64,000 nt of DNA from a virus. Every line of letters begins with the position of its first letter. Position 1 is the first letter of the stretch. The notes below the pieces were generated by a model, which was given only the letters and a program-made list of their open reading frames with translations, was not told the origin of the DNA and did no database searches. This document shows, in pieces, positions 1 through 64,000 of this stretch. The stretch lies in IMG/VR virus record IMGVR_UViG_3300032334_001488, positions 2,502 through 66,501 of that record, one strand, 5' to 3'. Made by a program: the position numbers and the translations under genes.

Positions 1-2
1 CT

Positions 3-1721
3 GGTACTACAGTTACTGTTACTACAAAAACACCACACAACATTAATGTTGGTGCATATGTAATTGTTAGTGGTTCAACAGATAGTGCTTATAATGGCAC
101 ATTTATTGTTACAGGTGCACCCACTGATTTAACTTTTACTTATACAGCAAACGCTACGCCAACAGCAACACCAGCGCCTGGTTTTCCACTTAGCGTTTCT
201 CCCCAAAGCTGGTACGGATCTAAAAGTCGCATTGGTTTATTTGATGAACAAAATGGATTCTTTTTTGAATTTGATGGCCAAACTTTATATGCCGTAAAAC
301 GTAGTAGCACCACTCAAATTAGCGGTACAGTTGCAACCACTAATGGCTCAACCACAGTCACTGGTACCAACACACTGTTCTCTACTCAATTAGCTCCTGG
401 TAATTACATTGTTATTCGTGGCATGAGCTATGTAGTTCAATCTATTAGCAGTGATACGTCTATGAATATTTACCCCGAGTACAGAGGCACAACAATTGGT
501 GGTAACTGCATTGTCAGCAAAACTATAGAAGAAAAATATCCGCAAAACTTATGGAACATTGATAAATGCGATGGCACAGGCTCAACCAAATTCAACTTAG
601 ACCTTACTAAAATGCAGATGCTCTACATCGATTATGCATGGTATGGGGCAGGTGCAATTCGTTTTGGATTTAAAGATCAATTTGGAACTATTATTTATTG
701 TCATCGCGTTCCAAATAGCAACCGCAATACCGAAGCCTATATGCGTTCGGGTAACATGTGTTCTCGTTATGAAGCAAATACCTTTGCTCAATATACTAAT
801 CTTGCCGCGACACTTAGCAGCAGCAACACTACTTCAGTAACAGTTGCAAGTACAACAGGCTTTCCTTCATCAGGAACATTAGTTATTACCGCCCCTGGCA
901 ACACAACTTCAGCTATTGAATATGTTAACTATACGGGTTTAACTGCAACTACTTTTACTGGTTTAACACGTGCTGTTACAAACTTAACTGGTCCCGGTGG
1001 TTTAACCGCTGGTGGTGGCAATGGTACTGCTCAAACTTTTACCTACAGTGCAACTGCTCCCATTCAAGTTGCTTCATTTCCCGCTCAATTTTCTAGCAGC
1101 TTATCTCATTGGGGTTCTGCTGTAATCATGGATGGTAAATACGACGATGATAAATCATACATTTTCCAGGCTGGTTTAAATACTCCGTTATCTAACCTTG
1201 GCGCCAACACTAGTGCAGCAGTGCTTAGCATTCGTATTGCACCTAGTGTTGATTCTGGTATTACCGGTTTACTTGGAGCACGTGACCTTATTAACCGCAT
1301 GCAGTTGACCTTGCGTCAGATGGATGTTGTTGCAACGGGTAGTGCTGCAATTTTTCGGGTTGAATTAATTCTTAATGGCAGACTTGGAGGCACAGGTGCT
1401 GGTGCATTTGCTGCAGCTGGTGGCTCTAGTCTTGCTCAAGTAGCTACACACTCAACCAGTGGTGCAACCACAATTAACGGTGGTGAAAGTATTCTTTCAT
1501 TCTTTGTTTATACACCTAGTGTTGTTCAACAAGATCTTATTTTGGTGCGTGATTTAGGCAACAGTATTCTTGGTGGTGGCACCAGTACCACTGTTCCAAC
1601 CAGCGCACTTAACTTGTATCCTGATGGCCCCGACGTTGTAACAATCAAAGTTACTAACGTAAGTGCGGTCACTACCAATACAATTGCAGCCCGTATTTCT
1701 TGGACGGAAGCACAAGCATAA
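3..1721 (+). CDS. Virion structural/tail-associated protein, 5'-truncated by window edge
   Basis: The frame of the 423..1721 ORF is open back to position 3 (GTTVTVTTKTPHN...). It is T/G/S-rich and beta-rich and ends RISWTEAQA, typical of phage tail/fibre-associated proteins. Confidence 0.6.
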   Translation, partial: GTTVTVTTKTPHNINVGAYVIVSGSTDSAYNGTFIVTGAPTDLTFTYTANATPTATPAPGFPLSVSPQSWYGSKSRIGLFDEQNGFFFEFDGQTLYAVKRSSTTQISGTVATTNGSTTVTGTNTLFSTQLAPGNYIVIRGMSYVVQSISSDTSMNIYPEYRGTTIGGNCIVSKTIEEKYPQNLWNIDKCDGTGSTKFNLDLTKMQMLYIDYAWYGAGAIRFGFKDQFGTIIYCHRVPNSNRNTEAYMRSGNMCSRYEANTFAQYTNLAATLSSSNTTSVTVASTTGFPSSGTLVITAPGNTTSAIEYVNYTGLTATTFTGLTRAVTNLTGPGGLTAGGGNGTAQTFTYSATAPIQVASFPAQFSSSLSHWGSAVIMDGKYDDDKSYIFQAGLNTPLSNLGANTSAAVLSIRIAPSVDSGITGLLGARDLINRMQLTLRQMDVVATGSAAIFRVELILNGRLGGTGAGAFAAAGGSSLAQVATHSTSGATTINGGESILSFFVYTPSVVQQDLILVRDLGNSILGGGTSTTVPTSALNLYPDGPDVVTIKVTNVSAVTTNTIAARISWTEAQA

Positions 1722-1751
1722 TAAAAATCCCGCCACTAAATGTGACGGGAT
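1722..1751. terminator. Hairpin between convergent genes, probable bidirectional terminator
   Basis: ATCCCG...CGGGAT inverted repeat flanked by an A-tract, directly after the stop at 1721. Confidence 0.5.
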
Positions 1752-1764
1752 AAACAATTTGTTT

Positions 1765-2028
1765 TTACTTAATGTTGATTAAAAGTTCCCATCCATCAAT
1801 TAAATGACCATAGTCTCGTGGCTCAGTGCACGGGACATCATGTTTACCACATACATCACAAGTGTCATAATGCATGGTGGCGGAATGATTTTTGGGACCA
1901 GTGTATGCACTTGTAGCATACCACTTGCCTAACTTGAGGCCACAATCCCAACATATCCATGCAGGATACTGTTTCATTTTTTTACTAAAGTATTGTTTTG
2001 TTAATGTTTTTGATGTCTTCAAATTCAT
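1765..2028 (-). CDS. Hypothetical zinc-finger protein
   Basis: CxxC...CxxC motifs; start uncertain. Confidence 0.55.
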   Translation of the reverse strand: MNLKTSKTLTKQYFSKKMKQYPAWICWDCGLKLGKWYATSAYTGPKNHSATMHYDTCDVCGKHDVPCTEPRDYGHLIDGWELLINIK

Positions 2029-2267
2029 TTTTTTTGCAAAAGCTCTGCTTCTTGAAACTTTTTTATTGCCTCAAGGCGAGCAAAGTACTCATCTCGGCAA
2101 TAAGGCCCAGCTTCTTCCAGGCAAAAACGTTGCCACAATCCTGTGTAACAATGATTACTAGGTTTGTAGCATTGATAAAGGTGCTCTAAAAAATCAGCCT
2201 TTTGTTGTTCTTTTTTTACATCCCAATTGCGAAGAATTTCTTCGTAGTTGTAGTTAATTTCAGGCAT
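2025..2267 (-). CDS. Hypothetical protein
   Basis: Compact ORF coupled to its neighbours. Confidence 0.6.
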   Translation of the reverse strand: MPEINYNYEEILRNWDVKKEQQKADFLEHLYQCYKPSNHCYTGLWQRFCLEEAGPYCRDEYFARLEAIKKFQEAELLQKK

Positions 2268-2463
2268 TGCCTAGTACCTCAATGTTAGTGGTTTGAATAG
2301 AAGTTGAAATAACATTTGGGTGTGCTTCAAACAAAAGATCGCTTACAGAAGATTCCAACAGTCCCGCAACTGCTTCTGGTGTGCGTCCTTTAAATGGGTC
2401 GTATTCAATCTCAATGTCAACTGCAAAAGAAACTGTAAGGCATGGAACAGGAACGGGATCCAT
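2260..2463 (-). CDS. Hypothetical protein
   Basis: ORF overlapping the next gene by 8 nt. Confidence 0.55.
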   Translation of the reverse strand: MDPVPVPCLTVSFAVDIEIEYDPFKGRTPEAVAGLLESSVSDLLFEAHPNVISTSIQTTNIEVLGNA

Positions 2464-2483
2464 TAGACAAATGAAAGACCTTA

Positions 2484-2897
2484 TTAGGTTAGCAGATCTT
2501 CTCCTAGAAAGCTAGCGTCTATATTATTTACTTCATTTTCCATAATGTGAAGTTTTTCTTCTAATGTTTCTAGCTCTTCAATAATGTGCATGGTACTCAA
2601 CAAGGTATCTTTGGCATGGGAATGAGTTTCAATATCGCGTTGACGATCTATTTCGGACTGTCTGCGTTGAGACATTAGTATTAATGGGGTTGCAAATGCT
2701 GCCTGGGTAGACAACACTAAGTTCATCAATACATATGGCGCTGGATCAAATTGATATTTCTTAACAGCATTATTGTTCCATGTAATCCACATGGCTAATA
2801 TTAATGACTGCGTAATAATGAATGGCCAAGAGCCTACGACATTAGCTACGCCATCAGCTATACGCTGTCCAAAATTGTACTTAGGTATTTCAACCAT
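2484..2897 (-). CDS. DUF1003-like membrane protein
   Basis: GQRIAD..A..VGSWPFI...FDPAPY.LMNL.LS.QAA...PLILMSQ.RQ motif, two TM helices. Confidence 0.8.
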   Translation of the reverse strand: MVEIPKYNFGQRIADGVANVVGSWPFIITQSLILAMWITWNNNAVKKYQFDPAPYVLMNLVLSTQAAFATPLILMSQRRQSEIDRQRDIETHSHAKDTLLSTMHIIEELETLEEKLHIMENEVNNIDASFLGEDLLT

Positions 2898-2958
2898 AAT
2901 AAAAATTGGCTAACAACTAACGCTGTTAGCCAACAAACTCAACTGTATCTATTTTAAA

Positions 2959-3156
2959 TCAAACTGCATCTACAATTGCGTTTGCAACATCTACATTCTC
3001 CTCTTCTACAAGATCACGCAAAGCTTGCATGGCCCCTTGAAGAGCAATGATTTTTTCTTTGGTAGTGTTAACCGTACCAAGAGCTTCGTTATAAGTATTA
3101 ACAGAAGCTTCAAGCTCTTTGTAGAGGTTGTCCAGTTTTTCTTGAATGTTGGCCAT
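2959..3156 (-). CDS. Short coiled-coil protein (possible tail-fibre chaperone)
   Basis: Heptad pattern ending LQGAMQAL; upstream TAGAAT. Confidence 0.5.
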   Translation of the reverse strand: MANIQEKLDNLYKELEASVNTYNEALGTVNTTKEKIIALQGAMQALRDLVEEENVDVANAIVDAV

Positions 3157-3208
3157 GGGTGCAATAGAACCTGTGCAAATTCTACACTACTTTTAATGCG
3201 GTAGTAGG

Positions 3209-3574
3209 TCAGGCAACTACCCCGGATGGGGGTGATTGCACCCAAGGAAGGGGTAGGGTTACAATCTTAGGATGCTTTTGCAATTCAATATTGTTAGCCA
3301 ATGCTTCCTCCATAGCATCAACTTGTTCTTGACCCATAACAGCTTTAATCCAGCCCACTACTTCATCAAAAGTAAGGCCAGCATATGCGGTAAAGTCCTG
3401 CGGATTTGGTGCACCAAACCCAATAGAACCATAGGAACTTGCTACGTAAGTCTTATCACCATCAACTTCAGTTGCAGTAAAAGTCCAATGGGCAGTTCTA
3501 ACTACGTCAGTCAACCCATCTTCAGATACAGCAGTCTCAAGCTGAGCAATACCCCAGGTAAAAACAATAGCCAT
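3209..3574 (-). CDS. Tail-fibre-associated small protein
   Basis: FTWGIAQLE...VHW...F.AY..LT.DEV.GW...LPW pattern common next to phage fibre genes. Confidence 0.6.
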   Translation of the reverse strand: MAIVFTWGIAQLETAVSEDGLTDVVRTAHWTFTATEVDGDKTYVASSYGSIGFGAPNPQDFTAYAGLTFDEVVGWIKAVMGQEQVDAMEEALANNIELQKHPKIVTLPLPWVQSPPSGVVA

Positions 3575-3600
3575 GACAAATCTTTTTCTTTATTTTACTA

Positions 3601-3864
3601 TTAACCTTCCATCATACGTTCTAATGAATGCACTTGATTGCTTTGGTAATGCCCTAAACGTTTTTGAATAATTGTTGCATAGCTAATAGCAGCATCAACC
3701 ATCTCTTCTGCATCCATACTGGCAGCCAATCGATCATTGGAGATCATTGCAGCCGTAAGAATAGTAGCTTGCCACTCTAACCTGTTACCCATTATGGCGG
3801 AAAGAGGGGTACCTTCCGCCGTAAAGGTCGCCATCATTTGCGTCAAGCGATCTTCTACTGCCAT
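3601..3864 (-). CDS. Hypothetical protein
   Basis: Helical ORF with a plausible RBS. Confidence 0.6.
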   Translation of the reverse strand: MAVEDRLTQMMATFTAEGTPLSAIMGNRLEWQATILTAAMISNDRLAASMDAEEMVDAAISYATIIQKRLGHYQSNQVHSLERMMEG

Positions 3865-3898
3865 GGTACCCCTTGTGTTTGTACTAGTTTAAACTGAT

Positions 3899-4369
3899 TT
3901 ATTTATCAGCCTTAATACCATAATACCAATAGGCATTCTTGGCATTAGTATGAAACCGTTTGCCAGCCATTAGCTTGAGTTTTTTATTCTCAAGGTCTTC
4001 CATTTGCTTGACTTGATAAGGTGCTACCTCATCATCGCCACACAACATGGACAGCTCTAGTGAGCACATATCAATTTGCAATTGAAAGTCATCAACTGAG
4101 TGTTGATGACAAATCATTCGCACATGGGCATCATCTAAATCAACCGGCGCTTCAAGCTTCTGATAAAACGTCTCCGAAATATTCGGATGTGTCCAGTTCC
4201 ATTTTGCGTTCAGTGAGGATTCGCTTGGAACGGACTGCGTATTCTTGGGTGACTTTGACACCGACTGGTAGTTGCTCATGGGCTTGGTAGGCATTGATGA
4301 TGTGGTCAAGGTTAGGAAGCAGTTCAGTTTTGGTTTTAGGAACAACCTTTTCTTCAAGGATTGTTCCAT
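3899..4369 (-). CDS. Hypothetical protein (true start probably 4294 or 4279)
   Basis: The C-terminal half is protein-like; the N-terminus overlaps the Gp157-like gene. Confidence 0.55.
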   Translation of the reverse strand: MEQSLKKRLFLKPKLNCFLTLTTSSMPTKPMSNYQSVSKSPKNTQSVPSESSLNAKWNWTHPNISETFYQKLEAPVDLDDAHVRMICHQHSVDDFQLQIDMCSLELSMLCGDDEVAPYQVKQMEDLENKKLKLMAGKRFHTNAKNAYWYYGIKADK

Positions 4370-4853
4370 TTATAGAACGTACCACAGTTTGTGTGGTAGT
4401 GGTAACCTCTTGAACCATAGCAAATTTCTGCTGGTCTTCAGGGTCCCAGGTGCTAACGTCAGACGTTACCTCTACGGTTAAGTTCTTCTTTGGTACCAAA
4501 GTGAACTGATAGTTGCGTCCAGTAATTTTGCTGTGGTCTGCTGGTAACGACCGACGCAACCAGCCTAGTAGCCCCTTGAGGCTCCGCAGTTGGGATTCGT
4601 GGTGACGCTTGGCATCCGTGAGTAGCTCCGACTCTTTCTTGATCCGTTCCAGGGCATCCTCATGGGACGAGATCGCGTAATAGATACGATCAATTTTTTC
4701 TGAGCGTAGGTTGGCACAAGCTTCAAGCTCTGCTTTTGCCAACTCTTCGGACTCAGGGCTAAGCAAAGGAAGACTGCGTTCCAGGGCAGCATAGTGTTCG
4801 TAAAGTTTTAATACAGTAAGTTGATTAAGTTTAGCGTGAGTTAGCTGAGTCAT
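4152..4853 (-). CDS. Siphovirus Gp157-like protein
   Basis: EKIDRIYYAI...IKKE..LL....R..E.QLRSLK.LL coiled coil plus the P.GVK C-terminal motif. Confidence 0.7.
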   Translation of the reverse strand: MTQLTHAKLNQLTVLKLYEHYAALERSLPLLSPESEELAKAELEACANLRSEKIDRIYYAISSHEDALERIKKESELLTDAKRHHESQLRSLKGLLGWLRRSLPADHSKITGRNYQFTLVPKKNLTVEVTSDVSTWDPEDQQKFAMVQEVTTTTQTVVRSINGTILEEKVVPKTKTELLPNLDHIINAYQAHEQLPVGVKVTQEYAVRSKRILTERKMELDTSEYFGDVLSEA

Positions 4854-4880
4854 TGTTAAGTTGCGTTGGAATAAAGTTGA

Positions 4881-5006
4881 TCAGGCAAATTGAGTACGTA
4901 GCTTACTTAAAGTCCAAGTAATAAGTGCACCCGTGGCTGCAATTAAAATGTTGTGCAGTGCACTGGTCAAGCAAGGAAGGACCGTGGCAGCAAAGAACTC
5001 AAACAT
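4881..5006 (-). CDS. Small hydrophobic protein (41 aa)
   Basis: MFEFFAATVLPCLTSALHNILIAATGALITWTLSKLRTQFA, with GGAG upstream; below the ORF-track cutoff. Confidence 0.55.
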   Translation of the reverse strand: MFEFFAATVLPCLTSALHNILIAATGALITWTLSKLRTQFA

Positions 5007-5033
5007 GAATTGACTCCGAATGTGTAGTTATGT

Positions 5034-5061
5034 TAAGCAGTTTAACGTCATGCTTAGGACG
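5034..5061 (-). ncRNA. PK1 pseudoknot repeat, copy A
   Basis: Minus strand CGUC-C-UAAGCA-U-GACG-UUAAAC-UGCUUA. Confidence 0.8.
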
Positions 5062-5089
5062 TAGGTTTACTTTAAAATTGATTGTGCTT

Positions 5090-6034
5090 TCATTTCTTTA
5101 AAAACCCTTGAAGTTGTGGTAATGAAGTCAAAGGAAAAGGTACGTAGCCAGCCTCCATCATGTTATCAAACAGGTCCCATGCGTTGTGTTGTGTAAACAA
5201 TGTGCGTGGCTTGTAGGTGCGCCAATGTGTTAAAGGCGCCATAGCTCCAGACTGAGTATGCAATAGAACCATTCTTCCATCACTTACTGAATCTGATGGA
5301 GGAGCATAAGCCCATGCAACACACTTCTCACTGGCACTACCACGTGCGTTATTACGTACGTCACTACGCTTAACAAGTAGTTCACGATACTTATTAAACC
5401 AAGTCAAGTGAATGCACCAGGGTTTGTACCCTTCTATCTCAGCCTGGAAATCAGACAGATTATTTAGTTGTCTAGTGAATGATCCACATGAGCAATATGG
5501 CGCCAACGCTTGTACTCCATTGCCATTAGATTCCTCTCCAAATTCAGACTCCATATCAACAGGTTGTGACTCAGCTCGCCAGCCGTCCGGAGCAATAAGA
5601 TGACCCAGATCTGTTTGGTCAGACTGAAGTAACGCTTCCAAACGCGTTTTGTCTTTGATGTGAATAAACTTGTCAGCCCATAACGCTTGAAGTTTGGCGG
5701 ATGCCGTAAGATGTCCCAGGCTATGGTTATAATTCCAGCCTTTAAAAATGACGTAGGCGTTGTTGTGCCAGATTGATGGGCCACGATAGTTTGCTCCGAG
5801 ATAGGAAAAGAAATCTTTGAGTCTGAATGTGTAGTCAAGATAAGCTTGCTTGATCAATGCGCGATCATAACACTGAGTAGTATTATCAGACCGACGCACA
5901 ACAACATTAGTATCAAGTAAAGAGATGTTGCTAATCCCTGTATCATCAAAGCCAGGGAAAGCGCGAGATATGTTAGTACGAGAATAAATTGAAGACTGAG
6001 CAGTGTTGAGCGTTTTATTTAAAAGTGTAGTCAT
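5090..6034 (-). CDS. SWIM zinc-finger domain protein
   Basis: CSCGSF...PWCIHL fits the SWIM CxC-xn-CxH motif. Confidence 0.65.
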   Translation of the reverse strand: MTTLLNKTLNTAQSSIYSRTNISRAFPGFDDTGISNISLLDTNVVVRRSDNTTQCYDRALIKQAYLDYTFRLKDFFSYLGANYRGPSIWHNNAYVIFKGWNYNHSLGHLTASAKLQALWADKFIHIKDKTRLEALLQSDQTDLGHLIAPDGWRAESQPVDMESEFGEESNGNGVQALAPYCSCGSFTRQLNNLSDFQAEIEGYKPWCIHLTWFNKYRELLVKRSDVRNNARGSASEKCVAWAYAPPSDSVSDGRMVLLHTQSGAMAPLTHWRTYKPRTLFTQHNAWDLFDNMMEAGYVPFPLTSLPQLQGFLKK

Positions 6035-6099
6035 TGATACAGATTGGGTGGTTGAGTTGAAGTTGACTTAGCTGTAGACTAAACAAAACTCTGACTGAC

Positions 6100-6366
6100 A
6101 TGGAAGAGCTTGAGCATGGTACTTATGTACCACTTGAGAAGTTTGATTTATCTCCCAGTCTTAATGATAAGTTCTGGGAAGAAAACATCAAACGCCTCAT
6201 TCAAAAATCCACATCAGTCAGTGAGTTACGTGAGATTGCAACGTTGTTGGTAACACTTGCAACTACACGTCAAGGTGTAATTCGTGGGCTGGTAAAAGAC
6301 ATGCACTCCTTTAACAATGTTGTTGTAGATAATGCAGCAATTACCAACCCAGAAGTTAAACCCTAA
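6100..6366 (+). CDS. NblA-like protein (phycobilisome degradation), divergent
   Basis: SLNDKF...IKRLIQ...VSELREIA..L..L...RQ..IR.LV helix-loop-helix resembles picocyanobacterial/phage NblA-like proteins; own TAGACT -10. Confidence 0.4.
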   Translation: MEELEHGTYVPLEKFDLSPSLNDKFWEENIKRLIQKSTSVSELREIATLLVTLATTRQGVIRGLVKDMHSFNNVVVDNAAITNPEVKP

Positions 6367-7371
6367 TTAAAACAAGGAGTCATCCTCACCTGTCATAGGA
6401 TCCTGAGCTGATTGAAGTTGCAACACAATGTGATCAGTCCCTCTGGAAGCAGGAAGGATTTCTACACCTGCCTTGATTCCATAAGCACCACCCAACTTGT
6501 CAGCATCTTGCTTGGAATGTTGATTGATGTAATCAGCAAACAGCTCTTGGAATTTCCAAGTTGATTCACGATCTTCATCAGGAATCGACATGCGATTCAA
6601 TGATTCGATAGCGGCTTCTTCTGTGCTGTAATCAGGTAGGTCAAAAGATTCAATTGCGCAAATCTCAACGTTGTTGGCGCCGCGCATGTCGTTGACAAGT
6701 ACCGGAGTAAATACGGTAGTGGCGTAGAACTTTTCATTGAATGCAAGAGGAACTTCAGCGGCCAGTGCTTTACTAAGGCACTTGGACATTTCTTTTTCAT
6801 ACAACTTGATCTTCTCAGCTGCATCAGTACCGTTCAATCCTTTCAGTGTTAGCACCATAGGAATTTTGTGGGCACGCACATTATCCTTGGTAAGAATGTA
6901 CACAAGGTACTTGGTGCGCACACTGAACTTGCGCTTGTACATCTCACCTTTGCTGTTGGCAAGATCAGAGGCAGTCTTGTCAGCATCCCACAGATCTTTA
7001 ACATCGGGATTATCAAATGTACCGATAGTCATACGCATCCCAGTAGTTTCCTCAACCATGAGGGGAGAACGTAAAAGCACTTGAATTCGAGGCTCAGTAA
7101 AATTGAGTCCTTCTTCAATTGAAGTGTTGGGAGCCATACCAAAAGTTTGCTTGTAGTTCCAGATAACTGAACCTTTAGCAAATTGATCTTCAGTGGCACT
7201 CCATCCGCAAGTGTCAAGGTCTGACTTCCGCACGAACCAACCTCGTGTCTTGGACTTGTTGAGAGGCTGGATAGTGACGAGGTTCTGGTACCCCGAAACA
7301 AATTCTTTAGACTGAAAAAGCTGAAACGATTTGATTCCACGGGTTGCAATAGCAGCGGTTTTCGTAGTCAT
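6367..7371 (-). CDS. Conserved cyanobacterial/cyanophage protein (DUF5895-like), possible ssDNA-annealing function
   Basis: Adjacent to SSB; acidic aromatic C-terminus (EDDSLF); family recalled from memory only. Confidence 0.4.
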   Translation of the reverse strand: MTTKTAAIATRGIKSFQLFQSKEFVSGYQNLVTIQPLNKSKTRGWFVRKSDLDTCGWSATEDQFAKGSVIWNYKQTFGMAPNTSIEEGLNFTEPRIQVLLRSPLMVEETTGMRMTIGTFDNPDVKDLWDADKTASDLANSKGEMYKRKFSVRTKYLVYILTKDNVRAHKIPMVLTLKGLNGTDAAEKIKLYEKEMSKCLSKALAAEVPLAFNEKFYATTVFTPVLVNDMRGANNVEICAIESFDLPDYSTEEAAIESLNRMSIPDEDRESTWKFQELFADYINQHSKQDADKLGGAYGIKAGVEILPASRGTDHIVLQLQSAQDPMTGEDDSLF

Positions 7372-7395
7372 GTCAAGGTCGGTTGGGTTTGTTGG

Positions 7396-7423
7396 TGAGC
7401 AGTTTTACGTCATACTCAGGACG
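7396..7423 (-). ncRNA. PK1 pseudoknot repeat, copy B
   Basis: CGUC-C-UGAGUA-U-GACG-UAAAAC-UGCUCA. Confidence 0.8.
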
Positions 7424-7438
7424 GATTTTTAAAACTGA

Positions 7439-8248
7439 TTAGAAAGGTTCGTCACTAAGCTCCGGTGCAGTGCCATATTGACCAGGTAATTCTGGCAGAC
7501 CGCCGCCAGATGTCACGTTCCAAGGGTCAGAACCTTCATCGGCTGTGCGTCCACCCCACAAGGTTGTCACTCCTTCTGGCGAAGCTACTGTCGTCTGTGG
7601 CTTGATTTCCTGAGCACCTGTCTGCCCTTTGGGAGCCAGGGTCATGCTTACTAATTGAATCTTGGTAAGGCTGCGACGTTCTTTTGTTTCTTTATCTAGC
7701 CAAGCATCAGTAACAAGGCGGCCTTGAATAGTAAGACCAGTGCCTTTACGCGTGAAGTTAACAAGAAGTTCCGCTTGCTTAAGCTTGTCTTCTGCATTGT
7801 TGATTGCATAAAAGTTAAACAGATCAGACTGATTGCGTCCAGTGTTAACTGCTAATGTCTGGTTGCAGATCATGGTACCATCAGCCGTTGTCTTAAAGGC
7901 ACGTGCATCTTGATGGTCAATGTCTTTAACACAACGACCACTAAGGATTACTGTGTTGAAGATAGGGAACTGATCATTAACTTGAGCAATGATTCCTCCA
8001 TGGAGAGAATAAGTTTTAGCCTCCAGATCGAACCGCAGTTTTGCACCATGGATGTAGATTTGAGCTCCTTGAGAAGTACGAGAAAAACGCTCAGCATTTT
8101 TTCCGTACACATTGAGTTCAATTGCAGTAGGTGCTTTGTTTCCAATGGGCGGCAGCAACACCATACAACGTGCTGCTGTGGATGTAGCGCTGGTGTAAAC
8201 TTCTCGTGGCGCTTCAGTAGTCTGAGCGCAAAGTGTAACAAAGTTCAT
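7439..8248 (-). CDS. ssb: Single-stranded DNA-binding protein with two tandem OB folds
   Basis: The second half, NTVILSGR...TLAVN...KGTGLTIQGRL.TD.W.DKET.E.RS, is a classic SSB OB fold. The first half is a degenerate OB fold. Acidic tail SDEPF. Confidence 0.85.
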   Translation of the reverse strand: MNFVTLCAQTTEAPREVYTSATSTAARCMVLLPPIGNKAPTAIELNVYGKNAERFSRTSQGAQIYIHGAKLRFDLEAKTYSLHGGIIAQVNDQFPIFNTVILSGRCVKDIDHQDARAFKTTADGTMICNQTLAVNTGRNQSDLFNFYAINNAEDKLKQAELLVNFTRKGTGLTIQGRLVTDAWLDKETKERRSLTKIQLVSMTLAPKGQTGAQEIKPQTTVASPEGVTTLWGGRTADEGSDPWNVTSGGGLPELPGQYGTAPELSDEPF

Positions 8249-8268
8249 GAAATCAAAAGTGTAGTTGA

Positions 8269-8295
8269 AAGCAGTTTAACGTCTTACTTGGGACG
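8269..8295 (-). ncRNA. PK1 pseudoknot repeat, copy C
   Basis: CGUC-CC-AAGUA-A-GACG-UUAAAC-UGCUU. Confidence 0.75.
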
Positions 8296-8300
8296 GGGCA

Positions 8301-10166
8301 TTAGTGGGTCTGATCCCAGGACCAGCCTACTTTACAGTCGCCTTCAATCTCACAACGGAATGTAAAGAATTGTTGCGCTTGCGGGAAGGCAAGCAAGGCC
8401 TGTTCTCTAACAATTGCAGTGTTTGTCTTAGGACAAGACAACTGAATCTCATCATGAATCATGGCATGTTGAATCCAATCTTTACCATGCACTAAGCCTT
8501 TAGCTTCAAGATTGGTATGTGTATTAATTACAACTTGCTTCATAAGCATGGCACCTGCCCCTTGAAGCAACACATTCAATGCACTAAAGTCTGACCGACA
8601 AAACAATGCACGTCCATCTAATCCACGTAGGTACCCACGTTGTTGTACAGCGCTTGCTAACTTTTGTTTTAATTTTTTAAGCGCTGGCACACCATCCATA
8701 AAACCATTGATTGCATTACGTCCCAATTGTTTTAAACGCACAGGATCTTTTTCGCTTGGATCTACAATGCCACCAGCTTTTTCATTACCACAGCCATAGA
8801 GCATTGCATATATTAAACGCTTGGCAATGTCTCTAGTAGGCACACCAAACTTATCTTGGTTGTACACATGAATGTCAACTGATTCATCTGTCACAAGGTT
8901 GGCATATTCACCGTCATCCCATAGGGCAAGATACCCACCAAGACAACGCAACTCCAATGCTTTGGCATCTACACCTAACAAATCCCAGTCATCTGGCGCA
9001 TGAAATAAACTCCTGCATTCTTTACCGTACGGGCTATAAGATGCTGGCACTTGCCCCATGTTTGGATTACGATGTGCGCAACGTCCGGTAATACAACCAT
9101 TAGTTACAACTTCACCATGCATACATGAGTCTTGATTGTTTACATATTTAAGCCAAGCTTTGTCTCCATCAGCAATTTGCCCTAGTCTTTTCTTAATAGT
9201 TAAGTATTCACCCAACACCTTGGCCTCAGGATAATCCAATGCACTTAACACTTCATCGTCAAGGATTGGATTACCTTTATCCGTCAGCTCCTCTGGTACC
9301 CACCCATATTTACTTTTAAGCCTGTTAACAATTTGAGGGCGGGAACCAGGATTAAATTTCTGATATGTCACTTTAGTAAATGGCTCACCTTTAATGTAAC
9401 CACGAGTCTTGTTGTTTACCTTTGGTACAAATATTGACTCTTGTTTAATGGGCGGAAATACTTCCATTACTTTTGCATGGAGTTCATCTTTCTTTGCTCT
9501 GAGTACATCCACCAGATCAAGACATACATCCACATCAAAAGGAAAACCTGCTCGCACTTGTTTATTAATTGCAAGAGCAAAGTCATGCTCCAACTTAAGC
9601 GCCGCTTCCGCATAATTTTGTTTCTGAATGAATTGGAATAATTCAAAAGTAACTTTAACATCTTGCTCGCAGTACGCCAGCATTTCCTCGGAGTACGCAC
9701 TAAAATCTTTGAACTCAATCTTGTAATTGGAAAGGCGGTAACCCCACGCTTTAAGGCCGGCCCTACCCTTGAGGTTCTTTGGTACGTCCGGATATTGTTC
9801 TGTGTCAAGGTCATAGAGAACTTCTTTTGGCCAAATGAGTTGTGTACAAATGAGTGTGTCAATAATTCTTCCCCGAAACTTTGCGGTATCGGGGAAAAGT
9901 TTTTGAAGAACTGGGATGTCATAGAACAGAATATTCTGCCCTATAAGGACATCACTGCTAGCAAGATGATTAATAGCAGCCAGAATAGAATCGGGTCCAT
10001 AGTGATGTACTTGTTTTGTTTGAATATTGTATATGACAATGCAATGGATAACCGTTACATTGTCATACAATCCATCTGACTCTAAATCAAATACCAGCCA
10101 AGTCTCATTTTCTAAAACGGGACTCATCTTGAATTGAGAGGTCTTGACTGGCGAGAGCGGGATCAT
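8301..10166 (-). CDS. DNA polymerase family A (T7 gp5-like) with 3'-5' exonuclease
   Basis: ExoI FDLESDG, ExoIII YCEQD, motif A DAKALELR, motif B RDIAKRLIYAMLYG (Tyr at the 762-equivalent), motif C HDEIQ. Confidence 0.97.
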   Translation of the reverse strand: MIPLSPVKTSQFKMSPVLENETWLVFDLESDGLYDNVTVIHCIVIYNIQTKQVHHYGPDSILAAINHLASSDVLIGQNILFYDIPVLQKLFPDTAKFRGRIIDTLICTQLIWPKEVLYDLDTEQYPDVPKNLKGRAGLKAWGYRLSNYKIEFKDFSAYSEEMLAYCEQDVKVTFELFQFIQKQNYAEAALKLEHDFALAINKQVRAGFPFDVDVCLDLVDVLRAKKDELHAKVMEVFPPIKQESIFVPKVNNKTRGYIKGEPFTKVTYQKFNPGSRPQIVNRLKSKYGWVPEELTDKGNPILDDEVLSALDYPEAKVLGEYLTIKKRLGQIADGDKAWLKYVNNQDSCMHGEVVTNGCITGRCAHRNPNMGQVPASYSPYGKECRSLFHAPDDWDLLGVDAKALELRCLGGYLALWDDGEYANLVTDESVDIHVYNQDKFGVPTRDIAKRLIYAMLYGCGNEKAGGIVDPSEKDPVRLKQLGRNAINGFMDGVPALKKLKQKLASAVQQRGYLRGLDGRALFCRSDFSALNVLLQGAGAMLMKQVVINTHTNLEAKGLVHGKDWIQHAMIHDEIQLSCPKTNTAIVREQALLAFPQAQQFFTFRCEIEGDCKVGWSWDQTH

Positions 10167-10338
10167 TCTTATTAATCCAAGTTAAGATTTGTTGCGCACC
10201 TGCGCGATGCGGGTGGGAAAAAATCTTGTTCAAAGCTACATCAGAGTCTAACGGAACCAGCTTGAAAGAGTTGCTTTGAGTACAAGCAGTAATGGCGGAT
10301 GGTTGATCCGTGTTCATTGAAACAATGACGTAGCTCAT
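10105..10338 (-). CDS. Hypothetical protein
   Basis: ORF between the GP88-like gene and the polymerase. Confidence 0.55.
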   Translation of the reverse strand: MSYVIVSMNTDQPSAITACTQSNSFKLVPLDSDVALNKIFSHPHRAGAQQILTWINKNDPALASQDLSIQDESRFRK

Positions 10339-10380
10339 GGATGTAAAAGAAGTCGGGCTAATGTTAACACGCCTGCAATT

Positions 10381-11190
10381 TCACGCACGAACTTTTTTGG
10401 TCTTGTTGTACCCAGTAAACTTACCCTGTTTGCGCCGAGCATTGATAGCAGCTTGCGCATCTGAACCAGCACGTTGTGGACTATGGACCAACAATGCAAA
10501 GGGCTTGTCACCAAAGCAGTGACTGTCATCATGGTCAATCTCAAGCCCTAGTTCTGCTGCTTCTTCTTCTGTGTACACAACATAAGCAACACGCTTAAAC
10601 ACATTGGGATTGCGTAAAATCATACGGTCAAGCATGCCGCCGATTGATGCAGTCAACATAAAGTTTGCTGGTATCTTTTCGTGTATAGCTAGCCAATCAT
10701 TAAGCATCTTGGTGTACGCATAGAACTTAATAGCAGGATACCTGGTAGCAACACGTGCCCATGCTTCCATGTAAGCACGTGCCCAGAAGTCACCACTCTC
10801 ATGGATGCGACAAATCTCAAGTGCTGGTTGTACTAGTAGTGACAACTCAATCAGTCCTGCAATCAACTCAACCTGCTGTTCATAACTCTTGCCTTGTAAC
10901 TCCCTGTAACTACCGTGGTCACCGCCATACATTGTCTCACGTAACAGATCCCAGTTGTGCCAGCGTGCATCACGTACGTTTGGAAACATGGCTTCTGACA
11001 TGGCAGCAAAACATCTGTAGTCTTGCGTCAGATCAATAGGTTGTTGCGGTAGATCCATCAACCTACCTGTGGTGCGATCAGCCATTGCTTTACATACTCC
11101 TGCATTAGGGCATGTGTAACCTGCTGGCAAGCTAAAGATCAAACGCTTACCAAGCTTGGCGTTGCCTGTGGAAAATTTAAGAAGTTGCAT
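10381..11190 (-). CDS. GP88-like protein (Cys-rich, radical-SAM-like fold suspected)
   Basis: GNAKLG...FSLPAG.TCP.A..C...CFA...RIHESGDF...FYAYTK. Confidence 0.7.
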   Translation of the reverse strand: MQLLKFSTGNAKLGKRLIFSLPAGYTCPNAGVCKAMADRTTGRLMDLPQQPIDLTQDYRCFAAMSEAMFPNVRDARWHNWDLLRETMYGGDHGSYRELQGKSYEQQVELIAGLIELSLLVQPALEICRIHESGDFWARAYMEAWARVATRYPAIKFYAYTKMLNDWLAIHEKIPANFMLTASIGGMLDRMILRNPNVFKRVAYVVYTEEEAAELGLEIDHDDSHCFGDKPFALLVHSPQRAGSDAQAAINARRKQGKFTGYNKTKKVRA

Positions 11191-11224
11191 GGTGTTGAAT
11201 GAAATGAATGATAATAAAAACTAA

Positions 11225-11252
11225 TGAGCAGTTTAACGTCATGCTTAGGACG
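11225..11252 (-). ncRNA. PK1 pseudoknot repeat, copy D
   Basis: CGUC-CUA-AGCA-U-GACG-UUAAAC-UGCU. Confidence 0.75.
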
Positions 11253-11257
11253 TACAG

Positions 11258-11563
11258 CTAATCTACGTTAATAAGTTCAACGGATTCTCTGAATTGTTCA
11301 CGGCTTAGCCGTGCAAGAATAGCACCTCCTGTAGCTGGTACCTGGGTAGGACCATCATGAATTAAGATTTCCCATACCATGTCATCGGTATCCATCCAAT
11401 TCTTACCAGCTTTAACTGCAAGTTTGATTGCATGCTCAGTTGATTTCCTTGGAAGTTCAACACGAATAATCATAAATGGATCATCTTCATTGTCTTGAGT
11501 GAATGCAGCTAACCAAAACTTTTTAGTTTTGATTGCTGGTGGCGCAGCAAATCCTTTAGTCAT
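11258..11563 (-). CDS. Hypothetical protein
   Basis: MTKGF start, coupled to the thyX stop. Confidence 0.6.
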   Translation of the reverse strand: MTKGFAAPPAIKTKKFWLAAFTQDNEDDPFMIIRVELPRKSTEHAIKLAVKAGKNWMDTDDMVWEILIHDGPTQVPATGGAILARLSREQFRESVELINVD

Positions 11564-12186
11564 TTAAATGCAGCCTCACCAATAACAGGGAATTGTTCAA
11601 TGAAGATTTGTTTGCAGCCTTCTGCAATCAACCGATGCTCTAGCTGTGTTTCTTTTGATGCACGTACATTGATATAGTGAATCCACGACCGGATCGAGCC
11701 GTTCATATACAAAGTAGTTTGTGTACTAAGTGGAAGAATGCGACGTGCACATTCTTTAGCTACACCATCTGCAATCATTTGCATATAAAGCTCTTCAATG
11801 TCCGCATACTGATTACGAATCTGTTCATCATAATATTCTTGTATATTAAAATCCAAATCATTTGTACTGTTTTGCCTATTCTTTAGATCCTGCCTACGCA
11901 GATTTGGAATAGCAAATGGCTGCGCTTTTGCATACCTGGTACTAAACTCTTGAAAACTAAATGAACGATGGCGTAAGATCTGTGCGGAAATGTCACGTTC
12001 TGTGTGTATTTGCACACAAAGATTGGCCATTTCAAATATAGAAAAATGTTTATGATCTAAACAATACTTAAGAAGTTTGGGCCCTGTTTCCCAATTATCC
12101 TGATTAGAAGGATTGGAAACCCGAGCCATTTTGACAACTAGTTTTTCAGCTTCTGGTGTAGCCCAGACAAATTCAACGTTACTCAT
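11560..12186 (-). CDS. thyX: FAD-dependent thymidylate synthase ThyX
   Basis: RHRSFSFQEFSTRY signature; ARVS, H.SIFE, E.AR.ILP, GSIRSWIHY, TQ.EHR. Confidence 0.97.
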   Translation of the reverse strand: MSNVEFVWATPEAEKLVVKMARVSNPSNQDNWETGPKLLKYCLDHKHFSIFEMANLCVQIHTERDISAQILRHRSFSFQEFSTRYAKAQPFAIPNLRRQDLKNRQNSTNDLDFNIQEYYDEQIRNQYADIEELYMQMIADGVAKECARRILPLSTQTTLYMNGSIRSWIHYINVRASKETQLEHRLIAEGCKQIFIEQFPVIGEAAFK

Positions 12187-12620
12187 TTTAGTAAATAGTT
12201 AACAGCTTTTTGAATAAGAACTGGATCATCATTAAATTTTCCAATTGATTGGTTGCACCTTCTACATAAAAGCCCTCGTATTTTACCAGTAATGTGGCAG
12301 TGGTCAACCGCTAAGCGTTTACCGCTACTACACGTATTGTTACAAATAACGCACACATTATTTTGAGCCACAAGCATTTGATCATAGTCTTCAATAGTTA
12401 ACCCAAATGTTTTTAAATTTGCTTTGCGTTTATAAACCGGTTTATACGGATTATTATTTGTATACCCTCTATATTTTTCTGGATTTTTTTTATAATTTAT
12501 TCTAAAAGTTTCAGCGTAACATGTTTTACAAATTGTTCTAGGTTTAGGATTTGTTTTACCTGTTTTGTAAAACTCAGACTCAAGTTTTAATTCTTTACAT
12601 TTTGTACATTCTTTTGTCAT
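12183..12620 (-). CDS. Endonuclease VII-family (homing) endonuclease
   Basis: N-terminal Zn ribbon CTKC...CKTC; Q..VC.IC...LAVDHCH.TGKIRGLLC..CN..IG; GGAG RBS before ATG 12620. Confidence 0.9.
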   Translation of the reverse strand: MTKECTKCKELKLESEFYKTGKTNPKPRTICKTCYAETFRINYKKNPEKYRGYTNNNPYKPVYKRKANLKTFGLTIEDYDQMLVAQNNVCVICNNTCSSGKRLAVDHCHITGKIRGLLCRRCNQSIGKFNDDPVLIQKAVNYLLK

Positions 12621-12805
12621 GATAGTGCTCCATAAATAACAAGCCACTTTACAGCAAACGGCGACCAATGCTGATGATCAATAAGATACCGCAATAGTTT
12701 TGGTGCAGTTGCCAAGTTGTTTTCATTGTCAGGATTGGATACCCTGGCCATCTTTACAATCAAAGCTTCTGCGTTGGGAGTGCAGTGAACAAATTCAACA
12801 GTCAT
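12617..12805 (-). pseudogene. thyX: Truncated 5' fragment of a second thyX allele
   Basis: MTVEFVHCTPNAEALIVKMARVSNPDN..N.ATAPKLLRYLIDHQHWSPF aligns with the first ~50 aa of the intact ThyX, then diverges and stops. Confidence 0.85.
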
Positions 12806-12836
12806 GATTTAATAGTTGTGTGTTTATGTAATTAAA

Positions 12837-13073
12837 TTAATTAACTTTGTTTGTTGCAGTAGCAGCATGTACTTCTGCAACAAACTCAACAAGAAGTTGT
12901 TCTACAAAATCTTCTTGATGTAGTTTTTGTTTGGCAGCAATACTTACTAGTGCCCAATGAGTATCATCATCTACTTCAATATGATAAGTACGTCTTTCTT
13001 TGGTAGATTCTACAGGTGTAGACTTAGAAAAAGTAAGTAATTCTTGACTTGTAAGATCAAATAAATTAGTCAT
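12837..13073 (-). CDS. Ribbon-helix-helix-like small protein
   Basis: RTYHIEVDDDTHWALVSIAA...EDFVEQLL pattern. Confidence 0.5.
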   Translation of the reverse strand: MTNLFDLTSQELLTFSKSTPVESTKERRTYHIEVDDDTHWALVSIAAKQKLHQEDFVEQLLVEFVAEVHAATATNKVN

Positions 13074-13378
13074 GGGTTGATTTCTCCAAGGGAAGTGCGG
13101 TAGTCTGCAACAATTGAATCTACATCTGCTATGTGACAGATGCGTGACTGGGCATGTTCACTTGCTGATTGCAAATGATCCCATTTAACAAGCACATACT
13201 TTGTTACTTGTTTGCTGGAGTTTACCTTGGCAGTAAGCCCAGTCACTATACCATAACGCTGTTGGTTGTTGGCTGCTGCCGTCTGCCTTGCCTTGGTACT
13301 AAGACCAGAAAAAATCATGTTCTTAGGACGCTCGGCAACACGGTCACCAACTTGAAACACTGTTTTGTTTCGAGTCAT
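13070..13378 (-). CDS. Hypothetical SH3-like protein
   Basis: FQVGDRV...GIV...YVLVKWD. Confidence 0.55.
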   Translation of the reverse strand: MTRNKTVFQVGDRVAERPKNMIFSGLSTKARQTAAANNQQRYGIVTGLTAKVNSSKQVTKYVLVKWDHLQSASEHAQSRICHIADVDSIVADYRTSLGEINP

Positions 13379-13707
13379 TTAATGTTCTTGTAAGTTTTGT
13401 AGTTGACAATTTTGCAGATAGTACTGCGGTGCATCTTAAGCCTTAAAGCAATCTGTCCATTGCTATAACCTTGTTGATGCAGATGCCTAACCGTTTGCAC
13501 TTGAATTGAATTTAGTTTTGCATTTGGATTTTTATCTCCACGCAAAACATGTGGATCAATTGGAATTGGTTTGGCAACTGCATAGCGTTCAATGGTTCGG
13601 TACTTGGTACCACAATCAAGACACCTACAGAATCGTTTGGTTAACTCATCTGTGTGTTCTGTGCAGGTAACACGGGTGTTGACACTGGCGCATGCGCGAC
13701 ACTTCAT
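13375..13707 (-). CDS. NrdR-like Zn ribbon fused to HTH
   Basis: MKCRAC...TRV...RFCRCLDCG.KYRTIE followed by G..NPNAKL...IA..L...RSTI..I. Confidence 0.7.
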   Translation of the reverse strand: MKCRACASVNTRVTCTEHTDELTKRFCRCLDCGTKYRTIERYAVAKPIPIDPHVLRGDKNPNAKLNSIQVQTVRHLHQQGYSNGQIALRLKMHRSTICKIVNYKTYKNIK

Positions 13708-14042
13708 TCCATTGCCTCCTCTGACTCAAGGTCAACATCAACATCATCTTTGGATACAATCAAGTCAAGGTAATAACACGTTTGTGTAGTACCAAGAATT
13801 TGAAATGCATCCAAGATTAAAGTAAGATGACGTTCGGTTGAGTCATAGTATTCAGTAAGAAACTTTTCAGCTTGATCATAATCATCACGTGTGCCAGTCA
13901 GCTTTTGCATAATGTCTGCTGGCATCTCATCAATAATTTTTTCGATTAAATACTCACGCACTGCAGGCCATGCGTGATGGATTGTAATCACATCAACAAT
14001 TTGATTGGCAAGATCAACGTCAACAGAATTGAGTTTAGGCAT
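13704..14042 (-). CDS. Hypothetical protein
   Basis: Coupled ORF with an acidic C-terminus. Confidence 0.6.
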   Translation of the reverse strand: MPKLNSVDVDLANQIVDVITIHHAWPAVREYLIEKIIDEMPADIMQKLTGTRDDYDQAEKFLTEYYDSTERHLTLILDAFQILGTTQTCYYLDLIVSKDDVDVDLESEEAME

Positions 14043-14056
14043 GGTTGTGTTGATAG

Positions 14057-14080
14057 AAAAAACCCCCGCTTGCGCAGGGG
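14057..14080 (-). terminator. Intrinsic terminator
   Basis: Minus strand CCCCUGC-GCAA-GCGGGGG-UUUUUU. Confidence 0.7.
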
Positions 14081-14100
14081 CCGAACATTCCGTAGCCAGC

Positions 14101-14463
14101 TTACACGGCTTGAGCTTCTGTGTCTAGTGTCGGCGCAGCAACCCCAGCTTTTGTTAACTTATCTAACATCTGGCACATGACAGTTGCATGCTGGTGCGTC
14201 TGCTCCATGAAGTGAGCAGCACGCTCTGCACTGATGCGATGCACGGTACCACTGGGATCCCTGTATGCCCAGCTTCCATCAGGCTGTGGATCCCCCTGGA
14301 GAGCAAGACGTTCTGAATTGTGTACATACCTAAGCTCAAGGTTATGAAAATCCTTGAGTCCATCAGATGATGTCCAGGTAGCACCAAGGTTGTAACGCTG
14401 CTCTTCATCACTGAATGCATGGACTTCAGGGATAAGATGCTGGAAACAAGCAAAGATGTTCAT
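14101..14463 (-). CDS. Hypothetical protein
   Basis: Protein-like ORF. Confidence 0.6.
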   Translation of the reverse strand: MNIFACFQHLIPEVHAFSDEEQRYNLGATWTSSDGLKDFHNLELRYVHNSERLALQGDPQPDGSWAYRDPSGTVHRISAERAAHFMEQTHQHATVMCQMLDKLTKAGVAAPTLDTEAQAV

Positions 14464-14484
14464 GAGTTGAATGTAAAGATGTTG

Positions 14485-14709
14485 TTAGCTTGGACTTACA
14501 TCAATAGATGTTGAACGCCAAGTGTGATCATGAGGCAAAGGCTCGGTACCGTAATCCCATGTATCAAAGTCATCCTCATTGCGAGGATCATTGTTCTCAA
14601 ACAATATGTATTGAGGTTGACCATGTTCTGTGATGTACGCACCAAGGTTTTGCAATGCTTGTTGAAGCAGTGCTTCTTCTTCTGGTGTTATGTCACGATG
14701 TTCAGTCAT
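14485..14709 (-). CDS. Hypothetical acidic protein
   Basis: Ends with a WDYGTEPLP motif. Confidence 0.55.
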   Translation of the reverse strand: MTEHRDITPEEEALLQQALQNLGAYITEHGQPQYILFENNDPRNEDDFDTWDYGTEPLPHDHTWRSTSIDVSPS

Positions 14710-14767
14710 GGTAAAGGGCTGGGCTTACATAGGTTGATCCTAATGCCAGCGGCTGTGGGGGCCGACC

Positions 14768-16501
14768 CTATGCTACAGCATTACGTAACGCCAGTGCTTG
14801 CTTGAATACTTTTGCGTAGTCTGATTCTTCTTGACTTGTCAATGCCTTATTGCTAATACCTTTGATTTGTTTAACGGCTAACATGCCTTGATTAAGTGAT
14901 AGTTGAATTGTAAACAAAGGCTTGCCTTCAATCATACATAGTACAATAAACTCTTTACGTTTCTTAACAGCTTCTGCATATTGGTTGTGACTACCAACGC
15001 AATTACGTACGGCTTGACCCCAGCTTGCAAGCTGATGGGTATCTGATGGCTGAAAGAATGTCCACTTTTGATCAAGGTATTCAACCTTGATTGGAGTAGG
15101 AAATAAATCCTGGGGCAAATCTACTTTATTATTTTTAACCTTCCATGATTCAGCTTGCACATAATCATGGAACTCAGTAAGACGCCAACGCTTAGGTGGA
15201 TCAATAGTTTTATTTGCATTAAAGATAGTACTAAGCATTCCAAATGTATCTGCTAATTGATAACACAAGAGTGTATCTTTTTCGCCATACCTATGACCAA
15301 TATGTGGCTCATAGTTTTCTTTGTAATACTTATCAAGAATTAAAACAATTGAAGATACTGGCATGTGTTTTCTTAACCAATTACGTACAGGTATATAAGA
15401 TTGATTATCTATGACATAAGTCATTCTCCAATTGCTGTAATCTAAACAACTTAATGCTTCTTTATATGTTTGATAATAATCAATAGGTGTATTAGGCCAA
15501 ACACTATGCAACCATTTAATGCCATACATATAATGAATAAATTTATTCATTGGATCTAAAGCTTTTGTGAATTTAGTAGTGGTTGGATCTTGAAATATTT
15601 GTATTACTTTATTGCATACAGCTTGCAATTCCTTTTGAATAAAAGGCTTGCTTAAGATATCAGCCGGAACACCAAGCCTGCGTTGAATATGTGGAGTTAG
15701 ATTTGCTGCAGTAGGTAACCAGTTAGGATCTAATACAATTTCTGTAAGACTTGGAAAATAAGCCACATAAACTCCAAACAAATAATGTAAATTGTTTCTT
15801 CTTTTGTCAACACGAGCAAACAAATTTGATTGATCTTTCCAAACAGGAATAGATTTTGAAAGTTGTTTATAAAAAGGATTGATGCAATTATCTTTTATGT
15901 ACTTACCTTTTTCTGTCCATGCTGGCACACTTAAAGGATTCCAATGATAAAGATTAACACAACGCGCTGTATCTAATGTTATTTTCTTTGTGTAAATATG
16001 ATACTCAACGCGTCCATATTTCTTTAACGTCATATCATCTAAACTAAAATCTAAATCTTGATCACCAAATCTAAAACCATCTAGCCCTTTGCGAGTAGCT
16101 TTAGTTGTAGAAATTGCATAACTAAAACCATACAAGTAACTTTCATCTGCATTAGGCAGCCATGCCGCAATCCATGTTGATTCATAGTAATAAAGAATTG
16201 CTTTTACTTCATTGCATGTATGCTGTGCAACTCCATTAATTATTTCTAAAACTTGTTTATAAAACACCCAATATTTACGTGGTGCAGTTTGTGAATTAAT
16301 ATGATCAACAGCTTGTTGCATTTCTGCCGCAGGAACAATATCAACAGGAATCAAATCATTAATATTACCAATAGGATATTTAGATTTCTTTTTAGTTGTT
16401 GCAGGTCCTTCTTCAATAGCTTTTTCTTTAGCTAATGCTTTCAATGCTGGATCATAAGCCAGCAGTTCATGATGCAGTTTTTCTGGGAGACGGAATTCCA
16501 T
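14768..16501 (-). CDS. PcfJ-like domain protein
   Basis: C-terminal EFHD...P.DT.QL..WG.AVRNCVG...Y...I.L.....P.FTI.L...VKQIKG..N. Confidence 0.75.
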   Translation of the reverse strand: MEFRLPEKLHHELLAYDPALKALAKEKAIEEGPATTKKKSKYPIGNINDLIPVDIVPAAEMQQAVDHINSQTAPRKYWVFYKQVLEIINGVAQHTCNEVKAILYYYESTWIAAWLPNADESYLYGFSYAISTTKATRKGLDGFRFGDQDLDFSLDDMTLKKYGRVEYHIYTKKITLDTARCVNLYHWNPLSVPAWTEKGKYIKDNCINPFYKQLSKSIPVWKDQSNLFARVDKRRNNLHYLFGVYVAYFPSLTEIVLDPNWLPTAANLTPHIQRRLGVPADILSKPFIQKELQAVCNKVIQIFQDPTTTKFTKALDPMNKFIHYMYGIKWLHSVWPNTPIDYYQTYKEALSCLDYSNWRMTYVIDNQSYIPVRNWLRKHMPVSSIVLILDKYYKENYEPHIGHRYGEKDTLLCYQLADTFGMLSTIFNANKTIDPPKRWRLTEFHDYVQAESWKVKNNKVDLPQDLFPTPIKVEYLDQKWTFFQPSDTHQLASWGQAVRNCVGSHNQYAEAVKKRKEFIVLCMIEGKPLFTIQLSLNQGMLAVKQIKGISNKALTSQEESDYAKVFKQALALRNAVA

Positions 16502-16526
16502 TTGTGTGTGATGTGGTTATGTGTGT

Positions 16527-16556
16527 TGAGCCAGTTTAATGTCTTAGCTCAGGACA
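16527..16556 (-). ncRNA. PK1 pseudoknot repeat, copy E
   Basis: UGUC-C-UGAGCUA-A-GACA-UUAAAC-UGGCUCA; both stems show compensatory changes. Confidence 0.8.
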
Positions 16557-16565
16557 ATCAAATAA

Positions 16566-16964
16566 TTATTTTTTATCGATCAATGCTTTGATTAAAGCAT
16601 TGACAACTTCAAGAGCCAATGCAGGATCTACATTTACTTCAACCTCTTCATCCTCATCTTCATCTTCATCAATGTAGTCATCTACCAGTTCATCATCTTC
16701 TGTTGATGGTTCCATGCCATACAACTCAGTAAGCATCTCGGCTACACGAATACGAACACGTGAGCTGGTTGGATAGTTAAGATCTTCCAGTTCATCTAGC
16801 ATATTTACATAAGCCCAGCGAAGAACGCTGCTAACAACTTTATGCTCAGCGTGTTTTTCCATGACATATACACTACCGCCTACTGCAACAGCATCGGTAT
16901 GTGCATCTTGGAACCAGGAGTTAATGACTTCAGTAGAAGGGAAAGACATTGAAATAAACCTCAA
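16566..16964 (-). CDS. Hypothetical acidic protein (start 16964 TTG or 16949 ATG)
   Basis: D/E-rich tract. Confidence 0.6.
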   Translation of the reverse strand: MRFISMSFPSTEVINSWFQDAHTDAVAVGGSVYVMEKHAEHKVVSSVLRWAYVNMLDELEDLNYPTSSRVRIRVAEMLTELYGMEPSTEDDELVDDYIDEDEDEDEEVEVNVDPALALEVVNALIKALIDKK

Positions 16965-16980
16965 GTAATGTGTGTGTTGT

Positions 16981-17010
16981 TGAGTCAGTTTAACGTCATG
17001 ACTCAGGACG
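16981..17010 (-). ncRNA. PK1 pseudoknot repeat, copy F
   Basis: CGUC-C-UGAGUCA-U-GACG-UUAAAC-UGACUCA. Confidence 0.8.
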
Positions 17011-17015
17011 CATGA

Positions 17016-17267
17016 TTAGCTTACCTGAACCCAGTTCAGATTGCAATCATTAATGTACGCAAGCAGCTCATCATCTCCAGCAGGGAGATCAGCTTCGTCA
17101 TCTGTAAGTAAAGAAGCCTTGCATAATGCAGGACAGTACTCAGCAGGGTCGTACATAGTCTGCTGATAAAGCAGCTGCATGTCATCAACCATTGCAAAGA
17201 TTGTGTATCCATCATGATCAGTTTGTACCTTGACAATCTCAAGTACATCCATCAGTAGATACCCCAC
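17016..17267 (-). CDS. Hypothetical protein
   Basis: QT.YDPAEY.PALC motif. Confidence 0.6.
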   Translation of the reverse strand: MGYLLMDVLEIVKVQTDHDGYTIFAMVDDMQLLYQQTMYDPAEYCPALCKASLLTDDEADLPAGDDELLAYINDCNLNWVQVS

Positions 17268-17470
17268 AGTGTGTTGGCAACTTTGCGTGTACCCTCATAG
17301 CCACCCTTGGCATTCATTGCCCGTGCATATGCACACTTAGCAGGACCTGGGTGCAGATAGTACAACTTAATCCAAGTCTGTAGTTCATCCTGCCACAGAC
17401 GCATGTATTCATCTTGAATCTTTGTAGTCTCAAGCCAAGCAGTCATAAGAGTTGCAGTGTGAATTGACAT
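17252..17470 (-). CDS. Hypothetical protein
   Basis: ATG 19 nt downstream of PK1 copy G. Confidence 0.55.
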   Translation of the reverse strand: MSIHTATLMTAWLETTKIQDEYMRLWQDELQTWIKLYYLHPGPAKCAYARAMNAKGGYEGTRKVANTLWGIY

Positions 17471-17489
17471 GTGAGTTGAGTAAGTGGAC

Positions 17490-17515
17490 AGCAGTTTAAC
17501 GTCATGCTTAGGACG
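17490..17515 (-). ncRNA. PK1 pseudoknot repeat, copy G
   Basis: CGUC-CUA-AGCA-U-GACG-UUAAAC-UGCU. Confidence 0.75.
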
Positions 17516-17597
17516 TGCAACTATTTTAAAGTTGCGACAATAGCACCAACTAAATAACCAAAAACAAAACTAGCAAGCATAAGTCCACTTGTCATAA

Positions 17598-17810
17598 CTA
17601 AAACAATTGAATGTTACGTTTTGATAAGCCTGTACCTGGTAGAGATACAGATGCCCGGACTCCTGAGTCGCGGGCATTAAGTGTTACTTGGAATGGTCCA
17701 AGTTTAATTGACTTACTAAATGATTTAATACCACGTTCAGTAATATTAAATCCAGCAATTGTTTTATCAAAGTTAATTGGTGATTTCTTAGTCATCGTTC
17801 CAAGTGTCAT
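17598..17810 (-). CDS. DUF4236-like small protein
   Basis: F.KSIKLGPF...LN...G...SVSLPGTGLS. Confidence 0.6.
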   Translation of the reverse strand: MTLGTMTKKSPINFDKTIAGFNITERGIKSFSKSIKLGPFQVTLNARDSGVRASVSLPGTGLSKRNIQLF

Positions 17811-18105
17811 ACTCTGCCACTACAAAACTTAACGTAAAACTTTCAAGTTCTTCATGAGTAGAATACCTAGCAACAAATCCACCTGACCCTGCAAATCCAC
17901 TTTTAATTGAACTAATCAATAATTGAGTAGCACTTTGTTTTAGTCTTGCAATAGTAGGTACGGCCATTAATTGATTTGTAATTGCATCTAATGATGTAAT
18001 CCATTTCCAATCAAGAGAAGTCATTGCAATGTGAACTTTTTCAAATTCAAACTCTTCAATAACATCATTGATTAAACTTAGTTGATGCTCAGTTGGTTTA
18101 GTCAT
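17788..18105 (-). CDS. Hypothetical phage protein
   Basis: FEFEKVH.AM..LDW.W...P....LK..A..LL motif. Confidence 0.6.
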   Translation of the reverse strand: MTKPTEHQLSLINDVIEEFEFEKVHIAMTSLDWKWITSLDAITNQLMAVPTIARLKQSATQLLISSIKSGFAGSGGFVARYSTHEELESFTLSFVVAEYDTWNDD

Positions 18106-18311
18106 TTCAAATGCTCCGGCATGAGTAACTTTTGGTCATCATCATCCATGTTGGACACAATAAACTTTTGTCCATCGGGGGCGACAAAGCCCCCGATGAA
18201 TCCAACACCTAATCGATCAGCAGATTCTTTCATCTTGGCAATGAACTGCATTGCTTCGAGTCGTTGCCGATCAATTGAATCAGGAATCTTTGGTAACTCA
18301 GGTCCAGTCAT
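18102..18311 (-). CDS. Hypothetical protein
   Basis: Coupled ORF. Confidence 0.55.
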   Translation of the reverse strand: MTGPELPKIPDSIDRQRLEAMQFIAKMKESADRLGVGFIGGFVAPDGQKFIVSNMDDDDQKLLMPEHLK

Positions 18312-18369
18312 GTGTTGATTTGTAATGTGTGTGTTGAAGCTATCGACACTGTCAATGGTAGCACAGCAG

Positions 18370-18485
18370 CAGGGAGCAGCCCCACCGGAGCGACCGGCAG
18401 GGCTGTTCTGTTACCCACTGTAGGAAACCTTAAAAACTACAGTGCCCTGAAATATGGAGCTGACAAGGTTCTTCTTCGCTCCATA
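18370..18485 (-). ncRNA. Candidate multi-stem structured RNA with kissing loops
   Basis: Two perfect 8-bp stems plus a GC-rich stem in a 180-nt intergenic gap; loops GAACCUU and AAGGUUU are complementary. Confidence 0.55.
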
Positions 18486-18491
18486 CATATA

Positions 18492-18836
18492 TTAGCTATG
18501 CATTGCTTGATGTTGTTGCCATGCAGCAGTATGCATTTCATCTAATGTGATAGGTGGTTCGCCAAAGCTATCACCTGGATCGCCAAAGTATAACAACACA
18601 TGATTTAATGCTTCAATTGCATCATGCAAATAATCTCGTTGTATATCCGCTAAGTTAGGTTCTTTAATCATATCTTCTAGAACATTTGTTATTAACTGAA
18701 GCTTAACCTCGGCGTCAGCTTGCACAACACGTTTGGTACCATCACGATTGATGATAACCTTTGGAACAAAATAGAGTTGATGCATGGTGTCCTCAGTAAT
18801 GAATGTGTACGCGAGCAATGCCATCCACTGGAACAC
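18492..18836 (-). CDS. Hypothetical protein (start probably later, MHQLY)
   Basis: Ends GEPPIT.DE.H.AAW. Confidence 0.55.
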   Translation of the reverse strand: MFQWMALLAYTFITEDTMHQLYFVPKVIINRDGTKRVVQADAEVKLQLITNVLEDMIKEPNLADIQRDYLHDAIEALNHVLLYFGDPGDSFGEPPITLDEMHTAAWQQHQAMHS

Positions 18837-19119
18837 CCAGTATCTTGGCAGCTCGATAGCTTAGGTCAATGCTGTCACACTCACATCGATCTGTGATTGG
18901 AACAACCAATGTCCTACCTCTGTACTGCACCTCGACTTGTGTGCCGCATGGCAACCAAGGATGTGCAGCACTGACTTTGTTATCACGGTATGTTCCACCG
19001 CAATAGTCTGGTCTACCGTCATACCACTGGTGATAGACAGTGGCAATCACTGGTCTTGCCTGTGCTGGTAAGCAGTTCAGTACTGCAAGTGTAATGAGGA
19101 ATAGTCTTGAAGTAATCAT
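18793..19119 (-). CDS. RlpA-like double-psi beta-barrel (lytic transglycosylase-like) with signal peptide
   Basis: ATVY..WY.G....G..Y.....SAAHPWLPCGT.V.V......VV.ITDR.....IDLS..AA..LG. Confidence 0.85.
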   Translation of the reverse strand: MITSRLFLITLAVLNCLPAQARPVIATVYHQWYDGRPDYCGGTYRDNKVSAAHPWLPCGTQVEVQYRGRTLVVPITDRCECDSIDLSYRAAKILGVPVDGIARVHIHY

Positions 19120-19140
19120 GTGTTAAAGCAATGGGATAGT

Positions 19141-19190
19141 CCTATAAAGATCAAAGGATTCCCTGGTAGATCTTTACGGGGGTGTGGGGG
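19141..19190 (-). repeat. CCCCACACCCC/UACCAGGGA hairpin element, copy 1
   Basis: CCCCCACACCCCC-GUAAAGAUC-UACCAGGGAAUCCUUU-GAUCUUUAU. Confidence 0.5.
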
Positions 19191-19254
19191 GTTGGTCAGT
19201 AGTTATCCGACAGGACCCCAGTGATAGACTGATTAAAACATTAGACATACGTAT

Positions 19255-19830
19255 ATGCCTAACCCATCTTTCTTTGATGCAATGGAAGCCAATGGCGGCA
19301 TGCGCTTTGGTCCACCCAGTTTACCAGATGCCCCAGGCATGTCGCCACAGCAGTACGTACAAAACTTAAGACTTAAAGCAGGCTATAACAATACCTGGGG
19401 CACAAACATCGGAGCTGAATACGAACCAAACACAGGTACTTTTAAAGGTAATGTAGACATTCCACTTGGCTCCCATGCTACTGGCTGGAAAGCAGGAGTA
19501 AGTGCATATGCTCGCCCTAGTTTTATGGGTGGCCCTACTGATACTGGAGCTATGTTTACTTTAGGAAAGAAAACATTAGAGCAAGTTGATACTGCAGATG
19601 TATTGAATAGGGTAAGCCCTAGTCTCAGAACCTTGTTAGAAAATAATCCTGCTGCCGCAGAAGAATTGCGCATGCAAGAGTTTAATCGTCGAAATAATTT
19701 TAATCAACCTGGTACAGATAAGTTTAAATTTTATGGAGGCTTTGATACTAATACTCCAGGTGGCCCACCTAATCCCCAACAATTCCTTCGTCAAAATATT
19801 CAACAAGGATTAGGTGCACCTAACGAATAA
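19255..19830 (+). CDS. Hypothetical G/P/Q-rich protein with a central beta-strand-rich segment
   Basis: Sole long plus-strand ORF inside the early arm; protein-like composition. Confidence 0.7.
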   Translation: MPNPSFFDAMEANGGMRFGPPSLPDAPGMSPQQYVQNLRLKAGYNNTWGTNIGAEYEPNTGTFKGNVDIPLGSHATGWKAGVSAYARPSFMGGPTDTGAMFTLGKKTLEQVDTADVLNRVSPSLRTLLENNPAAAEELRMQEFNRRNNFNQPGTDKFKFYGGFDTNTPGGPPNPQQFLRQNIQQGLGAPNE

Positions 19831-19833
19831 AAA

Positions 19834-20028
19834 TTACGTGTGCTCACCCATGTCAGCACGGTATGCTTCATCGTATAACCAACCAGTACATCGGTTGGTA
19901 CCAAACTCCTGCACCATGCGTCTCCGTATGACTTCTAGCATGGCGCCATAGTCTAACCAATCCATTTGTGGTGCAAGCCCACGACTGATTAGTTCACATT
20001 CCATGTCACGCCACAATGGTGCAGTCAT
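19834..20028 (-). CDS. Hypothetical protein
   Basis: GAGG RBS; PLWR.M...WL..EA.RA pattern. Confidence 0.6.
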   Translation of the reverse strand: MTAPLWRDMECELISRGLAPQMDWLDYGAMLEVIRRRMVQEFGTNRCTGWLYDEAYRADMGEHT

Positions 20029-20039
20029 TGGTTAATACC

Positions 20040-20393
20040 TCAAACTAAACTGAGAAGCCTAAGCCAGGAGTCTGGGTGATCGTGTTCGACTTCGTCACCC
20101 GCCGGGGTCGGGCAGCACGAGTCGAAGGTCCACTCTTCGATGTCTTCAAGGTCTGGGACATCGTACCATCCTGCAAGTTCGTCGTGTTCTTCAGAGGTGT
20201 AGTTGGCTCCTTGTGGAGCCCAGAAGCAACGCAAGATTCCTTGTTTGTTGCGGTAGACATCTCCGTTGTACGGAACTGCTGGAGCACCTGGGTAGGTGAC
20301 TTCGACTGGATACTGTTCACTCCCTTCCTCTTCGGTAAGGGGTTCGTAGCTAAGGGCTTGGGCAATGAGCTGTTGTTCCGGCGTAAGAGCCAT
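20040..20393 (-). CDS. Hypothetical acidic protein
   Basis: GGAG RBS before MALTPEQQ; ends C.TP.GD.VE.DHPDSWL.LL.LV. Confidence 0.65.
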   Translation of the reverse strand: MALTPEQQLIAQALSYEPLTEEEGSEQYPVEVTYPGAPAVPYNGDVYRNKQGILRCFWAPQGANYTSEEHDELAGWYDVPDLEDIEEWTFDSCCPTPAGDEVEHDHPDSWLRLLSLV

Positions 20394-20503
20394 GATGCAA
20401 TCTCCGTAATGAGTTGGATGAATAGAATGCTGAGGCAGTAAATGACACCGATACACACAGTGAGTGTATCGTATGTGTCAATGGACTTTGCTTTGGTTGT
20501 CAT
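20045..20503 (-). CDS. Hypothetical protein with an N-terminal TM helix, overlapping the previous gene
   Basis: GGAGG RBS before MTTKAKS; hydrophobic segment; low-complexity tail. Confidence 0.45.
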   Translation of the reverse strand: MTTKAKSIDTYDTLTVCIGVIYCLSILFIQLITEIASWLLRRNNSSLPKPLATNPLPKRKGVNSIQSKSPTQVLQQFRTTEMSTATNKESCVASGLHKEPTTPLKNTTNLQDGTMSQTLKTSKSGPSTRAARPRRVTKSNTITQTPGLGFSV

Positions 20504-20691
20504 GAACAATCCTCCAATTGTGTTGTGTTGATTTGCTGACATTCCGATAGTTGATCTTGTGTCCAAGCCATTGGCATGTCGTCTTCATCTAGTTCTTCTT
20601 GCATGGCCATACGTTGGTAGTACGCCATGTCTGCTAGTACTTCCCAATGATCAGACCATTCCTGATCAAAAGTTTCCACTGGTTGATGCAC
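20500..20691 (-). CDS. Hypothetical acidic protein (GTG start)
   Basis: GGAGG RBS then GTG at 20691; the ORF-track start lies inside PK1 copy H. Confidence 0.55.
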   Translation of the reverse strand: MHQPVETFDQEWSDHWEVLADMAYYQRMAMQEELDEDDMPMAWTQDQLSECQQINTTQLEDCS

Positions 20692-20717
20692 TGAGTTACC
20701 TCCGAATGAATGTGGGT

Positions 20718-20747
20718 TGAGCCAGTTTAACGTCATAGCTCAGGACG
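20718..20747 (-). ncRNA. PK1 pseudoknot repeat, copy H
   Basis: CGUC-C-UGAGCUA-U-GACG-UUAAAC-UGGCUCA. Confidence 0.8.
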
Positions 20748-20748
20748 T

Positions 20749-20807
20749 ACACCTCCATAGATAACAGCCTTCTCCCTGGTAGTGGCTGTCACTACGGGGT
20801 GTGGGGG
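20749..20807 (-). repeat. CCCCACACCCC/UACCAGGGA hairpin element, copy 2
   Basis: CCCCCACACCCCGUAG-UGACAGCC-ACUACCAGGGAGAA-GGCUGUUA-U-CUAUGG. Confidence 0.5.
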
Positions 20808-20817
20808 TCAGTTTCTG

Positions 20818-21183
20818 TTATCCTTCAATATGCCAGGTAATAGTTGACTTACCTTTCTTAATAGTTATGACTACACCCTGTCCCCCTGGAACAATAGTCA
20901 CATGATCAGGGTTTACTATATCAATTTGCTCTGTCAATATTTGTGACTGACTTGATTCCAATGGGAGAATTTCTGCAATATCATGGGGGCTAGAACGTTT
21001 AGCTTCCATCCAAAAACTACCGTTCCAACTACCGTTCCTTGTATAGCTGTACCCATTTACTGAGTGTGTGTATATTTCGTTTCCATCTATTACTCCATCG
21101 TATATACCAATCTTTCCACTACGAAACTTAACTTTCTGCCCTGGTACACAACAGTCAAGATTAATGCCGGATTGAGTGGTCAT
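20818..21183 (-). CDS. Hypothetical protein
   Basis: PGQKV.FRSG...YTRNG...S.HDI.EI pattern. Confidence 0.6.
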   Translation of the reverse strand: MTTQSGINLDCCVPGQKVKFRSGKIGIYDGVIDGNEIYTHSVNGYSYTRNGSWNGSFWMEAKRSSPHDIAEILPLESSQSQILTEQIDIVNPDHVTIVPGGQGVVITIKKGKSTITWHIEG

Positions 21184-21223
21184 GCTAGTACTGCATCGGT
21201 GTGGGTGATTAGTTCTTGTGTAA

Positions 21224-21466
21224 TCAATTTATGTTACACATCTTAAGAACAGCAATGGCATAATCTTTGTCAGTAGCAAAAGGATCTTCAAATACAGTGA
21301 CAGCCAACGCCATCAACTCATTATCAGTTGGTCGTTTCTTTGGTGATGTAGCTAAAGCCGCATTAGCGCGATCAACTAGTTCCATTGTTTGGGTATGGGT
21401 GCGGTCGTACTTACAAATTTCAACAAACTCAGCGCATAATGCACGAAAGTCAGGAGTGTTTGTCAT
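21224..21466 (-). CDS. Hypothetical phage protein
   Basis: DFRALCAE...RA.AALA...PTD.EL motif. Confidence 0.65.
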   Translation of the reverse strand: MTNTPDFRALCAEFVEICKYDRTHTQTMELVDRANAALATSPKKRPTDNELMALAVTVFEDPFATDKDYAIAVLKMCNIN

Positions 21467-21469
21467 GGC

Positions 21470-21706
21470 TTAAAAAAGAATAGCGTCAGTGTGGGTAATT
21501 AGTTCTTGTACGGTAACGACACCGTACTCATGCATATCGTCAAGTGTTAGCTCGTCGATAGGATCATAGTCATCTGTCTGGTTTTCAATTACTTCACATC
21601 CCACCTCTTCGAGCTGGTCAACGAAGCAAGACCAGTCTATAGCAGTGCCGTAGACATGGGCATAACGCCCTGTCATATCAGCAATCAATGCAACATAAGT
21701 TTGCAT
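21470..21706 (-). CDS. Hypothetical protein
   Basis: GAGG RBS before MQTYVAL. Confidence 0.6.
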   Translation of the reverse strand: MQTYVALIADMTGRYAHVYGTAIDWSCFVDQLEEVGCEVIENQTDDYDPIDELTLDDMHEYGVVTVQELITHTDAILF

Positions 21707-21852
21707 TAGTAACCTCGTGTAGTAGTTTGAATGTATGCAGCAGAACAATTTGTCCGTTGCAATGTAGCAAAAGCTGCCGTTACAATGCCAATTAAAATAA
21801 CATAAGCTAAGACTTTGCTTGCGTAAAACTTAAATGAATCTATGGGATACAT
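21706..21852 (-). CDS. Small membrane protein (48 aa)
   Basis: MYPIDSFKFYASKVLAYVILIGIVTAAFATLQR...; stop overlaps the next start. Confidence 0.5.
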   Translation of the reverse strand: MYPIDSFKFYASKVLAYVILIGIVTAAFATLQRTNCSAAYIQTTTRGY

Positions 21853-21860
21853 TTGAATTT

Positions 21861-22175
21861 TCATGGTGTAATCCACTCGTAATCACTTGGTTCATATACT
21901 GTTTCTGACCCATCATATTCTTCAATACGATAAGGGCCAAACACTTGTGCAATTTTTAAATCAGAACCACAGCCATTAGCTTTTTTGCCAAGTTCTTGTA
22001 CGACTTGCACTAAGATTGGATTGTGACGAGCACAATCATATAAGTATGCACAATTGTTGTGAAGACTGTTGATACTAGTTTCGCCTGTAAATCCTAACTC
22101 TTTCATTCTTGTTAAAGCTTCAGCTGAAATACTGAATCCTCCATAACAAGCGTTGTAAACAACTTTGGTAAGCAT
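21861..22175 (-). CDS. Conserved phage protein
   Basis: KVVYNACYGGF..S.EA...RH.P.LVQVV.ELG..ANG....L....Y.IEEYDG.E; GGAGG RBS. Confidence 0.75.
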   Translation of the reverse strand: MLTKVVYNACYGGFSISAEALTRMKELGFTGETSINSLHNNCAYLYDCARHNPILVQVVQELGKKANGCGSDLKIAQVFGPYRIEEYDGSETVYEPSDYEWITP

Positions 22176-22200
22176 TGAATCCTCCTTGAGTTAAGTGTGC

Positions 22201-22248
22201 GCAGAACCTTGTGAGTTCTGCAGAGGGCCATTGCTGGCCCAGTGCAGA
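22201..22248 (-). ncRNA. Alternative-pairing hairpin repeat, copy i
   Basis: UCUGCA-CU-GGGCCA-GCAA-UGGCCC-UC-UGCAGAAC-UCACAAG-GUUCUGC. Confidence 0.7.
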
Positions 22249-22251
22249 CTT

Positions 22252-22398
22252 CTACCAGTCGTAGATACGCACCACGTTTAACTCAACAGGTGATCTGTTG
22301 AGCAACTCTGCGCCTGTGACCAAGGCTTCTGTCTTTGTACGGGCATAGAGCTCTACAACAGAATCCTGGTACCACACTCGCCATAGTGTGCGTTCCAT
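22252..22398 (-). CDS. Small hypothetical protein (48 aa)
   Basis: MERTLWRVWYQDSVVELYA...; GAGGAG RBS. Confidence 0.55.
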   Translation of the reverse strand: MERTLWRVWYQDSVVELYARTKTEALVTGAELLNRSPVELNVVRIYDW

Positions 22399-22655
22399 CA
22401 CTCCTCAATGCCATAGGCCTGTTCCCACTTAAGGAACTCCCTATTGCATTGTACTTTCTGTTCTAGTACAGCACAGATAGGCATTAGATCAGTAAACTGA
22501 GTTATCCCATCTTGAAACTGATAAAACAACTCTAGTGCTTGTTGTCTAAGCTTTTCGATTTCCCAATCAATGCATGGGTGTGCACTGGTTGAATCTCGAC
22601 GAGCAAGCAGCCTGACACGCTGAGTTAATAACTCTTCAACGTAGGAAATTTCCAT
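22398..22655 (-). CDS. Hypothetical protein
   Basis: Helical ORF downstream of hairpin repeat ii. Confidence 0.6.
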   Translation of the reverse strand: MEISYVEELLTQRVRLLARRDSTSAHPCIDWEIEKLRQQALELFYQFQDGITQFTDLMPICAVLEQKVQCNREFLKWEQAYGIEE

Positions 22656-22678
22656 GGTGTTGAATTGAGGTGTACTAA

Positions 22679-22724
22679 GCAGACAATGAAGTCTGCAGAG
22701 AGGGCCGTAGCCCTCAGTGCAAAC
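22679..22724 (-). ncRNA. Alternative-pairing hairpin repeat, copy ii
   Basis: GUUUGCA-CU-GAGGGC-UACG-GCCCUC-UC-UGCAGAC-UUCAUU-GUCUGC. Confidence 0.7.
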
Positions 22725-22725
22725 G

Positions 22726-22947
22726 TCAGTCGCCTAGCTCTGCAAAGAAAGCTTTGGCTAGCTCTTGTGCTTGTAACCAGGCTGTTACTGACATGACTGC
22801 CAGCAAAGGCATGGTTGCACTATTAGAACCAGCAGCTTTCCATTCAAAGCTAAGCTCTAAAGCATACTCTTGTGCTTGCTCTTCTGTTTCGAAGAGCTCT
22901 GGTTCCCCATTTACAGCACAAACGTATGCATTCTTAATGAGTGACAT
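22726..22947 (-). CDS. Hypothetical protein, paralog of 23010..23162
   Basis: YVCAVNGEP.LF...A..Y..EL......G....MP.L. Confidence 0.6.
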   Translation of the reverse strand: MSLIKNAYVCAVNGEPELFETEEQAQEYALELSFEWKAAGSNSATMPLLAVMSVTAWLQAQELAKAFFAELGD

Positions 22948-22970
22948 TGAATTAATTTGCAATAGGATGC

Positions 22971-22999
22971 ATGCGTTATTACAGAGACGCATCCCTCTG
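22971..22999 (-). ncRNA. PK2 pseudoknot repeat, copy 1
   Basis: CAGAG-GG-AUGCGU-CUCUG-UAAUA-ACGCAU. Confidence 0.6.
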
Positions 23000-23009
23000 G
23001 CGTTGATGC

Positions 23010-23162
23010 TTAATCTATGCTACAAAATAATAAACAAGGCATCTCCTTGCCTTCTGCAATTAACTTAGCCTCCAGCTCTTTTGAAAAGCTGGAGGCTTCA
23101 TCCATATCTTTGAAGAATATGGGTGCATCATTGTAAATGCACACGTATTCGTAGTTGTCCAT
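23010..23162 (-). CDS. Hypothetical protein, paralog of 22726..22947
   Basis: YVCIYNDAP.FF...A..F..EL......G..MP.L. Confidence 0.55.
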   Translation of the reverse strand: MDNYEYVCIYNDAPIFFKDMDEASSFSKELEAKLIAEGKEMPCLLFCSID

Positions 23163-23183
23163 GTGTTGAATGCAATGGGATGT

Positions 23184-23212
23184 ATGCGTTATTACAGAGA
23201 CGCATCCCTCTG
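23184..23212 (-). ncRNA. PK2 pseudoknot repeat, copy 2
   Basis: Identical 29-nt core to 22971..22999. Confidence 0.6.
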
Positions 23213-23217
23213 GGGCA

Positions 23218-23373
23218 TCAAACAATAGGACGTATGTCCTTGGGTTGAATCCAGTCAGCTAACTTACGTCGTACTGCACGAATGTCAGCTTGGATCATCT
23301 CCTTCGTTTGATCCTTCTCTAGCTTGACTGCTGTTGCCAGCAGTACATTAGACAGGAACTTACGTACAGCCAT
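23218..23373 (-). CDS. Small hypothetical protein (51 aa)
   Basis: MAVRKFLSNVLLATAVKLEK...; AGGAG RBS. Confidence 0.6.
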   Translation of the reverse strand: MAVRKFLSNVLLATAVKLEKDQTKEMIQADIRAVRRKLADWIQPKDIRPIV

Positions 23374-23393
23374 GATGCTCCTTGGTAAATGAA

Positions 23394-23438
23394 GCAGACT
23401 TGAGGTCTGCAGAAAGGGCCGTAGCCCTTAGTGCAAAC
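23394..23438 (-). ncRNA. Alternative-pairing hairpin repeat, copy iii
   Basis: GUUUGCA-CU-AAGGGC-UACG-GCCCUU-UC-UGCAGAC-CUCAA-GUCUGC. Confidence 0.7.
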
Positions 23439-23439
23439 G

Positions 23440-23631
23440 TCAGATCTTGTAGCCGTTCGCTACACACCACTTAGATGTGGCGACTGCCTTATCGGCAGGC
23501 CAATCGTGTGTACGGCATTGTGCTGCCGTTGCTTTATCCAGGGCTTTAACACCCACTGTCGCCATGACTCCTGTAACTGCTAGCCATGGTGCGACCATGG
23601 CAATGTACAGTGCGATGACTTGCTTAGCCAC
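23440..23631 (-). CDS. Small membrane-anchored protein (GTG start)
   Basis: AGGAG RBS; TM segment; QC.THDWP...WC..NGY motif. Confidence 0.6.
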   Translation of the reverse strand: MAKQVIALYIAMVAPWLAVTGVMATVGVKALDKATAAQCRTHDWPADKAVATSKWCVANGYKI

Positions 23632-23647
23632 AGGAATCTCCTGTTGT

Positions 23648-23671
23648 GCGGTGCCTATCTCCGCTGGAGGC
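23648..23671 (-). ncRNA. PK3 SD-proximal pseudoknot, copy 1
   Basis: GCCU-CCA-GCGG-AGAU-AGGC-A-CCGC followed by AGGAG. Confidence 0.7.
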
Positions 23672-23701
23672 AATTGCTAGTCCCGGCATCACGCCTGGTA
23701 C

Positions 23702-23833
23702 TCAGTTGTACTTACTCAGTGCTAACTGAATAAGCTCTTTAACCACTTCGCGGGAGAGTGGATACAGTAATGTTGTGCGCCATGTGCGCAATACAACCTC
23801 TCGTTGAGCACGAGGTAGATTAATGTAGCTCAC
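23702..23833 (-). CDS. Small hypothetical protein (43 aa, GTG start)
   Basis: AGGAG RBS; MSYINLPRAQREVVLRTW... Confidence 0.5.
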   Translation of the reverse strand: MSYINLPRAQREVVLRTWRTTLLYPLSREVVKELIQLALSKYN

Positions 23834-23850
23834 AGAAAACTCCTGTGTGT

Positions 23851-23874
23851 GCGGTGCCTATCTCCGCTGGAGGC
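23851..23874 (-). ncRNA. PK3 SD-proximal pseudoknot, copy 2
   Basis: Identical 24-nt core to copy 1. Confidence 0.7.
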
Positions 23875-23919
23875 AATAACTGTGGGAGGGTTTGCACCCC
23901 CCAGCATCACGCATGGTAC

Positions 23920-24123
23920 TTAGAAGGGAAACGTATCAATCTCCCCGTAAGAGTTAATGCTCTCATTGGGCTCTAACTCATGGACAAGTTGATGCGCCCA
24001 TAAGTTACCCCATGGGTGAAACTGATTAGCGAACTCGCCAATTACTTCTTCTGCAAGAAGGATGGCTTCTTCTTTCGTGGCGGCTGCTTTATACCAGCAG
24101 CCACAATCAACTGCGTAGGTCAT
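23920..24123 (-). CDS. Hypothetical protein
   Basis: Protein-like ORF. Confidence 0.55.
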   Translation of the reverse strand: MTYAVDCGCWYKAAATKEEAILLAEEVIGEFANQFHPWGNLWAHQLVHELEPNESINSYGEIDTFPF

Positions 24124-24181
24124 GACTTAAATAAGCCACACTCAGTGTGTGGCAATAACCAAAGGGAGAGTTGCACTCCCT

Positions 24182-24219
24182 CCTGCATTGCTGCAGGGAC
24201 CCTGCATTGCTGCAGGGAC
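24182..24219. repeat. 19-nt tandem repeat of a GCAA-tetraloop hairpin
   Basis: CCTGCATTGCTGCAGGGAC x2. Confidence 0.8.
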
Positions 24220-24307
24220 TACTCTTGGCTAGCGCTACAATTCTGTACCGCGAAAGCGGGGGAGTGTAGCACACCCTAATATGAATACGTATCAGCTACG
24301 TATCAGC

Positions 24308-24580
24308 TTAATCCATGTAGGTGACGCTACCGAAGCGCCAATCAGGGTAGAAGTGCTTCTCCCAGAGATCAGGGCGAATCCGCCCCTTAACTAAAACTTG
24401 CTGGACAAGCGCCTTGGCGCGCTCGGGTGTGTGACCGTCGATTGATAAGCCGAGCTTATCACTCCACTTGATGTACACCCTGGAGCCAAAGCTCCATACC
24501 TTCGCGTAGTCCTTCAGCCGCCACACCGTGCTAGTATTGCTGCCGGCGTAGGTTGCTGGTGCTGCACTGGCTGTACTCAT
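24308..24580 (-). CDS. Hypothetical protein, first gene of the early arm
   Basis: AGGAG RBS before MSTASAAP. Confidence 0.65.
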   Translation of the reverse strand: MSTASAAPATYAGSNTSTVWRLKDYAKVWSFGSRVYIKWSDKLGLSIDGHTPERAKALVQQVLVKGRIRPDLWEKHFYPDWRFGSVTYMD

Positions 24581-24597
24581 GGTCTCTCTCCTGGTGC

Positions 24598-24621
24598 GGG
24601 GTGCTAATCTCCCCTGGTAGC
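24598..24621 (-). ncRNA. PK3 SD-proximal pseudoknot, copy 3 (covarying)
   Basis: GCUA-CCA-GGGG-AGAU-UAGC-A-CCCC followed by AGGAG. Confidence 0.7.
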
Positions 24622-24637
24622 CAACCATCGGAAATTT

Positions 24638-24663
24638 AAAAGGGCTACCGCCCTTTCTTTTTT
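24638..24663. terminator. Hairpin with T-tracts on both strands
   Basis: AAAAGGGC-TACC-GCCCTTTCTTTTTT. Confidence 0.5.
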
Positions 24664-24856
24664 CCTCCCACCTTTTACTTCTGGTGGGTGGTTGGAGAAG
24701 CGTCAGGAAAATCTATTACCTACTTGGAGGTATATAGGGCCGACTTTTAAGTAAAACGTTAATTTTGTAATGGTTTTACCTACTTAGCCCAAATATTTAC
24801 ACAAAAAATCCAGGGTGTTAACCCTGGAAATAAAATTATTTTTCCCTAATCAAGGT

Positions 24857-25069
24857 TTAAATTTCCCGTGAACGCTTGTAGGCTGCTGCTGCCCCCCTGG
24901 CGGCACTAAATGCTTCCGTATCTGGGTACTTATAAGCAATTTTTTTGCTGTGTTCAGAAATAAAATTGCGTACATCCGTAGAATTTGCACCGCGATCGAC
25001 TAAATCAAAGGCAGCGCTTTTGACTCCTTCAAGTTCTTGTACTTTTTTTGCGCGGTCGTCAATATTCAT
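24857..25069 (-). CDS. Hypothetical protein
   Basis: Protein-like ORF. Confidence 0.6.
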   Translation of the reverse strand: MNIDDRAKKVQELEGVKSAAFDLVDRGANSTDVRNFISEHSKKIAYKYPDTEAFSAARGAAAAYKRSREI

Positions 25070-25177
25070 TGGGGTGAATTAGCTAATTCACTTGATAATA
25101 TCTACTATACAACCGATATTTTTGAATTTTTACCGTATAAAATACTAACAAGAGCAAAAAATTACTAATAACCTCAA

Positions 25178-28100
25178 ATGCCCCTGTCACCTGCTGATTT
25201 CTACGCTTACAGCCGCGCAACAGGGGCTCCTGTCGCTGATACTCCCGAAGAACGGGCACGGCAAGCGCCTGATGTGTACGCATTTCGGCAGTCGCAGTTA
25301 CAATCGTATCAGCAGCCCGCTCAACAAGGCTTCAATGTCCTGGATGCTATTGGAAAAACTGCCCTTGCCGCCGGTGCTCTTGCCGGTGGTATTGGTTTAT
25401 ACCGTGGCCTTCGTGGCAAAGGAGCTGTCCAGCAAGTAAAACGCCCTGGGACACCAGCTACAGCTCCATCTGTGCGTCAGCCCTTGGAGCGTGTAGCAAA
25501 CCTTACCAAAACTGCACCAGTACCTTCTCAAGCACCACCTGCAACGCGTCCTGTTGCGGTCGTAGTAACGGAAGCTAAGCCAAACCTTGGTGTACAAGTA
25601 ACAAATCTTAACAAACCGGTTTCTGTTTCTACAGAAAAACCATTAGATCCTTGGCAAAGCGGTTTACCAACAAAGCCGATGCCTACGTCGGCACCGGTTC
25701 AGCGTACTGTAGCTGCTTTGCCACCAGCAGCAAAACAAACTAGCGCACTTCCTTTAGCCAATGAATTTCTTTATTCACAAATTGGCAAAATTTTTGGGGA
25801 TGCCCCAAATGAAGATATTGTTGCAATTTCAAAACTTCGCCCATTTAGTGAATCACAATTGACAGTATCAAGCGGTCTTGATGCAGGAGATCGTTTTATT
25901 GAAGAGTATGCACCGGAGTACGAGAAACTTGTACGTGGGCAGGCTCGTCAGGATGCTGACGTTGCCCGAAGGGTACGTGCACATCAAATGCAAGTACAAG
26001 GCAAAGCCGAACGAATTCTTGCTGACATTAGACAAGAGGCCTTGGCAGAAAACAAACCTACTTCTCAAGCTTTTTTAAAAACAACGACTCAGCCTAGCGA
26101 AGAAGTCCTTGATCGGTTGGCAGAAGATTATGAACAACGAGCAGCGGCAAATATTGCGGGACAGCATGTTGGTGAAACAATGGTTGACCAACACAACGCT
26201 GAAGCCCTTCAACATTCTTATCAATCCGTTGCTGCTGTTAATTCAGCGGAAGACCAAGTAACTGGTCGTGCAGTTCATGAATTACAACAAGATCCCCATG
26301 TAGACATGGGGCAAGTTAATGCACAGCCTCGTGCAACAATGCAGGGTCCGCTTATGGCAAGCGACCTTAACTATGTCAATTTAAAACATTCAGGCATGCA
26401 TCCTTTTGAAATTGAAGCACGGATGCAAGCATATGCAAATACCGGGGATCTTCGTTTATTGCATCCTCATTTTAACGTTGATTCTGTTGGTGCCCCAGAA
26501 TTTGCAAAAGCTCTTGGGGTTGTTAACGCACAAATTGCCACTGGTCCAGAAGGAAGAACTCAGCTGGTAGCAGGTGATTTATTAAACCCACAAGGGGAAA
26601 CTGCTAGGTCTTTTAGAGGTTCCAAAGGCACAACTATTTCCACTAAAGACGATGACTATGATCCTATGGCAGAGATGTTTGGGGTTGAAGGCGGAGTTGA
26701 GGTAACCCCTAGTGGAGAAGAGTTTCTTAAGGGAGGTGCATCTGCCGCATCCGATCCTCAAGGATTTGCAGCTCGTCAACTAGCTGCAGTACAAAATCAA
26801 CAAGCACGTAGGGTAACGCAACAAAAACAAGGCGAACAATTTGAAAAAGCAATTGATGATTTTGGTACGCGTTGGGATGAATTACATCGTTTACAGGCTT
26901 CTGGAGAAGAACACACAGGGGTTCATTTTCCTAGGCGTACTGTTCGCCCTATTGATGCTTACGACTTAGATATTCCTACTCGTATCGAAGCAGATGAGAA
27001 TGGTAATCTTTACCCAACGCGCTTGTTCCGCGACAGCTTGGATCCTGAAACAGTAGCCAAAGTTGAGGCTGGGCAACATGTTGAAGTAGAAGTTCCTTAT
27101 CTTGTTAACAAAGAACGTGCTTATGCAGATGCAGATGCCTTTGGTAAACAAATGCCAGAGTTGCGTACTCTTGCGGCCAAATACCAAGAAACTGGATCAA
27201 CATTAACGGGTCATTATTCATCTATTGTTGCTCCCTATGAAGGATCCGAAAAAGTTAATTTTGGAATCCAGGAAGGGCGTTATTTTGAGCCTGGTGAAAC
27301 AGGAATTACCCCTGCCTCTGGCAAAGGTTCAGAAAGAGGCAAGTTAGTTGGTGGTACCGCTGAACGTGAATTGCCAACTGACATATACCGTTTGGAATAC
27401 CATACAAATCCAGATGCACAAGGAAATGTTACCGTATATCCAAAAGGTATTTCTTTTGATCCAGAAACAGGAGAAGCAATTGTTTCAGAAGTTTCTTATC
27501 ACAATTTAAATGCTACTCACTTAAAAACAAATGAACCTTTGTATAAAATTCAAGGCCGCTTAGATGCTGCTCCCGGAATGATTGCAACTCAACCAATGCG
27601 TATTAGACGTGTTCTCACAAATGAACCCGTTGGCAAAATTGTAAAACAAGGACAAAGAGGCCCTTGGCAAGCAGACGTTCATGTTGCTACAGATGAACTT
27701 GTTAACGCTCCACTCCAAATACAAGACCTGGAAGGCAATCCCGTAAGTTACAACGGACAAATTACAAAAGAATATTTACAAGCGTTAGATAATCGCGCAC
27801 GTACTGAATTTAATAGCATTAAACATCAAAACTTAACCGAGCTCGAAAAATTGCGTCGATATGGGCACTTTAGTAATGAAGAAGCAAATCAAGTAAGAAT
27901 GCTTGTAGATGAGCCAAGCAATAGCGAATTAATGGCATCACATCCCCTGGCGCAAAAAGCACAGGAATCAGGTATCCTTCTAGGTCTTGGAGATGAGTAT
28001 GTACATCAAAATAATATTGTCAAACATCTATTAGCAACTGAAGCCGGCATTAAATTACCGGTTTTAGATTCTAATGCTCGTTATGAGTTTATGGCGCAAG

Positions 28101-28948
28101 CCACTGGACGCCCCAGAAATCCAACAGCAACGCGCACTTTGGTAACCGTAAATAACAATACAGGAGTTATTTACCCAATTAAACAAGAAGAGCTTGAGCA
28201 TGCTCAATCAATTTTAGATGAAAACAACAATCCACTAATGCCGAAACATTTTGGCAAAGTAAAACAAAAAGACACTACCATATTCCGTGGTGCAACTGGG
28301 CAAACATTGCAAGATGCTACTCAATCAGCCAAGGATTATTCTGGTCGCCCGACTGGGGAGCGCGTTGGGTACGGTGACGAAGACTTTATTGAGGTTGAGG
28401 GAGCTTATGGAGACGAAGCCGTTGGTAACTTTGGCTCTGTAGAACTTGGCAAACACCGGACACCCCAAGAAATGCGTCGGTATACCAGTCCAGCAAACAA
28501 AGCATATTCAACAGGTGGTCCCATGGTTGGACCTAATCCTCATATAGAAGCTGTTAGCAGGACAACTGGGCAATGGGTCCCGGCGGGCTCTTCTCCGGAT
28601 CTTAATAATGTGTTGTTTGCCCCGCGTCTTACCTATACCACTGCACCAAGGTCCCCTCGCGCCGTTCGCTATGGCGGCAGCCTAGAGCAAGCAATTATTG
28701 CTGCAGACCCACAAGGTGTCGGCCAAGCCATGCCAGGAATCAGGCAGCAAATGGGTCAAATCCAAAAATTAAAATTAGGTCTTGTACCGCGTTCAGAAAC
28801 GGAAGGAAGAGTCTCTACTTTCCAACAACAACCATTTGATAGACGTACCGATGCTCCTGGTATTGAATCCAGTTACGATATAGGAGCTGTTATGCAACAG
28901 CTCCAAAGTCAAGCAGCTCGTCGTTCAGCAAAAAGAGGTAGGCGTTAA
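25178..28948 (+). CDS. Large hypothetical protein (possible internal virion protein)
   Basis: 1256 aa; N-terminal hydrophobic Gly/Ala segment; basic C-terminal tail; no recognised domain. Confidence 0.8.
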   Translation: MPLSPADFYAYSRATGAPVADTPEERARQAPDVYAFRQSQLQSYQQPAQQGFNVLDAIGKTALAAGALAGGIGLYRGLRGKGAVQQVKRPGTPATAPSVRQPLERVANLTKTAPVPSQAPPATRPVAVVVTEAKPNLGVQVTNLNKPVSVSTEKPLDPWQSGLPTKPMPTSAPVQRTVAALPPAAKQTSALPLANEFLYSQIGKIFGDAPNEDIVAISKLRPFSESQLTVSSGLDAGDRFIEEYAPEYEKLVRGQARQDADVARRVRAHQMQVQGKAERILADIRQEALAENKPTSQAFLKTTTQPSEEVLDRLAEDYEQRAAANIAGQHVGETMVDQHNAEALQHSYQSVAAVNSAEDQVTGRAVHELQQDPHVDMGQVNAQPRATMQGPLMASDLNYVNLKHSGMHPFEIEARMQAYANTGDLRLLHPHFNVDSVGAPEFAKALGVVNAQIATGPEGRTQLVAGDLLNPQGETARSFRGSKGTTISTKDDDYDPMAEMFGVEGGVEVTPSGEEFLKGGASAASDPQGFAARQLAAVQNQQARRVTQQKQGEQFEKAIDDFGTRWDELHRLQASGEEHTGVHFPRRTVRPIDAYDLDIPTRIEADENGNLYPTRLFRDSLDPETVAKVEAGQHVEVEVPYLVNKERAYADADAFGKQMPELRTLAAKYQETGSTLTGHYSSIVAPYEGSEKVNFGIQEGRYFEPGETGITPASGKGSERGKLVGGTAERELPTDIYRLEYHTNPDAQGNVTVYPKGISFDPETGEAIVSEVSYHNLNATHLKTNEPLYKIQGRLDAAPGMIATQPMRIRRVLTNEPVGKIVKQGQRGPWQADVHVATDELVNAPLQIQDLEGNPVSYNGQITKEYLQALDNRARTEFNSIKHQNLTELEKLRRYGHFSNEEANQVRMLVDEPSNSELMASHPLAQKAQESGILLGLGDEYVHQNNIVKHLLATEAGIKLPVLDSNARYEFMAQATGRPRNPTATRTLVTVNNNTGVIYPIKQEELEHAQSILDENNNPLMPKHFGKVKQKDTTIFRGATGQTLQDATQSAKDYSGRPTGERVGYGDEDFIEVEGAYGDEAVGNFGSVELGKHRTPQEMRRYTSPANKAYSTGGPMVGPNPHIEAVSRTTGQWVPAGSSPDLNNVLFAPRLTYTTAPRSPRAVRYGGSLEQAIIAADPQGVGQAMPGIRQQMGQIQKLKLGLVPRSETEGRVSTFQQQPFDRRTDAPGIESSYDIGAVMQQLQSQAARRSAKRGRR

Positions 28949-28950
28949 TC

Positions 28951-29160
28951 ATGGCTGACAAAAAAGAAAAAAAGTGGATTCAAGACGCTGACATTAAAGA
29001 AGGCGCTTTTACTGCCAAGGCAAAAAAGAAAGGCATTACTTCGGCGCAGCTGCAAGAAAACGTATTGTCTGATCCAGATAAGTACGATGAAAAAACAGTA
29101 AAGCAAGCCAACCTTCGCCGGACTCTAGTAGGATTACATAAGAAGAAATCTAAGGAATAA
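28951..29160 (+). CDS. Small basic phage protein
   Basis: KWIQ.A.IK.GAFT.KAK...KQANL..TL; GAGG RBS. Confidence 0.7.
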   Translation: MADKKEKKWIQDADIKEGAFTAKAKKKGITSAQLQENVLSDPDKYDEKTVKQANLRRTLVGLHKKKSKE

Positions 29161-29165
29161 GCTCA

Positions 29166-29726
29166 ATGTTATTTGATGATGAACGGCCCGATCCAAGTAA
29201 ATATATTGGAATTGCTAATGACGGCAAGATTAAAAAATCGTTTGCAGATAACTTTCGCGTCAGTGCAAACAAAGGAATCGGTGGCCAATACCCCTGGGAC
29301 CCTGGTAGAAGCACCGAACAAGATATCTTAAACAGAGTTCAATCTGCAAAAATTACCCTTAACCCACGTCTTGGCAGGGTAGACGATCAAGCTCCGTTAA
29401 ATCATCAATTATTTATTGGACTTGGTAAATTTGTTCGGCATGAAAACTATGATTTTCAAGAAGGCAGACCCTTGACTGACCATCGGCCACAGAACAATAA
29501 AGATTTCAATAGTATCTGGGTGCAGGCCTACAAAATTAGCCCAACTATTCCTCCTGATAAACGTGCTAAGAACAGGATGCCAACCGCGGCAAATCCAGAT
29601 CCAAACGGATATATTAAACAACTGGCAGAAAAACAAGCTGTCAACGATGTGGAGGGGGCTCCTTTGGATTCAGCACCTGAGGAGCCTTCATTGCCAAGCG
29701 CAGAAGACAAAACAAAAACAGCTTGA
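29166..29726 (+). CDS. Hypothetical protein
   Basis: In operon, AGGA RBS. Confidence 0.65.
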   Translation: MLFDDERPDPSKYIGIANDGKIKKSFADNFRVSANKGIGGQYPWDPGRSTEQDILNRVQSAKITLNPRLGRVDDQAPLNHQLFIGLGKFVRHENYDFQEGRPLTDHRPQNNKDFNSIWVQAYKISPTIPPDKRAKNRMPTAANPDPNGYIKQLAEKQAVNDVEGAPLDSAPEEPSLPSAEDKTKTA

Positions 29727-29752
29727 AATATAATAAATAAAAAGGTAAAAAT

Positions 29753-30388
29753 ATGGGAATTAGGAGCGGTCTTGCAGGAGTAGCGAGGAACGTTGGTAAA
29801 GCTATCCAGGCAGAAGCTCCTGTTGTAGAGAGGGCTGCTGCAAAGGGTACGCAACGTGGCATGTCTGCCATGAGTAAGGCAATTTTGCAGGACTCAATTC
29901 CAAGTGCAGTTTTAACTACAGGGTTTAATCTCATTGCCGGTGTCAATCCATTGACTGCCCTGGCAGCAGGCGCAATTGATCTTGGCATGAATTATGGAGG
30001 CATTCAATTAGCAGGTAAATACTCCCCTGGAAACCTAGGCAAACTATCTTATACAGACCCAAGAACAAAAGAACTGGTAGAGCATAATCAATTTATTCCT
30101 TCTCGTATGCAACGTGGCGTGCAAATGGTTGCACCTATTGCGTCAAGCCTTGCAATTATGCCTTTAATTCAGGCGCAAGAACAACAGCAACCAGAGCAAA
30201 TAGATCAAACTGTTTCAACTGATCAACAAATTATGCAACGGCAATACATTAACAATTTACAAAACCAAGCAGTTTCTCCTGGAACCAACTTTCAAATGCA
30301 AGGGCTTGAGTCTACCCTGGACCCAGGAGCCCGAGATTTTGAAAATGCTTTAGCCATGATGGCAAATTCTGGATCTAGGTGGTATTAA
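29753..30388 (+). CDS. Putative virion/ejection protein with hydrophobic segments
   Basis: A/G-rich TM-like helices and a Q-rich tail. Confidence 0.6.
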   Translation: MGIRSGLAGVARNVGKAIQAEAPVVERAAAKGTQRGMSAMSKAILQDSIPSAVLTTGFNLIAGVNPLTALAAGAIDLGMNYGGIQLAGKYSPGNLGKLSYTDPRTKELVEHNQFIPSRMQRGVQMVAPIASSLAIMPLIQAQEQQQPEQIDQTVSTDQQIMQRQYINNLQNQAVSPGTNFQMQGLESTLDPGARDFENALAMMANSGSRWY

Positions 30389-31422
30389 TGAACTTAATTG
30401 ATCATGTCTTAAATTTTGGTAAAAGCCTAAAAGAAGGTTACACCACTGCTGCGGAAATGATGTCCGCAGCAGGAGATAGGGGCCATAGCATCTTTAATCC
30501 TACGTTTTATCGTGAACTAAAAGCAGGCGCTCCCGAGCAAACAGCACGAAGAATTGTAGCAGATCCTGGAACTAATATTGGCAGGCCTCAACAAGTTGTT
30601 ACATCTCCGGGAAGAAATCCTATTTCTTTAACGGAAACGCCCGGTAAATTTTTAGGGGCTTATACAGCGCGTTTATTGACAGATGTTGGAAATGATTCCA
30701 CCAGGCGGTTTTATTGGCGTTACAACCATCCTTTGGCAATTGCAGATAAAGTTCTTGAAAATGCCATTGGGGAAAAAGTTGCTCAAAAGCTTACCCCAAC
30801 TCAACGCTCTTTAGTCAACTTAGGTGCAGTAATACCGGCTGCTGCCTCTATGGGAATTTACGATATTACAAATCCGGAAGAGCAATTTAGGCCTAAAGGC
30901 TACACACAAGAATACTCGGCACTTGGTGCAGATGATCGAAGGTTATCTGTTCAACCAGGACAAGAGTTGTTCGATCGTTTTTTCTTGCAACGCCAAGGGG
31001 ATCCTTTGAAGTATGAAACAGCAAAAGCAGAAATTCCTGATCTAACTCCAGAGCGTTACGGTAACTATATGAATTTTAGGTACCAAGATAAAGGCTTGCT
31101 TGGCCTGGGACTTGTCAAAGCAACACCAGAAAATTTACAAGGTGTTCCAGAAGCTAGGATTCTTAACGTACCTGTAAGTGTGCCAGCAGTCACTGCAATT
31201 GCTGGCGGAGCGGCTGCATTGCGTTATGCCGGACAAAATAAAGTTAAGCCAGGTAAAATGGCACTAGCAGGCCTAGCTGGTTCCACTGCTGGAGCAGCAG
31301 TGGGCAATCTTGTGAATGAAGTAATTGCCATGGCCAACCGACCCAAGCTACCAGACTTACATCAGTACCAAGAGCAATACGGCATGAATTTTATTAATGA
31401 TTCCCGGCAAGGAATAAACTGA
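30379..31422 (+). CDS. Putative virion/ejection protein
   Basis: C-terminal glycine-zipper-like helices (AGLAGSTAGAAVG). Confidence 0.6.
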   Translation: MVLMNLIDHVLNFGKSLKEGYTTAAEMMSAAGDRGHSIFNPTFYRELKAGAPEQTARRIVADPGTNIGRPQQVVTSPGRNPISLTETPGKFLGAYTARLLTDVGNDSTRRFYWRYNHPLAIADKVLENAIGEKVAQKLTPTQRSLVNLGAVIPAAASMGIYDITNPEEQFRPKGYTQEYSALGADDRRLSVQPGQELFDRFFLQRQGDPLKYETAKAEIPDLTPERYGNYMNFRYQDKGLLGLGLVKATPENLQGVPEARILNVPVSVPAVTAIAGGAAALRYAGQNKVKPGKMALAGLAGSTAGAAVGNLVNEVIAMANRPKLPDLHQYQEQYGMNFINDSRQGIN

Positions 31423-31455
31423 TAAAATTAATGTATTGAAAGATAGTTTGTAAAC

Positions 31456-32406
31456 ATGACTTGGTCTTCTATAGCTGGTTTAGGAGGGCGACAAGCGCCG
31501 ACAGCTTATGATTTGCGAATGGCACAAATGCGTGCAAATCAATCTGCGCAAGGCCAAGCGCCAGGTTCTCCTTCTGCCGCTACTACCAATCTAGATGGTG
31601 CAGGTGCTTCGCAGCTTTGGGATACAGTAATGCAAACTGTCAATAATATTCCTGGGCAGCTAGAAGCATTACAAGGAAGAATGAATACCGCAGTTCAAAA
31701 TATTCCCGCAGGTGCTAAAACTGCCGCCAGCCGCACCGCTCGTTACGCTCCTGGTGCTGCCGTTGCTTTAGGTCAATTTGGTCAAGGCAATATTCTTGAG
31801 GGCCTTGGTGCCACAGGTGGTACTGCCCTAGCTGGACAGTTGGTAAAAAATCTTCCGATTCCGGGAGGCCCGCTCGCCAAGGGTGCAGTTAAGGGTGCAG
31901 TTGCTGTTGGCGCCAGCCTCCTTGGTGGCATCGGTGGCGGTGTTGTGGGCCATGCCGTCAGTGGCATCGGTGGGCAGCTTGCGGGTGGCCTTGGTCAGCT
32001 TATGGGTGGCGCACAAACTGCTGCACAGAACGTCGCTAACACTGTTGGAGGGGTACAACGTGAAGCAGGCACTTCTGCTGGTAGCGGCAGGGAAGTAGGC
32101 CTTGGTGGCATGAGTGACCAGGAGTTCAACCGCCTTAAGGCCCTGGAACAAATGGGAATCAATACTAAGCTTTCCTATGCCCAGTCAATGATGCCGCTAA
32201 TCAACCAGCAGAAGCAAAACGATTTTGTGCGCTTCATGCAAGCCAATCAACAACAAGGTCAGATTACTGGTGCACTTAATCGTCAAGCCCGTGCTTACGA
32301 TTTGGTTTCCCAGTCATCTGCCGAAAATACTGCTATTACTCAACAGATGCTTGCATCTAATCCTTACGCTCAGGTTGCAGGAAACTTTGCCAGCGCTCGC
32401 GCTTAA
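31456..32406 (+). CDS. Putative DNA-ejection (pilot-like) protein
   Basis: Long glycine-zipper region plus a Q-rich coiled coil. Confidence 0.55.
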   Translation: MTWSSIAGLGGRQAPTAYDLRMAQMRANQSAQGQAPGSPSAATTNLDGAGASQLWDTVMQTVNNIPGQLEALQGRMNTAVQNIPAGAKTAASRTARYAPGAAVALGQFGQGNILEGLGATGGTALAGQLVKNLPIPGGPLAKGAVKGAVAVGASLLGGIGGGVVGHAVSGIGGQLAGGLGQLMGGAQTAAQNVANTVGGVQREAGTSAGSGREVGLGGMSDQEFNRLKALEQMGINTKLSYAQSMMPLINQQKQNDFVRFMQANQQQGQITGALNRQARAYDLVSQSSAENTAITQQMLASNPYAQVAGNFASARA

Positions 32407-32411
32407 TAGAT

Positions 32412-32927
32412 ATGGGATTCAAACTTGACCCAACTGAAGCTTTCAGGGGCATCCAACCAGGAGCTGCCCCAGGGCTTTTTAGTTCAAATTTAACCAATGC
32501 AATTCCATTAACTAAATTTAAATATGATTTTAAAGGAGATTTTAATCCGGTGCCAGGTATTGCATCGCAGGCGTCTTTTAACACGCCTCAACTGGATTAC
32601 ACTAAACTTAGTTCTGGGGCGCAAGAACTGGCAGTTTTAATGAACGCCAATAGGGTTACTCCAGAGCAAAGACTACAGCAAACGCGAGAGCTGATGGAGT
32701 TACAAAACGAATATGATAAAAGAAAGGGAGATCAAACTCAACAATATGCGCTTGTAAACGGCATCATCAATTCGCTGGGGAGTATTGGCAGAAACGCTGG
32801 TTCTAGGTATGGATCTGATCCTGATGCTGTAGCAGCAGCTGCTCAACGCATGGCAGCCCTATCTGCCTCTGGACCCGGTTTAACGCCGCTTCCCAATGTG
32901 CCAGCGGTCAGGTACTATAACGTTTAA
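32412..32927 (+). CDS. Putative virion protein
   Basis: Q/A-rich, in operon. Confidence 0.55.
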   Translation: MGFKLDPTEAFRGIQPGAAPGLFSSNLTNAIPLTKFKYDFKGDFNPVPGIASQASFNTPQLDYTKLSSGAQELAVLMNANRVTPEQRLQQTRELMELQNEYDKRKGDQTQQYALVNGIINSLGSIGRNAGSRYGSDPDAVAAAAQRMAALSASGPGLTPLPNVPAVRYYNV

Positions 32928-32952
32928 TTATTGCAAAGGGTAAATAACAGCC

Positions 32953-33423
32953 ATGGCAGATTCACCGTTCAATCCTTGGTCACTAGGAGTAGCAGGCATA
33001 GGCGGAGCCTTTTCTCTTGCTAACGGTCTTATTGCTGCTGATGCACAAAACAAATCCACTGCTTTGCAGATGGATATGGCGGCACGTGCTCAAGAATTCC
33101 AAGAGCGTAAAGTTGCAACCGACGCTCTTCAGCAACGTTGGGGTGCAATCGAAGTTCCTGCTTGGCAACAATATCTACAAGGCAATGCAGCGCTTAAACA
33201 ACAAAATATTTTTGATCCAAAACAAATAGCTTTGGAGTCAGATCGTTATGGTTTTAATCTTAAAAACGAACTTTCTCCTGATGCCCTGAAATACACACAA
33301 AAGAAAAACAGAGATGCTCTGGAAGAAGCAATTAAAACTCAAGGCGCAGCTGCTGAACGGCATTTTGGCTATTCAACTCCCAGTCCTTTTGCATTCTCAA
33401 ATCCTTCATATTCCGTAGGCTAA
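32953..33423 (+). CDS. Putative ejection protein
   Basis: N-terminal GVAGIGGAFSLANG hydrophobic segment followed by a Q-rich helix. Confidence 0.55.
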   Translation: MADSPFNPWSLGVAGIGGAFSLANGLIAADAQNKSTALQMDMAARAQEFQERKVATDALQQRWGAIEVPAWQQYLQGNAALKQQNIFDPKQIALESDRYGFNLKNELSPDALKYTQKKNRDALEEAIKTQGAAAERHFGYSTPSPFAFSNPSYSVG

Positions 33424-33463
33424 GTCTTAAGTTGTATTAAAATAAAAAAAAGAGCGTAAACTA

Positions 33464-34348
33464 ATGGGCGGCACACCTAGCTATAGAGCTCCTGAACCTG
33501 ATCCTACAGTTCAGGCGATTAATGCGCATACGTTAAAACGTTTGCAGCATGATGAAGAAATAAAAGATGCTCAAGATCTTGTTGATAAACAAAGAGCAGA
33601 AGCGGTAGTAACTACTGGCAAGGAAGGTTTTAATTCTTTTCTTAGCAATCTAAAAAACAGATATAGTTCTGGTCTTGAAACCACACAAGGAGCTAAAGCG
33701 GCCTACGACAAATACGTTGCAGATTACAACTTAGGCAAGGACTTTTCTGGTGCATCTGAATTTAATAATTTCTACGCAACTACTGCAAACAAGGAAGCAG
33801 GTGACCGCACCTATCTAGCGGGACAAACCTACAGGGATCTTCTGGGGCGCGAGGCAAAAGCTGACGAACTTGAGAAATTTAGTACTAGTGCCACCCATGG
33901 TTTTACCCTTGGGATGCTTGCTGATAGTCTTAAAAATTCAGATGAATACAAGCAAAGCGCAAGTTATTTTGCTAGCCCAGCAGAAGCTGAAGCTTCTTTT
34001 AAATATGGCACGCAAGTCCGTGATGCAGAAGGTAAAAAAACTGGTAAATATTCATTTACATTTGCCCCTAGCGCAAGTCCCACCCTTAACAGCGGTTCTT
34101 TAAGGGCAGGTGGAATTTCTTTTGGTGAATCACCTACTACAGTTACCGGAACGCCAGAGGAAATTGAAGCCGCAAGAAAGAAGGAAGACATGAAAACTAC
34201 CTTTTTGTACAACGCAGGGCTTGCCAACCTTCAAGGTCAAATTGATAAAGAAACAACCAAACTTAAAAATGCTGGCGCCAAAGAAGTTGCACAAGTTCAA
34301 GGACAAGGTCAATTACTTTCAAACTTAACTTCAGGATTCTGGGGATAA
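33464..34348 (+). CDS. Putative virion protein with a DUF4214/phycobilisome-linker-like segment
   Basis: YRDLLGREAKADEL..F.........LADSLKNSDEY. Confidence 0.55.
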   Translation: MGGTPSYRAPEPDPTVQAINAHTLKRLQHDEEIKDAQDLVDKQRAEAVVTTGKEGFNSFLSNLKNRYSSGLETTQGAKAAYDKYVADYNLGKDFSGASEFNNFYATTANKEAGDRTYLAGQTYRDLLGREAKADELEKFSTSATHGFTLGMLADSLKNSDEYKQSASYFASPAEAEASFKYGTQVRDAEGKKTGKYSFTFAPSASPTLNSGSLRAGGISFGESPTTVTGTPEEIEAARKKEDMKTTFLYNAGLANLQGQIDKETTKLKNAGAKEVAQVQGQGQLLSNLTSGFWG

Positions 34349-34395
34349 GTACGGATTTAGGTTTGCTATGATTTAAACAGTTAACCAAGATTGAC

Positions 34396-34683
34396 ATGGC
34401 TTTACCCGATATTTCAGCCAATGAATATTACAGGAAGGCTCTAGCAGATAGCCAAAGTGCTGACGCAGATACTAAATCTAGTGGTCAAGCTGCACTTGAA
34501 GATATTTACAAGCAACGTTACCAGCAAGAGTATGGTGGCATGGGTGCCGCTGCCCTTGGCGACTTTAAAACTCTTCTTGGTCGCTTGGAAGGCTCCAAGA
34601 TTCGTCAACAGCAAGCCAAAGATATCTCGGCCCGTCCCAACATCTATGCTGGCGGCCTCGCTAACATGATGGCTAACTTCTGA
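34396..34683 (+). CDS. Hypothetical protein
   Basis: TATGAT -10; protein-like. Confidence 0.6.
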   Translation: MALPDISANEYYRKALADSQSADADTKSSGQAALEDIYKQRYQQEYGGMGAAALGDFKTLLGRLEGSKIRQQQAKDISARPNIYAGGLANMMANF

Positions 34684-34709
34684 TTTATTTATTGCTTAGG
34701 TAAAAGAAA

Positions 34710-34997
34710 ATGGCCGCTGATCTTAGTTATCAAAATGATCCCCGCTGGGGAAGTTTTACGGACGAAGAAAAATCGGCTTATGATAAAGAACGCCTTAAGC
34801 AGGACTACAATCCAACGCTTACGGAAGATCAACTTAAAGCATACAAGGATACTGCCGCAGTAACATACGAATATAAAAAGAAGCAGCTTGAAGACACTCG
34901 TGCCCAGCAGGAAGCTCTTAACACCCAGAAGCAGCAGTTCAGTCAGCAAGACGAAGATCGAGACTACCGACAGGCCAACCAGGCTTATCGATATTGA
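34710..34997 (+). CDS. Hypothetical coiled-coil protein
   Basis: Q/K/E-rich. Confidence 0.6.
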   Translation: MAADLSYQNDPRWGSFTDEEKSAYDKERLKQDYNPTLTEDQLKAYKDTAAVTYEYKKKQLEDTRAQQEALNTQKQQFSQQDEDRDYRQANQAYRY

Positions 34998-35484
34998 GCT
35001 GTTTGACTCCTGGACGGACAACCTGGATTCGTCTACCCAAGAGTCATTCTATTCTTTTGCTGAAGAAAGTTATTCTGTAATTGAATGCTACCTCTACGCC
35101 CGTTTCCTTGGGTATAGAGGTAGTATTGTTGCGTGTGAAGAATGGATTAAAGATCGATATACAAAGCCAGATTATCGCAAGGTGCTGGCAAGTGAAATCG
35201 ATGAAATGCAGGAAGACATTCGCAAGCTACGAGACGCAGTTGAAGAAAATACTGTAAAGCGTGACGCAGGTGTTGCACGTATTGCTCAGATGCAAAAAGA
35301 ATTGCGTGGCACAATTGCTCAGATGGAAGAGTTTACTTCCGCCAAGGATCGCAAAGGCTTGTTAATGGCTGGTGCAGATAGGGCCATTCGTGAGATTATG
35401 TTTATTTTTAAAGATGATCCAATCGAATTGCCGCTGCATGAGGCCACAATGAGTGTGTGGGCACGCATGCAATTAGAAGAATAA
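34888..35484 (+). CDS. Helical protein, candidate terminase small subunit (start uncertain)
   Basis: Helical N-domain plus coiled coil, upstream of terL. Confidence 0.35.
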   Translation: MKTLVPSRKLLTPRSSSSVSKTKIETTDRPTRLIDIELFDSWTDNLDSSTQESFYSFAEESYSVIECYLYARFLGYRGSIVACEEWIKDRYTKPDYRKVLASEIDEMQEDIRKLRDAVEENTVKRDAGVARIAQMQKELRGTIAQMEEFTSAKDRKGLLMAGADRAIREIMFIFKDDPIELPLHEATMSVWARMQLEE

Positions 35485-35515
35485 TGTTCTAATATAGATA
35501 CAAAGCATAAAGTAC

Positions 35516-35680
35516 ATGGCTTTTCCTATTCCCCCCAAGGGCCAACCTCCCGCCGGCAAAGGTGCAGTTCCTCCTGGTAAAGGCCAGCCTCCTTCTGGCA
35601 AGGGTAAGCCAGTTCCCCCTACCAAAGGCAAGCCCGTACCTCCGGCCAAGGGTAAGCCCGTCCCTCCTAAAAAGAAGTAA
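35516..35680 (+). CDS. 54-aa Pro/Lys/Gly repeat peptide
   Basis: MAFPIPPKGQPPAGKGAVPPGKGQPPSGKGKPVPPTKGKPVPPAKGKPVPPKKK; synonymous divergence between repeats. Confidence 0.7.
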   Translation: MAFPIPPKGQPPAGKGAVPPGKGQPPSGKGKPVPPTKGKPVPPAKGKPVPPKKK

Positions 35681-35683
35681 GAA

Positions 35684-36136
35684 ATGGGCGCCACAGCACC
35701 ACAGCCTTCTGGTAAAGGAACCAATACCTCTTCTGGTTTTTACCAGAATGCGATGCAAAATGCAAAGCAACAGGTAGCAAACGTTGATCAAACCCAGCAA
35801 GCGCAATCGCAACCTGGTCAACCCCCCAATGCTCCTGGTGGGGCAAACAGTGATTCGCTTGCTGCATACAACAATTACATGGCAAAAGTTGGTCCTCAAA
35901 ACAACCAGCCTTTCCAAAGAAGCACATCTGATTCTGCGCCCCCTCCTAACTACAGCGCAATCTTTGGAGGCGACTGGAATACACGGGCCCCTGGAGCACC
36001 TACTCCGCAATCACCCGGAAATGCCACGCAGCCCCCTGGAAACCCGCCGCCTACCCAACAGCGCATACGTCCTGGTCAAAAGCCTCCACAGGGCATTACA
36101 ATGGGCGCTGGACGCGCTAGCCGCTCCTTTGAGTAA
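35684..36136 (+). CDS. Pro/Gln-rich disordered protein
   Basis: Low-complexity ORF coupled to its neighbours. Confidence 0.55.
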   Translation: MGATAPQPSGKGTNTSSGFYQNAMQNAKQQVANVDQTQQAQSQPGQPPNAPGGANSDSLAAYNNYMAKVGPQNNQPFQRSTSDSAPPPNYSAIFGGDWNTRAPGAPTPQSPGNATQPPGNPPPTQQRIRPGQKPPQGITMGAGRASRSFE

Positions 36137-36288
36137 TGGCTATTTCTAAGATGCCGCCAGAGCTGCTTTCTCATTTTAAAAAGAAAGAAGCAAAGAACGA
36201 AGACGGTAGTGATATGGATGACAAGCAAAAGCGCAGGGCTGCCCTGGAAAAAGCACGCCAATATAAAGAACAGAAAGCCAAGAAGTAG
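36136..36288 (+). CDS. Small basic protein (50 aa)
   Basis: MAISKMPPELLSHFKKKEAK...; start overlaps the previous stop. Confidence 0.6.
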   Translation: MAISKMPPELLSHFKKKEAKNEDGSDMDDKQKRRAALEKARQYKEQKAKK

Positions 36289-36320
36289 GGTAGTATTTAG
36301 GTAGTAACTACAACTACCAG

Positions 36321-37847
36321 ATGCCTTCCTACTTACATCTTGCTTATCGTAGGAATGCGCGTGCAGTTGCAAAAAATCATCAAATTAAAGAAGTTAGAAA
36401 TATTGAGCAAATTCAAAAGGCTCGTGATGACTTTGGCTACTTTTGTGACTACGTAGCTGATAAGCCTCCCGCTGAGCACCATAAAGATTGGCATAAACAT
36501 TTTGTAACAAATACTGATAGTGCTTGCCTTACAAAAATTGGTGGTCCCAATATTGATCTACTTGCTCCACGAGGATCAGCAAAGTCCACAATCTTAGGTT
36601 TGTTTACCGCCTGGGCCATTGGTGTACACACCACCGCTAAGAAGCCTCTTCAGATTCTGTACCTTTCGTACACCGTAGATATTGCTCGTTCTAAGTCGGC
36701 AACCATTAAACGCATCATCGAAAGTAAACGCTATCAAGAAGTATTCCCAACGGTACGACTTCTAAAAAACGTAACCAGTAATGAGTATTGGTCAATTGAT
36801 CATCGCTTTGCAGGGATTGATACCACTGGTGATGAACAATTTACCTTATGTGCTGCAGGCCTCAAGGGTTCAGTGACTTCCAAGCGTTCACACCTAGTCT
36901 GTATCGATGACCCTATTAAATCTGCGGCGGACATTAGTAATCCTGACATCCGCAAAACCATGCAGGATAACTGGAACGCAGTGATTGCTCCCACCATGTT
37001 TGAAGGTGCGCGGGCTATCTGCCTTGGTACCAGATTCAGGCATGATGATATTCACGCAACAACCTTCAATGAACAAAACAATTGGACCCAAATCGTCCTT
37101 TCTGCAATTCAAAATGATCCAAAAACAGGAGAAGAGATTTCTTACTGGCCGTCCCAGTGGTCGCTAGATTACCTAAAAGAAAAGAAACGGCAAGCACCTA
37201 TTGCTTTTTCGTTTCAGTACATGAATCAAATTGTCAGACAAAATGAATTATCACTGGCGCCAGAACTTATTGTCAAGGCAGAAATTGCAACAGAGTTTGA
37301 TGCCCTGGGAATTGGCGTTGACCTGTCTGCGGGTATTAAGGAAAAGAATGATTACACAGTATTTGTCCTTGGTGGGCGAATAGGTGATGTCATTCATATC
37401 ATTGATTACAGGCGTATTCGTGTCATGGGTAACTTGGAAAAACTAGACGCCCTAAAAGAACTTCTCAATGATTGGTCTATTATTGGCCAAGATATGAACG
37501 GTAATTATTTTCCAACCTACTCCACATGTGACATCTGGTCTGAAGCGGTACAATATCAGGCCTCACTGGAAGCAGACTTTAAACGCGTCTGTCTTAATAA
37601 CGAAAGTCTCTACAACTTGATTTGGCACCCAGTGAAAGGGTTCCGTGCAGACAAGCTTGCGCGATTCCGTGGCATCATAGGCATGTTTGAAGACAGAAAA
37701 ATTATCTTCAACCGGTTTAGGAACTTCACTAATCTCTTCGAGGAACTCACAAACTTCGGAGTAAGTGGGCATGATGACACTGTCGATGCTCTCGTTTGGT
37801 TGGTTACCGGATTGGCAAGGAAAGGAGACCTTCACCTTGATTACTAA
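36321..37847 (+). CDS. terL: Terminase large subunit
   Basis: Walker A APRGSAKST, Walker B VCIDD, GTRF coupling motif, RNase H-like GVD...HDDTVDA. Confidence 0.95.
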   Translation: MPSYLHLAYRRNARAVAKNHQIKEVRNIEQIQKARDDFGYFCDYVADKPPAEHHKDWHKHFVTNTDSACLTKIGGPNIDLLAPRGSAKSTILGLFTAWAIGVHTTAKKPLQILYLSYTVDIARSKSATIKRIIESKRYQEVFPTVRLLKNVTSNEYWSIDHRFAGIDTTGDEQFTLCAAGLKGSVTSKRSHLVCIDDPIKSAADISNPDIRKTMQDNWNAVIAPTMFEGARAICLGTRFRHDDIHATTFNEQNNWTQIVLSAIQNDPKTGEEISYWPSQWSLDYLKEKKRQAPIAFSFQYMNQIVRQNELSLAPELIVKAEIATEFDALGIGVDLSAGIKEKNDYTVFVLGGRIGDVIHIIDYRRIRVMGNLEKLDALKELLNDWSIIGQDMNGNYFPTYSTCDIWSEAVQYQASLEADFKRVCLNNESLYNLIWHPVKGFRADKLARFRGIIGMFEDRKIIFNRFRNFTNLFEELTNFGVSGHDDTVDALVWLVTGLARKGDLHLDY

Positions 37848-37881
37848 ATAGTACAATATAAGAAAATAAAAGCAACCTACC

Positions 37882-38112
37882 TTGGCTCCCTTTAATAACG
37901 CTGGTTTTTTTGGGAGATCCCAAGACCGCTTTCAGGCGCTATACGAACGCATCTTGGAAAACGAAAAAAGGATTGATTTTCTCCAGGAGCAGATTAATCG
38001 AATGCCACTGGAGTACGTTTTAAAAGTTGACTTTCTCCGTGAGCTACAACAGATGCAAGATAATTTTAAGCAGATCAACATGAAACTTGATAAACTAATC
38101 GAAAGACTTTGA
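37882..38112 (+). CDS. Coiled-coil protein
   Basis: YVLK.DF.RE...KLDKL pattern; TTG start. Confidence 0.5.
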   Translation: MAPFNNAGFFGRSQDRFQALYERILENEKRIDFLQEQINRMPLEYVLKVDFLRELQQMQDNFKQINMKLDKLIERL

Positions 38113-38116
38113 GCAC

Positions 38117-38299
38117 ATGAGCTACATCCTGGAAGTACAAGAAGACAAGAATGGTGAGAAATTTCTCATATTTCCAGACGACATCATAGAAGATCTTGGT
38201 TGGCAAGAAGGTGATATCCTGGAATGGAAGCTAAAAGGTAACGGAATTGTCTTAAGCAAACTTAACGACAGTGCCGGTTACGAGGTTATAGAAGAGTAA
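38117..38299 (+). CDS. AbrB/MazE/SpoVT-like DNA-binding protein
   Basis: G...L.FP.DI...LGW.EGD.LEW......IVLSK. Confidence 0.75.
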   Translation: MSYILEVQEDKNGEKFLIFPDDIIEDLGWQEGDILEWKLKGNGIVLSKLNDSAGYEVIEE

Positions 38300-38324
38300 A
38301 ATAAAAACAACGAAAAGAATTAAG

Positions 38325-38756
38325 ATGTTTAACAACAGTCTTTACGGGGGATACATGGGAAATGCTGGTGCATTGGCTCAGGGTAATCCTAATTTCTTAG
38401 GAGGAACACGCACTGCAATTCCAGGAGCAATACCTGGTCCCTACCCAGTTCTTCCTGGAGAAGATCCAGAAGCAATTAAGGGTGTGTATGGGCCTCCGGT
38501 TCAAATGCAACCTCCTGTAAATATGCAGCCAAGGCTTCCACTTGCGCAAGGCTTTGGAGATATTGGGAATATGGGCGGTATGCAGCTGGCTAGCGCAAAA
38601 GGTTTTAATTTGTTTGACCCCAGGTCTTGGTTTGGAGGTGCTGAAGAAGTAATGAAAAAAGGAGTAAGAACAGATACTCCAGCCGGAAAAGTAATAGATG
38701 CCAATCAACGTGAAAAACAGATGTATGATCAACTAAAGCAGCAAGGACTGCTGTAG
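38325..38756 (+). CDS. Hypothetical G/P-rich protein
   Basis: TAAAAT -10; protein-like. Confidence 0.55.
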   Translation: MFNNSLYGGYMGNAGALAQGNPNFLGGTRTAIPGAIPGPYPVLPGEDPEAIKGVYGPPVQMQPPVNMQPRLPLAQGFGDIGNMGGMQLASAKGFNLFDPRSWFGGAEEVMKKGVRTDTPAGKVIDANQREKQMYDQLKQQGLL

Positions 38757-38767
38757 CAAATATTGAC

Positions 38768-38914
38768 ATGAAAACAAAAAAACTGGTTAAAAAAGCACTC
38801 AAGACTCCGGAGCTTTATACTCCTGCTGAGGTATTGTTTTTTATGCGTTGGTTAAAACAAAAGAAGCTTAACAAAACTGCTAAGATACAGAAAGATAAAG
38901 GGGTTAGTAGTTAA
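38768..38914 (+). CDS. Small basic protein (48 aa)
   Basis: MKTKKLVKKALKTPELYTPAEV...; stop overlaps the portal start. Confidence 0.5.
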   Translation: MKTKKLVKKALKTPELYTPAEVLFFMRWLKQKKLNKTAKIQKDKGVSS

Positions 38915-41253
38915 TGGCGGTCGATGCAAAAGCTAGATTAAAAGAAATTATTGACGCTACGGTCGAAAAAGATGGGTCGGCGCATGTCGATACCATGGTC
39001 GTTGGGTCGCACTTGGCACAAATGAAGATGTTCGGCATCCGTCAGGGTGTCGAATTTTTTCCTTCCCAAGATAACTTTGGCAATCAACGTAAAGATTTCC
39101 TTGATCGTGTAGTTAAATACAACCAGTTAGATACCAGGCTTGATTCCATTTGGGACTACTTCTTGTGTGATGGAAAAGGCATTTTTTACATTCGCCCTAC
39201 TCAGTCCAACTATCGCCTGTATTATTTTCGTAACCATGAATATCGTAGTTATTACAACGTTGATGGCCAGCTGGATGAAGTCGTAATCATCTACAGTTAT
39301 AAGGTTAAGAAGGGCAATGGCTTTGGTGATAACATTGCGGTAAGCAATATTACAGGTACGCAAACCCTTGGCGCACAGGGAGCCAAGCGTTACATCAGGC
39401 TTTCGATTAAACGCCGCACCATTGAAGAAACGCATTCAGAAGGCGAGATGTCTTTTGATATGCCCAACTATACTGCACTTGGTAAAACAAAGAAATTTGA
39501 TAACACTCTCGGATTTATTCCTTGCGTAGAAATCTTTAATAATCCCAAGGGTTTTTCGACCGAAGGTACGGGTGAATTTGATGCTTTTGCTTCTCACATT
39601 ACTACGCACGATGAACTGGTACGCACCATGCGTAAAAACGTTCAGTTCTTTGGTAATCCAACTCTTCTTTCTTCCAGGCCTAAAACAGACCTTATGGAGT
39701 CAGGTTCAGACTCCGCTGTTCAGCGTCCATCCATTGCAGCAAACTCAGGCTTTGGAAGCCTTGGCGCACTAAGCCGTTCTACATTCAAGGCTGATCCCAT
39801 TGGTCGAAGCAGTGTAGATGGACAGATTCGCGTGCCACGGGTCATTGCAAACCTGGAGCCAAACGATAGGGTTGGCTATATTGTGCCAGATGCTATTACT
39901 GGTGATCAAAACGCATTTGCTCGTACGTATCGAGAAGAAATTCGCACTGCCCTTGGTGGTGTAGATGAACTATCAATTTCCGCTGGCGTAACTGCAACTG
40001 AATACAAATCATTGTTTGGCCGTGTAGCTGCAACATCAAAGAAAAAAGCTATTGCTATTTATACTTATGGGATTGCACGTTGCCTTGAATTAATTATTTT
40101 TCAAGAAGAAAGATTGTTCAGGGCGTCGTTAGCGCATGCCGCAGGTTTTGAGGAACCTGTGGAACCCCCGGAGGATGCACCGCCAGAGGAAAATCAAGCA
40201 TACAAAGAAGCTGTCACTGGGTTTGATGAAAAAGTCAAACAAGTCATGATGGCTTGCATGGAAACCAAGATTGTTCCACCTGGTGTTACGGGACTAATTC
40301 CTGATGGTGACGTAACAGTTCTTTGGCGTTGGACGGGTCCTGTGTATGAGGAATCAACACAAGATGTTTTGAACAACTCTATTGTTGTTAGAAACCTACA
40401 GGAGTTAGGTGTTGATAGCATTGAAGCACTGAAGTTTCTCTTTCCGTCAAAAACGGATGAGGAACGAGCCGCAATGTTAAGCGGTTTCCCGTTCAGGATG
40501 GTAGGCGAATTGCAGAATGCATTTTCTCAATTTGCTCGCCTTGTGGGTGGAATGATGCAGACCCCCCACCCGGAGTCACCGGATCTTCCGATGGCTGCGG
40601 ATCCAAGGCTGGATCTAACACCGTATCTGTATCGAACACTAGAAGCATTACAAAAGGAGATGAGTTATGCAGGACGCTACCGTCCAATCGATCCCACAGA
40701 CGAGCCCAGTGTCGTCAGTAGCTCCAAGCAGCTACGTGATGGCGGCTCCGACTCCGACGCAAGCGGTGGCGGTCCAGGCCCCCAGCTACCAGCAAGCGCC
40801 GGCACCCCAGGCGTATCAGGTGGGTACCAGTTACCCCCAAGCGGTACCTCAGGCGACGCCCAACTACCAATACGCCCCTACTCAGTACGCCCCCCAATCC
40901 CAACCGAACTACTCAGTGCCCTCTCAGGAGGCACCGGTCAGCAACCCATGGGAATCGGCGTTCAACAAGGTGGTCAACCTACTGAGCGCTCCAGTCCAAT
41001 CCCCCTTCCAGGGTCAACAGTCGACTCCGACGACTCAGTACGCCCCGGCCAATTATGGAATGCAGAGCAGCCCCCAAGCTTTGCAACCCTTGGGGATGCA
41101 GACCTCATATCACAGCCAGGCCTCATCGCCCAGCTATTCCCAAACCTCGTCAGCTCCTTCCTTGGAGCAAATCGCGGACCTGGTGGGGATGGGGCAGGAA
41201 AGCCGCCAAGTGATGGACGCGTTCGGAATCGAGGCGCCCGCCGTTCTAAATAA
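38914..41253 (+). CDS. Portal protein with a long low-complexity C-terminal extension
   Basis: Position between terL and scaffold/MCP; N.LGFIP.V...N motif; size. Confidence 0.8.
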   Translation: MAVDAKARLKEIIDATVEKDGSAHVDTMVVGSHLAQMKMFGIRQGVEFFPSQDNFGNQRKDFLDRVVKYNQLDTRLDSIWDYFLCDGKGIFYIRPTQSNYRLYYFRNHEYRSYYNVDGQLDEVVIIYSYKVKKGNGFGDNIAVSNITGTQTLGAQGAKRYIRLSIKRRTIEETHSEGEMSFDMPNYTALGKTKKFDNTLGFIPCVEIFNNPKGFSTEGTGEFDAFASHITTHDELVRTMRKNVQFFGNPTLLSSRPKTDLMESGSDSAVQRPSIAANSGFGSLGALSRSTFKADPIGRSSVDGQIRVPRVIANLEPNDRVGYIVPDAITGDQNAFARTYREEIRTALGGVDELSISAGVTATEYKSLFGRVAATSKKKAIAIYTYGIARCLELIIFQEERLFRASLAHAAGFEEPVEPPEDAPPEENQAYKEAVTGFDEKVKQVMMACMETKIVPPGVTGLIPDGDVTVLWRWTGPVYEESTQDVLNNSIVVRNLQELGVDSIEALKFLFPSKTDEERAAMLSGFPFRMVGELQNAFSQFARLVGGMMQTPHPESPDLPMAADPRLDLTPYLYRTLEALQKEMSYAGRYRPIDPTDEPSVVSSSKQLRDGGSDSDASGGGPGPQLPASAGTPGVSGGYQLPPSGTSGDAQLPIRPYSVRPPIPTELLSALSGGTGQQPMGIGVQQGGQPTERSSPIPLPGSTVDSDDSVRPGQLWNAEQPPSFATLGDADLISQPGLIAQLFPNLVSSFLGANRGPGGDGAGKPPSDGRVRNRGARRSK

Positions 41254-41677
41254 CTACGCCCTTCAACTTGAAGGGATGCTCGATAGTGCTGTTGCCTGGA
41301 GCAATGAGGCACTTGGCACCCTGCAAGGTTATGCCAACTTTGCAGTTAATGAGCACCAGGAGAACCTGGTGTATAACGAGATTCTGACTAATCCCGACAC
41401 CCTTAGCGATTACACGCTGCGGTTCTTCGGTCCGGAAGGTCCCTATCCCGTGTACGAAAGCACTGCAGAACTTGAGCGTCCCGGTTATCCGACTCGGCCT
41501 GCCATGGCTAACGTCGGCAACTTCCCGGCTCCTCCTTCTGCTGATGCTCCCCAACAGCCTGAAAACTTCTGGGGTGGTTTCAACGAAATCATGGCACGTG
41601 ACCCCCAGAATGCCTGGCGCGTTCTGAACCAAGCCCAACCTCAAGTTGTCGCAAACAAATTGTTTGTGATGGAATAA
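40667..41677 (+). CDS. Capsid scaffolding protein (putative)
   Basis: AGGAG RBS; Q/P/A-rich N-terminus and helical C-terminus; immediately upstream of MCP. Confidence 0.7.
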   Translation: MQDATVQSIPQTSPVSSVAPSSYVMAAPTPTQAVAVQAPSYQQAPAPQAYQVGTSYPQAVPQATPNYQYAPTQYAPQSQPNYSVPSQEAPVSNPWESAFNKVVNLLSAPVQSPFQGQQSTPTTQYAPANYGMQSSPQALQPLGMQTSYHSQASSPSYSQTSSAPSLEQIADLVGMGQESRQVMDAFGIEAPAVLNNYALQLEGMLDSAVAWSNEALGTLQGYANFAVNEHQENLVYNEILTNPDTLSDYTLRFFGPEGPYPVYESTAELERPGYPTRPAMANVGNFPAPPSADAPQQPENFWGGFNEIMARDPQNAWRVLNQAQPQVVANKLFVME

Positions 41678-41687
41678 TTGAGGGAAT

Positions 41688-41729
41688 AATTTTAGCAGTT
41701 AATATGTAAAATTATTAGCTGCTAAAATT
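41688..41729. promoter_or_regulatory. Long inverted repeat upstream of the capsid gene, overlapping a TAAAAT -10
   Basis: AATTTTAGCAGTTAAT...ATTAGCTGCTAAAATT. Confidence 0.45.
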
Positions 41730-41808
41730 TACAATAGATAAGACATTTTGATGTCTGAATCTTTCACCTGACAAACTACAGTCCTGCGACACTGGAGGAT
41801 AAAACAAA

Positions 41809-42975
41809 GTGTTTCTTGATAACGATTTTCCTAAGATTCTTGGTGCGGAACTCTATCGTCCCCACCCTGCATACATCGCGGAAATGGCAGTTGAGCCCGT
41901 GGTTGTTCACGACTTCACTCGCCAACCCGGCCAAACCGTTCAGCTAGACCGCTATAAGTTCTGGGGTACTCCTGGTACCAAGGACAGCCGTGAGCGTATT
42001 GCCGACCAAACCATCGGTACCGCTAACAGCCGTAACATCACCAAGGAGAAAGTCCTGGTGGTGCTTAAGGAATACACCGGTCCTGCAGACCCCGGCGATC
42101 CCACCCAGCCTTCGACCTTCAAGATTGCCCGTGAGACCCTGATCACTGCCCAGCGCATGCTGCTGGACACTGGCAACCTCAACATGTTCCACCAGTCTAT
42201 CGGTAGCCTGACGCTGCTTGATGACTATCGTCGTTGGCGCGACCGCGTCTTCATTGACGAACTGGCCAAAGCTGAAGCCAATGGTAAAGCTGACACCACC
42301 CAGGGCGGTTACTACTTTGCTGGCGGTAAGACCAAAGATTCCTCTGGTCGTATCTCCTATACCTCTACTGAATACACTGCTCAAGTTCAGCAGTTCCAAG
42401 TTCGTACCGACCTCCTGAACGTCGTCAAGGACTTGCGTAAGCGTAACGTGCCGACCTATTCCGATGGTCTGTATCGTTGCATCTGCGATCCTACGTTCAT
42501 GATGCACCTGCGTCGTGACTCTGACTTCCGTGAGATCGCTCGTTATGCTGGCAACCCTGGTCAGGGCATGTACATGGGCAACCCCGGTATGCCCAACAAC
42601 GCCAGCTTCTACATGGGTCCCCAAGCCGGCCAAGGTTATTTCCTTGCTGGTGAACCTGTCATGCCTACTGGCGTGCAGTTTGAAGGTGTTAAGTTCTTTG
42701 AGTCGACCAACTTCCCGACCAAGACGATTAGCGCTTCCTTCGATGGTGGTTCCACCTACACTTCCCAAGAAGCAGCCCAAGGTTACTTCTTCGGTCCCCA
42801 GGCAGTTGGCGTCGGTATCGGCGGCCCCAACGCTCAGGTGCTCATCAACAACAACGATGACTTCAGCCGTTTCATCATCCTGATTTGGCAGCTGTACGCT
42901 GGTTTTGAAATCCTCAACAAAGATTTCATTACCGATGCCTTCAGCTTTGTCTCGGATGACGGCGTTATTAAGTAA
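41809..42975 (+). CDS. Major capsid protein (N4-gp56-like, HK97 fold)
   Basis: GGAGG RBS plus GTG; strong C-ending codon bias; PGQTVQLDRY, G..FEGVKFFES, DDFSR...W..Y.GF motifs. Confidence 0.9.
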   Translation: MFLDNDFPKILGAELYRPHPAYIAEMAVEPVVVHDFTRQPGQTVQLDRYKFWGTPGTKDSRERIADQTIGTANSRNITKEKVLVVLKEYTGPADPGDPTQPSTFKIARETLITAQRMLLDTGNLNMFHQSIGSLTLLDDYRRWRDRVFIDELAKAEANGKADTTQGGYYFAGGKTKDSSGRISYTSTEYTAQVQQFQVRTDLLNVVKDLRKRNVPTYSDGLYRCICDPTFMMHLRRDSDFREIARYAGNPGQGMYMGNPGMPNNASFYMGPQAGQGYFLAGEPVMPTGVQFEGVKFFESTNFPTKTISASFDGGSTYTSQEAAQGYFFGPQAVGVGIGGPNAQVLINNNDDFSRFIILIWQLYAGFEILNKDFITDAFSFVSDDGVIK

Positions 42976-43015
42976 CTTAATTAAGTAACTTATACCTCAC
43001 TCTTAGGAGAAATAA

Positions 43016-43852
43016 ATGACCTACTTGTCCGCTAAAAAGATCTATCCAGGTAACTGGAACAATGCTCTCAATGGTTGGTACAAAAACATTGACGCTAACC
43101 CCGTCGATGGTACCAACGATGCCTCCAAAGGTGGCCCCACTTCAGTGTTGGCTACCCCTGGTTATCGTTACTTCCAGCAGCGCGGTTACATTCCCGTGAC
43201 CTGGGCCTCTGGTAACGCTACCGCCAGCGGTGCCTACATGAGCGTGATCGTTCCTTCGCCTTACCGCCAGGACGACACCCGTACTGACATCACTGGCATG
43301 GTGATCTCTGGTAGCTCTACCCAGCCTATTTACGTGTATCGCACTGCGATCTCCGTGGCTTCCGGCTGGGGCGATGGTCGCGTTGCATCTGGTGTGTATG
43401 CTGCTACTGGCAACATCATCTCCTTCGGTCGTAACGTTGGCACTGCAGCTGCTGCTACTGGCGTTGCCTTCTCTGGTGTTGCTGAAGGCGCCATCCAAGC
43501 CAACATGACCTCCACGGTCTCTGGTGATGCTTCCACCAAGATTTACTTTGCTGGCGGTACGCAAGGCTTTGGTACCAACCCTTTCATCACTAGCACGGGC
43601 ACTCCTGCTATCTCTGGTGTTGGCTCAGGTACTGTTTGCTACTACTCTGCTACTGCTGCTACCACTCTTGGTGTGTTTGCAAAGGGCGCCGCAAATGATA
43701 CTTCCACTTCTGGTGGTGTGTACATTTCTGATGCTGACGTTGCTGCAGGCCGTACTGGCTACCTGGTTGTCGAAGTGTGCTACATCCGTCCGGATGATGC
43801 TCCTGGCTACGAAGACATCGACGGCTACCTGACCGGTCGCACCGTTAGCTGA
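43016..43852 (+). CDS. Highly expressed virion protein (minor capsid/decoration candidate)
   Basis: AGGAG RBS; same codon bias as MCP; directly downstream of it. Confidence 0.6.
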   Translation: MTYLSAKKIYPGNWNNALNGWYKNIDANPVDGTNDASKGGPTSVLATPGYRYFQQRGYIPVTWASGNATASGAYMSVIVPSPYRQDDTRTDITGMVISGSSTQPIYVYRTAISVASGWGDGRVASGVYAATGNIISFGRNVGTAAAATGVAFSGVAEGAIQANMTSTVSGDASTKIYFAGGTQGFGTNPFITSTGTPAISGVGSGTVCYYSATAATTLGVFAKGAANDTSTSGGVYISDADVAAGRTGYLVVEVCYIRPDDAPGYEDIDGYLTGRTVS

Positions 43853-43862
43853 TTAGGTTAAA

Positions 43863-44300
43863 GTGGATACCAGACACCCTCTGGTATCCATGCTTTACCA
43901 ACACAAGAAGAATGGCGCTCGCGTCAAGATTGTAAGTGAGTTTGATAATGGCGACTGGTATATGGTTGAAGACCAAGACGGTCGCCTTTTTACCGCTTAC
44001 AAATCAGAACTCTTGCCAGATGAAGAGGCAACTAAAAAAGTTAAAACTCTTCAGGTAAAAGATAAGGCTGCGGCTGAAGAACCACGCAAGTTCCCTCCTG
44101 ATACCCGCCTTAATATTAATAGTGCTACGGCACAAATGATTGCGGATCACATTAAGGGGATTGGCCTTAAGACTGCTCGGGAAATTAAGGACTTGCAAAT
44201 GAGCCTGTCAGGTGAAAGGTTTAATAGCTTGGAGCAGTTGAAGCAAGTGAAACGTGTTGATTGGGATTCAGTCTTTGCCGCAAATCTGGTAAGAGTGTGA
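43863..44300 (+). CDS. Helix-hairpin-helix (ComEA/PsbU-like) DNA-binding protein
   Basis: RLNINSATA.....IKGIG.KTA.EI......G.RF.SLEQL..V. Confidence 0.8.
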   Translation: MDTRHPLVSMLYQHKKNGARVKIVSEFDNGDWYMVEDQDGRLFTAYKSELLPDEEATKKVKTLQVKDKAAAEEPRKFPPDTRLNINSATAQMIADHIKGIGLKTAREIKDLQMSLSGERFNSLEQLKQVKRVDWDSVFAANLVRV

Positions 44301-44309
44301 TTCACATTT

Positions 44310-44338
44310 AATCCCGTCGATTGTGACGGGATTTTTTT
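44310..44338 (+). terminator. Intrinsic terminator ending the capsid operon
   Basis: AATCCCGTC-GATTGT-GACGGGATT-TTTTT. Confidence 0.8.
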
Positions 44339-44367
44339 GTCTTAAAATAACAAAAAGAACAACGATA

Positions 44368-45081
44368 ATGGCACTTGATGCTGCTACTTACATTCCACTA
44401 GGTAAGATCGGAGCTACTGGTCGCACCACTGGACCTCATGGTCATTTTGAAATTACAAAAGACGGTAAGAAATACGGATTATCACAGACTCGCGGGGACA
44501 TTGGCCAGAATATTCAGTTTCGACTCCCAGGTAGCCAAGACTGGCGGCCAATGTATTCTCCCTTACCTGGGGGACAGTATCAATTAAATCCTATTGTACC
44601 TATGACAGAAGGCATGGGTACAAGATCAGTACATCCTGTGACAGGTGCCCGTAACGTGCCACATGGTGGAGAAGATTACGCTTTTCCTCTTGGTACTGAT
44701 TTACGTTTTGCAGGGGTAGGAAGCGTTCAAGGTACAGCTAATGCAGGTGCTGCAGGTAACATTTCAACTTTACAAACAGGCCCATACAAGTTAGATGTAT
44801 TTCACATGAGCCAACTTCCAGCTGCTGCTACCGTTGGGGCAGCGCCACAGGCTGGTACATCGCCTACATACGAACAATCGCAACAGCGCACTAATGATTT
44901 ATTGACTGCTTTTCTTTATGGTAAAAAGAATGCAGAGCAGCAAACAAATCCAATTAATATGATCAAACAACAACTTCTTGCCTCGGCTATTAATAGGGCC
45001 AATGAAGATGATTCTATTTTCCAACCTTCGGCAACAGCTCTTCCTTCTGAGTATTTGAATGCAATTTATGGCCAGGCTTAA
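44368..45081 (+). CDS. M23/LytM-like peptidase, circularly permuted
   Basis: G.IG.TGR.TGPH.HFEI at the N-terminus precedes HPVTG...HGGED.A.P.GT...G.GN......FHM. Confidence 0.75.
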   Translation: MALDAATYIPLGKIGATGRTTGPHGHFEITKDGKKYGLSQTRGDIGQNIQFRLPGSQDWRPMYSPLPGGQYQLNPIVPMTEGMGTRSVHPVTGARNVPHGGEDYAFPLGTDLRFAGVGSVQGTANAGAAGNISTLQTGPYKLDVFHMSQLPAAATVGAAPQAGTSPTYEQSQQRTNDLLTAFLYGKKNAEQQTNPINMIKQQLLASAINRANEDDSIFQPSATALPSEYLNAIYGQA

Positions 45082-45115
45082 AGCTCTTATAATTGACAAA
45101 TAACGTATTAAATTA

Positions 45116-45577
45116 GTGCAACTAGCTGAGTACGACAAAAGCAGGGTCCGATACCATCTCGGATACTTCACGGTTTCAGTGCCGGCAGGCGACTACGCAC
45201 GCCTGGAAGAATCCCTTAACACAATCCCGGACTCATACTTTTACGACAAGTTGATTATTCAACTAGGTCGTTGCGATACCGCTGAAAAGAAAACTGAGGT
45301 TGCCTCCAATCCCAGCACTCGCCTGGAAAGCATCCTTGGTGACGTGGATCGTACGATTCGCTCAAGCAATGCTGCAGAAGCACTTAAGGTCTGGAATCAG
45401 ATTTATCTCTATGAGACAAATCGCCTAGCCGGTATTCTTTTTGTGCCGAACTATAAGGATGAATTCCAAGCTCGGTATCGCTACGAACGCTCAGGTGCTG
45501 AGTTTATTCAAGCGTTGCCAGGACCTGCTGACACCGCTGTTGGTTCACGTATCTATCTTCATGAGGTTTATCGGTAA
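45116..45577 (+). CDS. Putative head-tail adaptor/neck protein
   Basis: L..YDK.RVRYHLGY start; position; GTG start. Confidence 0.45.
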   Translation: MQLAEYDKSRVRYHLGYFTVSVPAGDYARLEESLNTIPDSYFYDKLIIQLGRCDTAEKKTEVASNPSTRLESILGDVDRTIRSSNAAEALKVWNQIYLYETNRLAGILFVPNYKDEFQARYRYERSGAEFIQALPGPADTAVGSRIYLHEVYR

Positions 45578-46563
45578 TGGCCGACTTACTATCCAACATT
45601 AAAAATGCAGCCTGGCTGGCAAGTAGGCAAGCTTCGGCAGCTAACATCAAAAACATTGGTGGAATTGGAAGTTTAACAGGAAAAATAAACTTTTTAACGG
45701 AAGCGGCAGCATTGCCCAGTGCAGCGGCAAAAGCCTGGAATGGGGTACAGGGATTGTATGAGACTGGTGAAGGCCTTTTAAAAGGACGCCCTCTAATTGA
45801 AACAGCACGTCGTTCAAATACTCCTGGCTACCAACCAACAGGGCCAATTGGAATTGGAAGCATTCCTCCCAAAAATAAAACCGGTGAATGGTACCGAGAC
45901 CAAGAACTTCAATTTTCTGCAGCAGCCCGTGCAGCAGGCGGTCCTAGTGCCGGTGGCGGCATTGGTGGTGGAAATATGGCAAGCTTTGTTCCCAATCCCC
46001 AGTCTTCTCCTGCTGCAGAACGTGCTTATCGACAACAGCTTTCCAGCACTGCGCAACAAGTTGCGCAAGACCCGCAGCTAGATGACTGGTCTAAACAACG
46101 CGCACTTGATGTTGCGTCTAAAGATTATTCAAAATCTGAAGACATGGGTATGAAGATTTGGGCAGAACGCCATAAGGATCTAGCAGGCAAAGTCAAGCCT
46201 GGTCAAGCTGGATACGACGTTATTCAAAGTGTTCTCAATAAACAAACTACGCCAACTCCTACGTTTAATCCTTATGCAGCTTCGGTTAAGCTTCCGGGCC
46301 TAGAAGAGTATGCAAACTCAATGCAAGGAGCAATCATTCATCCGCTAGAAGGCACTCCTATGAACGCAATGAATGATCCACGCTTTGGGGAATACAACAG
46401 CACCTGGAAAGAAGCATACAATCTTACCAATGTATTTCCTTCTGTAACCACACAACAAACATTGTCCCTCCCTGTTGGGACATATCCTATTCCCAACATG
46501 TCAGCTTATGGAGGTGGCATTTACCCAGGGGAGCCCCTCAAGATTCCTTTCCAGGCTCGGTAA
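45577..46563 (+). CDS. Hypothetical virion protein
   Basis: A/G/P-rich; coupled to the previous gene. Confidence 0.6.
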   Translation: MADLLSNIKNAAWLASRQASAANIKNIGGIGSLTGKINFLTEAAALPSAAAKAWNGVQGLYETGEGLLKGRPLIETARRSNTPGYQPTGPIGIGSIPPKNKTGEWYRDQELQFSAAARAAGGPSAGGGIGGGNMASFVPNPQSSPAAERAYRQQLSSTAQQVAQDPQLDDWSKQRALDVASKDYSKSEDMGMKIWAERHKDLAGKVKPGQAGYDVIQSVLNKQTTPTPTFNPYAASVKLPGLEEYANSMQGAIIHPLEGTPMNAMNDPRFGEYNSTWKEAYNLTNVFPSVTTQQTLSLPVGTYPIPNMSAYGGGIYPGEPLKIPFQAR

Positions 46564-46586
46564 AATTACTGTTTGGTAGACTAAAG

Positions 46587-46644
46587 GGAGCTTGTATTTA
46601 TACAGGCTCCTACTGGCATGAACTTTGAGTTTGCGGAGGCCAGT
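46587..46644 (+). promoter_or_regulatory. Two-hairpin structured leader
   Basis: GGAGCTTGTA/TACAGGCTCC and ACTGGC/GCCAGT stems, downstream of TAGACT at 46577. Confidence 0.5.
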
Positions 46645-46661
46645 GTTGTTGCATCAAACCG

Positions 46662-46778
46662 ATGATTCTTTGCCCTAACTTTGTCAAGCGTTTGACGGCC
46701 CAGTTAAGTTTGGTAGTAGGACTACAAACTGTATTTGTACCTGGACTCAAAGCTGACTCAAATTGGGTAGGAAAATAA
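46662..46778 (+). CDS. 38-aa signal-peptide-like small protein
   Basis: MILCPNFVKRLTAQLSLVVGLQTVFVPGLKADSNWVGK fills the gap; n/h/c-region layout. Confidence 0.5.
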   Translation: MILCPNFVKRLTAQLSLVVGLQTVFVPGLKADSNWVGK

Positions 46779-46797
46779 GCCAAAATTAACATTTAAC

Positions 46798-47526
46798 ATG
46801 CCACGTACTACCCAGCAGTTGTTAAACCTTACCCCAGGGCAAATGACCGCCCTGGTAGGGACCAACCTGGGAGAAGCTGGGCATACCGCTAAAGATCAAG
46901 CGTTAGTAGCTGCGACTGTACTAGGACGTACGCTTGTCCCTGGATATGGAAAGACACCTACTGACGTTGGTTGGGCTCCAAATCAATTTGTTGCTAACGC
47001 AGGCATTAGCCGTGCCCAGGCAGAAGATCCAAACTTTTGGATGAAGCGATATGGCGCAAAACAATACCAGGAAAGACTAGCTCTTCTTAATGATCCCAAC
47101 ACACTTTTAAATACTGTAAATTCTTACGGTGTTCCTCTTTCATTTAGAAGTGGTTCATCTATTCCGCCAAACAAAAGACTTAAAACTGATATTTACGGCG
47201 GCATTGATGAAAGAGGCAATCAAATTGCTGGCAATGTATTTTTTGATACAAGCAAAAGTGCTGCAAATCTTTTGAGGCAAAGATTGAGTGCAGGAATTAC
47301 AGATCAGGTTTCTACTGTTAACCAGGGTGTTCCTGGTCAATCTTTTCCTAGCGTAAGAGATTCTCTTTCCGCGGCATTAGGTTATCAACTAGATCCCACT
47401 GGGCAAACTATTGAGAGTCAAACACTTGCGCAAAAGCTTTTAGCCGATGCAAAAAATAATTTGCTGTGGCAAGCAATTACACAACAGCAACAGCCCGATT
47501 TGTTGACGGCTTACGTTCCCCAGTGA
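46798..47526 (+). CDS. Cell wall hydrolase (SleB/Hydrolase_2-like)
   Basis: GEAG....Q.LVA..VL.R....GY......V..APNQF. Confidence 0.65.
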   Translation: MPRTTQQLLNLTPGQMTALVGTNLGEAGHTAKDQALVAATVLGRTLVPGYGKTPTDVGWAPNQFVANAGISRAQAEDPNFWMKRYGAKQYQERLALLNDPNTLLNTVNSYGVPLSFRSGSSIPPNKRLKTDIYGGIDERGNQIAGNVFFDTSKSAANLLRQRLSAGITDQVSTVNQGVPGQSFPSVRDSLSAALGYQLDPTGQTIESQTLAQKLLADAKNNLLWQAITQQQQPDLLTAYVPQ

Positions 47527-47543
47527 AATCTTAAATACTACTT

Positions 47544-48092
47544 TTATCGTTTAAACGCTCTTTCCAGGTCCCAACCTTTATTTAATCTTTTTTGCATGGA
47601 TTGAGGAGCTATTCCAACTTCTTTGGCCCAGTCTGCAATACACATTGTTTTCCCTTCAAAAGTGTATAGCCTTGTTGCGCGTTTTCCTCCACGGTTTCGC
47701 GTTTGTTCTTTGTGTGTTGCCCAACAACAATTTTCTTTGCAATAATTTTTATCATTATCTTTTCGTTCTAATTCCATTTTAGGATTAGGCTTTTCTCCCA
47801 TATCTTTAAGAAAATTTTTAAAATCACTCCAGCTAGGGTCGTAAGAAATGCCACGTCCCCCATACCTCACATATGATTCGTGTTTGGGATTGTTGCAACG
47901 ATTTTTCATTGCAAGCCAAGAACTATATTCCGGCATTTTATTTTTAAATCCTCCATGTTTAAAATTTCCACAAGAATTAGAACAAAACACATGGCCTCGA
48001 ATTTTTAGGCGACTTCTGCATGTTGCCCCTGCGGCACCAAAGCGTTCAAAATGCTTTCCGCAAGTCTTACAAACAAATTCAGTTTGTGCCAT
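47544..48092 (-). CDS. HNH-like homing endonuclease
   Basis: EY.SW.AMK.RC.NP....Y..YGGRGI.....W.DF.NF..DMGE.P.....LER.DN...Y...NC.WAT..EQ..N. Confidence 0.85.
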   Translation of the reverse strand: MAQTEFVCKTCGKHFERFGAAGATCRSRLKIRGHVFCSNSCGNFKHGGFKNKMPEYSSWLAMKNRCNNPKHESYVRYGGRGISYDPSWSDFKNFLKDMGEKPNPKMELERKDNDKNYCKENCCWATHKEQTRNRGGKRATRLYTFEGKTMCIADWAKEVGIAPQSMQKRLNKGWDLERAFKR

Positions 48093-48155
48093 TAGAATGA
48101 AAGAAGTTTTTCAGGACCCCTATCAATTTACCAGAGATAGGGTGTTTAGTCTACC

Positions 48156-48935
48156 TTGAGCTCGACTAACACGAACAAGCAACCCTTGCTTATAGATCGC
48201 CCTCTGTTTGATCGAGTGCGAGTCACTACTCAAATTGTAGGCAGCTCTACTGCAAACACTTTGTTTGTGCAGGGTGGCCAAGCTCCTTCCATCCTGGTGG
48301 ATATGGACGCTGCCTTGAGTGATGACAACAATAGTGGTGGCGTTGTTGATTCCATCACAATTGTGCGCAATGATGCTTATCGTTCTGCAGACTATACCTT
48401 GGATACCACTACATCAGGAACTGCTGTTTCCCTGGTAAGCGGTCAAATTGTTTCAATTACCACTACAGGCGCAATGAATACCGGTACCGCAAGCGGTATC
48501 GGTTATTACACTTACACTGGCGCCACCACAATCACTGGTAAGCTGGGCGCAATTAATTATTCCGGTGGACTTGCATCCGGCTTTCTATACCAAGGTATTT
48601 CATACGGCTATCAGCCAGCAGCTACGTTTGCTTTTTACCAGACTCGTAACACCACTACGCCAATTCCTGCAAGCGGCGACTACAATCTTTTGTTCTCCAA
48701 GACTGTACCCGCCAATACGGCGGAAGTTGACTGCTCTGACGTAATGCCCGCCTTAGGCGCTCCTATGCCCGCTGCAGGCAATACAAACGGCCTTGGGCAG
48801 ACTTCCCCCCTACGCAACAAAGGCATCTACCTGGAGCGCGGAGACCGCCTCTACGTGGGTGTCTTTGCTGATGGTCCCAACATCTCTGGCTACACCCCTG
48901 GCGCCCATGTGTATGCTCAGGGTGGATTCTTCTAA
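48156..48935 (+). CDS. Virion structural protein (tail-associated)
   Basis: T/G/S-rich beta protein; TTG start. Confidence 0.6.
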   Translation: MSSTNTNKQPLLIDRPLFDRVRVTTQIVGSSTANTLFVQGGQAPSILVDMDAALSDDNNSGGVVDSITIVRNDAYRSADYTLDTTTSGTAVSLVSGQIVSITTTGAMNTGTASGIGYYTYTGATTITGKLGAINYSGGLASGFLYQGISYGYQPAATFAFYQTRNTTTPIPASGDYNLLFSKTVPANTAEVDCSDVMPALGAPMPAAGNTNGLGQTSPLRNKGIYLERGDRLYVGVFADGPNISGYTPGAHVYAQGGFF

Positions 48936-48945
48936 CTAAACGTGT

Positions 48946-50457
48946 ATGGCCAAAAAAGATATCTTTGGTACTTTTGGTCAGTCAGAAGATTTTGCTCCGG
49001 TAAAGTTTAAACCACTTAGAGCAGAGTTTGCAAAAGGCAGCCTGCCCAACTCAATTGCGCGAGTGAATAGAGACTCTACCTGGGCGCGTTGGCGGCGAGG
49101 CTATGAGCTTGGCGTATCAACAAGCTATACAAATGCTTTTGTCTATCCATTTACTTATAGGATTCCATTACCTGAAGGCGTAGAGGCTCCACCAGAAACA
49201 AATCCTGCTGTTCCAGGAGTTTTTGTAGGGTTTCCAACAAACAATAGAGAAGCGGGAATGCACTGGGCTGGAGCACGCGTTGCTGGCAGTGTGCGTTTTG
49301 ATAATATAAAAGACTCTACAGGCGCTCCTGCTTCGATTAGTTATGTGGCGCAAGATGACGATTATGTATATGTAACTTTAAGCGGTACGTGGAGCACCAG
49401 TAACCCGTTGCCGCCTCCCTTGTACATACCAATTCCAGGTTCTGATTCAGGTGTTAAACCGCTTAATGGTGAAGTACTAGAAGACAGGATCATTACTGTA
49501 GGAGGTGTTCCTGTTACAAGATTAACAGTTGATCCAAACACACAAAAAAAATATGGTTACACGCAATATCTTCTTGTTGATCTTGATCCATTTAATGGGA
49601 TCCTTACTTTAAAAAAAGCTGGTTCTGTAGAAGCCACATTTGATTATGCAGTCATAACACCAGCAATTAGCATGCCTTCTATCGGAAGGTTTTTTATGAC
49701 TGGATCAAAATATTGTTGCACTTGCCAAGATTTTACACAGCGCGATTATGCGTTTATGACCAACCTTGGCAATAGAAAAAAAGTTTATTTTCCACTGACA
49801 AAAGCAGCATCCATTAAGCCTGGGCGTTATGAGACAGTTACAACTGATGGATTGTTAGACAACAGAGCAATGACTGCCGCCGATGTCAATCGTGATTTGA
49901 CTGTAATTTCTCCAGCAACGGAATACAATTTACCGCAAAGCTCAACCCCTACAGCAAATACTGTGCCGACTGCAACCAGGGATAATCCTGGTGTGTTTAG
50001 AGATTTTGGTTATATCAGCGCACAGAAAAATAGTTTTCCTGATTATCAAGATTACACTGCAGTAAACAATAAACTTCAAACCCTTCACGACTACTGGACT
50101 CCGTTGCTTGATGAGCAACGCTATTGCAAGCACATCTACGCCATGAAGTTTTTGGAAGGTGTGCATCCACCCGAACCATCGGATATTCCAGTGGAACCAG
50201 AAAGCATTGCAGAATGGGAGCAAAATTTAGTCATTAACATGCAAAAAGAAGATCGCGGAAAAATGTACAATGACATGAAAGAAAGCCTTGCGTACATGGA
50301 TACACCTCCATATAACTGTCAAGCTCCTTACATGCTTCCTATGATGCAAAAACTTTTTAATATTCCCGCAAGTTTTGTAAGGATTGAAGGTTTTACTATG
50401 CTTGATAAAAACGGTCAGGCTTATGATCCTATTAAAGGACAAAAAGCAGGACTATGA
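48946..50457 (+). CDS. Structural-region protein with a split SWIM zinc finger
   Basis: CCTCQDF ... RYCKHIYA. Confidence 0.6.
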   Translation: MAKKDIFGTFGQSEDFAPVKFKPLRAEFAKGSLPNSIARVNRDSTWARWRRGYELGVSTSYTNAFVYPFTYRIPLPEGVEAPPETNPAVPGVFVGFPTNNREAGMHWAGARVAGSVRFDNIKDSTGAPASISYVAQDDDYVYVTLSGTWSTSNPLPPPLYIPIPGSDSGVKPLNGEVLEDRIITVGGVPVTRLTVDPNTQKKYGYTQYLLVDLDPFNGILTLKKAGSVEATFDYAVITPAISMPSIGRFFMTGSKYCCTCQDFTQRDYAFMTNLGNRKKVYFPLTKAASIKPGRYETVTTDGLLDNRAMTAADVNRDLTVISPATEYNLPQSSTPTANTVPTATRDNPGVFRDFGYISAQKNSFPDYQDYTAVNNKLQTLHDYWTPLLDEQRYCKHIYAMKFLEGVHPPEPSDIPVEPESIAEWEQNLVINMQKEDRGKMYNDMKESLAYMDTPPYNCQAPYMLPMMQKLFNIPASFVRIEGFTMLDKNGQAYDPIKGQKAGL

Positions 50458-50684
50458 CCGAACCCAATTTTGGAGACATTGTACAAACTCAATATGTACA
50501 ATCACCTGACCAAATTGATACTCGTGCTTTTGGCTTCAGTGAAATTCGTGCCAGCGGTAACATCCCATCTGTTTACCATGCTGGAGATATTGTCCATCTT
50601 CCGTACGCTTCGGGGGAAGTATCTACAATTGAAGCAATGGGCCTAGCGTGGGCAGCTTACATCAGTGGCGTACCGCCCGCATAA
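50454..50684 (+). CDS. Hypothetical protein
   Basis: Coupled ORF. Confidence 0.6.
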   Translation: MTEPNFGDIVQTQYVQSPDQIDTRAFGFSEIRASGNIPSVYHAGDIVHLPYASGEVSTIEAMGLAWAAYISGVPPA

Positions 50685-50710
50685 AAAACAGCCCCCTTGC
50701 GGAGGCTGTT
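50683..50710 (-). terminator. Intrinsic terminator
   Basis: Minus strand AACAGCCUCC-GCAA-GGGGGCUGUU-UUUU. Confidence 0.75.
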
Positions 50711-50731
50711 GGATCCCATATCCTCAGTAGT

Positions 50732-50953
50732 CTACACTGCAGCCAGCTCTAGCTTCTCAAGCTTGCTCATGGTCTTGCGAATAGCATTGACGTTCCAGCG
50801 GAAGCTATCCCGTGAACGCGTTTCAGGAAATGCTGCATAGTGTGGACCAAGGCGAAGGGTCCCGTTGTCACGCATCTTAAAAAGCGTTTTGCGATCAAGG
50901 CCCAACATCTCGCCGGCCCTGGTAGCAGAGACCCATCCTTGGTGCGTTGTCAT
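50732..50953 (-). CDS. MerR/Xis-like winged HTH DNA-binding protein
   Basis: WVS..RA.E.LG..R.TL...R..G.L..G.HY......RWN. Confidence 0.75.
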   Translation of the reverse strand: MTTHQGWVSATRAGEMLGLDRKTLFKMRDNGTLRLGPHYAAFPETRSRDSFRWNVNAIRKTMSKLEKLELAAV

Positions 50954-51087
50954 GACCGAAAAGTCTTGTACAGCCTTAACCTAGGACATGACCGGCTTGT
51001 GTCAACAGATTTTATTAAAACTTCACAATTGCTTTTTGCTTAGCCTTGGGAAGCCCAACTTAAAATAAGTTAACGACATAGGAACTT

Positions 51088-51420
51088 ATGTTCAGCAGCG
51101 CACAGGAACCGCTCGCACTGCTCATTGAACTAACTCCTAAATTGGCCAAGAAACGTTTTAGACAATGTATATATGATGAATGGAATCACCTTTGTGGTTA
51201 CTGTGAAGAGCCCGCCACAAGCCTAGATCACATTGTTCCACGCCATCGGTCTGGTTCTAGTAACAGGCATAATCTTCTTCCATGTTGCCGACGTTGCAAT
51301 CAATCAAAGTCTAGTACTCGAATGGAAGATTGGTATTTACAGCAAGAATTTTTTACTCAGGCTAGGATAGATAAAATCACCTCCTGGACCAAACAAGGAA
51401 TTGTTGACTTGTTTGCTTAA
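51088..51420 (+). CDS. HNH endonuclease
   Basis: CGYC...SLDHIVP...G....NL.PCC..CN..K. Confidence 0.9.
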   Translation: MFSSAQEPLALLIELTPKLAKKRFRQCIYDEWNHLCGYCEEPATSLDHIVPRHRSGSSNRHNLLPCCRRCNQSKSSTRMEDWYLQQEFFTQARIDKITSWTKQGIVDLFA

Positions 51421-51426
51421 ACATCA

Positions 51427-54400
51427 ATGACACTTTTTTACAACGTTGCAAATAAAGCCTGGAATCTAACACCATATGAACTAGAAAAAACTGATTTACC
51501 AACAACAAAAACACTATACCTTATATACTCATTTGCACCGTATGAAAATGGTAAAGGAGGAGGAGTCACAAGTTATTCACTATCTGAAACTCCTCCTGCT
51601 ACACCCGCTCCTTATAGATACAGAAGTGAAACAATTTACCCCCCGGCACCAACATATACAATTTTAAAATTAACGCCATCGGGATCTTCTAATTTAGGGT
51701 TATCTGGCATTGGTTTTATTCCTGCAAATATTACAGGAACAATAGCGGCAACTGTTAAAACTCTTCAGCTTAATGAAGAAGATAATAATAAGGCAATAAT
51801 TACAAATAAAAAACTTGTTGCAAAAAATGAATTTGAAGCGCAAGCAAAGGCTTCAATTGATAACTTAAAAAAAGTAGTAAATATTCAGTCAACTGCTCCG
51901 GTCAGTAAGTATGTAACCGTTCAGAATGAAATTAAAAACTTAAAGTATCTTTTAACCAACGGAGGCCATACCAGTGAAGAAGCCGATAAAGAAATAAACA
52001 ACTTAATAGCACCGTACTCCGGCTCCCTGGATCAATATTACAGAAACGATCCAAGCATAAAACCTTCGATTTATTCAGCTACCGACCAAGACAAGTTACT
52101 GCTATCTAATAGAGAGGGTGCGCTTAGCGCAAATCAAACCTTTGATCGTTTTAATAAGTATAGAAATGGAACCTCGGGATACTTTTTTGATAAAACAGAT
52201 TTAGGAAAACAAGCCGCAAAAGAATGGGATGACGCACTAAACTCAAATGATCTAGACATACTTCTTCGCTATGACTATAGCAAAGAACAGTATGGTCTTT
52301 CTAAATACTTACAAGCCCTTAAGGGAGATCCCAATAATATAAATATTCGCGGTAGCGAAATTGCTCCGCTTAAAAGTCAAGAATATAAAGAGCCTATTAG
52401 GACGGATGCAAATAATGCTGAAATAAGAGACAATATTTTTGGCTTAAGGTCTACTACGGATGAGACTGGCGCATTAACTTACGAGCTAAAAAATACTGGA
52501 ACAGGAGAAGAATTAGCATCTTTTGTAAAAAGTAATAAAACTGCAAGCAATCTATTTGCGCAAGCACAAAAAGAAGCTGGTCTTTTAGAGTTGGGAAATA
52601 TTTCAGGCCCGTGGACAAAACTTGTAAATGATGTTTCAAGTACAAAGGGTGTAAAAACAGACCTTAAAACAATAACAAGTTCAGAGGCAGCGTTTGCCAG
52701 CTTTCTAGGATTAGCGGCAACCCTGGATCCACAACAAAATAGTCAAGTAATTTCTAACAACAAGACCCTTTACGATTCTATTAATGGTTTAAATTCTGAC
52801 TCAACATTTACTGAGCTGACTTCTTCCGCTCCAGAAATTACAAATGTTTTTAAACAGGTAATTAGTCAATCAGATGTTGCTCAAAAACAACAGTTTGACG
52901 TATTACGCAAACAGGCGTTAACCGATACTATTGCAGCACTAAAAGAAGCAAAACAAAAAGAAGGTAAAATTGCTTACTTTCAACCTCTTATCAAAGATCT
53001 TCAGTCCGTACAGGATGAGTTCAATGCATCAATAAATAGTGCAGTCTTAAGTGATTCTGGGCTAGGAAATGTTAATCCTATTGGAGGACAACAAGCAAAT
53101 ACACAACAAAAATACAAACTAGACTTTGGCATTAATAATATTTTTAACACAAGAAACGGTTTGATTTATAACTGGCAAGATTGGATAAACAATGAAATTG
53201 AAAAGAAATATGCTGGCGGCATTGATATCCCAAATGATTATGTTCCATTAAATTTGCGCACAGAGGCAAATGGATTTATTGATAAAACAGGGTGGAGCAA
53301 TGAAAAGAAAGCAGCTTGGGACAAGGCAGACAAAGCGTATCTTACTTTAAAAACAAATCCAAATGATTTTACATCTAAAAATGTAATTAAAAATCTTCCA
53401 GAGGGATACGTTCCAGTAGAAAACAGAAAACTAGTTCAAGATAGTTGGAAAAAATATGAAGATCAATTGAAAGCTAATGGATATGTGGACCCAGAAACAG
53501 TAACTTCTTGGAAACAGTACGACGATGCCTGGCGTAATTGGCAGGATCAGCCCGAAGGATCCAGCGCAAAAGCTGCAGCCCTTGAGGCGTACAACAAACT
53601 TCAAAAACCAGAGGGATATATTCCGCCAGACAAGCGGATGGGACAAGAGGTTCAGTTTGCTAGAGATTTTTACACTCAATACTTAAAGCCGCGCTTTGAT
53701 GCCTCACAATCAATTGCTGAATTTCAAGATTATATTGATGTTACAGATAAAACTCAAAACCCATTTCAAACGCAAGACAAAGTAAACGCCTTAAAAATGG
53801 CGGCGCAAAATGATATAACCAGGTGGTACGCAAACTTACAAAAACTAAACAATACAGAGCAAGGATTTAATGCTGAGTACTACATTGATCCAAATAAATA
53901 CCTTCAGAAATATGGCTTGGTAGGAAAAGACGCTAAAGGCGGAGAAATTGGTTTATTGGCTCCTGATGCCTTTGATGGGTTTGTTGATACCGTAGCTGGT
54001 TTCAATAACTCTGTTCAGGCAAAAAGAGTTGCAGATGATTGGGAGGCGGCAAAAGCTGGAAGAATTACTAAAGATGATCAAGGAAATGCTATTAACTGGG
54101 CAGCAAAAGCTTATGAGTATGGGATTGATATTACAAATCCAAACGAATTTGCAAAACTGCACTACCAAATGGTTGGGCTGCGTGCAGCCAAAAAAGATAA
54201 AGATGGAAACATTGTTTACCAACAAGATGATAAAGGCAATTACATCTTGGATTCACAAGGCAATAAAATGCCTGAACTTTTGTCATATGACGGTTCACCA
54301 GCAATGCTGGCACCTAACATTGCAAACTTATATATTTCAAAAGTATTAACACCTCTTTTAATCAAAGAAGCTGATAAAATTGGCACTGTTTTTGGTCAGT

Positions 54401-55248
54401 TTATTAAACCTGAAGAATATGTAAATAATTTGGTTAAAGCCGTAGGTTTAGTTCAAGGCACTCCTGAATGGCAAAAACTCCTCAAAGATCATGGCCTAGA
54501 TCCGAATAGTTCCTTAACAGATTTAAAAAACGAATTAGCATCAGCCCTGGCGCAAGATTCAACGGTAAACATTAAAAACGCAATTGGTGGTTTAATCGAC
54601 CAGCAAGCTGAAATTAATCAGCTGACTGCTGGAGTTGAATACATTCAAAAAGACACAACCCCTACTGGCACAACAACACAGCCAAGCGGTGTGTATGCAG
54701 TTTTTAAAAATGCTGGATTTACTGGTACCGAGCAACAATTTTACGATCAATTCATGCCTGGGGCCAGTAAAGAAGACATTAACATAATTAATGCTGCGTA
54801 TACTCCAGGAGGAATCAAAGATCTTACTGGAATAGATACAACAGCCAGCGCAACAGATCAATTCACAAACATTAGTTCTTTATTTGGAGATACAAGTTTT
54901 TCTGAGATATCTTCTTTAACAGGAAAAGGAACAACAACTGCTGCACCAAAGACTTCATTACTTTCGTTTGATGAGACTAGCACGGAAGATTCTTTTACTT
55001 TTAAGGATCCGTTTGCGACTTCTTCTGGTAAAGAAGAAATAGGAATTGGCGACCCATTTGATGAAGTTGGCATAGGAGATCCCTTTGCGGAAACTAGTGA
55101 TCCATTCTCAGATAGTTCCAATCCATTTGGAACAATTACAGCAAATACCAGTAGTAAAATTAATTCTATAGGTAATTTTTTCCCAAGTCTTTCAAGTAGT
55201 TCTAAAAGTAACTCCTTTGCTGACTTCTCTTCCTGGACTAGCTTCTGA
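51427..55248 (+). CDS. Large virion protein (unknown; tail/ejection candidate)
   Basis: 1273 aa; internal W..Y/P.GY.P repeats; C-terminal DPF repeats. Confidence 0.7.
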   Translation: MTLFYNVANKAWNLTPYELEKTDLPTTKTLYLIYSFAPYENGKGGGVTSYSLSETPPATPAPYRYRSETIYPPAPTYTILKLTPSGSSNLGLSGIGFIPANITGTIAATVKTLQLNEEDNNKAIITNKKLVAKNEFEAQAKASIDNLKKVVNIQSTAPVSKYVTVQNEIKNLKYLLTNGGHTSEEADKEINNLIAPYSGSLDQYYRNDPSIKPSIYSATDQDKLLLSNREGALSANQTFDRFNKYRNGTSGYFFDKTDLGKQAAKEWDDALNSNDLDILLRYDYSKEQYGLSKYLQALKGDPNNINIRGSEIAPLKSQEYKEPIRTDANNAEIRDNIFGLRSTTDETGALTYELKNTGTGEELASFVKSNKTASNLFAQAQKEAGLLELGNISGPWTKLVNDVSSTKGVKTDLKTITSSEAAFASFLGLAATLDPQQNSQVISNNKTLYDSINGLNSDSTFTELTSSAPEITNVFKQVISQSDVAQKQQFDVLRKQALTDTIAALKEAKQKEGKIAYFQPLIKDLQSVQDEFNASINSAVLSDSGLGNVNPIGGQQANTQQKYKLDFGINNIFNTRNGLIYNWQDWINNEIEKKYAGGIDIPNDYVPLNLRTEANGFIDKTGWSNEKKAAWDKADKAYLTLKTNPNDFTSKNVIKNLPEGYVPVENRKLVQDSWKKYEDQLKANGYVDPETVTSWKQYDDAWRNWQDQPEGSSAKAAALEAYNKLQKPEGYIPPDKRMGQEVQFARDFYTQYLKPRFDASQSIAEFQDYIDVTDKTQNPFQTQDKVNALKMAAQNDITRWYANLQKLNNTEQGFNAEYYIDPNKYLQKYGLVGKDAKGGEIGLLAPDAFDGFVDTVAGFNNSVQAKRVADDWEAAKAGRITKDDQGNAINWAAKAYEYGIDITNPNEFAKLHYQMVGLRAAKKDKDGNIVYQQDDKGNYILDSQGNKMPELLSYDGSPAMLAPNIANLYISKVLTPLLIKEADKIGTVFGQFIKPEEYVNNLVKAVGLVQGTPEWQKLLKDHGLDPNSSLTDLKNELASALAQDSTVNIKNAIGGLIDQQAEINQLTAGVEYIQKDTTPTGTTTQPSGVYAVFKNAGFTGTEQQFYDQFMPGASKEDINIINAAYTPGGIKDLTGIDTTASATDQFTNISSLFGDTSFSEISSLTGKGTTTAAPKTSLLSFDETSTEDSFTFKDPFATSSGKEEIGIGDPFDEVGIGDPFAETSDPFSDSSNPFGTITANTSSKINSIGNFFPSLSSSSKSNSFADFSSWTSF

Positions 55249-55538
55249 TGTCAGAACAACATAAAAAAGCCGCAAGTGCAGCGCATCGTTATCAGAAGGA
55301 TGAGATGACTTGCAACAAGCCGCAGAAGGCTCCTCCAGGGGACACCCATAAGTGGGTTGTTAAATCTTGCTACGACGGTGAAGAGAAGATTGTGCGCTAT
55401 GGTAGGCGCGGTTACCAGGACTACACACAGCATCACGACAAGGACCGCCGTACCAACTTCCGTGCTCGCATGGGGTGCGACAAGCCCATGGATAAAAACA
55501 CCCCACGGTACTGGGCATGCTCTCGCCTCTGGGCGTAA
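55248..55538 (+). CDS. Conserved small basic phage protein
   Basis: K.VRYG..GY.DYT.H.D..RR.NFRAR..C......TP.YW.C..LW. Confidence 0.7.
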   Translation: MSEQHKKAASAAHRYQKDEMTCNKPQKAPPGDTHKWVVKSCYDGEEKIVRYGRRGYQDYTQHHDKDRRTNFRARMGCDKPMDKNTPRYWACSRLWA

Positions 55539-55566
55539 ATGGCTATGGTAGAATAGACTTAATTCT

Positions 55567-56040
55567 TTGAAGTCTATGATTACTAACAAAGGGGTTTGGC
55601 GTTATGTGCAAGCATTTTGCGTTGATTGCAATAAAGAAAAACAAGTTCGTATTGATGCATGGAATCGTCTAAACCAGCAGTGGCGCTGTTTAAGCTGTGC
55701 AACTAAAAAAAATTTTAAAGATAATCCCAAGCTAAAAGAAATTTTAAAAGAAAGCCATATTACGCATGGCGAATCAAAAAACAAAAATAAAAAAGGTCAT
55801 TGGCTTTACAGCCGGTGGCAAAAAATGAAAGCACGGTGCAAGCGCTGGCCTACTTACATAGAAAAAAATATTAAAGTTTGCGATGAGTGGGAAACTAGTT
55901 ACACTCTTTTTAAGAAATGGGCAGAGGCAAACAACGCGGATCCCTCTTTAGAGCTAGATAGAATTAACAATCATGGGAACTATGAACCAGCAAACTGCCG
56001 GTGGGTTACACATCAAGAAAACTGTAACAATAGGAAATAA
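55567..56040 (+). CDS. HNH-like homing endonuclease
   Basis: THGES...LY.RW..MK.RC...I.VC.EW...F..WA......LDRINN.GNYEP.NCRWVT..EN..N. Confidence 0.85.
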   Translation: MKSMITNKGVWRYVQAFCVDCNKEKQVRIDAWNRLNQQWRCLSCATKKNFKDNPKLKEILKESHITHGESKNKNKKGHWLYSRWQKMKARCKRWPTYIEKNIKVCDEWETSYTLFKKWAEANNADPSLELDRINNHGNYEPANCRWVTHQENCNNRK

Positions 56041-56087
56041 AGCCTGCTCTCGTCTCTGGTAAGATACAAGCTGTTCACTTCTGATCC

Positions 56088-56207
56088 ATGGCCAAAGCTA
56101 AAGCTGTTGCAAACAAGATCGAGTCCAAGCCCAAGAAGACTCGTCAAGGGGATGGCCAGCACTCCAAGCCATCCCATGGCCGCAAAAAAAGCCGTGGCCA
56201 AGGCTAA
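56088..56207 (+). CDS. Small basic protein (39 aa)
   Basis: MAKAKAVANKIESKPKKTRQGDGQHSKPSHGRKKSRGQG; TAAGAT -10. Confidence 0.65.
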   Translation: MAKAKAVANKIESKPKKTRQGDGQHSKPSHGRKKSRGQG

Positions 56208-56253
56208 TATCAACACTTAAGATGTGTATGATGGGAGTACATATTGTGCTCCC

Positions 56254-56943
56254 ATGTCTTACTATCCTCTTGCTCTGGAGCTAATCTGTAAGCACGAAGG
56301 CTTTAATGAAAAAGCCTATGCTGATCCAGAGACAGGAGGTGCTCCTTATACGTTTGGCTTTGGCACGCAATTTTACCAAGACGGCTCACCTGTAAAGTCT
56401 GGTCATTGTTGCACTAAACAAAAAGCCCTGGAATATTTGATGCACGAGATACGTGCAATTGAGAAGGAGCTAAATGAATTAAACCTGCACCTAGACGAAT
56501 ATATGAGGCAGGCCTTGATCTCGTTTATTCATTCGGTAGGATGGAAACCATTCTTATATAGCGCATTGATTGACTGTATTGAAGTTGAAGATTGGGCTGG
56601 TGTTGTAGAAGAATTTTCCCAGTGGATTTTTGATCAAGAACACCAGGTAATTGGAGGTCTTCTGGAACGCCGCAGAGAAGAAAGCATGTTGTTCTTGACT
56701 GAAGTAAAGCAAGCCATACCCAAATGTGAAGATTTGTTGCTGACTGCGTTTAGGAGTTACGCTGCGTCCACTGAGCAAATATCCGCCATTCGCAAACTAG
56801 AGCAAAAAATCAACCCTTACGTTCTTGCGGAATTTGCAAATGACTTTTCAATTACAAAAGACCCCTGGGTGCCACTGAACGACGAATCACTCGATAGTCT
56901 TTTTCAGTTTCCAGGAGACTGTTGGCATGAAGATCGGGCTTAG
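56254..56943 (+). CDS. Lysozyme (GH24-like endolysin)
   Basis: LI..HEG....AY.D.......T.G.GT catalytic E-D-T triad; AL.SF; GL..RR..E..LF. Confidence 0.85.
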   Translation: MSYYPLALELICKHEGFNEKAYADPETGGAPYTFGFGTQFYQDGSPVKSGHCCTKQKALEYLMHEIRAIEKELNELNLHLDEYMRQALISFIHSVGWKPFLYSALIDCIEVEDWAGVVEEFSQWIFDQEHQVIGGLLERRREESMLFLTEVKQAIPKCEDLLLTAFRSYAASTEQISAIRKLEQKINPYVLAEFANDFSITKDPWVPLNDESLDSLFQFPGDCWHEDRA

Positions 56944-56972
56944 AATAGAATCACAAAAGCTTGTTGATTCCA

Positions 56973-57260
56973 ATGGAAGACTTTCCAGAACCCAAGGAAT
57001 TTGAACTTCCATTGGAACTCCAGTTTTCTATGCGGAAAGCTGAGCTTGCTGCAGAGGAAATGACCTGGGATGAACTGCGTGCCGCATTACTTAATCTGTA
57101 CTACCGTAGATTAATGGAATGGCAAGCAATCAAGACCATCATGGAAAACGAAAATATTATTCTTGAGTTTGATATTCCAACGGATATTGAGTTAGAGGCG
57201 CTTGCCGTCGCCTGTACAGAAGATGATGACGACGGCGAAGATCTGCCTATTCCTTTTTAA
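56973..57260 (+). CDS. nblA: NblA-like phycobilisome degradation protein
   Basis: ELPLELQFSMRK......MT.DEL...LL.LY...L......K.IM matches the NblA L.LEQQF...M..EQ....L..LY pattern. Confidence 0.65.
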   Translation: MEDFPEPKEFELPLELQFSMRKAELAAEEMTWDELRAALLNLYYRRLMEWQAIKTIMENENIILEFDIPTDIELEALAVACTEDDDDGEDLPIPF

Positions 57261-57733
57261 ACGTAGTCACTCTCTAAGCGATCAATCAAACGATTAAGAT
57301 ACCAACGCGCTTTTTTGGCATCTTGCAGCATATTGCCTTTATACCAAAGCCGTAACAAATATTTTAATGTTTGCCACAGCAAGCCGCCGCTAATTGGATC
57401 TGGAGCATCTTGTACTGCTTGTTCCAGAATTTCAATGACTTCGACTTTGCCGGCAGTGTAATGCTCAGGATGGTTTACTGGATCGCCCTTTGGCGCCACA
57501 GATGCTTTGGTAGCTGTTGCCCAGGGGACTGGGCATACGCCATCAACACATTCAGTTGTAATGCCGTAATCTACCGGAGGACAGGAGTTGGGTTCAAGTT
57601 GACCAGTAATTTCTGACCCATTGGCAGTGTTCCTGGGTACAGATGGGCTTCCTCCATCGACGGAATGGAACCAGTCACGCCGGGTCGATTGCCCTCCAAT
57701 GCTAAATTCGTTCTCGGTCTGCTGTCCTGACAC
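57257..57733 (-). CDS. DUF3310 / T7 gp1.7-like nucleotide kinase domain protein
   Basis: DPVNHP.HYT.G.VE.IE...KYL.R...K....D.KKA.WYL.RLI. Confidence 0.8.
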   Translation of the reverse strand: MSGQQTENEFSIGGQSTRRDWFHSVDGGSPSVPRNTANGSEITGQLEPNSCPPVDYGITTECVDGVCPVPWATATKASVAPKGDPVNHPEHYTAGKVEVIEILEQAVQDAPDPISGGLLWQTLKYLLRLWYKGNMLQDAKKARWYLNRLIDRLESDYV

Positions 57734-57891
57734 AGTGCTAGTCCACGGTTATATTGATCATAGATCGGAACGTCATGCTTTGCGGTTGCCATGGGGGCAC
57801 CAAAATCACAACAGCATGCCATTCGCTTAAGCAGCTCGTCATCACTGGTAATAAATTGATTTAGAAACGCATCGGGATCGGGAGTATTCAT
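57571..57891 (-). CDS. Hypothetical protein
   Basis: MNTPDPD start; overlaps the DUF3310 gene. Confidence 0.45.
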   Translation of the reverse strand: MNTPDPDAFLNQFITSDDELLKRMACCCDFGAPMATAKHDVPIYDQYNRGLALCQDSRPRTNLALEGNRPGVTGSIPSMEEAHLYPGTLPMGQKLLVNLNPTPVLR

Positions 57892-57933
57892 TGAAATATT
57901 CAGTACATAAATACCTTCAATTAAAATATTATC

Positions 57934-58362
57934 ATGGGAAAATTTAACGAACAAACCAGTAATCACAAAGGCGGTCGCGCTTTTGTTAAACAAAGTTACG
58001 ACCCCACTTCGCATGGGGGATCATCGTCAATTGATACCAGCGATCGAAATCCTGGTAACTCTTACGTAACAGATACAAGGAATTTTGATAAGTCTGAAAA
58101 AGCCACCGCTGAAAAAGCTGGTACCAATAATCAGCGCACTGACGACCGCACGCAAAAATTTCTTGCAGCTGCCAGGGCCTCTGGTAGATTCAAACAAAAC
58201 GCATCGATTAATGAGCCAGGCATCCTAGGCAAAACTCCTCGTACTGAAGCAAGCATTAAGGGAACCAATGTCCCTACCCTTGGTGACAAGATAGGGACCA
58301 CTGGCAGTACTAACTATTCACAAAAACCAAGCGGTTCTTCTGGTACTTTTAGGGGATTTTAA
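57934..58362 (+). CDS. Hypothetical disordered protein
   Basis: TAAAAT directly upstream; S/T/G/K-rich. Confidence 0.55.
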   Translation: MGKFNEQTSNHKGGRAFVKQSYDPTSHGGSSSIDTSDRNPGNSYVTDTRNFDKSEKATAEKAGTNNQRTDDRTQKFLAAARASGRFKQNASINEPGILGKTPRTEASIKGTNVPTLGDKIGTTGSTNYSQKPSGSSGTFRGF

Positions 58363-58574
58363 GATTCTCTGTGATTTACTTCTTCCATCTCAAGAGCATC
58401 TCTAAGCTGTTTAAAGTTTTCTTCAAGCATATTTAATACCCATTGAATGTTGTCGGATCGATAGCGCACTAGACGATCACTTAATTCTTTATTGCGTAAC
58501 TCAACTACGTCTCCGTAGATAAGCTCTAATATGTCAAGGCGTTGGTCAAGATCAATATAAGAAATTTTAGTCAT
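58359..58574 (-). CDS. Hypothetical protein
   Basis: Coupled to dcd. Confidence 0.55.
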   Translation of the reverse strand: MTKISYIDLDQRLDILELIYGDVVELRNKELSDRLVRYRSDNIQWVLNMLEENFKQLRDALEMEEVNHRES

Positions 58575-59158
58575 GGCTTGGAAAACACAATTTCTTTTTT
58601 CTGGTCTTGATACTTGCCTTTACGATCTTGATACGACACCTCGCAAGGCTCACCACGATAGAACAACAGTTGCGTAATGCCTTCGTCAGCGTAAATACGA
58701 TTAAACAAGCCAGTGCAATTGCTAATTTCCAACGTAAGGTACCCCTCCCAGCCTGCTTCTGCTGGCGTAATATTTACCAGGATTCCTGAACGGGCATATG
58801 TTGATTTGCCCACAGCAACTACAGTCACATCACGAGGAAGTTTGATGCGTTCTTGTGCAACACCAAGGCAATACCCATAAGGAGGCAAGATAAAATACTG
58901 GCCTTTTTCGTCTTCCAACAACTCTGCATTGTGAAGAATGTCAGGGTTAAAGTCCTTGGGATCGCAATCACCAGCCTGGATGCGACCAAAGATCAAACAT
59001 TGTTTAGGAGACAGGCGAATATCATAACCATACGAGCTAAGGCCATAGCTTAAAATACGGCGACCATCTACTTCGCTGACCAATCGATCTTGGAACGGAG
59101 AAATCATTCCCTCTTGTTCTGCCAGTTCCCTGATCTCGCGGTCGCAAAGAATGCTCAT
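58571..59158 (-). CDS. dcd: dCTP deaminase
   Basis: SYGLSSYGYDIR, GKSTYARSG, TP.E.GWEG.LTLE, Y.DRKGKYQ. Confidence 0.95.
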   Translation of the reverse strand: MSILCDREIRELAEQEGMISPFQDRLVSEVDGRRILSYGLSSYGYDIRLSPKQCLIFGRIQAGDCDPKDFNPDILHNAELLEDEKGQYFILPPYGYCLGVAQERIKLPRDVTVVAVGKSTYARSGILVNITPAEAGWEGYLTLEISNCTGLFNRIYADEGITQLLFYRGEPCEVSYQDRKGKYQDQKKEIVFSKP

Positions 59159-59189
59159 TGTTTTTTCCACTCATTAATAGTCTACAAAA

Positions 59190-59774
59190 TCAACAGACTA
59201 TCCTGCCCTTTGGCGAGTAAATATTTATAAATCTTTCGGTAGCAGCAGCGGAATTGCGTTTTGGTTGCAGGTACACAACAAAGCACGTACCTGTTTTGTG
59301 GTTGCCTACCCCTTCGCTTGAATTCATTTTTAATATGGGAGGCGTCTTGAGAAAACAAATTGGAAAATCAAAAATGCGTTGATCATATCGAAGCATGTCC
59401 ATACAGTTGGTAAAGTACACAGCTTCGGTTACCACATCAGCAAGCCAAAGTTTGTAAAGTTTTTTAAACCATACCGAATGTGATGAGATCAGTGATGGAG
59501 ACGAAGCCCTAGTCAGCTTCCACTTACCTAAATCTTTACTAAAAAAGTAGGCGCCACTAGGAGGAAACAAGTAAACTTTTCCTGCCCACTCTTGGACATT
59601 TAATCCGTCATCCTGTGGTGTGTAAATTTTATCTGCACCTACAAACTCATTGGCAACACGTGAGCTAGCGGGATCTAGATCAATACTTCCCATGAGGGAG
59701 TGGGCAGCACAAGCCAAATCCGTGTTAGTGATTAGCTCACGGTCTTCAACTTTTTTTCTAAACGGTGCGCCCAT
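59190..59774 (-). CDS. Phage Dam-like N6-adenine methyltransferase homolog, degenerate catalytic motif
   Basis: IDLDPASS..AN..V.A...YT..DDGL...W.G.V.LFPPS (NPPY expected). Confidence 0.7.
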   Translation of the reverse strand: MGAPFRKKVEDRELITNTDLACAAHSLMGSIDLDPASSRVANEFVGADKIYTPQDDGLNVQEWAGKVYLFPPSGAYFFSKDLGKWKLTRASSPSLISSHSVWFKKLYKLWLADVVTEAVYFTNCMDMLRYDQRIFDFPICFLKTPPILKMNSSEGVGNHKTGTCFVVYLQPKRNSAAATERFINIYSPKGRIVC

Positions 59775-60160
59775 TAGGATTCCGATTGCTGGTTATAGTC
59801 TATTTCCAAATAGCGAATGCCTTCCTTGTCATTAATAATGTAACCGGCTTTTTCTTCCGGGTTAATTTTTTGTGCGGCACCAAGGATGCGTCTAAATGTT
59901 TCAGCTAGGTCACCGTTGTTTTCTTGTTCACACGATTCCTCGGCTGCGTGCAACTCCTTGAGCGTAAGAAAGAACATTGAACGATCTTGGTTGGATGGCT
60001 GGAAGCAAATTACGCCAGGCCCTTCCGACTCCCAGAAGCGGTTGTAGACCGTAGCCAGATCACCCAATACGAGCTTGACAACAGCATCAAGCATCTTTCC
60101 GCTGGTCTCATCAACCTTGCCCTCAAGAGCCTGGGCTATCAACTTCTCTCGGCGGCTCAT
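59774..60160 (-). CDS. Hypothetical protein
   Basis: In operon. Confidence 0.6.
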   Translation of the reverse strand: MSRREKLIAQALEGKVDETSGKMLDAVVKLVLGDLATVYNRFWESEGPGVICFQPSNQDRSMFFLTLKELHAAEESCEQENNGDLAETFRRILGAAQKINPEEKAGYIINDKEGIRYLEIDYNQQSES

Positions 60161-60614
60161 TAGGTATAAGTCCTTGCTTAAGGAGTGCTTCAGTCAGTTT
60201 AGGAAGGGGCTGGTACACAACGACAAGTTTTCCAAGAACTCCTCGTTTTTTGACCAACTTGCCAGTCTCGTCTTTCATCTTATCAAATTCCCCGGCACGA
60301 ATCAAGTATTCGGCTACGCAACGCAAACGCCTTTTTAACGGGAGTTCTGCCTGCGGAAATTTACCACAGATTGTATCTGGGACTAAATCTTTAAATGCTA
60401 AACGCAATCTATTGGCAAGGGTCATGCCAGAATTAATATCTTCCTCTTCAAATTTCTTAATATTTTCCAGGTATCGCTGGATGCACCCGTCATCAAATGA
60501 GCCGAAGGGCGGCATAAAATCTTCTAGTTGCAACGCCAAAGATTCAGGCAGTAATTGAGAATAGTTCTCAACAGTGATCTTATGTATCTCTATGCTTTGA
60601 AATCTATTCGTCAC
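60123..60614 (-). CDS. Hypothetical protein (possible winged helix)
   Basis: In operon; basic C-terminal helix-wing. Confidence 0.6.
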   Translation of the reverse strand: MTNRFQSIEIHKITVENYSQLLPESLALQLEDFMPPFGSFDDGCIQRYLENIKKFEEEDINSGMTLANRLRLAFKDLVPDTICGKFPQAELPLKRRLRCVAEYLIRAGEFDKMKDETGKLVKKRGVLGKLVVVYQPLPKLTEALLKQGLIPNEPPREVDSPGS

Positions 60615-61038
60615 GCTGAGGTTCCTCTACTCTTGTTGATTGATACATCCGGGGATTTCTTACGTCAGTAATATCTATTTCTTTAGTTTTAGCAAATGAT
60701 TGGACTAGCTGTGTCCATGGAACACGGATTACTGCTCGTTTATTATTGTCAATTGCAATATTGACATAATGAATTCCTTCCACCCATCCTTTGCCCTTTG
60801 CTTGTTTGCCTGCAAAAATCCAATTTCTAATTGTTTGATCTGATACGCTTAGCCTGCGGGCGCATTCTTCTGTAGAAATGTACTCATCCGTGAATGCCTC
60901 TGGATGTAACCTGCTTGTTTCTTCGGTTTGATACTTGCTGTGCCACATGGAAGAGAGAATGTTTTTAATCCCTTTTAACTCATGGGCAATATCTTCTAAA
61001 CCTTTTCTGATCCCATGGGTCATGGCAACATTTTTCAC
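60604..61038 (-). CDS. HTH (MerR/Xis-like) DNA-binding protein
   Basis: YISTEECARRLSVSDQTIRNWI...W.EG.HY. Confidence 0.75.
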   Translation of the reverse strand: MKNVAMTHGIRKGLEDIAHELKGIKNILSSMWHSKYQTEETSRLHPEAFTDEYISTEECARRLSVSDQTIRNWIFAGKQAKGKGWVEGIHYVNIAIDNNKRAVIRVPWTQLVQSFAKTKEIDITDVRNPRMYQSTRVEEPQRDE

Positions 61039-61079
61039 TTGTTTAATGCTAGTGTGTAAGCAAAGATTTTGCTAGGTCC

Positions 61080-61424
61080 ATGGAAGAACAGATTCCCGCC
61101 AGTCAAGTACCCCAGCAACTGCAAGGAATTTCTCCTGAGCAGCTGGCGGAAATGAAAGCACGTGCTAGAGAACAGGCAATTCGCATGACTATGCAACAAC
61201 AAACGCCTCCACCACAATCTCCTCAGGCACCCGTCACGCTCCCTGGTGGTTACGTTTATATGCCCGAAGCTCCTGAACCTAAGATTGTTTATGTGCGTCG
61301 TAACATGACCGTTGCGGAAATCCTGGTAATGGTAGTCCTTTCTTGCGTTATTGTTGGCGGCATTCAAGGAGTTTGGAATTTTACCTCCAAGTATCTGCCG
61401 CAAATTGAAGTTCGAGTCAAGTAA
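61080..61424 (+). CDS. Membrane protein with a P/Q-rich N-terminus
   Basis: C-terminal TM helix ILVMVVLSCVIVGGI. Confidence 0.65.
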   Translation: MEEQIPASQVPQQLQGISPEQLAEMKARAREQAIRMTMQQQTPPPQSPQAPVTLPGGYVYMPEAPEPKIVYVRRNMTVAEILVMVVLSCVIVGGIQGVWNFTSKYLPQIEVRVK

Positions 61425-61474
61425 CCCTAAGCACAACCATTTATAATAACTGAATAGGTTCATGTTTTTTATAA

Positions 61475-64000
61475 GTGGCTAACAGGCGCATATCTGAGCT
61501 CCAAGAACTTGCAGGTCTTGACTTAGCAGATCAGGACCTGTTTACGGTTGTTCATGTAGGTGAAGTTGACCCAACACTAAAAAATAGAAAATTAACCATA
61601 TCGGGTACAAAACAATATCTCAATACGTATTATCTACCCCGCACTGGTGGAACCATTAGCGGTGCAATTATTGTTCAAGGGAACCTCACGGTTTCCGGTA
61701 GCACAGATTTTTCGACAGCTACATTTACTGGCGCAGTTACCGTTGGCTCCCTTATTGCTCAAAGCGGGGCAACTGTTAGCGGCACAATTAGTGGTGTTAC
61801 TGTTACTGGTTCCGCTATTCAAGGTACTAACGTCAATGGTGTCTTGGGTAATTTTACAACATTAACCGGGGGTGAATTAAATTTTACTACTGGCAATTTT
61901 CTTCAAAGAATTAGTGGCGTAACAATTACTGGTGCGTCAGGCGCCTTTACTACTTTTACTGGTCAAACCATTACAGGCACTACGGTAAACGTTAGTTCGA
62001 TTACCGGTGACGCAGCAAAATTTACCACGCTTACCGGAAATACTGCAGGTTTTACTTCTATTACTGGAGCAACTGTAACGGGTACCAGTGGTAATTTTGT
62101 CAGTGGTGTATTTACTTCTCGTATCTCAGGCTTAACAATTACTGGTGTATCTGGTGCATTTACTTCTCTTACTGGTGTTACGGTAACGGGCACTACAGCC
62201 AATTTTGCAACTGGCACTTTTAGTACTAGTGTATCGGGCGTAACCGTTACTGGAGCAAGCGGTCAATTTACAACAGTCACTGGTGTTTCCGGTGGGTTTA
62301 CCGTAATCACAGGTGCAACTGTTACTGGGACAATTGCTAATTTTGTTACGTTATCAGGAACAACAATTACAGGTAATGCTGGCCAATTTACAACACTTAC
62401 TGGCGGTAATGCAAACTTTACAAATGTTACCGGAGTTCTTCTCAGTGGAGTAACGGTTAGAGCTGCTACTGGCGTTTTTTCAAACCTTCAGTTTTCAAGT
62501 GCTACTGTCTCAGGTGATTTAACTGTTCTAGGTACCGGATATTTTCAATCAGGAGTTAGCGTAACCGGAACAATTAGCGGTATAACTGTTACTGGAACAA
62601 ATGGACAATTTACAACTGTCACAGGTGTTTCAGGGGCTTTTACTGTTATTACAGGTGCAACAGTAACTGGTACCACGGCTAATTTTACAACCGGTAATTT
62701 TAGTACATTGCTGTCAGGTGTAACAGTTGTTGCAACTACTGGCAACTATACATCGTTAACAGGCACTACAACTACTGGTACCACTGCTAATTTTGTAACA
62801 TATAACGGTGCGTCGGGTGTATTTACTACGTTTTTATCTGGAACAACAATTACTGGCACCACTGTAATTGCAACTACAGGTAACTATACATCTTTGACGG
62901 GCACTACAACTACCGGTACTACCTCTAATTTTACAACTGTTAATGGTGTATCAGGCGTATTTACTACATTTTTATCAGGAGGAACAGTCACTGGTAGTGT
63001 CGGTCAGTTTTCTGATATTACAGGAGTACGTGCAGGTTTTGGTACGGTAACAGGCGTTACGGTTACTGGTACTACAGCTAATTTTGTAACTCTTTCAGGT
63101 ACAACAGTTACTGGTCAAACAGCAAACTTTACGTCAGGTGTGTTTGCATCAGGTACTGCAGGAGCTCCTTCTGTTTCTGTTGGTACCACAAGTAATGGTT
63201 TTTATTCTCCAGGAACAAATCAACTGGCTATTAGCACTAGCGGTACCGGGCGACTGTATGTAGATGCAAGCGGCAAAGTTGGGATTGGTACTTCAAGCCC
63301 AGCCGCAAAACTTGATGTTGTAGGAAGTCTTGGTTCTACAGACAAAGTAGTATCTATTACTGCAGCTGGCACAGGTGGAGGTAATGCAGTTGCCGGGTAT
63401 GGCCATTATATTTCTTGTGGGGCAGCAAATAACAATACTTCGTTTACTGCTTTGTATTCCGAAGTAAGCTACCAACAGCAAACAAGTTACGCGGCTTATT
63501 TTAAGAATCCAGGAAATAGTTACGTTGCTTCCTATGGAATGTATGCGCAAAACACGCAGCCAGATGTCAACGCTCCTGGTGTAGCGTATGCTGGATACTT
63601 TAATGCTACTGCGGGTGGCACCGGTGTCCTTGGCACTACATATGGATTGTACGTAAATAATGCAGCTACTATTGGAGGTGCTGCATACGGCTTGTATGTT
63701 AATAGTGCCACAGGAGCTACATCTACTGTTCCGTTTTCAGTTGCAGTTAGTGGAAGCGAAAAACTGCGTTTGGACAGCAGCGGGCGCTTAGGGATTGGCA
63801 CTAGCAGCCCCAGCGAAAGATTAAGCGTTGCAGGTAATATATGCATTCCTTACACTACATCTGGGTCAATATCTGCTGGTGATCCAGTTATTTCTCAATT
63901 AGCAGCAAATACCGTTGTGGGAACAGTAACCACAAATACAGCGGGTCAAACTTTTGCATTTACTACTTATTTCGACGCTTCTCAAATTGCGTTAAGAGCA
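61475..64000 (+). CDS. Long tail fibre protein, 3'-truncated by window edge
   Basis: GTG start MANRRISELQELAG..., preceded by TATAAT; extensive SG.T(V/I)TG..G.F repeats; GKVGIGTSSP and LGIGTSSP fibre motifs; absent from the ORF track because there is no stop in the window. Confidence 0.85.
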   Translation, partial: MANRRISELQELAGLDLADQDLFTVVHVGEVDPTLKNRKLTISGTKQYLNTYYLPRTGGTISGAIIVQGNLTVSGSTDFSTATFTGAVTVGSLIAQSGATVSGTISGVTVTGSAIQGTNVNGVLGNFTTLTGGELNFTTGNFLQRISGVTITGASGAFTTFTGQTITGTTVNVSSITGDAAKFTTLTGNTAGFTSITGATVTGTSGNFVSGVFTSRISGLTITGVSGAFTSLTGVTVTGTTANFATGTFSTSVSGVTVTGASGQFTTVTGVSGGFTVITGATVTGTIANFVTLSGTTITGNAGQFTTLTGGNANFTNVTGVLLSGVTVRAATGVFSNLQFSSATVSGDLTVLGTGYFQSGVSVTGTISGITVTGTNGQFTTVTGVSGAFTVITGATVTGTTANFTTGNFSTLLSGVTVVATTGNYTSLTGTTTTGTTANFVTYNGASGVFTTFLSGTTITGTTVIATTGNYTSLTGTTTTGTTSNFTTVNGVSGVFTTFLSGGTVTGSVGQFSDITGVRAGFGTVTGVTVTGTTANFVTLSGTTVTGQTANFTSGVFASGTAGAPSVSVGTTSNGFYSPGTNQLAISTSGTGRLYVDASGKVGIGTSSPAAKLDVVGSLGSTDKVVSITAAGTGGGNAVAGYGHYISCGAANNNTSFTALYSEVSYQQQTSYAAYFKNPGNSYVASYGMYAQNTQPDVNAPGVAYAGYFNATAGGTGVLGTTYGLYVNNAATIGGAAYGLYVNSATGATSTVPFSVAVSGSEKLRLDSSGRLGIGTSSPSERLSVAGNICIPYTTSGSISAGDPVISQLAANTVVGTVTTNTAGQTFAFTTYFDASQIALRA

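What the first reader, a model, noticed from the sequence alone, without database searches (positions are those of the whole stretch)
5034..24621. Early arm punctuated by multiple families of structured RNA spacers: a candidate post-transcriptional control system
Seen: at least 18 small elements in five repeat families (PK1 x8, PK2 x2, PK3 x3, alternative-pairing hairpin x3, UACCAGGGA hairpin x2), plus single structured gaps, lie on the minus strand. Most start a few nt after a stop codon and end about 15-35 nt before the next start. I found none in the plus-strand late arm. Compensatory changes, G-U wobbles and UNCG/GNRA loops all read correctly on the coding strand, so selection appears to act on RNA rather than DNA. 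The families are ordered along the arm: PK3 first, then the hairpin and PK2 families, then PK1 through the replication genes. Established: cyanobacteria have RNase E, RNase III and the 5'-3' exonuclease RNase J; T7 cuts its early mRNA at repeated RNase III hairpins; the T4 gene 32 operator is a pseudoknot. Inference: a long polycistronic transcript is cut into per-gene units whose 5' ends are protected (xrRNA-like), or whose translation is gated by pseudoknots. The repeats may also act as recombination points for gene-cassette shuffling.
Basis: partly seen in the sequence, partly recalled or inferred. Interest (0 to 1): 0.88.

Follow-up and report, generated by a model that had tools for sequence, protein, structure and literature searches.

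The report
Coremin-like RNA pseudoknots between phage genes
The repeated spacers in this cyanophage's early arm are real folded RNA elements, and the main one is a small pseudoknot found in many phages that closely resembles a plant-virus RNA known to stop RNA-degrading enzymes, which suggests phages use it to mark and protect gene units on long messages.

Summary
Observation confirmed. All 18 elements in five families exist on the minus strand.

PK1 has exactly 8 copies. A covariance model with filters off finds none on the plus strand or in the late arm.

PK1 is an H-type RNA pseudoknot: S1 of 4-5 bp, L1 = C, S2 of 5-7 bp, L3 = (U)UAAAC. Compensatory changes support both stems on 144 distinct sequences.

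It also occurs in isolated phages of Staphylococcus, Lactobacillus, Geobacillus, Arthrobacter, Mycobacterium, Nostoc and Synechococcus, and in a crAss-like phage. Rfam 15 has no match.

[quoted passage not shown] The classical coremin sequence itself lies ahead of scaffold genes in tailed-phage contigs. PK1 holds the same position in Staphylococcus, Lactobacillus and D6E phages.

Best reading (0.5): a directional roadblock at gene boundaries that stops 5'-to-3' decay and ribosomes. Function is untested.

PK3 (a tRNA-top-half-like junction plus pseudoknot) and the alternative-pairing family also covary in relatives. The PK2 and UACCAGGGA folds remain unresolved.

The parts
20718..20748 (-). PK1 copy c1 (7-bp S2 variant UGAGCUA/UGGCUCA), ahead of a GTG-start ORF at 20691
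   Evidence: (30.7 bits)
17488..17516 (-). PK1 copy c2, 4 nt after the stop of a 24-aa ORF, 17 nt before the ATG at 17470
   Evidence: (43.2 bits)
16981..17011 (-). PK1 copy c3 (S2 UGAGUCA/UGACUCA, compensatory relative to c1 and c4)
   Evidence: (33 bits)
16527..16556 (-). PK1 copy c4, ahead of the 577-aa PcfJ-like gene
11225..11253 (-). PK1 copy c5, 4 nt after a stop, ahead of the GP88-family gene
8268..8296 (-). PK1 copy c6, 4 nt after the DNA polymerase stop, 19 nt before the SSB start
7396..7424 (-). PK1 copy c7, after SSB, ahead of the DUF5895 gene
5034..5062 (-). PK1 copy c8, ahead of a 41-aa ORF and the Gam-like gene
23847..23924 (-). PK3 copy A: three-way junction (stem holding the stop codon, GUGAU hairpin, T-loop-like hairpin), then pseudoknot UGCCU-CCA-GCGG-AGAU-AGGCA-CCGC, then SD and GTG
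   Evidence: (D7)
23645..23706 (-). PK3 copy B (junction without the T-loop hairpin, plus pseudoknot)
24595..24624 (-). PK3 copy C, both stems changed in a compensatory way (GCUA/UAGC, GGGG/CCCC)
23391..23444 (-). Alternative-pairing element copy 1: UGA stop paired in P1, UACG hairpin P2, central UGCAGAC can pair 5' (P1) or 3' (P3)
   Evidence: (D11)
22676..22730 (-). Alternative-pairing element copy 2
22198..22255 (-). Alternative-pairing element copy 3 (GCAA loop; P3 GCAGAAC/GUUCUGC)
22958..23000 (-). PK2 (D10) copy 1; hairpin GGAUGCGU/ACGCAUGCAUCC overlapping a possible start codon; fold unresolved
   Evidence: z -2.2
23171..23213 (-). PK2 (D10) copy 2
   Evidence: z -1.3
20764..20811 (-). 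UACCAGGGA element copy a (C-rich 5' tract plus hairpin); fold unresolved
19145..19199 (-). UACCAGGGA element copy b (different stem, same loop)
14061..14082 (-). Strong intrinsic-terminator-like hairpin plus U tract inside the arm

Best explanation
The early arm is read as sense-strand RNA. Small folded modules sit in nearly every longer gap of that RNA.

The dominant module, PK1, is a 29-31-nt H-type pseudoknot. It is a Watson-Crick-extended relative of the coremin exoribonuclease-resistant RNA of eukaryotic RNA viruses. It sits as close to the upstream stop codon as a terminating ribosome allows, and just outside the footprint of a ribosome starting on the next gene, so it stays folded on translated mRNA.

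Inferred mechanism: it acts as a directional mechanical roadblock at the cistron boundary. A 5'-to-3' exonuclease such as RNase J, entering from a cut upstream, stalls at its base. A ribosome running past the stop would stall there too. The downstream cistron or tRNA therefore survives as its own unit.

The other families add gene-boundary functions in this phage lineage. One is a tRNA-top-half-like junction plus pseudoknot directly ahead of the SD (PK3). Another is a two-state element that base-pairs the upstream stop codon (the alternative-pairing family).

Shown: the folds, their strand, their spacing, their spread and the sequence likeness to coremin. Inferred: the stalling, the enzyme involved and any cleavage.
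For: Fold.
- On 144 distinct sequences, 88.6% of cells pair, against 79.2% in shuffles (0 of 500 reach the observed value) and 25-45% when partners are slid.
- S1 pairs show 55, 21 and 34 double changes. The closing C:G pair is kept in 143 of 144. S2 pair 11:31 shows 17 double changes.
- When S1 was left free in the search pattern, it appeared as GUC/GAC, GAC/GUC, CAC/GUG, CCC/GGG, AUC/GAU, CUC/GAG, GCC/GGC and UAC/GUG.
- The unconstrained 3' flank complements the loop: G:C 40, A:U 15, G:U 6, mismatch 10, of 71.

Strand. 65 of 65 hits in relatives lie on the gene strand. All 6 S-EIV1 copies and all 7 copies in a complete 81-kb relative lie on one strand within one stretch of the genome.

Spacing.
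- Among 192 outside instances with a called upstream ORF, the stop-to-S1 distance is 3-8 nt in 98 and 0-2 nt in none.
- In the window it is exactly 4 nt in 6 of 8 copies, four of them behind called ORFs.
- The next start lies 16-30 nt away in 83 of 227.
- The six nt after S2 are only 6-14% G.

Coremin likeness.
- The coremin sequence is GUCCGAAGACGUUAAACUAC (PMC10520033).
- It has a sequence-specific C:G closing pair, the 2nd and 3rd pairs can be swapped if kept complementary, and spacer positions A16-A20 are essential (PMC6546385 section 9).
- It stalls Xrn1, blocks scanning ribosomes and drives -1 frameshifting. A Watson-Crick pseudoknot variant exists (PMC10321173).
- PK1 keeps GUCC, GAC-R-UUAAACU and an invariant single-C L1.

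Shared position. Classical coremin occurs in at least 114 IMG/VR stretches. Among them is a tailed-phage group in which it lies 84-87 nt ahead of the head scaffolding gene in 3 of 3 contigs checked. PK1 occupies the same minor-head/portal-to-scaffold gap in Staphylococcus phage B166, D6E and Lactobacillus Lj771.

Host pattern. There is no match in 5,426 E. coli genomes. The 67 genome hits are mostly Bacillota, Saccharibacteria, Desulfobacterota-like, cyanobacteria and actinomycetes.
Against: - No RNA data: no 5' ends, no stalling assay, and no RNA run was listed.
- Coremin needs a second hairpin (hp2) for Xrn1 resistance (PMC6546385; PMC10321173). PK1 has no conserved hp2, because its 3' flank is G-poor.
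- The PK1 loop does not fit the YGAD/YGNNAD rule.
- RNase J exceeds the family cut-off in only 23 of 34 PK1-holding genomes. A Bacteroidaceae MAG lacks it, yet a crAss-like phage carries a strong PK1 of 45.3 bits.
- Placement is tied more tightly to the upstream stop than to the next start.
- Convergent arrangements (16) outnumber divergent ones (4).
- In at least 6 cases PK1 lies 3-4 nt before a tRNA, and once between two tRNAs. These cases fit a 3'-end or released-RNA role at least as well.
- The patterns used to collect instances fixed parts of the motif, so conservation at those columns is partly by construction.
Confidence: 0.5

Rival explanations
1. PK1 belongs to the upstream gene. It forms a 3'-end cap that blocks 3'-to-5' exonucleases after termination, RNase P cleavage at a following tRNA, or an endonuclease cut in the G-poor stretch. 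Alternatively it acts on the terminating ribosome.
For: - Stop-to-S1 distance is 3-8 nt in 98 of 192 instances, a tighter distribution than the distance to the next start.
- 16 convergent against 4 divergent arrangements.
- PK1 is followed by 3-4 nt and then a tRNA in L097, L071, L184, L245, L154 and L033, and in Molivia and NMeng1. RNase P cleavage there would leave a tail too short for exonuclease loading; that consequence is my inference.
- 33 of 235 instances are followed by a U-rich tract.
Against: - The A-rich L3 over S1 is the design of pseudoknots that resist 5'-to-3' motors. This is recalled, and also noted in PMC10321173 passages.
- The coremin relatives are 5'-to-3' blocks.
- In head modules the highly expressed genes (scaffold, capsid) lie downstream of the motif.
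- Gene calls behind the convergent/divergent count used only ORFs of at least 90 aa.
Confidence: 0.15
2. PK1 is a processing unit or a released small RNA. It could be a mini acceptor/T-arm mimic (7 + 5 bp stack) cut out by tRNA-processing enzymes, which punctuate the transcript. It could also be a trans-acting decoy for a host protein.
For: - 14 of the 15 PK1 instances that lie within 100 nt of a tRNA have that tRNA downstream on the same strand. One PK1 sits between two tRNAs.
- L070 carries three tandem copies with a 38-nt period after a tRNA 3' end.
- There is no gene-specific association: 108 families downstream of 148, and 89 upstream of 135.
- Loop and S2 letters are strongly conserved.
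- 'CCA' follows S2 in 17 of 235 instances.
- The PK3 family in this same arm carries a tRNA-top-half-like junction.
Against: - ARAGORN calls nothing in the window.
- CCA is rare after S2.
- There is no T-loop in PK1.
- No shared partner protein is evident.
- None of this was testable here.
Confidence: 0.12
3. PK1 is a translational operator bound by a phage protein, such as the SSB, like the T4 gene 32 pseudoknot. It would then set up a replication-gene regulon.
For: - Copy c6 lies 19 nt ahead of the SSB gene. The same holds in S-EIV1.
- SSB is the downstream gene in 4 of 148 instances.
- The T4 gene 32 operator is a coaxial two-stem pseudoknot followed by an unstructured A+U-rich leader with UUAA(A) repeats (PMC3014915 passages).
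- The window leaders are G-poor.
Against: - The same motif precedes scaffold, PhoH, thioredoxin, HNH and tRNA genes in unrelated phages.
- In Molivia it follows the SSB gene rather than preceding it.
- Staphylococcus phages have a single copy, in the late operon.
Confidence: 0.07
4. The elements act on DNA, as promoters, operator sites or recombination sites for cassette shuffling.
For: - BPROM placed a promoter over the motif in phage B166. Its record annotates this as label P5R, at L134 2506-2542.
- The motif contains inverted repeats.
Against: - Covariation with G-U pairs reads on one strand only.
- Orientation is 81 co-directional against 3 antisense.
- The window region has 33 sigma-70-like sites against 45.5 in shuffles, and none at PK1.
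- The six nt after S2 show no -10 pattern.
Confidence: 0.03
5. PK1 is a recoding signal, promoting read-through or frameshifting at the upstream stop.
For: A spacer of 3-8 nt between stop codon and pseudoknot is the geometry of recoding sites. Coremin drives -1 frameshifting in reporter assays (PMC10321173 passages).
Against: - The motif carries in-frame stops (UGA, UAA).
- Spacers vary, so no single frame is kept.
- Read-through of the DNA polymerase stop would add only about 15 codons (read directly).
- I saw no slippery heptamer ahead of the stops I read.
Confidence: 0.03

Closest known systems
Coremin motif (xrRNA_C) of beny-, cucumo- and other eukaryotic RNA viruses
   Same: A 3-5-bp first hairpin with a sequence-specific C:G closing pair and freely covarying 2nd and 3rd pairs, followed by G/A-UUAAACU. 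The commonest PK1 form shares 15 of the 20 coremin letters. Both are small, sit in untranslated gaps and sometimes occur in tandem. The classical form also occurs in tailed phages ahead of scaffold genes.
   Different: The PK1 loop is 8 nt (C + UGAGCA + N), not YGAD/YGNNAD. Its 3' end (UGCUCA) forms a 5-7-bp Watson-Crick S2 in place of CUAC. There is no conserved hp2. The host is bacterial and the genome is dsDNA. Exonuclease resistance is untested.
Watson-Crick coremin (xrRNA_WCC; PMC10321173)
   Same: [quoted passage not shown]
   Different: xrRNA_WCC has a 4-nt loop, a 3-bp S2 and L1 = G, and it still needs hp2 for Xrn1 resistance. PK1 has a 5-7-bp S2, L1 = C and no hp2.
T4/T2/RB69 gene 32 autoregulatory pseudoknot (PMC3014915)
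   Same: A phage mRNA pseudoknot of two coaxial stems ahead of an unstructured leader. One window copy precedes the SSB gene. In T4 an RNase E cut just upstream leaves the knot near the 5' end of a very stable mRNA.
   Different: The gene 32 knot is gene-specific and bound by gp32. PK1 precedes more than 100 gene families and also tRNAs.
GP20-a / GP20-b RNA motifs (RF02991, RF03003) and the unnamed csRNAs upstream of GP20/GP32 (PMC10690425)
   Same: Structured RNAs directly upstream of phage scaffold-like (GP20) and SSB genes.
   Different: cmscan of the Staphylococcus phage gap found neither family at E <= 10. Whether PK1 is among that paper's 10,006 unnamed candidates could not be checked because supplements are closed.
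Luteovirus-type frameshift pseudoknots (BWYV); partly recalled, named in PMC10321173 figure legend
   Same: A compact H-type knot with a short L1 cytosine and an A-rich L3 over a 5-bp S1.
   Different: Those lie inside ORFs after a slippery site. PK1 follows stop codons.

Membership tests
Coremin xrRNA_C | First hairpin of 3-5 bp with a C:G loop-closing pair; 2nd and 3rd pairs may covary | tested here: met
   Closing C:G in 143 of 144; pairs 6:19 and 7:18 show 21 and 34 double changes. Rule taken from PMC6546385 section 9.
Coremin xrRNA_C | Loop YGAD (or YGNNAD) | tested here: not met
   The loop is C-UGAGCA-N, 8 nt. The papers report one octaloop as tolerated, but in the BNYVV context.
Coremin xrRNA_C | Spacer UUAAACUAC with A16-A20 essential | tested here: inconclusive
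   AAACU is invariant in A2, though partly fixed by the search patterns. Position 20 is G, not A, and it pairs with the loop.
Coremin xrRNA_C | Second hairpin (hp2) directly downstream | tested here: not met
   The six nt after S2 are 6-14% G in 235 instances. The window leaders are nearly G-free.
Coremin xrRNA_C | Stalls a 5'-3' exoribonuclease | not testable with these tools
   Needs an in vitro Xrn1 or RNase J assay.
xrRNA_WCC | [quoted passage not shown] | tested here: met
xrRNA_WCC | 4-nt loop with a bridging G5, plus hp2 | tested here: not met
   L1 is C in 144 of 144 and the loop is 8 nt.
T4 gene 32-type operator | Specific to the SSB gene leader | tested here: not met
   108 PHROG families lie downstream of 148 instances; SSB accounts for 4.
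Any Rfam 15 family (including GP20-a/b, preQ1, pistol, tRNA, tLRNA mimics) | cmscan match | tested here: not met
   No hits at gathering threshold on the window. Nothing relevant at E <= 10 on 21 kb or on 111-, 201- and 321-nt stretches.
Sigma-70 promoter | -35 and -10 hexamers at fixed spacing | tested here: not met
Intrinsic terminator | GC-rich hairpin followed by a U tract | tested here: not met
   A U-rich tract follows in only 33 of 235.
-1 PRF / read-through signal | Lies inside or extends an ORF; slippery site 5-9 nt upstream | tested here: not met
   The motif follows stops and carries in-frame stops.

The most novel reading that the evidence does not exclude
Phages of many bacterial phyla carry the same exoribonuclease-resistant fold that eukaryotic RNA viruses use (coremin). 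They carry it both in its classical form and in a Watson-Crick-extended form (PK1).

If so, this would be the first xrRNA class of the prokaryotic world. It would be a host-independent mechanical roadblock that punctuates polycistronic phage messages and tRNA clusters.

In this cyanophage lineage it would work together with tRNA-like cut sites (PK3 family) and stop-codon-sensing switches (alternative-pairing family). Together these would form a full post-transcriptional punctuation code for the early arm.
Probability: 0.4. Interest if true: 0.88.

Novelty: new variant of a known kind. Interest (0 to 1): 0.8.

Why it matters
- No search I ran found an exoribonuclease-resistant RNA described for bacteria or phages. 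Searches returned nothing relevant, and the three coremin papers do not mention phages or bacteria.
- A 29-nt module that shares its core with a validated xrRNA turns a long-standing question into a direct experiment. The question is how phages set different levels for genes on one long transcript. The module sits ahead of scaffold/capsid, SSB and replication genes in culturable phages (S. aureus Phietavirus, Lactobacillus, Geobacillus, S-EIV1).
- It also raises the question of convergence versus transfer of an RNA fold between viruses of bacteria and of eukaryotes.
- It offers a compact part for stabilising mRNA in Gram-positive and cyanobacterial hosts.
- The PK1 pseudoknot and the PK3 (junction plus pseudoknot) and alternative-pairing families found here deserve covariance models in public RNA catalogues.

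Tried and rejected
Rfam. Gathering-threshold and permissive searches gave nothing relevant.

Literature.
- Searching for motif letter strings gave only unrelated primer and shRNA hits.
- 'pseudoknot/bacteriophage/intergenic/capsid' gave nothing on this motif.
- 'exoribonuclease-resistant + RNase J + bacteriophage' returned 2 unrelated papers.
- 'RAGATH' returned only RAGATH-18/TnpB papers.
- 'coremin motif + phage' returned 0 papers.
- I read PMC10690425 and the Minerva preprint by passages only. Neither describes PK1 in the passages I saw, and the supplementary tables were closed.

RNA evidence. No RNA holder was listed for window 5000-12000. Read laying was not used because only DNA contigs were on offer.

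RNase J profile. RNase J is over the cut-off in 23 of 34 PK1-holding genomes, against 8 of 14 control genomes. This is not discriminating, since the MAGs are incomplete and phage contigs may be mis-binned.

Readings rejected.
- Riboswitch: there is no gene-specific context and the SD is not part of the fold.
- Type III antitoxin mimic: suggested only by the L070 tandem array. No toxin gene is nearby and the motif is conserved across phyla.
- Hammerhead, pistol or other ribozyme: no Rfam match and the motif is too small. This could not be excluded.
- Sigma-70 promoter: rejected.

Energies and unresolved folds. Single-hairpin energies of PK1 are unremarkable (z -0.06 to -1.7), as expected for a pseudoknot folded by a nested-only program. 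The PK2 (D10) and UACCAGGGA folds stay unresolved: z is -1.3 to -2.2 and only near-identical relatives exist.

Rows dropped.
- L322 and L344 (PK3 pattern hits that look coding) and six atypical rows were left out of the alignment.
- Eight pattern hits without the hairpin (L367-369, L374, L375, L382, L384, L385) were left out.
- Own-genome loci L001-L003 were left out of all counts.
- 140 of 236 unique PK1 instances, drawn at random, plus 5 window copies made up alignment A2.

Full report
**Setting.**
- The window is positions 2502-66501 of a 66.5-kb IMG/VR virus record.
- Its only near DNA relative among deposited phages is Synechococcus phage S-EIV1.
- Genes on the minus strand up to about 25.3 kb include a family A DNA polymerase, SSB, thyX, and GP88-, PcfJ- and Gam-like proteins. 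The plus-strand arm starts at 25178.

**Observation.**
- The repeat finder and a listing of the gaps between minus-strand ORFs recover all five families.
- A covariance model (R1) was built from 140 outside instances plus 5 window copies.
- R1 finds exactly eight PK1 copies, all on the minus strand between 5028 and 20751. With filters off, nothing else in the 64 kb scores better than E = 0.67.
- In the window, S1 starts 4 nt after a stop in six of eight copies. Four of these are stops of called ORFs. S2 ends 16-34 nt before the next start in all eight. The leaders are almost free of G.

**PK1 is an RNA pseudoknot.**
- The element reads (A)CGUC-C-UGAGCA-U-GACG(U)-UAAAC-UGCUCA.
- In the 71 unique instances with a 6-nt S2 strand, the free flank complements the loop. 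C is present in 70 of 71 and U in 66 of 71. At the covarying position the pairs are G:C 40, A:U 15 and G:U 6, with 10 mismatches.
- A second pattern fixed S2 and left S1 free. It showed S1 in many complementary forms.
- On a gap-free alignment of 144 distinct sequences, 88.6% of cells pair. Shuffles give 79.2% and slid partners give 25-45%. There are 132 doubly changed cells against 31 in shuffles.
- U opposite G is common at one S2 position, so the pairing reads on the coding strand only.

**Spread and context.**
- The motif is in 110 deposited phage records at a permissive BLAST threshold, 83 of them Staphylococcus siphoviruses. A second query added Lactobacillus, Moorella, Mycobacterium, Microcystis and Christensenellales phages.
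- R1 confirms the motif in Staphylococcus phage B166, D6E, Arthrobacter phage Molivia, S-EIV1 (6 copies) and crAss-like phage cr7_1.
- All 65 hits in 17 related or annotated loci lie on the gene strand.
- In 596 Gb of prokaryote genomes the first pattern occurs in only 67 stretches, mostly outside the classical Proteobacteria. One 33-nt query found nothing in 5,426 E. coli genomes.
- Neighbouring genes are diverse: 108 PHROG families downstream of 148 instances and 89 upstream of 135. Head scaffolding proteins (8 + 3) and SSB (4) recur downstream.
- Among 192 instances with a called upstream ORF, 98 have the stop 3-8 nt before S1 and none at 0-2 nt.
- Fifteen of 260 instances lie within 100 nt of a tRNA, and 14 of those tRNAs lie downstream on the same strand. 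Several are only 3-4 nt after S2.

**The coremin link.**
- Earlier notes of this scan pointed to the coremin motif. I checked this in the papers.
- Coremin is GUCCGAAGACGUUAAACUAC (PMC10520033, methods passage).
- Its first hairpin has a sequence-specific C:G closing pair. Its next two pairs can be exchanged if kept complementary. Spacer positions A16-A20 are essential. A second hairpin is required for Xrn1 stalling (PMC6546385, section 9 part 1).
- It also blocks scanning ribosomes (PMC10520033) and drives -1 frameshifting. A Watson-Crick pseudoknot variant exists (PMC10321173, passages).
- PK1 keeps GUCC, the C:G closing pair (143 of 144), the covarying inner pairs and GAC-R-UUAAACU. It differs in having a longer loop, which forms a 5-7-bp S2 with the letters after AAACU.
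- A scan with the classical coremin pattern returned at least 114 IMG/VR stretches.
  - Some are small contigs with cucumovirus-like flanks.
  - Nine of the 28 unique contexts I could read form a tailed-phage group.
  - In 3 of 3 contigs checked from that group, the motif lies 84-87 nt ahead of a head scaffolding gene, next to portal, minor-head and tape-measure genes.
  - PK1 holds the same gap in B166, D6E and Lj771.
- None of the three coremin papers mentions phages or bacteria (find counts of 0). No paper in the library holds both 'coremin motif' and 'phage'.

**Mechanism.**
- The spacing means that a ribosome on the stop codon just abuts S1, and a ribosome on the next start does not reach S2. 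This reading of the spacing is my inference from the distances. The knot therefore stays folded on translated mRNA.
- Together with the coremin likeness, the best reading is a directional roadblock for 5'-to-3' exonucleases and ribosomes at gene boundaries.
- Several facts count against it or leave it open:
  - there is no hp2;
  - the loop rule is not met;
  - RNase J is over the cut-off in only 23 of 34 motif-holding genomes;
  - a crAss-like phage carries the motif;
  - convergent arrangements outnumber divergent ones 16 to 4;
  - some copies abut tRNAs.
- These points keep a 3'-cap role and a processed small-RNA role alive.

**Other families.**
- PK3 occurs in 45 IMG/VR stretches (39 unique contexts read).
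  - Its core is UGCCU-CCA-GCGG-AGAU-AGGCA-CCGC, followed within a few nt by the SD.
  - S2 changes to GGGG/CCCC in L357, L334 and window copy C. In the printed rows the two S positions always complement each other.
  - Ahead of it lies a three-way junction. Its closing stem holds the upstream stop codon. Its third arm is a T-loop-like hairpin with 16 double changes of 34 sequences in each of three pairs.
  - No Rfam family matches it.
- The alternative-pairing family has 19 sequences.
  - It pairs the UGA stop and GUUUGCA with UGCAGAC..UCA, enclosing a UNCG or GNRA hairpin that covaries (9 double changes at two pairs).
  - The same UGCAGAC can instead pair with a downstream GUCUGC. Both options are kept in the GAAC/GUUC variant.
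  - A ribosome on the stop would favour the second pairing; that is my inference.
- PK2 and the UACCAGGGA elements are conserved at 90-97% in close relatives only. Their folds are unresolved.

**Verdict.** PK1 is a new, uncatalogued, widespread phage variant of the coremin-type pseudoknot. Its function is untested.

Noticed in passing
window 12183-12805 (-): An Endonuclease VII-type HNH ORF (12668-12183; PF02945, E 1e-22) sits between a 62-aa thyX 5' fragment (12805-12617; matches Thy1 positions 3-54) and the full-length thyX (12186-11560). This looks like a homing-endonuclease insertion that duplicated the thyX 5' end.
   Followed up: partly
L070 7150-7560 (-): A 91.7-kb IMG/VR contig carries three tandem PK1 copies with a 38-nt period directly after a tRNA 3' end. 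A fourth copy with S1 swapped (GAC/GUC) lies about 170 nt further on. No toxin-like ORF is nearby.
   Followed up: partly
L415 8450-8560, L398, L438, L487: In the tailed-phage group that carries classical coremin, the 85-nt scaffold leader also holds two or three repeats of GGGAGACAC(C)...AAACUG after the motif, and an intrinsic terminator just before it.
   Followed up: no
window 61763-63135 (+): Dense in-frame repeats of 15-45 nt units rich in ACNGGN codons (repeat families D1-D3, D5, D6). This is probably a repetitive fibre or tail protein.
   Followed up: no
window 24165-24183 (-): A further T-loop-like hairpin (GGAGGGAGUGCAACUCUCC), like those ahead of PK3, lies inside a called 55-aa ORF. 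That ORF call may be wrong, and a fourth partial junction may be present.
   Followed up: no
window 24629-24856 (-): The 228-nt gap at the head of the arm holds a terminator-like hairpin (CCAGGGUUAACACCCUGG plus a U tract) and a GGGCGGUAGCCC hairpin. It is 98.8% identical over 171 nt to a relative (L365).
   Followed up: partly
window 25178-28948 (+): The 1256-aa first ORF of the plus arm has no Pfam match at E <= 0.01.
   Followed up: partly

Follow-up and report, generated by a model that had tools for sequence, protein, structure and literature searches.

The early and replication genes of this phage raise a simple question: what is one compact RNA structure doing in so many of the gaps between them? 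The window (the whole stretch analysed, 64,000 nt of IMG/VR record IMGVR_UViG_3300032334_001488) belongs to an S-EIV1-like cyanophage and holds exactly eight copies of a pseudoknot, all on the minus strand, which is the sense strand here, and all between genes of the early and replication block (2260..25069, minus strand), the block that also carries a Gam-like gene (4152-4853). A 12-mer, GACRTWAAACTG, occurs eight times exactly in the window, and when one mismatch is allowed there are nine matches against 1.41 expected, a number that none of 100 shuffles reached. A covariance model, R1, run without filters over both strands of the 64 kb, returned the same eight copies at 27-49.5 bits, the next match scoring 11.1 bits, and found none in the plus-strand structural block that begins at 25178. 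Each copy lies within 1-2 nt of where the original prediction had placed it.

The element is an H-type RNA pseudoknot of 27-30 nt in the sense transcript of the early and replication genes. Its anatomy is as had been proposed, with a first stem (S1) of 4 bp, a first loop (L1) of one C, a second stem (S2) of 6-7 bp, a second loop (L2) of one nucleotide and a third loop (L3) UWAAAC. In its general form S1 is usually CGUC/GACG, S2 is free in sequence and closed by an invariant A-U pair, and L3 reads U(U/A)AAAC; S2 is weaker in the copies at 8269 (5 bp), 11225 (one mismatch) and 17489 (4-5 bp). Thermodynamics alone fails to reveal the element, nested folds reaching -2.9 to -6.8 kcal/mol with z-scores of -0.2 to -1.4.

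Copy 1 (5034..5061; 48.8 bits by R1) combines S1 CGUC/GACG and L1 C with S2 UAAGCA/UGCUUA, L2 U and L3 UUAAAC; the stop of ORF 5090-6034 is 28 nt upstream of it, and a 41-aa ORF (4881-5006) opens with its ATG 27 nt downstream. Copy 2 (7396..7423; 49.5 bits), with S2 UGAGUA/UGCUCA and L3 UAAAAC, follows the ssb stop by 15 nt and precedes by 24 nt the ATG of a gene that Pfam identifies as DUF5895-like (6367-7371). The SSB gene itself (7439-8248) starts 20 nt after copy 3 (8269..8295; 39.8 bits), whose S2 is AAGUA/UGCUU and which stands 5 nt after the stop of a family A DNA polymerase gene (8301-10166). Copy 4 (11225..11252; 43.3 bits) is likewise 5 nt from a stop, that of ORF 11258-11563, has a single A-C mismatch in S2, and is followed after 34 nt by the ATG of a GP88-like gene (10381-11190). 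Between the stop of ORF 16566-16964, 9 nt upstream, and the ATG of a PcfJ-like gene (14768-16501), 25 nt downstream, lies copy 5 (16527..16556; 27 bits), with S1 UGUC/GACA and a 7-bp S2, UGAGCUA/UGGCUCA. Copy 6 (16981..17010; 33.2 bits), with the 7-bp S2 UGAGUCA/UGACUCA, follows the stop of ORF 17016-17267 by 5 nt and precedes by 31 nt an ATG at 16949 in the frame of ORF 16566-16964. Copy 7 (17489..17515; 42.8 bits) precedes the ATG of ORF 17252-17470 by 18 nt, and copy 8 (20718..20747; 34 bits), again with the 7-bp S2 UGAGCUA/UGGCUCA, is followed after 26 nt by a GTG with GGAGG before it, in the frame of ORF 20500-20736. The DUF5895-like, SSB, GP88-like and PcfJ-like genes and the small ORFs downstream are those originally named, and the accompanying description of leaders that have no Shine-Dalgarno (SD) motif is right for five of the eight; the other three carry GGAG or GAGG.

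Covariation in both stems had been claimed from the window itself, where the S1 change is carried by a single copy (16527, UGUC/GACA) and the change of S2 length in step by three copies, and in both cases it is the relatives that settle the matter. Across 128 copies from 30 sources, collected with R1, which did not encode S1 as pairs, all four S1 pairs and five of the six S2 pairs change on both sides. Pairing stands at 99.4% for S1 and 93.1% for S2, and the paired cells together at 95.6% against 82.5% in shuffles, none of 500 shuffles being as high; sliding the partners by 1-3 columns drops pairing to 13-40%. Moreover, S2 is complementary in 120 of 140 IMG/VR pattern matches even though the pattern left S2 free. 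G-U or U-G pairs number 80 and A-C or C-A 11 across the 128 copies, an excess which indicates that the pairing takes place on the sense strand, that is, in RNA. The outermost pair of S1 is the most variable (CG 86, GC 14, UA 13, AU 8, UG 4, unpaired 3) and the loop-closing pair is C-G in 126 copies. L1 is C in all 128; at the end of the loop the penultimate A is invariant and the last base is U in 98 copies, A in 15 and C in 15. Within L3, position 1 is U in 116 copies and position 2 is U in 109 and A in 18, followed by AAA in all 128 and C in 125, and the U after L3 is invariant.

The position of the element relative to genes is also constrained. The spacer from the stop codon to S1 peaks at 5 nt (29 copies), is shorter in just 5 of 122, and extends with a smooth tail to 195 nt. 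In 64 of 121 copies, 19-22 nt separate S2 from the start codon. The leader so delimited contains 5.4% G, compared with 14-17% upstream of ORFs generally; only roughly one in four to one in three ORFs has an SD-like 4-mer. Copies occur only at gaps, and genes with overlapping stop and start codons carry none. The confinement of copies to one strand of a 17-20 kb block is kept in three complete relatives and in S-EIV1, at 6-9 copies each.

The same core also recurs in numerous unrelated contigs of phages and bacteria, and their assignments span many bacterial phyla. In other phage contigs (L105, L082, L052, L131) the pseudoknot precedes a terminator in a unit that has no ORF; contig L118 carries three tandem units of pseudoknot plus intrinsic terminator, and in L112 and L063 the pseudoknot abuts a normal GGAGG SD motif. 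In metagenome-assembled genomes of anaerobes a tiny conserved ORF is followed by one or two pseudoknots and then by a putative metal-binding gene, and some bacterial copies overlap the end of the tiny ORF. Rfam 15 gave no match at gathering score in the window and none in eight bacterial loci, and none of the 16 weak matches obtained for 16480-17560 at E up to 10 fits a copy. Two weak matches to snoRNA models merely touch or run over copy 5.

The reading we prefer, which we hold in about even balance between belief and doubt, is that the pseudoknot acts as a mechanical barrier which needs no protein and halts 5'-3' RNA decay, for example by RNase J. It sits between successive translation units of long polycistronic transcripts, where its distance from the stop (at least 5 nt) and from the start (about 19-22 nt) would let it stay folded during neighbouring termination and initiation. 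After an upstream cut, host RNase J, and perhaps also 5'-end-dependent RNase E, would halt at S1, leaving each downstream cistron with a protected, structured 5' end and an unstructured, G-poor leader for SD-independent initiation; ahead of a terminator, as in the other phages, the same block would give rise to a small stable RNA. Cyanobacteria possess both RNase E and RNase J, and a flaviviral exoribonuclease-resistant RNA (xrRNA) stops bacterial RNase J1 in vitro. An exonuclease block was one of the options offered in the original prediction, and it now receives independent support from the near-identity of the phage sequence with the core of coremin, the Xrn1-resistant RNA of plant, fungal and insect RNA viruses (Dilweg, Gultyaev and Olsthoorn; PMC6546385, PMC10520033, PMC10321173).

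Several observations weigh against the barrier. The phage form departs from coremin in three respects (the second hairpin is mostly missing, the second loop base is U, and 15 of 128 copies end the loop in C), the narrow start distance of 19-22 nt suits a role in translation at least equally well, ribosomes would unfold the bacterial copies that overlap the ends of tiny ORFs, and the nested-fold energies are weak. Ordinary frameshifting pseudoknots of similar size, including that of BWYV, show no resistance to Xrn1 (PMC10321173), so a compact pseudoknot is by itself insufficient for resistance.

Of the alternatives, a translation-initiation element survives best, although we think it unlikely. 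Here the pseudoknot would dock on the 30S subunit or insulate a G-poor standby leader and so permit SD-independent initiation, and the preferred start distance, the low G content of the leader, the restriction of copies to gaps, the scarcity of SD-like 4-mers and the mechanical action of coremin on ribosomes, through scanning block and frameshifting (PMC6546385, PMC10520033, PMC10321173), all agree with it. It does not account for the terminator contexts that have no ORF in the unit, L118 with its tandem copies among them, or for L112 and L063, where a normal GGAGG is in place, and a non-systematic look at the invariant loops found no complementarity to rRNA. It is important to note that a translation role and a barrier role are compatible, neither excluding the other.

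An operator recognised by an RNA-binding protein of the phage or its host, for instance SSB, or by a small ligand as in a riboswitch, would control translation or termination of many early units. Its attractions are the invariant loop bases, the contexts resembling expression platforms (the tandem terminators of L118, the SD contacts of L112 and L063), the tiny ORF and pseudoknots ahead of the putative metal-binding gene in anaerobes, and the one window copy ahead of ssb. However, the eight copies precede unrelated genes, the same core is found in many bacterial phyla and in eukaryotic RNA viruses, where it is cofactor-free in vitro, Rfam offers no matching riboswitch even when E is raised to 10, and in S-EIV1-like phages the start codon is too distant for direct occlusion. 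We consider an operator decidedly improbable, and the SSB-sensed version that had been suggested is weakened in particular, with one copy of eight before ssb and a core that occurs in unrelated contigs and works protein-free in RNA viruses.

Very improbable, in our estimation, is that the element blocks or modifies some other machine moving 5'-3', whether RNA polymerase (antitermination of the put type), a helicase, or terminating or re-scanning ribosomes (recoding or reinitiation). A spacing of exactly 5 nt is typical of recoding pseudoknots, and it is the peak of the stop-codon spacers here; pseudoknots stand just before terminators in several phages; and coremin stimulates -1 frameshifting by 22% in vitro (PMC10321173). 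Spacers of 5 to 195 nt with a smooth tail fit a minimum distance and not a fixed register, however, and cyanobacteria are described as lacking Rho.

Scarcely credible is the idea that the motif works as DNA and marks the start of each transcription unit, as a promoter, perhaps an N4-type hairpin promoter, that a phage RNA polymerase or a sigma factor would recognise. In its favour, the motif is conserved over about 28 bp and keeps one orientation in front of groups of genes, and sigma-70-like promoters show no enrichment in the block (33 against an expected 45), which leaves transcription starts otherwise unexplained. Against it, the covariation and G-U excess place the pairing of both stems on the sense strand only, the N4 promoter hairpin forms on the template strand, copies also lie before terminators and inside bacterial leader regions, and a sharp 5-nt limit after stop codons would not be expected. 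A search of the record, which is 84% complete, for a cognate polymerase or sigma factor found neither sigma-70 region 2 (PF04542) nor a T7-like RNA polymerase (PF00940), the latter absence being weak evidence because the control had no match anywhere.

The element can be compared with several known systems. The gene 32 pseudoknot of T2 and T4 is also a compact H-type fold, with a one-nucleotide first loop over a second stem of 6-7 bp and an unstructured leader after it. The analogy drawn originally stands for this geometry and is weakened as regards function, given one copy of eight before ssb and a core widespread elsewhere; in contrast to the gene 32 operator, the phage element shows no sequence likeness to it and occurs far outside SSB genes. 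BWYV-type luteovirus pseudoknots and the preQ1-I riboswitch are of similar size and have an A-rich third loop that could pack into the minor groove of the first stem, which is short and rich in G-C. The phage element differs from preQ1-I in that it matches neither the preQ1 family nor any other in Rfam. BWYV has been likened to coremin (PMC10321173); by contrast with BWYV, which has no Xrn1 resistance, the phage element lies outside coding sequence.

Bacillus mRNA 5' stabilisers are comparable barrier systems, as are the PPR proteins of chloroplasts. There, bound proteins block RNase J and so define mRNA 5' ends (PMC3799425). The proposed phage barrier would resemble the PPR barriers in its intercistronic position in polycistronic transcripts, in a decay setting of cyanobacterial type that includes RNase J, and in setting a protected 5' end upstream of an accessible ribosome-binding region (PMC3799425). 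It would differ from both the PPR barriers and the Bacillus stabilisers in consisting of RNA structure alone, with neither protein nor ribosome bound.

The comparison with coremin extends to individual positions. The phage core, CGUC..GACGUUAAACU, is that of coremin, which is printed as GUCCGAAGACGUUAAACUAC, works in vitro with neither protein nor cofactor, stalls a 5'-3' exoribonuclease about one nucleotide before the stem, and blocks scanning ribosomes (PMC6546385, PMC10520033, PMC10321173). Both have a 4-bp stem CGUC/GACG followed by UUAAACU. In the first hairpin of coremin, hp1, the sequence counts for less than the pairing, the outermost pair can be lost and a loop-closing C-G is needed or preferred; in its spacer, UUAAACUAC, A16-A20 are essential and U13U14 tolerant (PMC6546385, PMC10520033, PMC10321173). 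The phage copies agree on each point, with an S1 that is paired, exchangeable, variable at its outermost pair and closed by C-G, and an invariant or nearly invariant AAAC-U; the one departure in the spacer is position 20, where 112 of 128 copies have G and at least eight have A, always paired with the loop. In a Watson-Crick variant of coremin the loop-spacer pairs A7-U19 and G6-C20 were proved by compensatory mutants (PMC10321173), and the first two pairs of the covarying phage S2 fall at the positions of coremin pairs A-U19 and N-N20; in contrast to xrRNA-WCC, C18 is unpaired in the phage form.

The loops agree less closely. Both begin with C and, in most phage copies, end in A-D. The coremin consensus is YGAD or YGNNAD with a last base other than C, CCGAAA and CGAAAC loops are inactive in the BNYVV context, and C as last base is inactive in the coremin hexaloop (PMC6546385, PMC10520033, PMC10321173). 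The phage loop, by contrast, is widened to 8-9 nt, with 6-7 of its bases pairing canonically with the 3' flank, and its second base is U (then G) where coremin requires G. For Xrn1 resistance coremin also needs a second small hairpin, hp2, directly after the spacer (PMC6546385, PMC10520033, PMC10321173); among 173 distinct phage contexts, 146 do not have it, their 45-nt folds being weaker than -8 kcal/mol, and 27 do. The 6-7 bp S2 may take its place. The core likeness is evident in the sequences themselves, and from it we infer a shared fold.

Coremin and the phage element are alike, too, in lying in intergenic regions and 3' UTRs, sometimes as repeated or tandem copies, and differ in their hosts, the phage form belonging to dsDNA phages and bacteria, which have no Xrn1. 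We propose tentatively, with rather more doubt than confidence, that the element represents the first natural xrRNA class of prokaryotes, a 28-nt protein-free pseudoknot that would stop RNase J-type 5'-3' decay in phages and some bacteria, carve stable cistrons and small RNAs from long transcripts, and have its fold in common with coremin. If so, a single minimal fold that blocks nucleases has either spread among the viruses of both domains or arisen in them more than once, the covariation seen in phages also supplies a base-pairing scheme for the still unsolved structure of coremin, and phages may shield their messages as plant viruses do.

All eight minus-strand copies of the pseudoknot that the original prediction located between positions 5034 and 20747 are present, and every copy has the anatomy described for it: a 4-nt S1, a C, an S2 of 6-7 nt, one nucleotide, S1', U(U/A)AAAC and S2'. 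The core 12-mer occurs exactly 8 times in the window, and with one mismatch permitted there are 9 matches where 1.41 are expected, a count that no shuffle reached. When the whole window was scanned on both strands, filters off, with R1, a covariance model whose input sequences came from relatives, the eight copies scored 27-49.5 bits and everything else at most 11.1 bits. S2 is weaker in 3 of the 8 copies. Nested folding of the copies (-2.9 to -6.8 kcal/mol, z-scores -0.2 to -1.4) gave no significant signal, and because it is unimpressive alone, the case rests on comparison with relatives. A loose structural descriptor matched 23 places in the window versus ~20.6 in simulated sequence and is therefore useless as a detector, so that the covariance model was used instead. 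Rfam returned zero matches for the whole window at gathering score, and at E up to 10 no match in 16480-17560, a stretch with three copies inside, fits any copy; the element thus stands outside every curated family.

Comparison with relatives establishes the RNA structure of the element, though not its function. At 12 loci with PolA 69-89% identical, the motif recurs in the same intergenic places with its stem sequences changed, for instance to S1 GGAC/GUCC and S2 UGGACA/UGUCCA. A pattern that fixed S1 and L3 and left S2 free matched at least 117 stretches in IMG/VR, and among the matches listed S2 is complementary, with no more than one mismatch, in 120 of 140. A MAFFT alignment (A1) was gap-free and hence misaligned five 7-bp copies, and counts were taken from two further alignments, A2 and A3. 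Because A2 had been selected for pairing, it served only for building R1, and pair statistics come from A3 and the IMG/VR pattern matches. R1 encodes S2 alone as pairs and yielded 128 copies from 30 sources, which were aligned as A3. With both stems of the pseudoknot annotated, standard pairs fill 95.6% of the cells in A3, versus 82.5% in shuffles, 0 of 500 of which reached that level, and pairing falls to 13-40% when the partners are displaced by 1-3 columns. S1 is 99.4% paired with double-sided changes in all four pairs, and S2 has double-sided changes in five of its six, the sixth being an invariant A-U. G-U plus U-G pairs number 80 versus 11 A-C plus C-A, so the pairing works on the sense strand only, a sign of RNA. 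All 128 copies have C as L1, the AAA of L3 is invariant and its C is found in 125/128. This covariation bears out the proposal of a pseudoknot with two covarying stems.

The source record (66.5 kb, rated 84% complete, bases 2502-66501 in the window) has Synechococcus phage S-EIV1 (record name S-EIVl) as its sole megablast match among deposited phages, and its gene order is that of S-EIV1, among others for the genes of the ssDNA-binding protein and the family A DNA polymerase. An early/replication block on the minus strand (~2260-25069), with Gam-like, DUF5895-like, SSB, PolA, GP88-like and PcfJ-like genes, is followed from 25178 on by a plus-strand virion block with terminase, major head protein and further virion proteins. 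Two large plus-strand ORFs lie in the structural block, one of 1256 aa (25178-28948) without PHROG or Pfam match and one of 1273 aa (51427-55248) without PHROG match. The lone strong intrinsic terminator-like site of the early block, at 14061-14082 on the minus strand (9-bp stem, 6 G-C pairs, U run), separates ORFs 14101-14463 and 13704-14042 and has no pseudoknot after it.

S-EIV1 has 7 copies, and the count per record is 6-9 across S-EIV1, three relatives with complete genomes and a fourth that is 83% complete; in each of these five records the copies share one strand and a 17-20 kb span. Of the 128 A3 copies, 122 lie downstream of an ORF of 50 aa or more. The stop codon of that ORF is separated from S1 by 5 nt in 29 copies, 6 nt in 10 and 7 nt in 5, with a long tail to 195 nt and a sharp floor: only 5 copies fall below 5 nt, and the three of those that are negative are probably wrong ORF calls. 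A downstream ORF follows 121 of the 128 copies, with 19-22 nt between S2 and the start codon in 64 of the 121 (median 22), and these leaders contain 5.4% G versus 14-17% upstream of window ORFs generally. No copy is found at genes overlapping their neighbour. Both spacing pile-ups may reflect minimum distances that keep the RNA folded beside terminating and initiating ribosomes.

Among the matches listed from IMG/VR are contigs of other architectures besides S-EIV1-like. At L052:8072-8107(-), L082:2677-2712(+), L105:9421-9456(-) and L131:1173-1208(-), a hairpin, its stem covarying and its loop conserved as UUACUUCCUUUC, precedes the pseudoknot, a G-C hairpin with U run (intrinsic terminator) and a TTGAC-type promoter-like site, a composite noncoding unit that, from its sequence, resembles a small RNA gene or 3' UTR module. 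A GC-richer phage contig carries three pseudoknots in tandem with a 75-nt period (L118:4616-4800), a CCCC..GGGG hairpin and U run coming at once after the first two; the array is reminiscent of tandem Xrn1-resistant RNAs (xrRNAs) or tandem attenuators. On L112 and L063 the pseudoknot touches a GGAGG. A near-identical copy with S2 UUGAUA/UGUCAG stands directly 3' of an intrinsic terminator at L023:5894-5929, at no fewer than 14 more IMG/VR loci and in a Ruminococcus MAG (L149), and the phage contigs with this copy are of another type, apparently gut-associated.

A scan of prokaryotes with one genome per species (596 Gb) gave at least 126 matches; among the matches listed, S2 is complementary in 55 of 126, comprising 50 of the 69 with a 6-nt S2 and 5 of the 57 with a 7-nt S2, and the remaining non-complementary matches are largely chance, as expected in 596 Gb. 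The true matches among those listed lie on contigs labelled as many phyla, and because most are in MAGs, some copies may be phage DNA binned with its host. Pseudoknot sequence is also held by CRISPR spacers, in a Bradymonadales MAG (L146:156-3071, spacer 1793-1816, 37-nt repeat, >26 units) and on a second bacterial contig, L244:4787-5204, where the repeat is similar, so hosts have taken up this conserved element of phages for targeting. Across genomes and MAGs from several anaerobe phyla, the pseudoknot comes 4-10 nt after, or overlaps, a tiny ORF (~16 aa, e.g. MKRFMIPRIAHCKEGC) with its own SD (L166:1155-1468 and L211:4356-4669, also L151, L155, L157, L160, L180 and L215). A reading of the conserved stretch before these pseudoknots as the C-terminal part of some larger protein was rejected when alignment showed the tiny ORF with its own SD instead. 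Rfam had no matches in these tiny-ORF loci. At L166 and L211 two tandem pseudoknots precede a gene whose product begins MTQCPVCGM, which we take to resemble the start of a metal-binding YHS-type protein.

A full-text literature search with the 10-mer GACGUUAAAC led to the coremin motif, printed as GUCCGAAGACGUUAAACUAC (PMC6546385, PMC10520033, PMC10321173); the 10-mer also lies inside genome sequences printed in a polerovirus preprint, which says nothing on the motif. Coremin is described as an RNA that resists Xrn1, known from beny- and cucumoviruses and later recognised in 3' UTRs and intergenic regions of many RNA virus families, at times repeated (PMC6546385, PMC10520033). According to the same two papers, its stem is CGUC/GACG (3-4 bp), with pairing outweighing sequence, no need for the outermost pair and no tolerance of G-C in place of the loop-closing C-G; its loop follows YGAD or YGNNAD and can reach eight bases, and further loop variants may stand in their supplementary tables and figures; its spacer tolerates UU changed to AA, with A16, A17, C18, U19 and A20 each essential; and it requires a second small hairpin. 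A later paper describes a Watson-Crick variant, with just a single natural example, whose loop pairs canonically with the spacer to give a pseudoknot; compensatory mutants proved A7-U19 and G6-C20, and the three-dimensional structure of coremin is there described as unsolved (PMC10321173).

We give roughly even chances to the reading that the phage pseudoknot is a mechanical barrier to 5'-3' RNA decay. This reading is favoured because the element resembles a cofactor-free nuclease-blocking RNA, because within long transcripts the copies flank translation units on their 5' side, and because the element occasionally precedes terminators, where blocked decay would yield a stable small RNA. Cyanobacteria reportedly possess RNase E as well as RNase J and lack Rho (PMC8682795, PMC12642595, PMC3799425), bound proteins set mRNA 5' ends in chloroplasts by blocking RNase J (PMC3799425), and a flaviviral xrRNA halts bacterial RNase J1 in vitro (PMC5760640). 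Counting against a barrier are the missing second hairpin, the imperfectly matched loop rule and the Xrn1 sensitivity of similar-sized frameshifting pseudoknots (PMC10321173). The tight spacing to start codons also counts against it, since this suits a translation element equally well, a role that we regard as unlikely while granting it a real chance. It is quite improbable that the copies are an operator for a protein or ligand, and very improbable that they are the target of another translocase or a recoding signal. A DNA promoter is extremely improbable: sigma-70-like sites are not enriched within the early block and none lies beside a copy, and neither a T7-like polymerase nor a sigma domain was found in the 84%-complete record, the absence of the former (PF00940) being weak because its control matched in no control genome.

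To our knowledge, structured RNAs that stop exoribonucleases have so far come from RNA viruses of eukaryotes. RNase J1 has been noted as an enzyme that such RNAs never meet in nature (PMC5760640). A coremin-like element at 6-9 copies per genome in a widespread freshwater cyanophage lineage, and on contigs labelled as many bacterial phyla, would change that picture. If the barrier reading is true, it would provide phage and bacterial RNA biology with a very small new stabilising module, synthetic biology with a 28-nt insulator for polycistronic designs, and the coremin fold with hundreds of natural covarying sequences. The idea is a concrete lead on a putative function and is directly testable because S-EIV1 is cultured, its Synechococcus host is known and it carries 7 copies.

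The phage consensus, CGUC-C-UGRGYA-U-GACG-UUAAAC-UGCYCA, shares with coremin the same stem, the same GACGUUAAACU and a loop that starts with C and ends A-U, and its natural variation in A3 sits at positions where coremin tolerates mutation and is absent from the lethal ones. Unlike coremin, the phage element has a loop of 8-9 nt whose first C is followed by U and G in that order, a pseudoknot stem of 6-7 bp and, in 112 of 128 copies, a G rather than an A after U19 (coremin numbering); C18 is unpaired, unlike in the Watson-Crick variant, and the second hairpin that coremin requires is absent downstream in 146 of 173 distinct phage contexts. In a literature search with thin coverage of subscription journals, judged in part by titles and abstracts, none of the papers listed connects coremin or other xrRNAs with transcripts of phages or bacteria. 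We regard the element as a coremin-like pseudoknot of dsDNA phages and bacteria, with a second stem that is canonical and extended.
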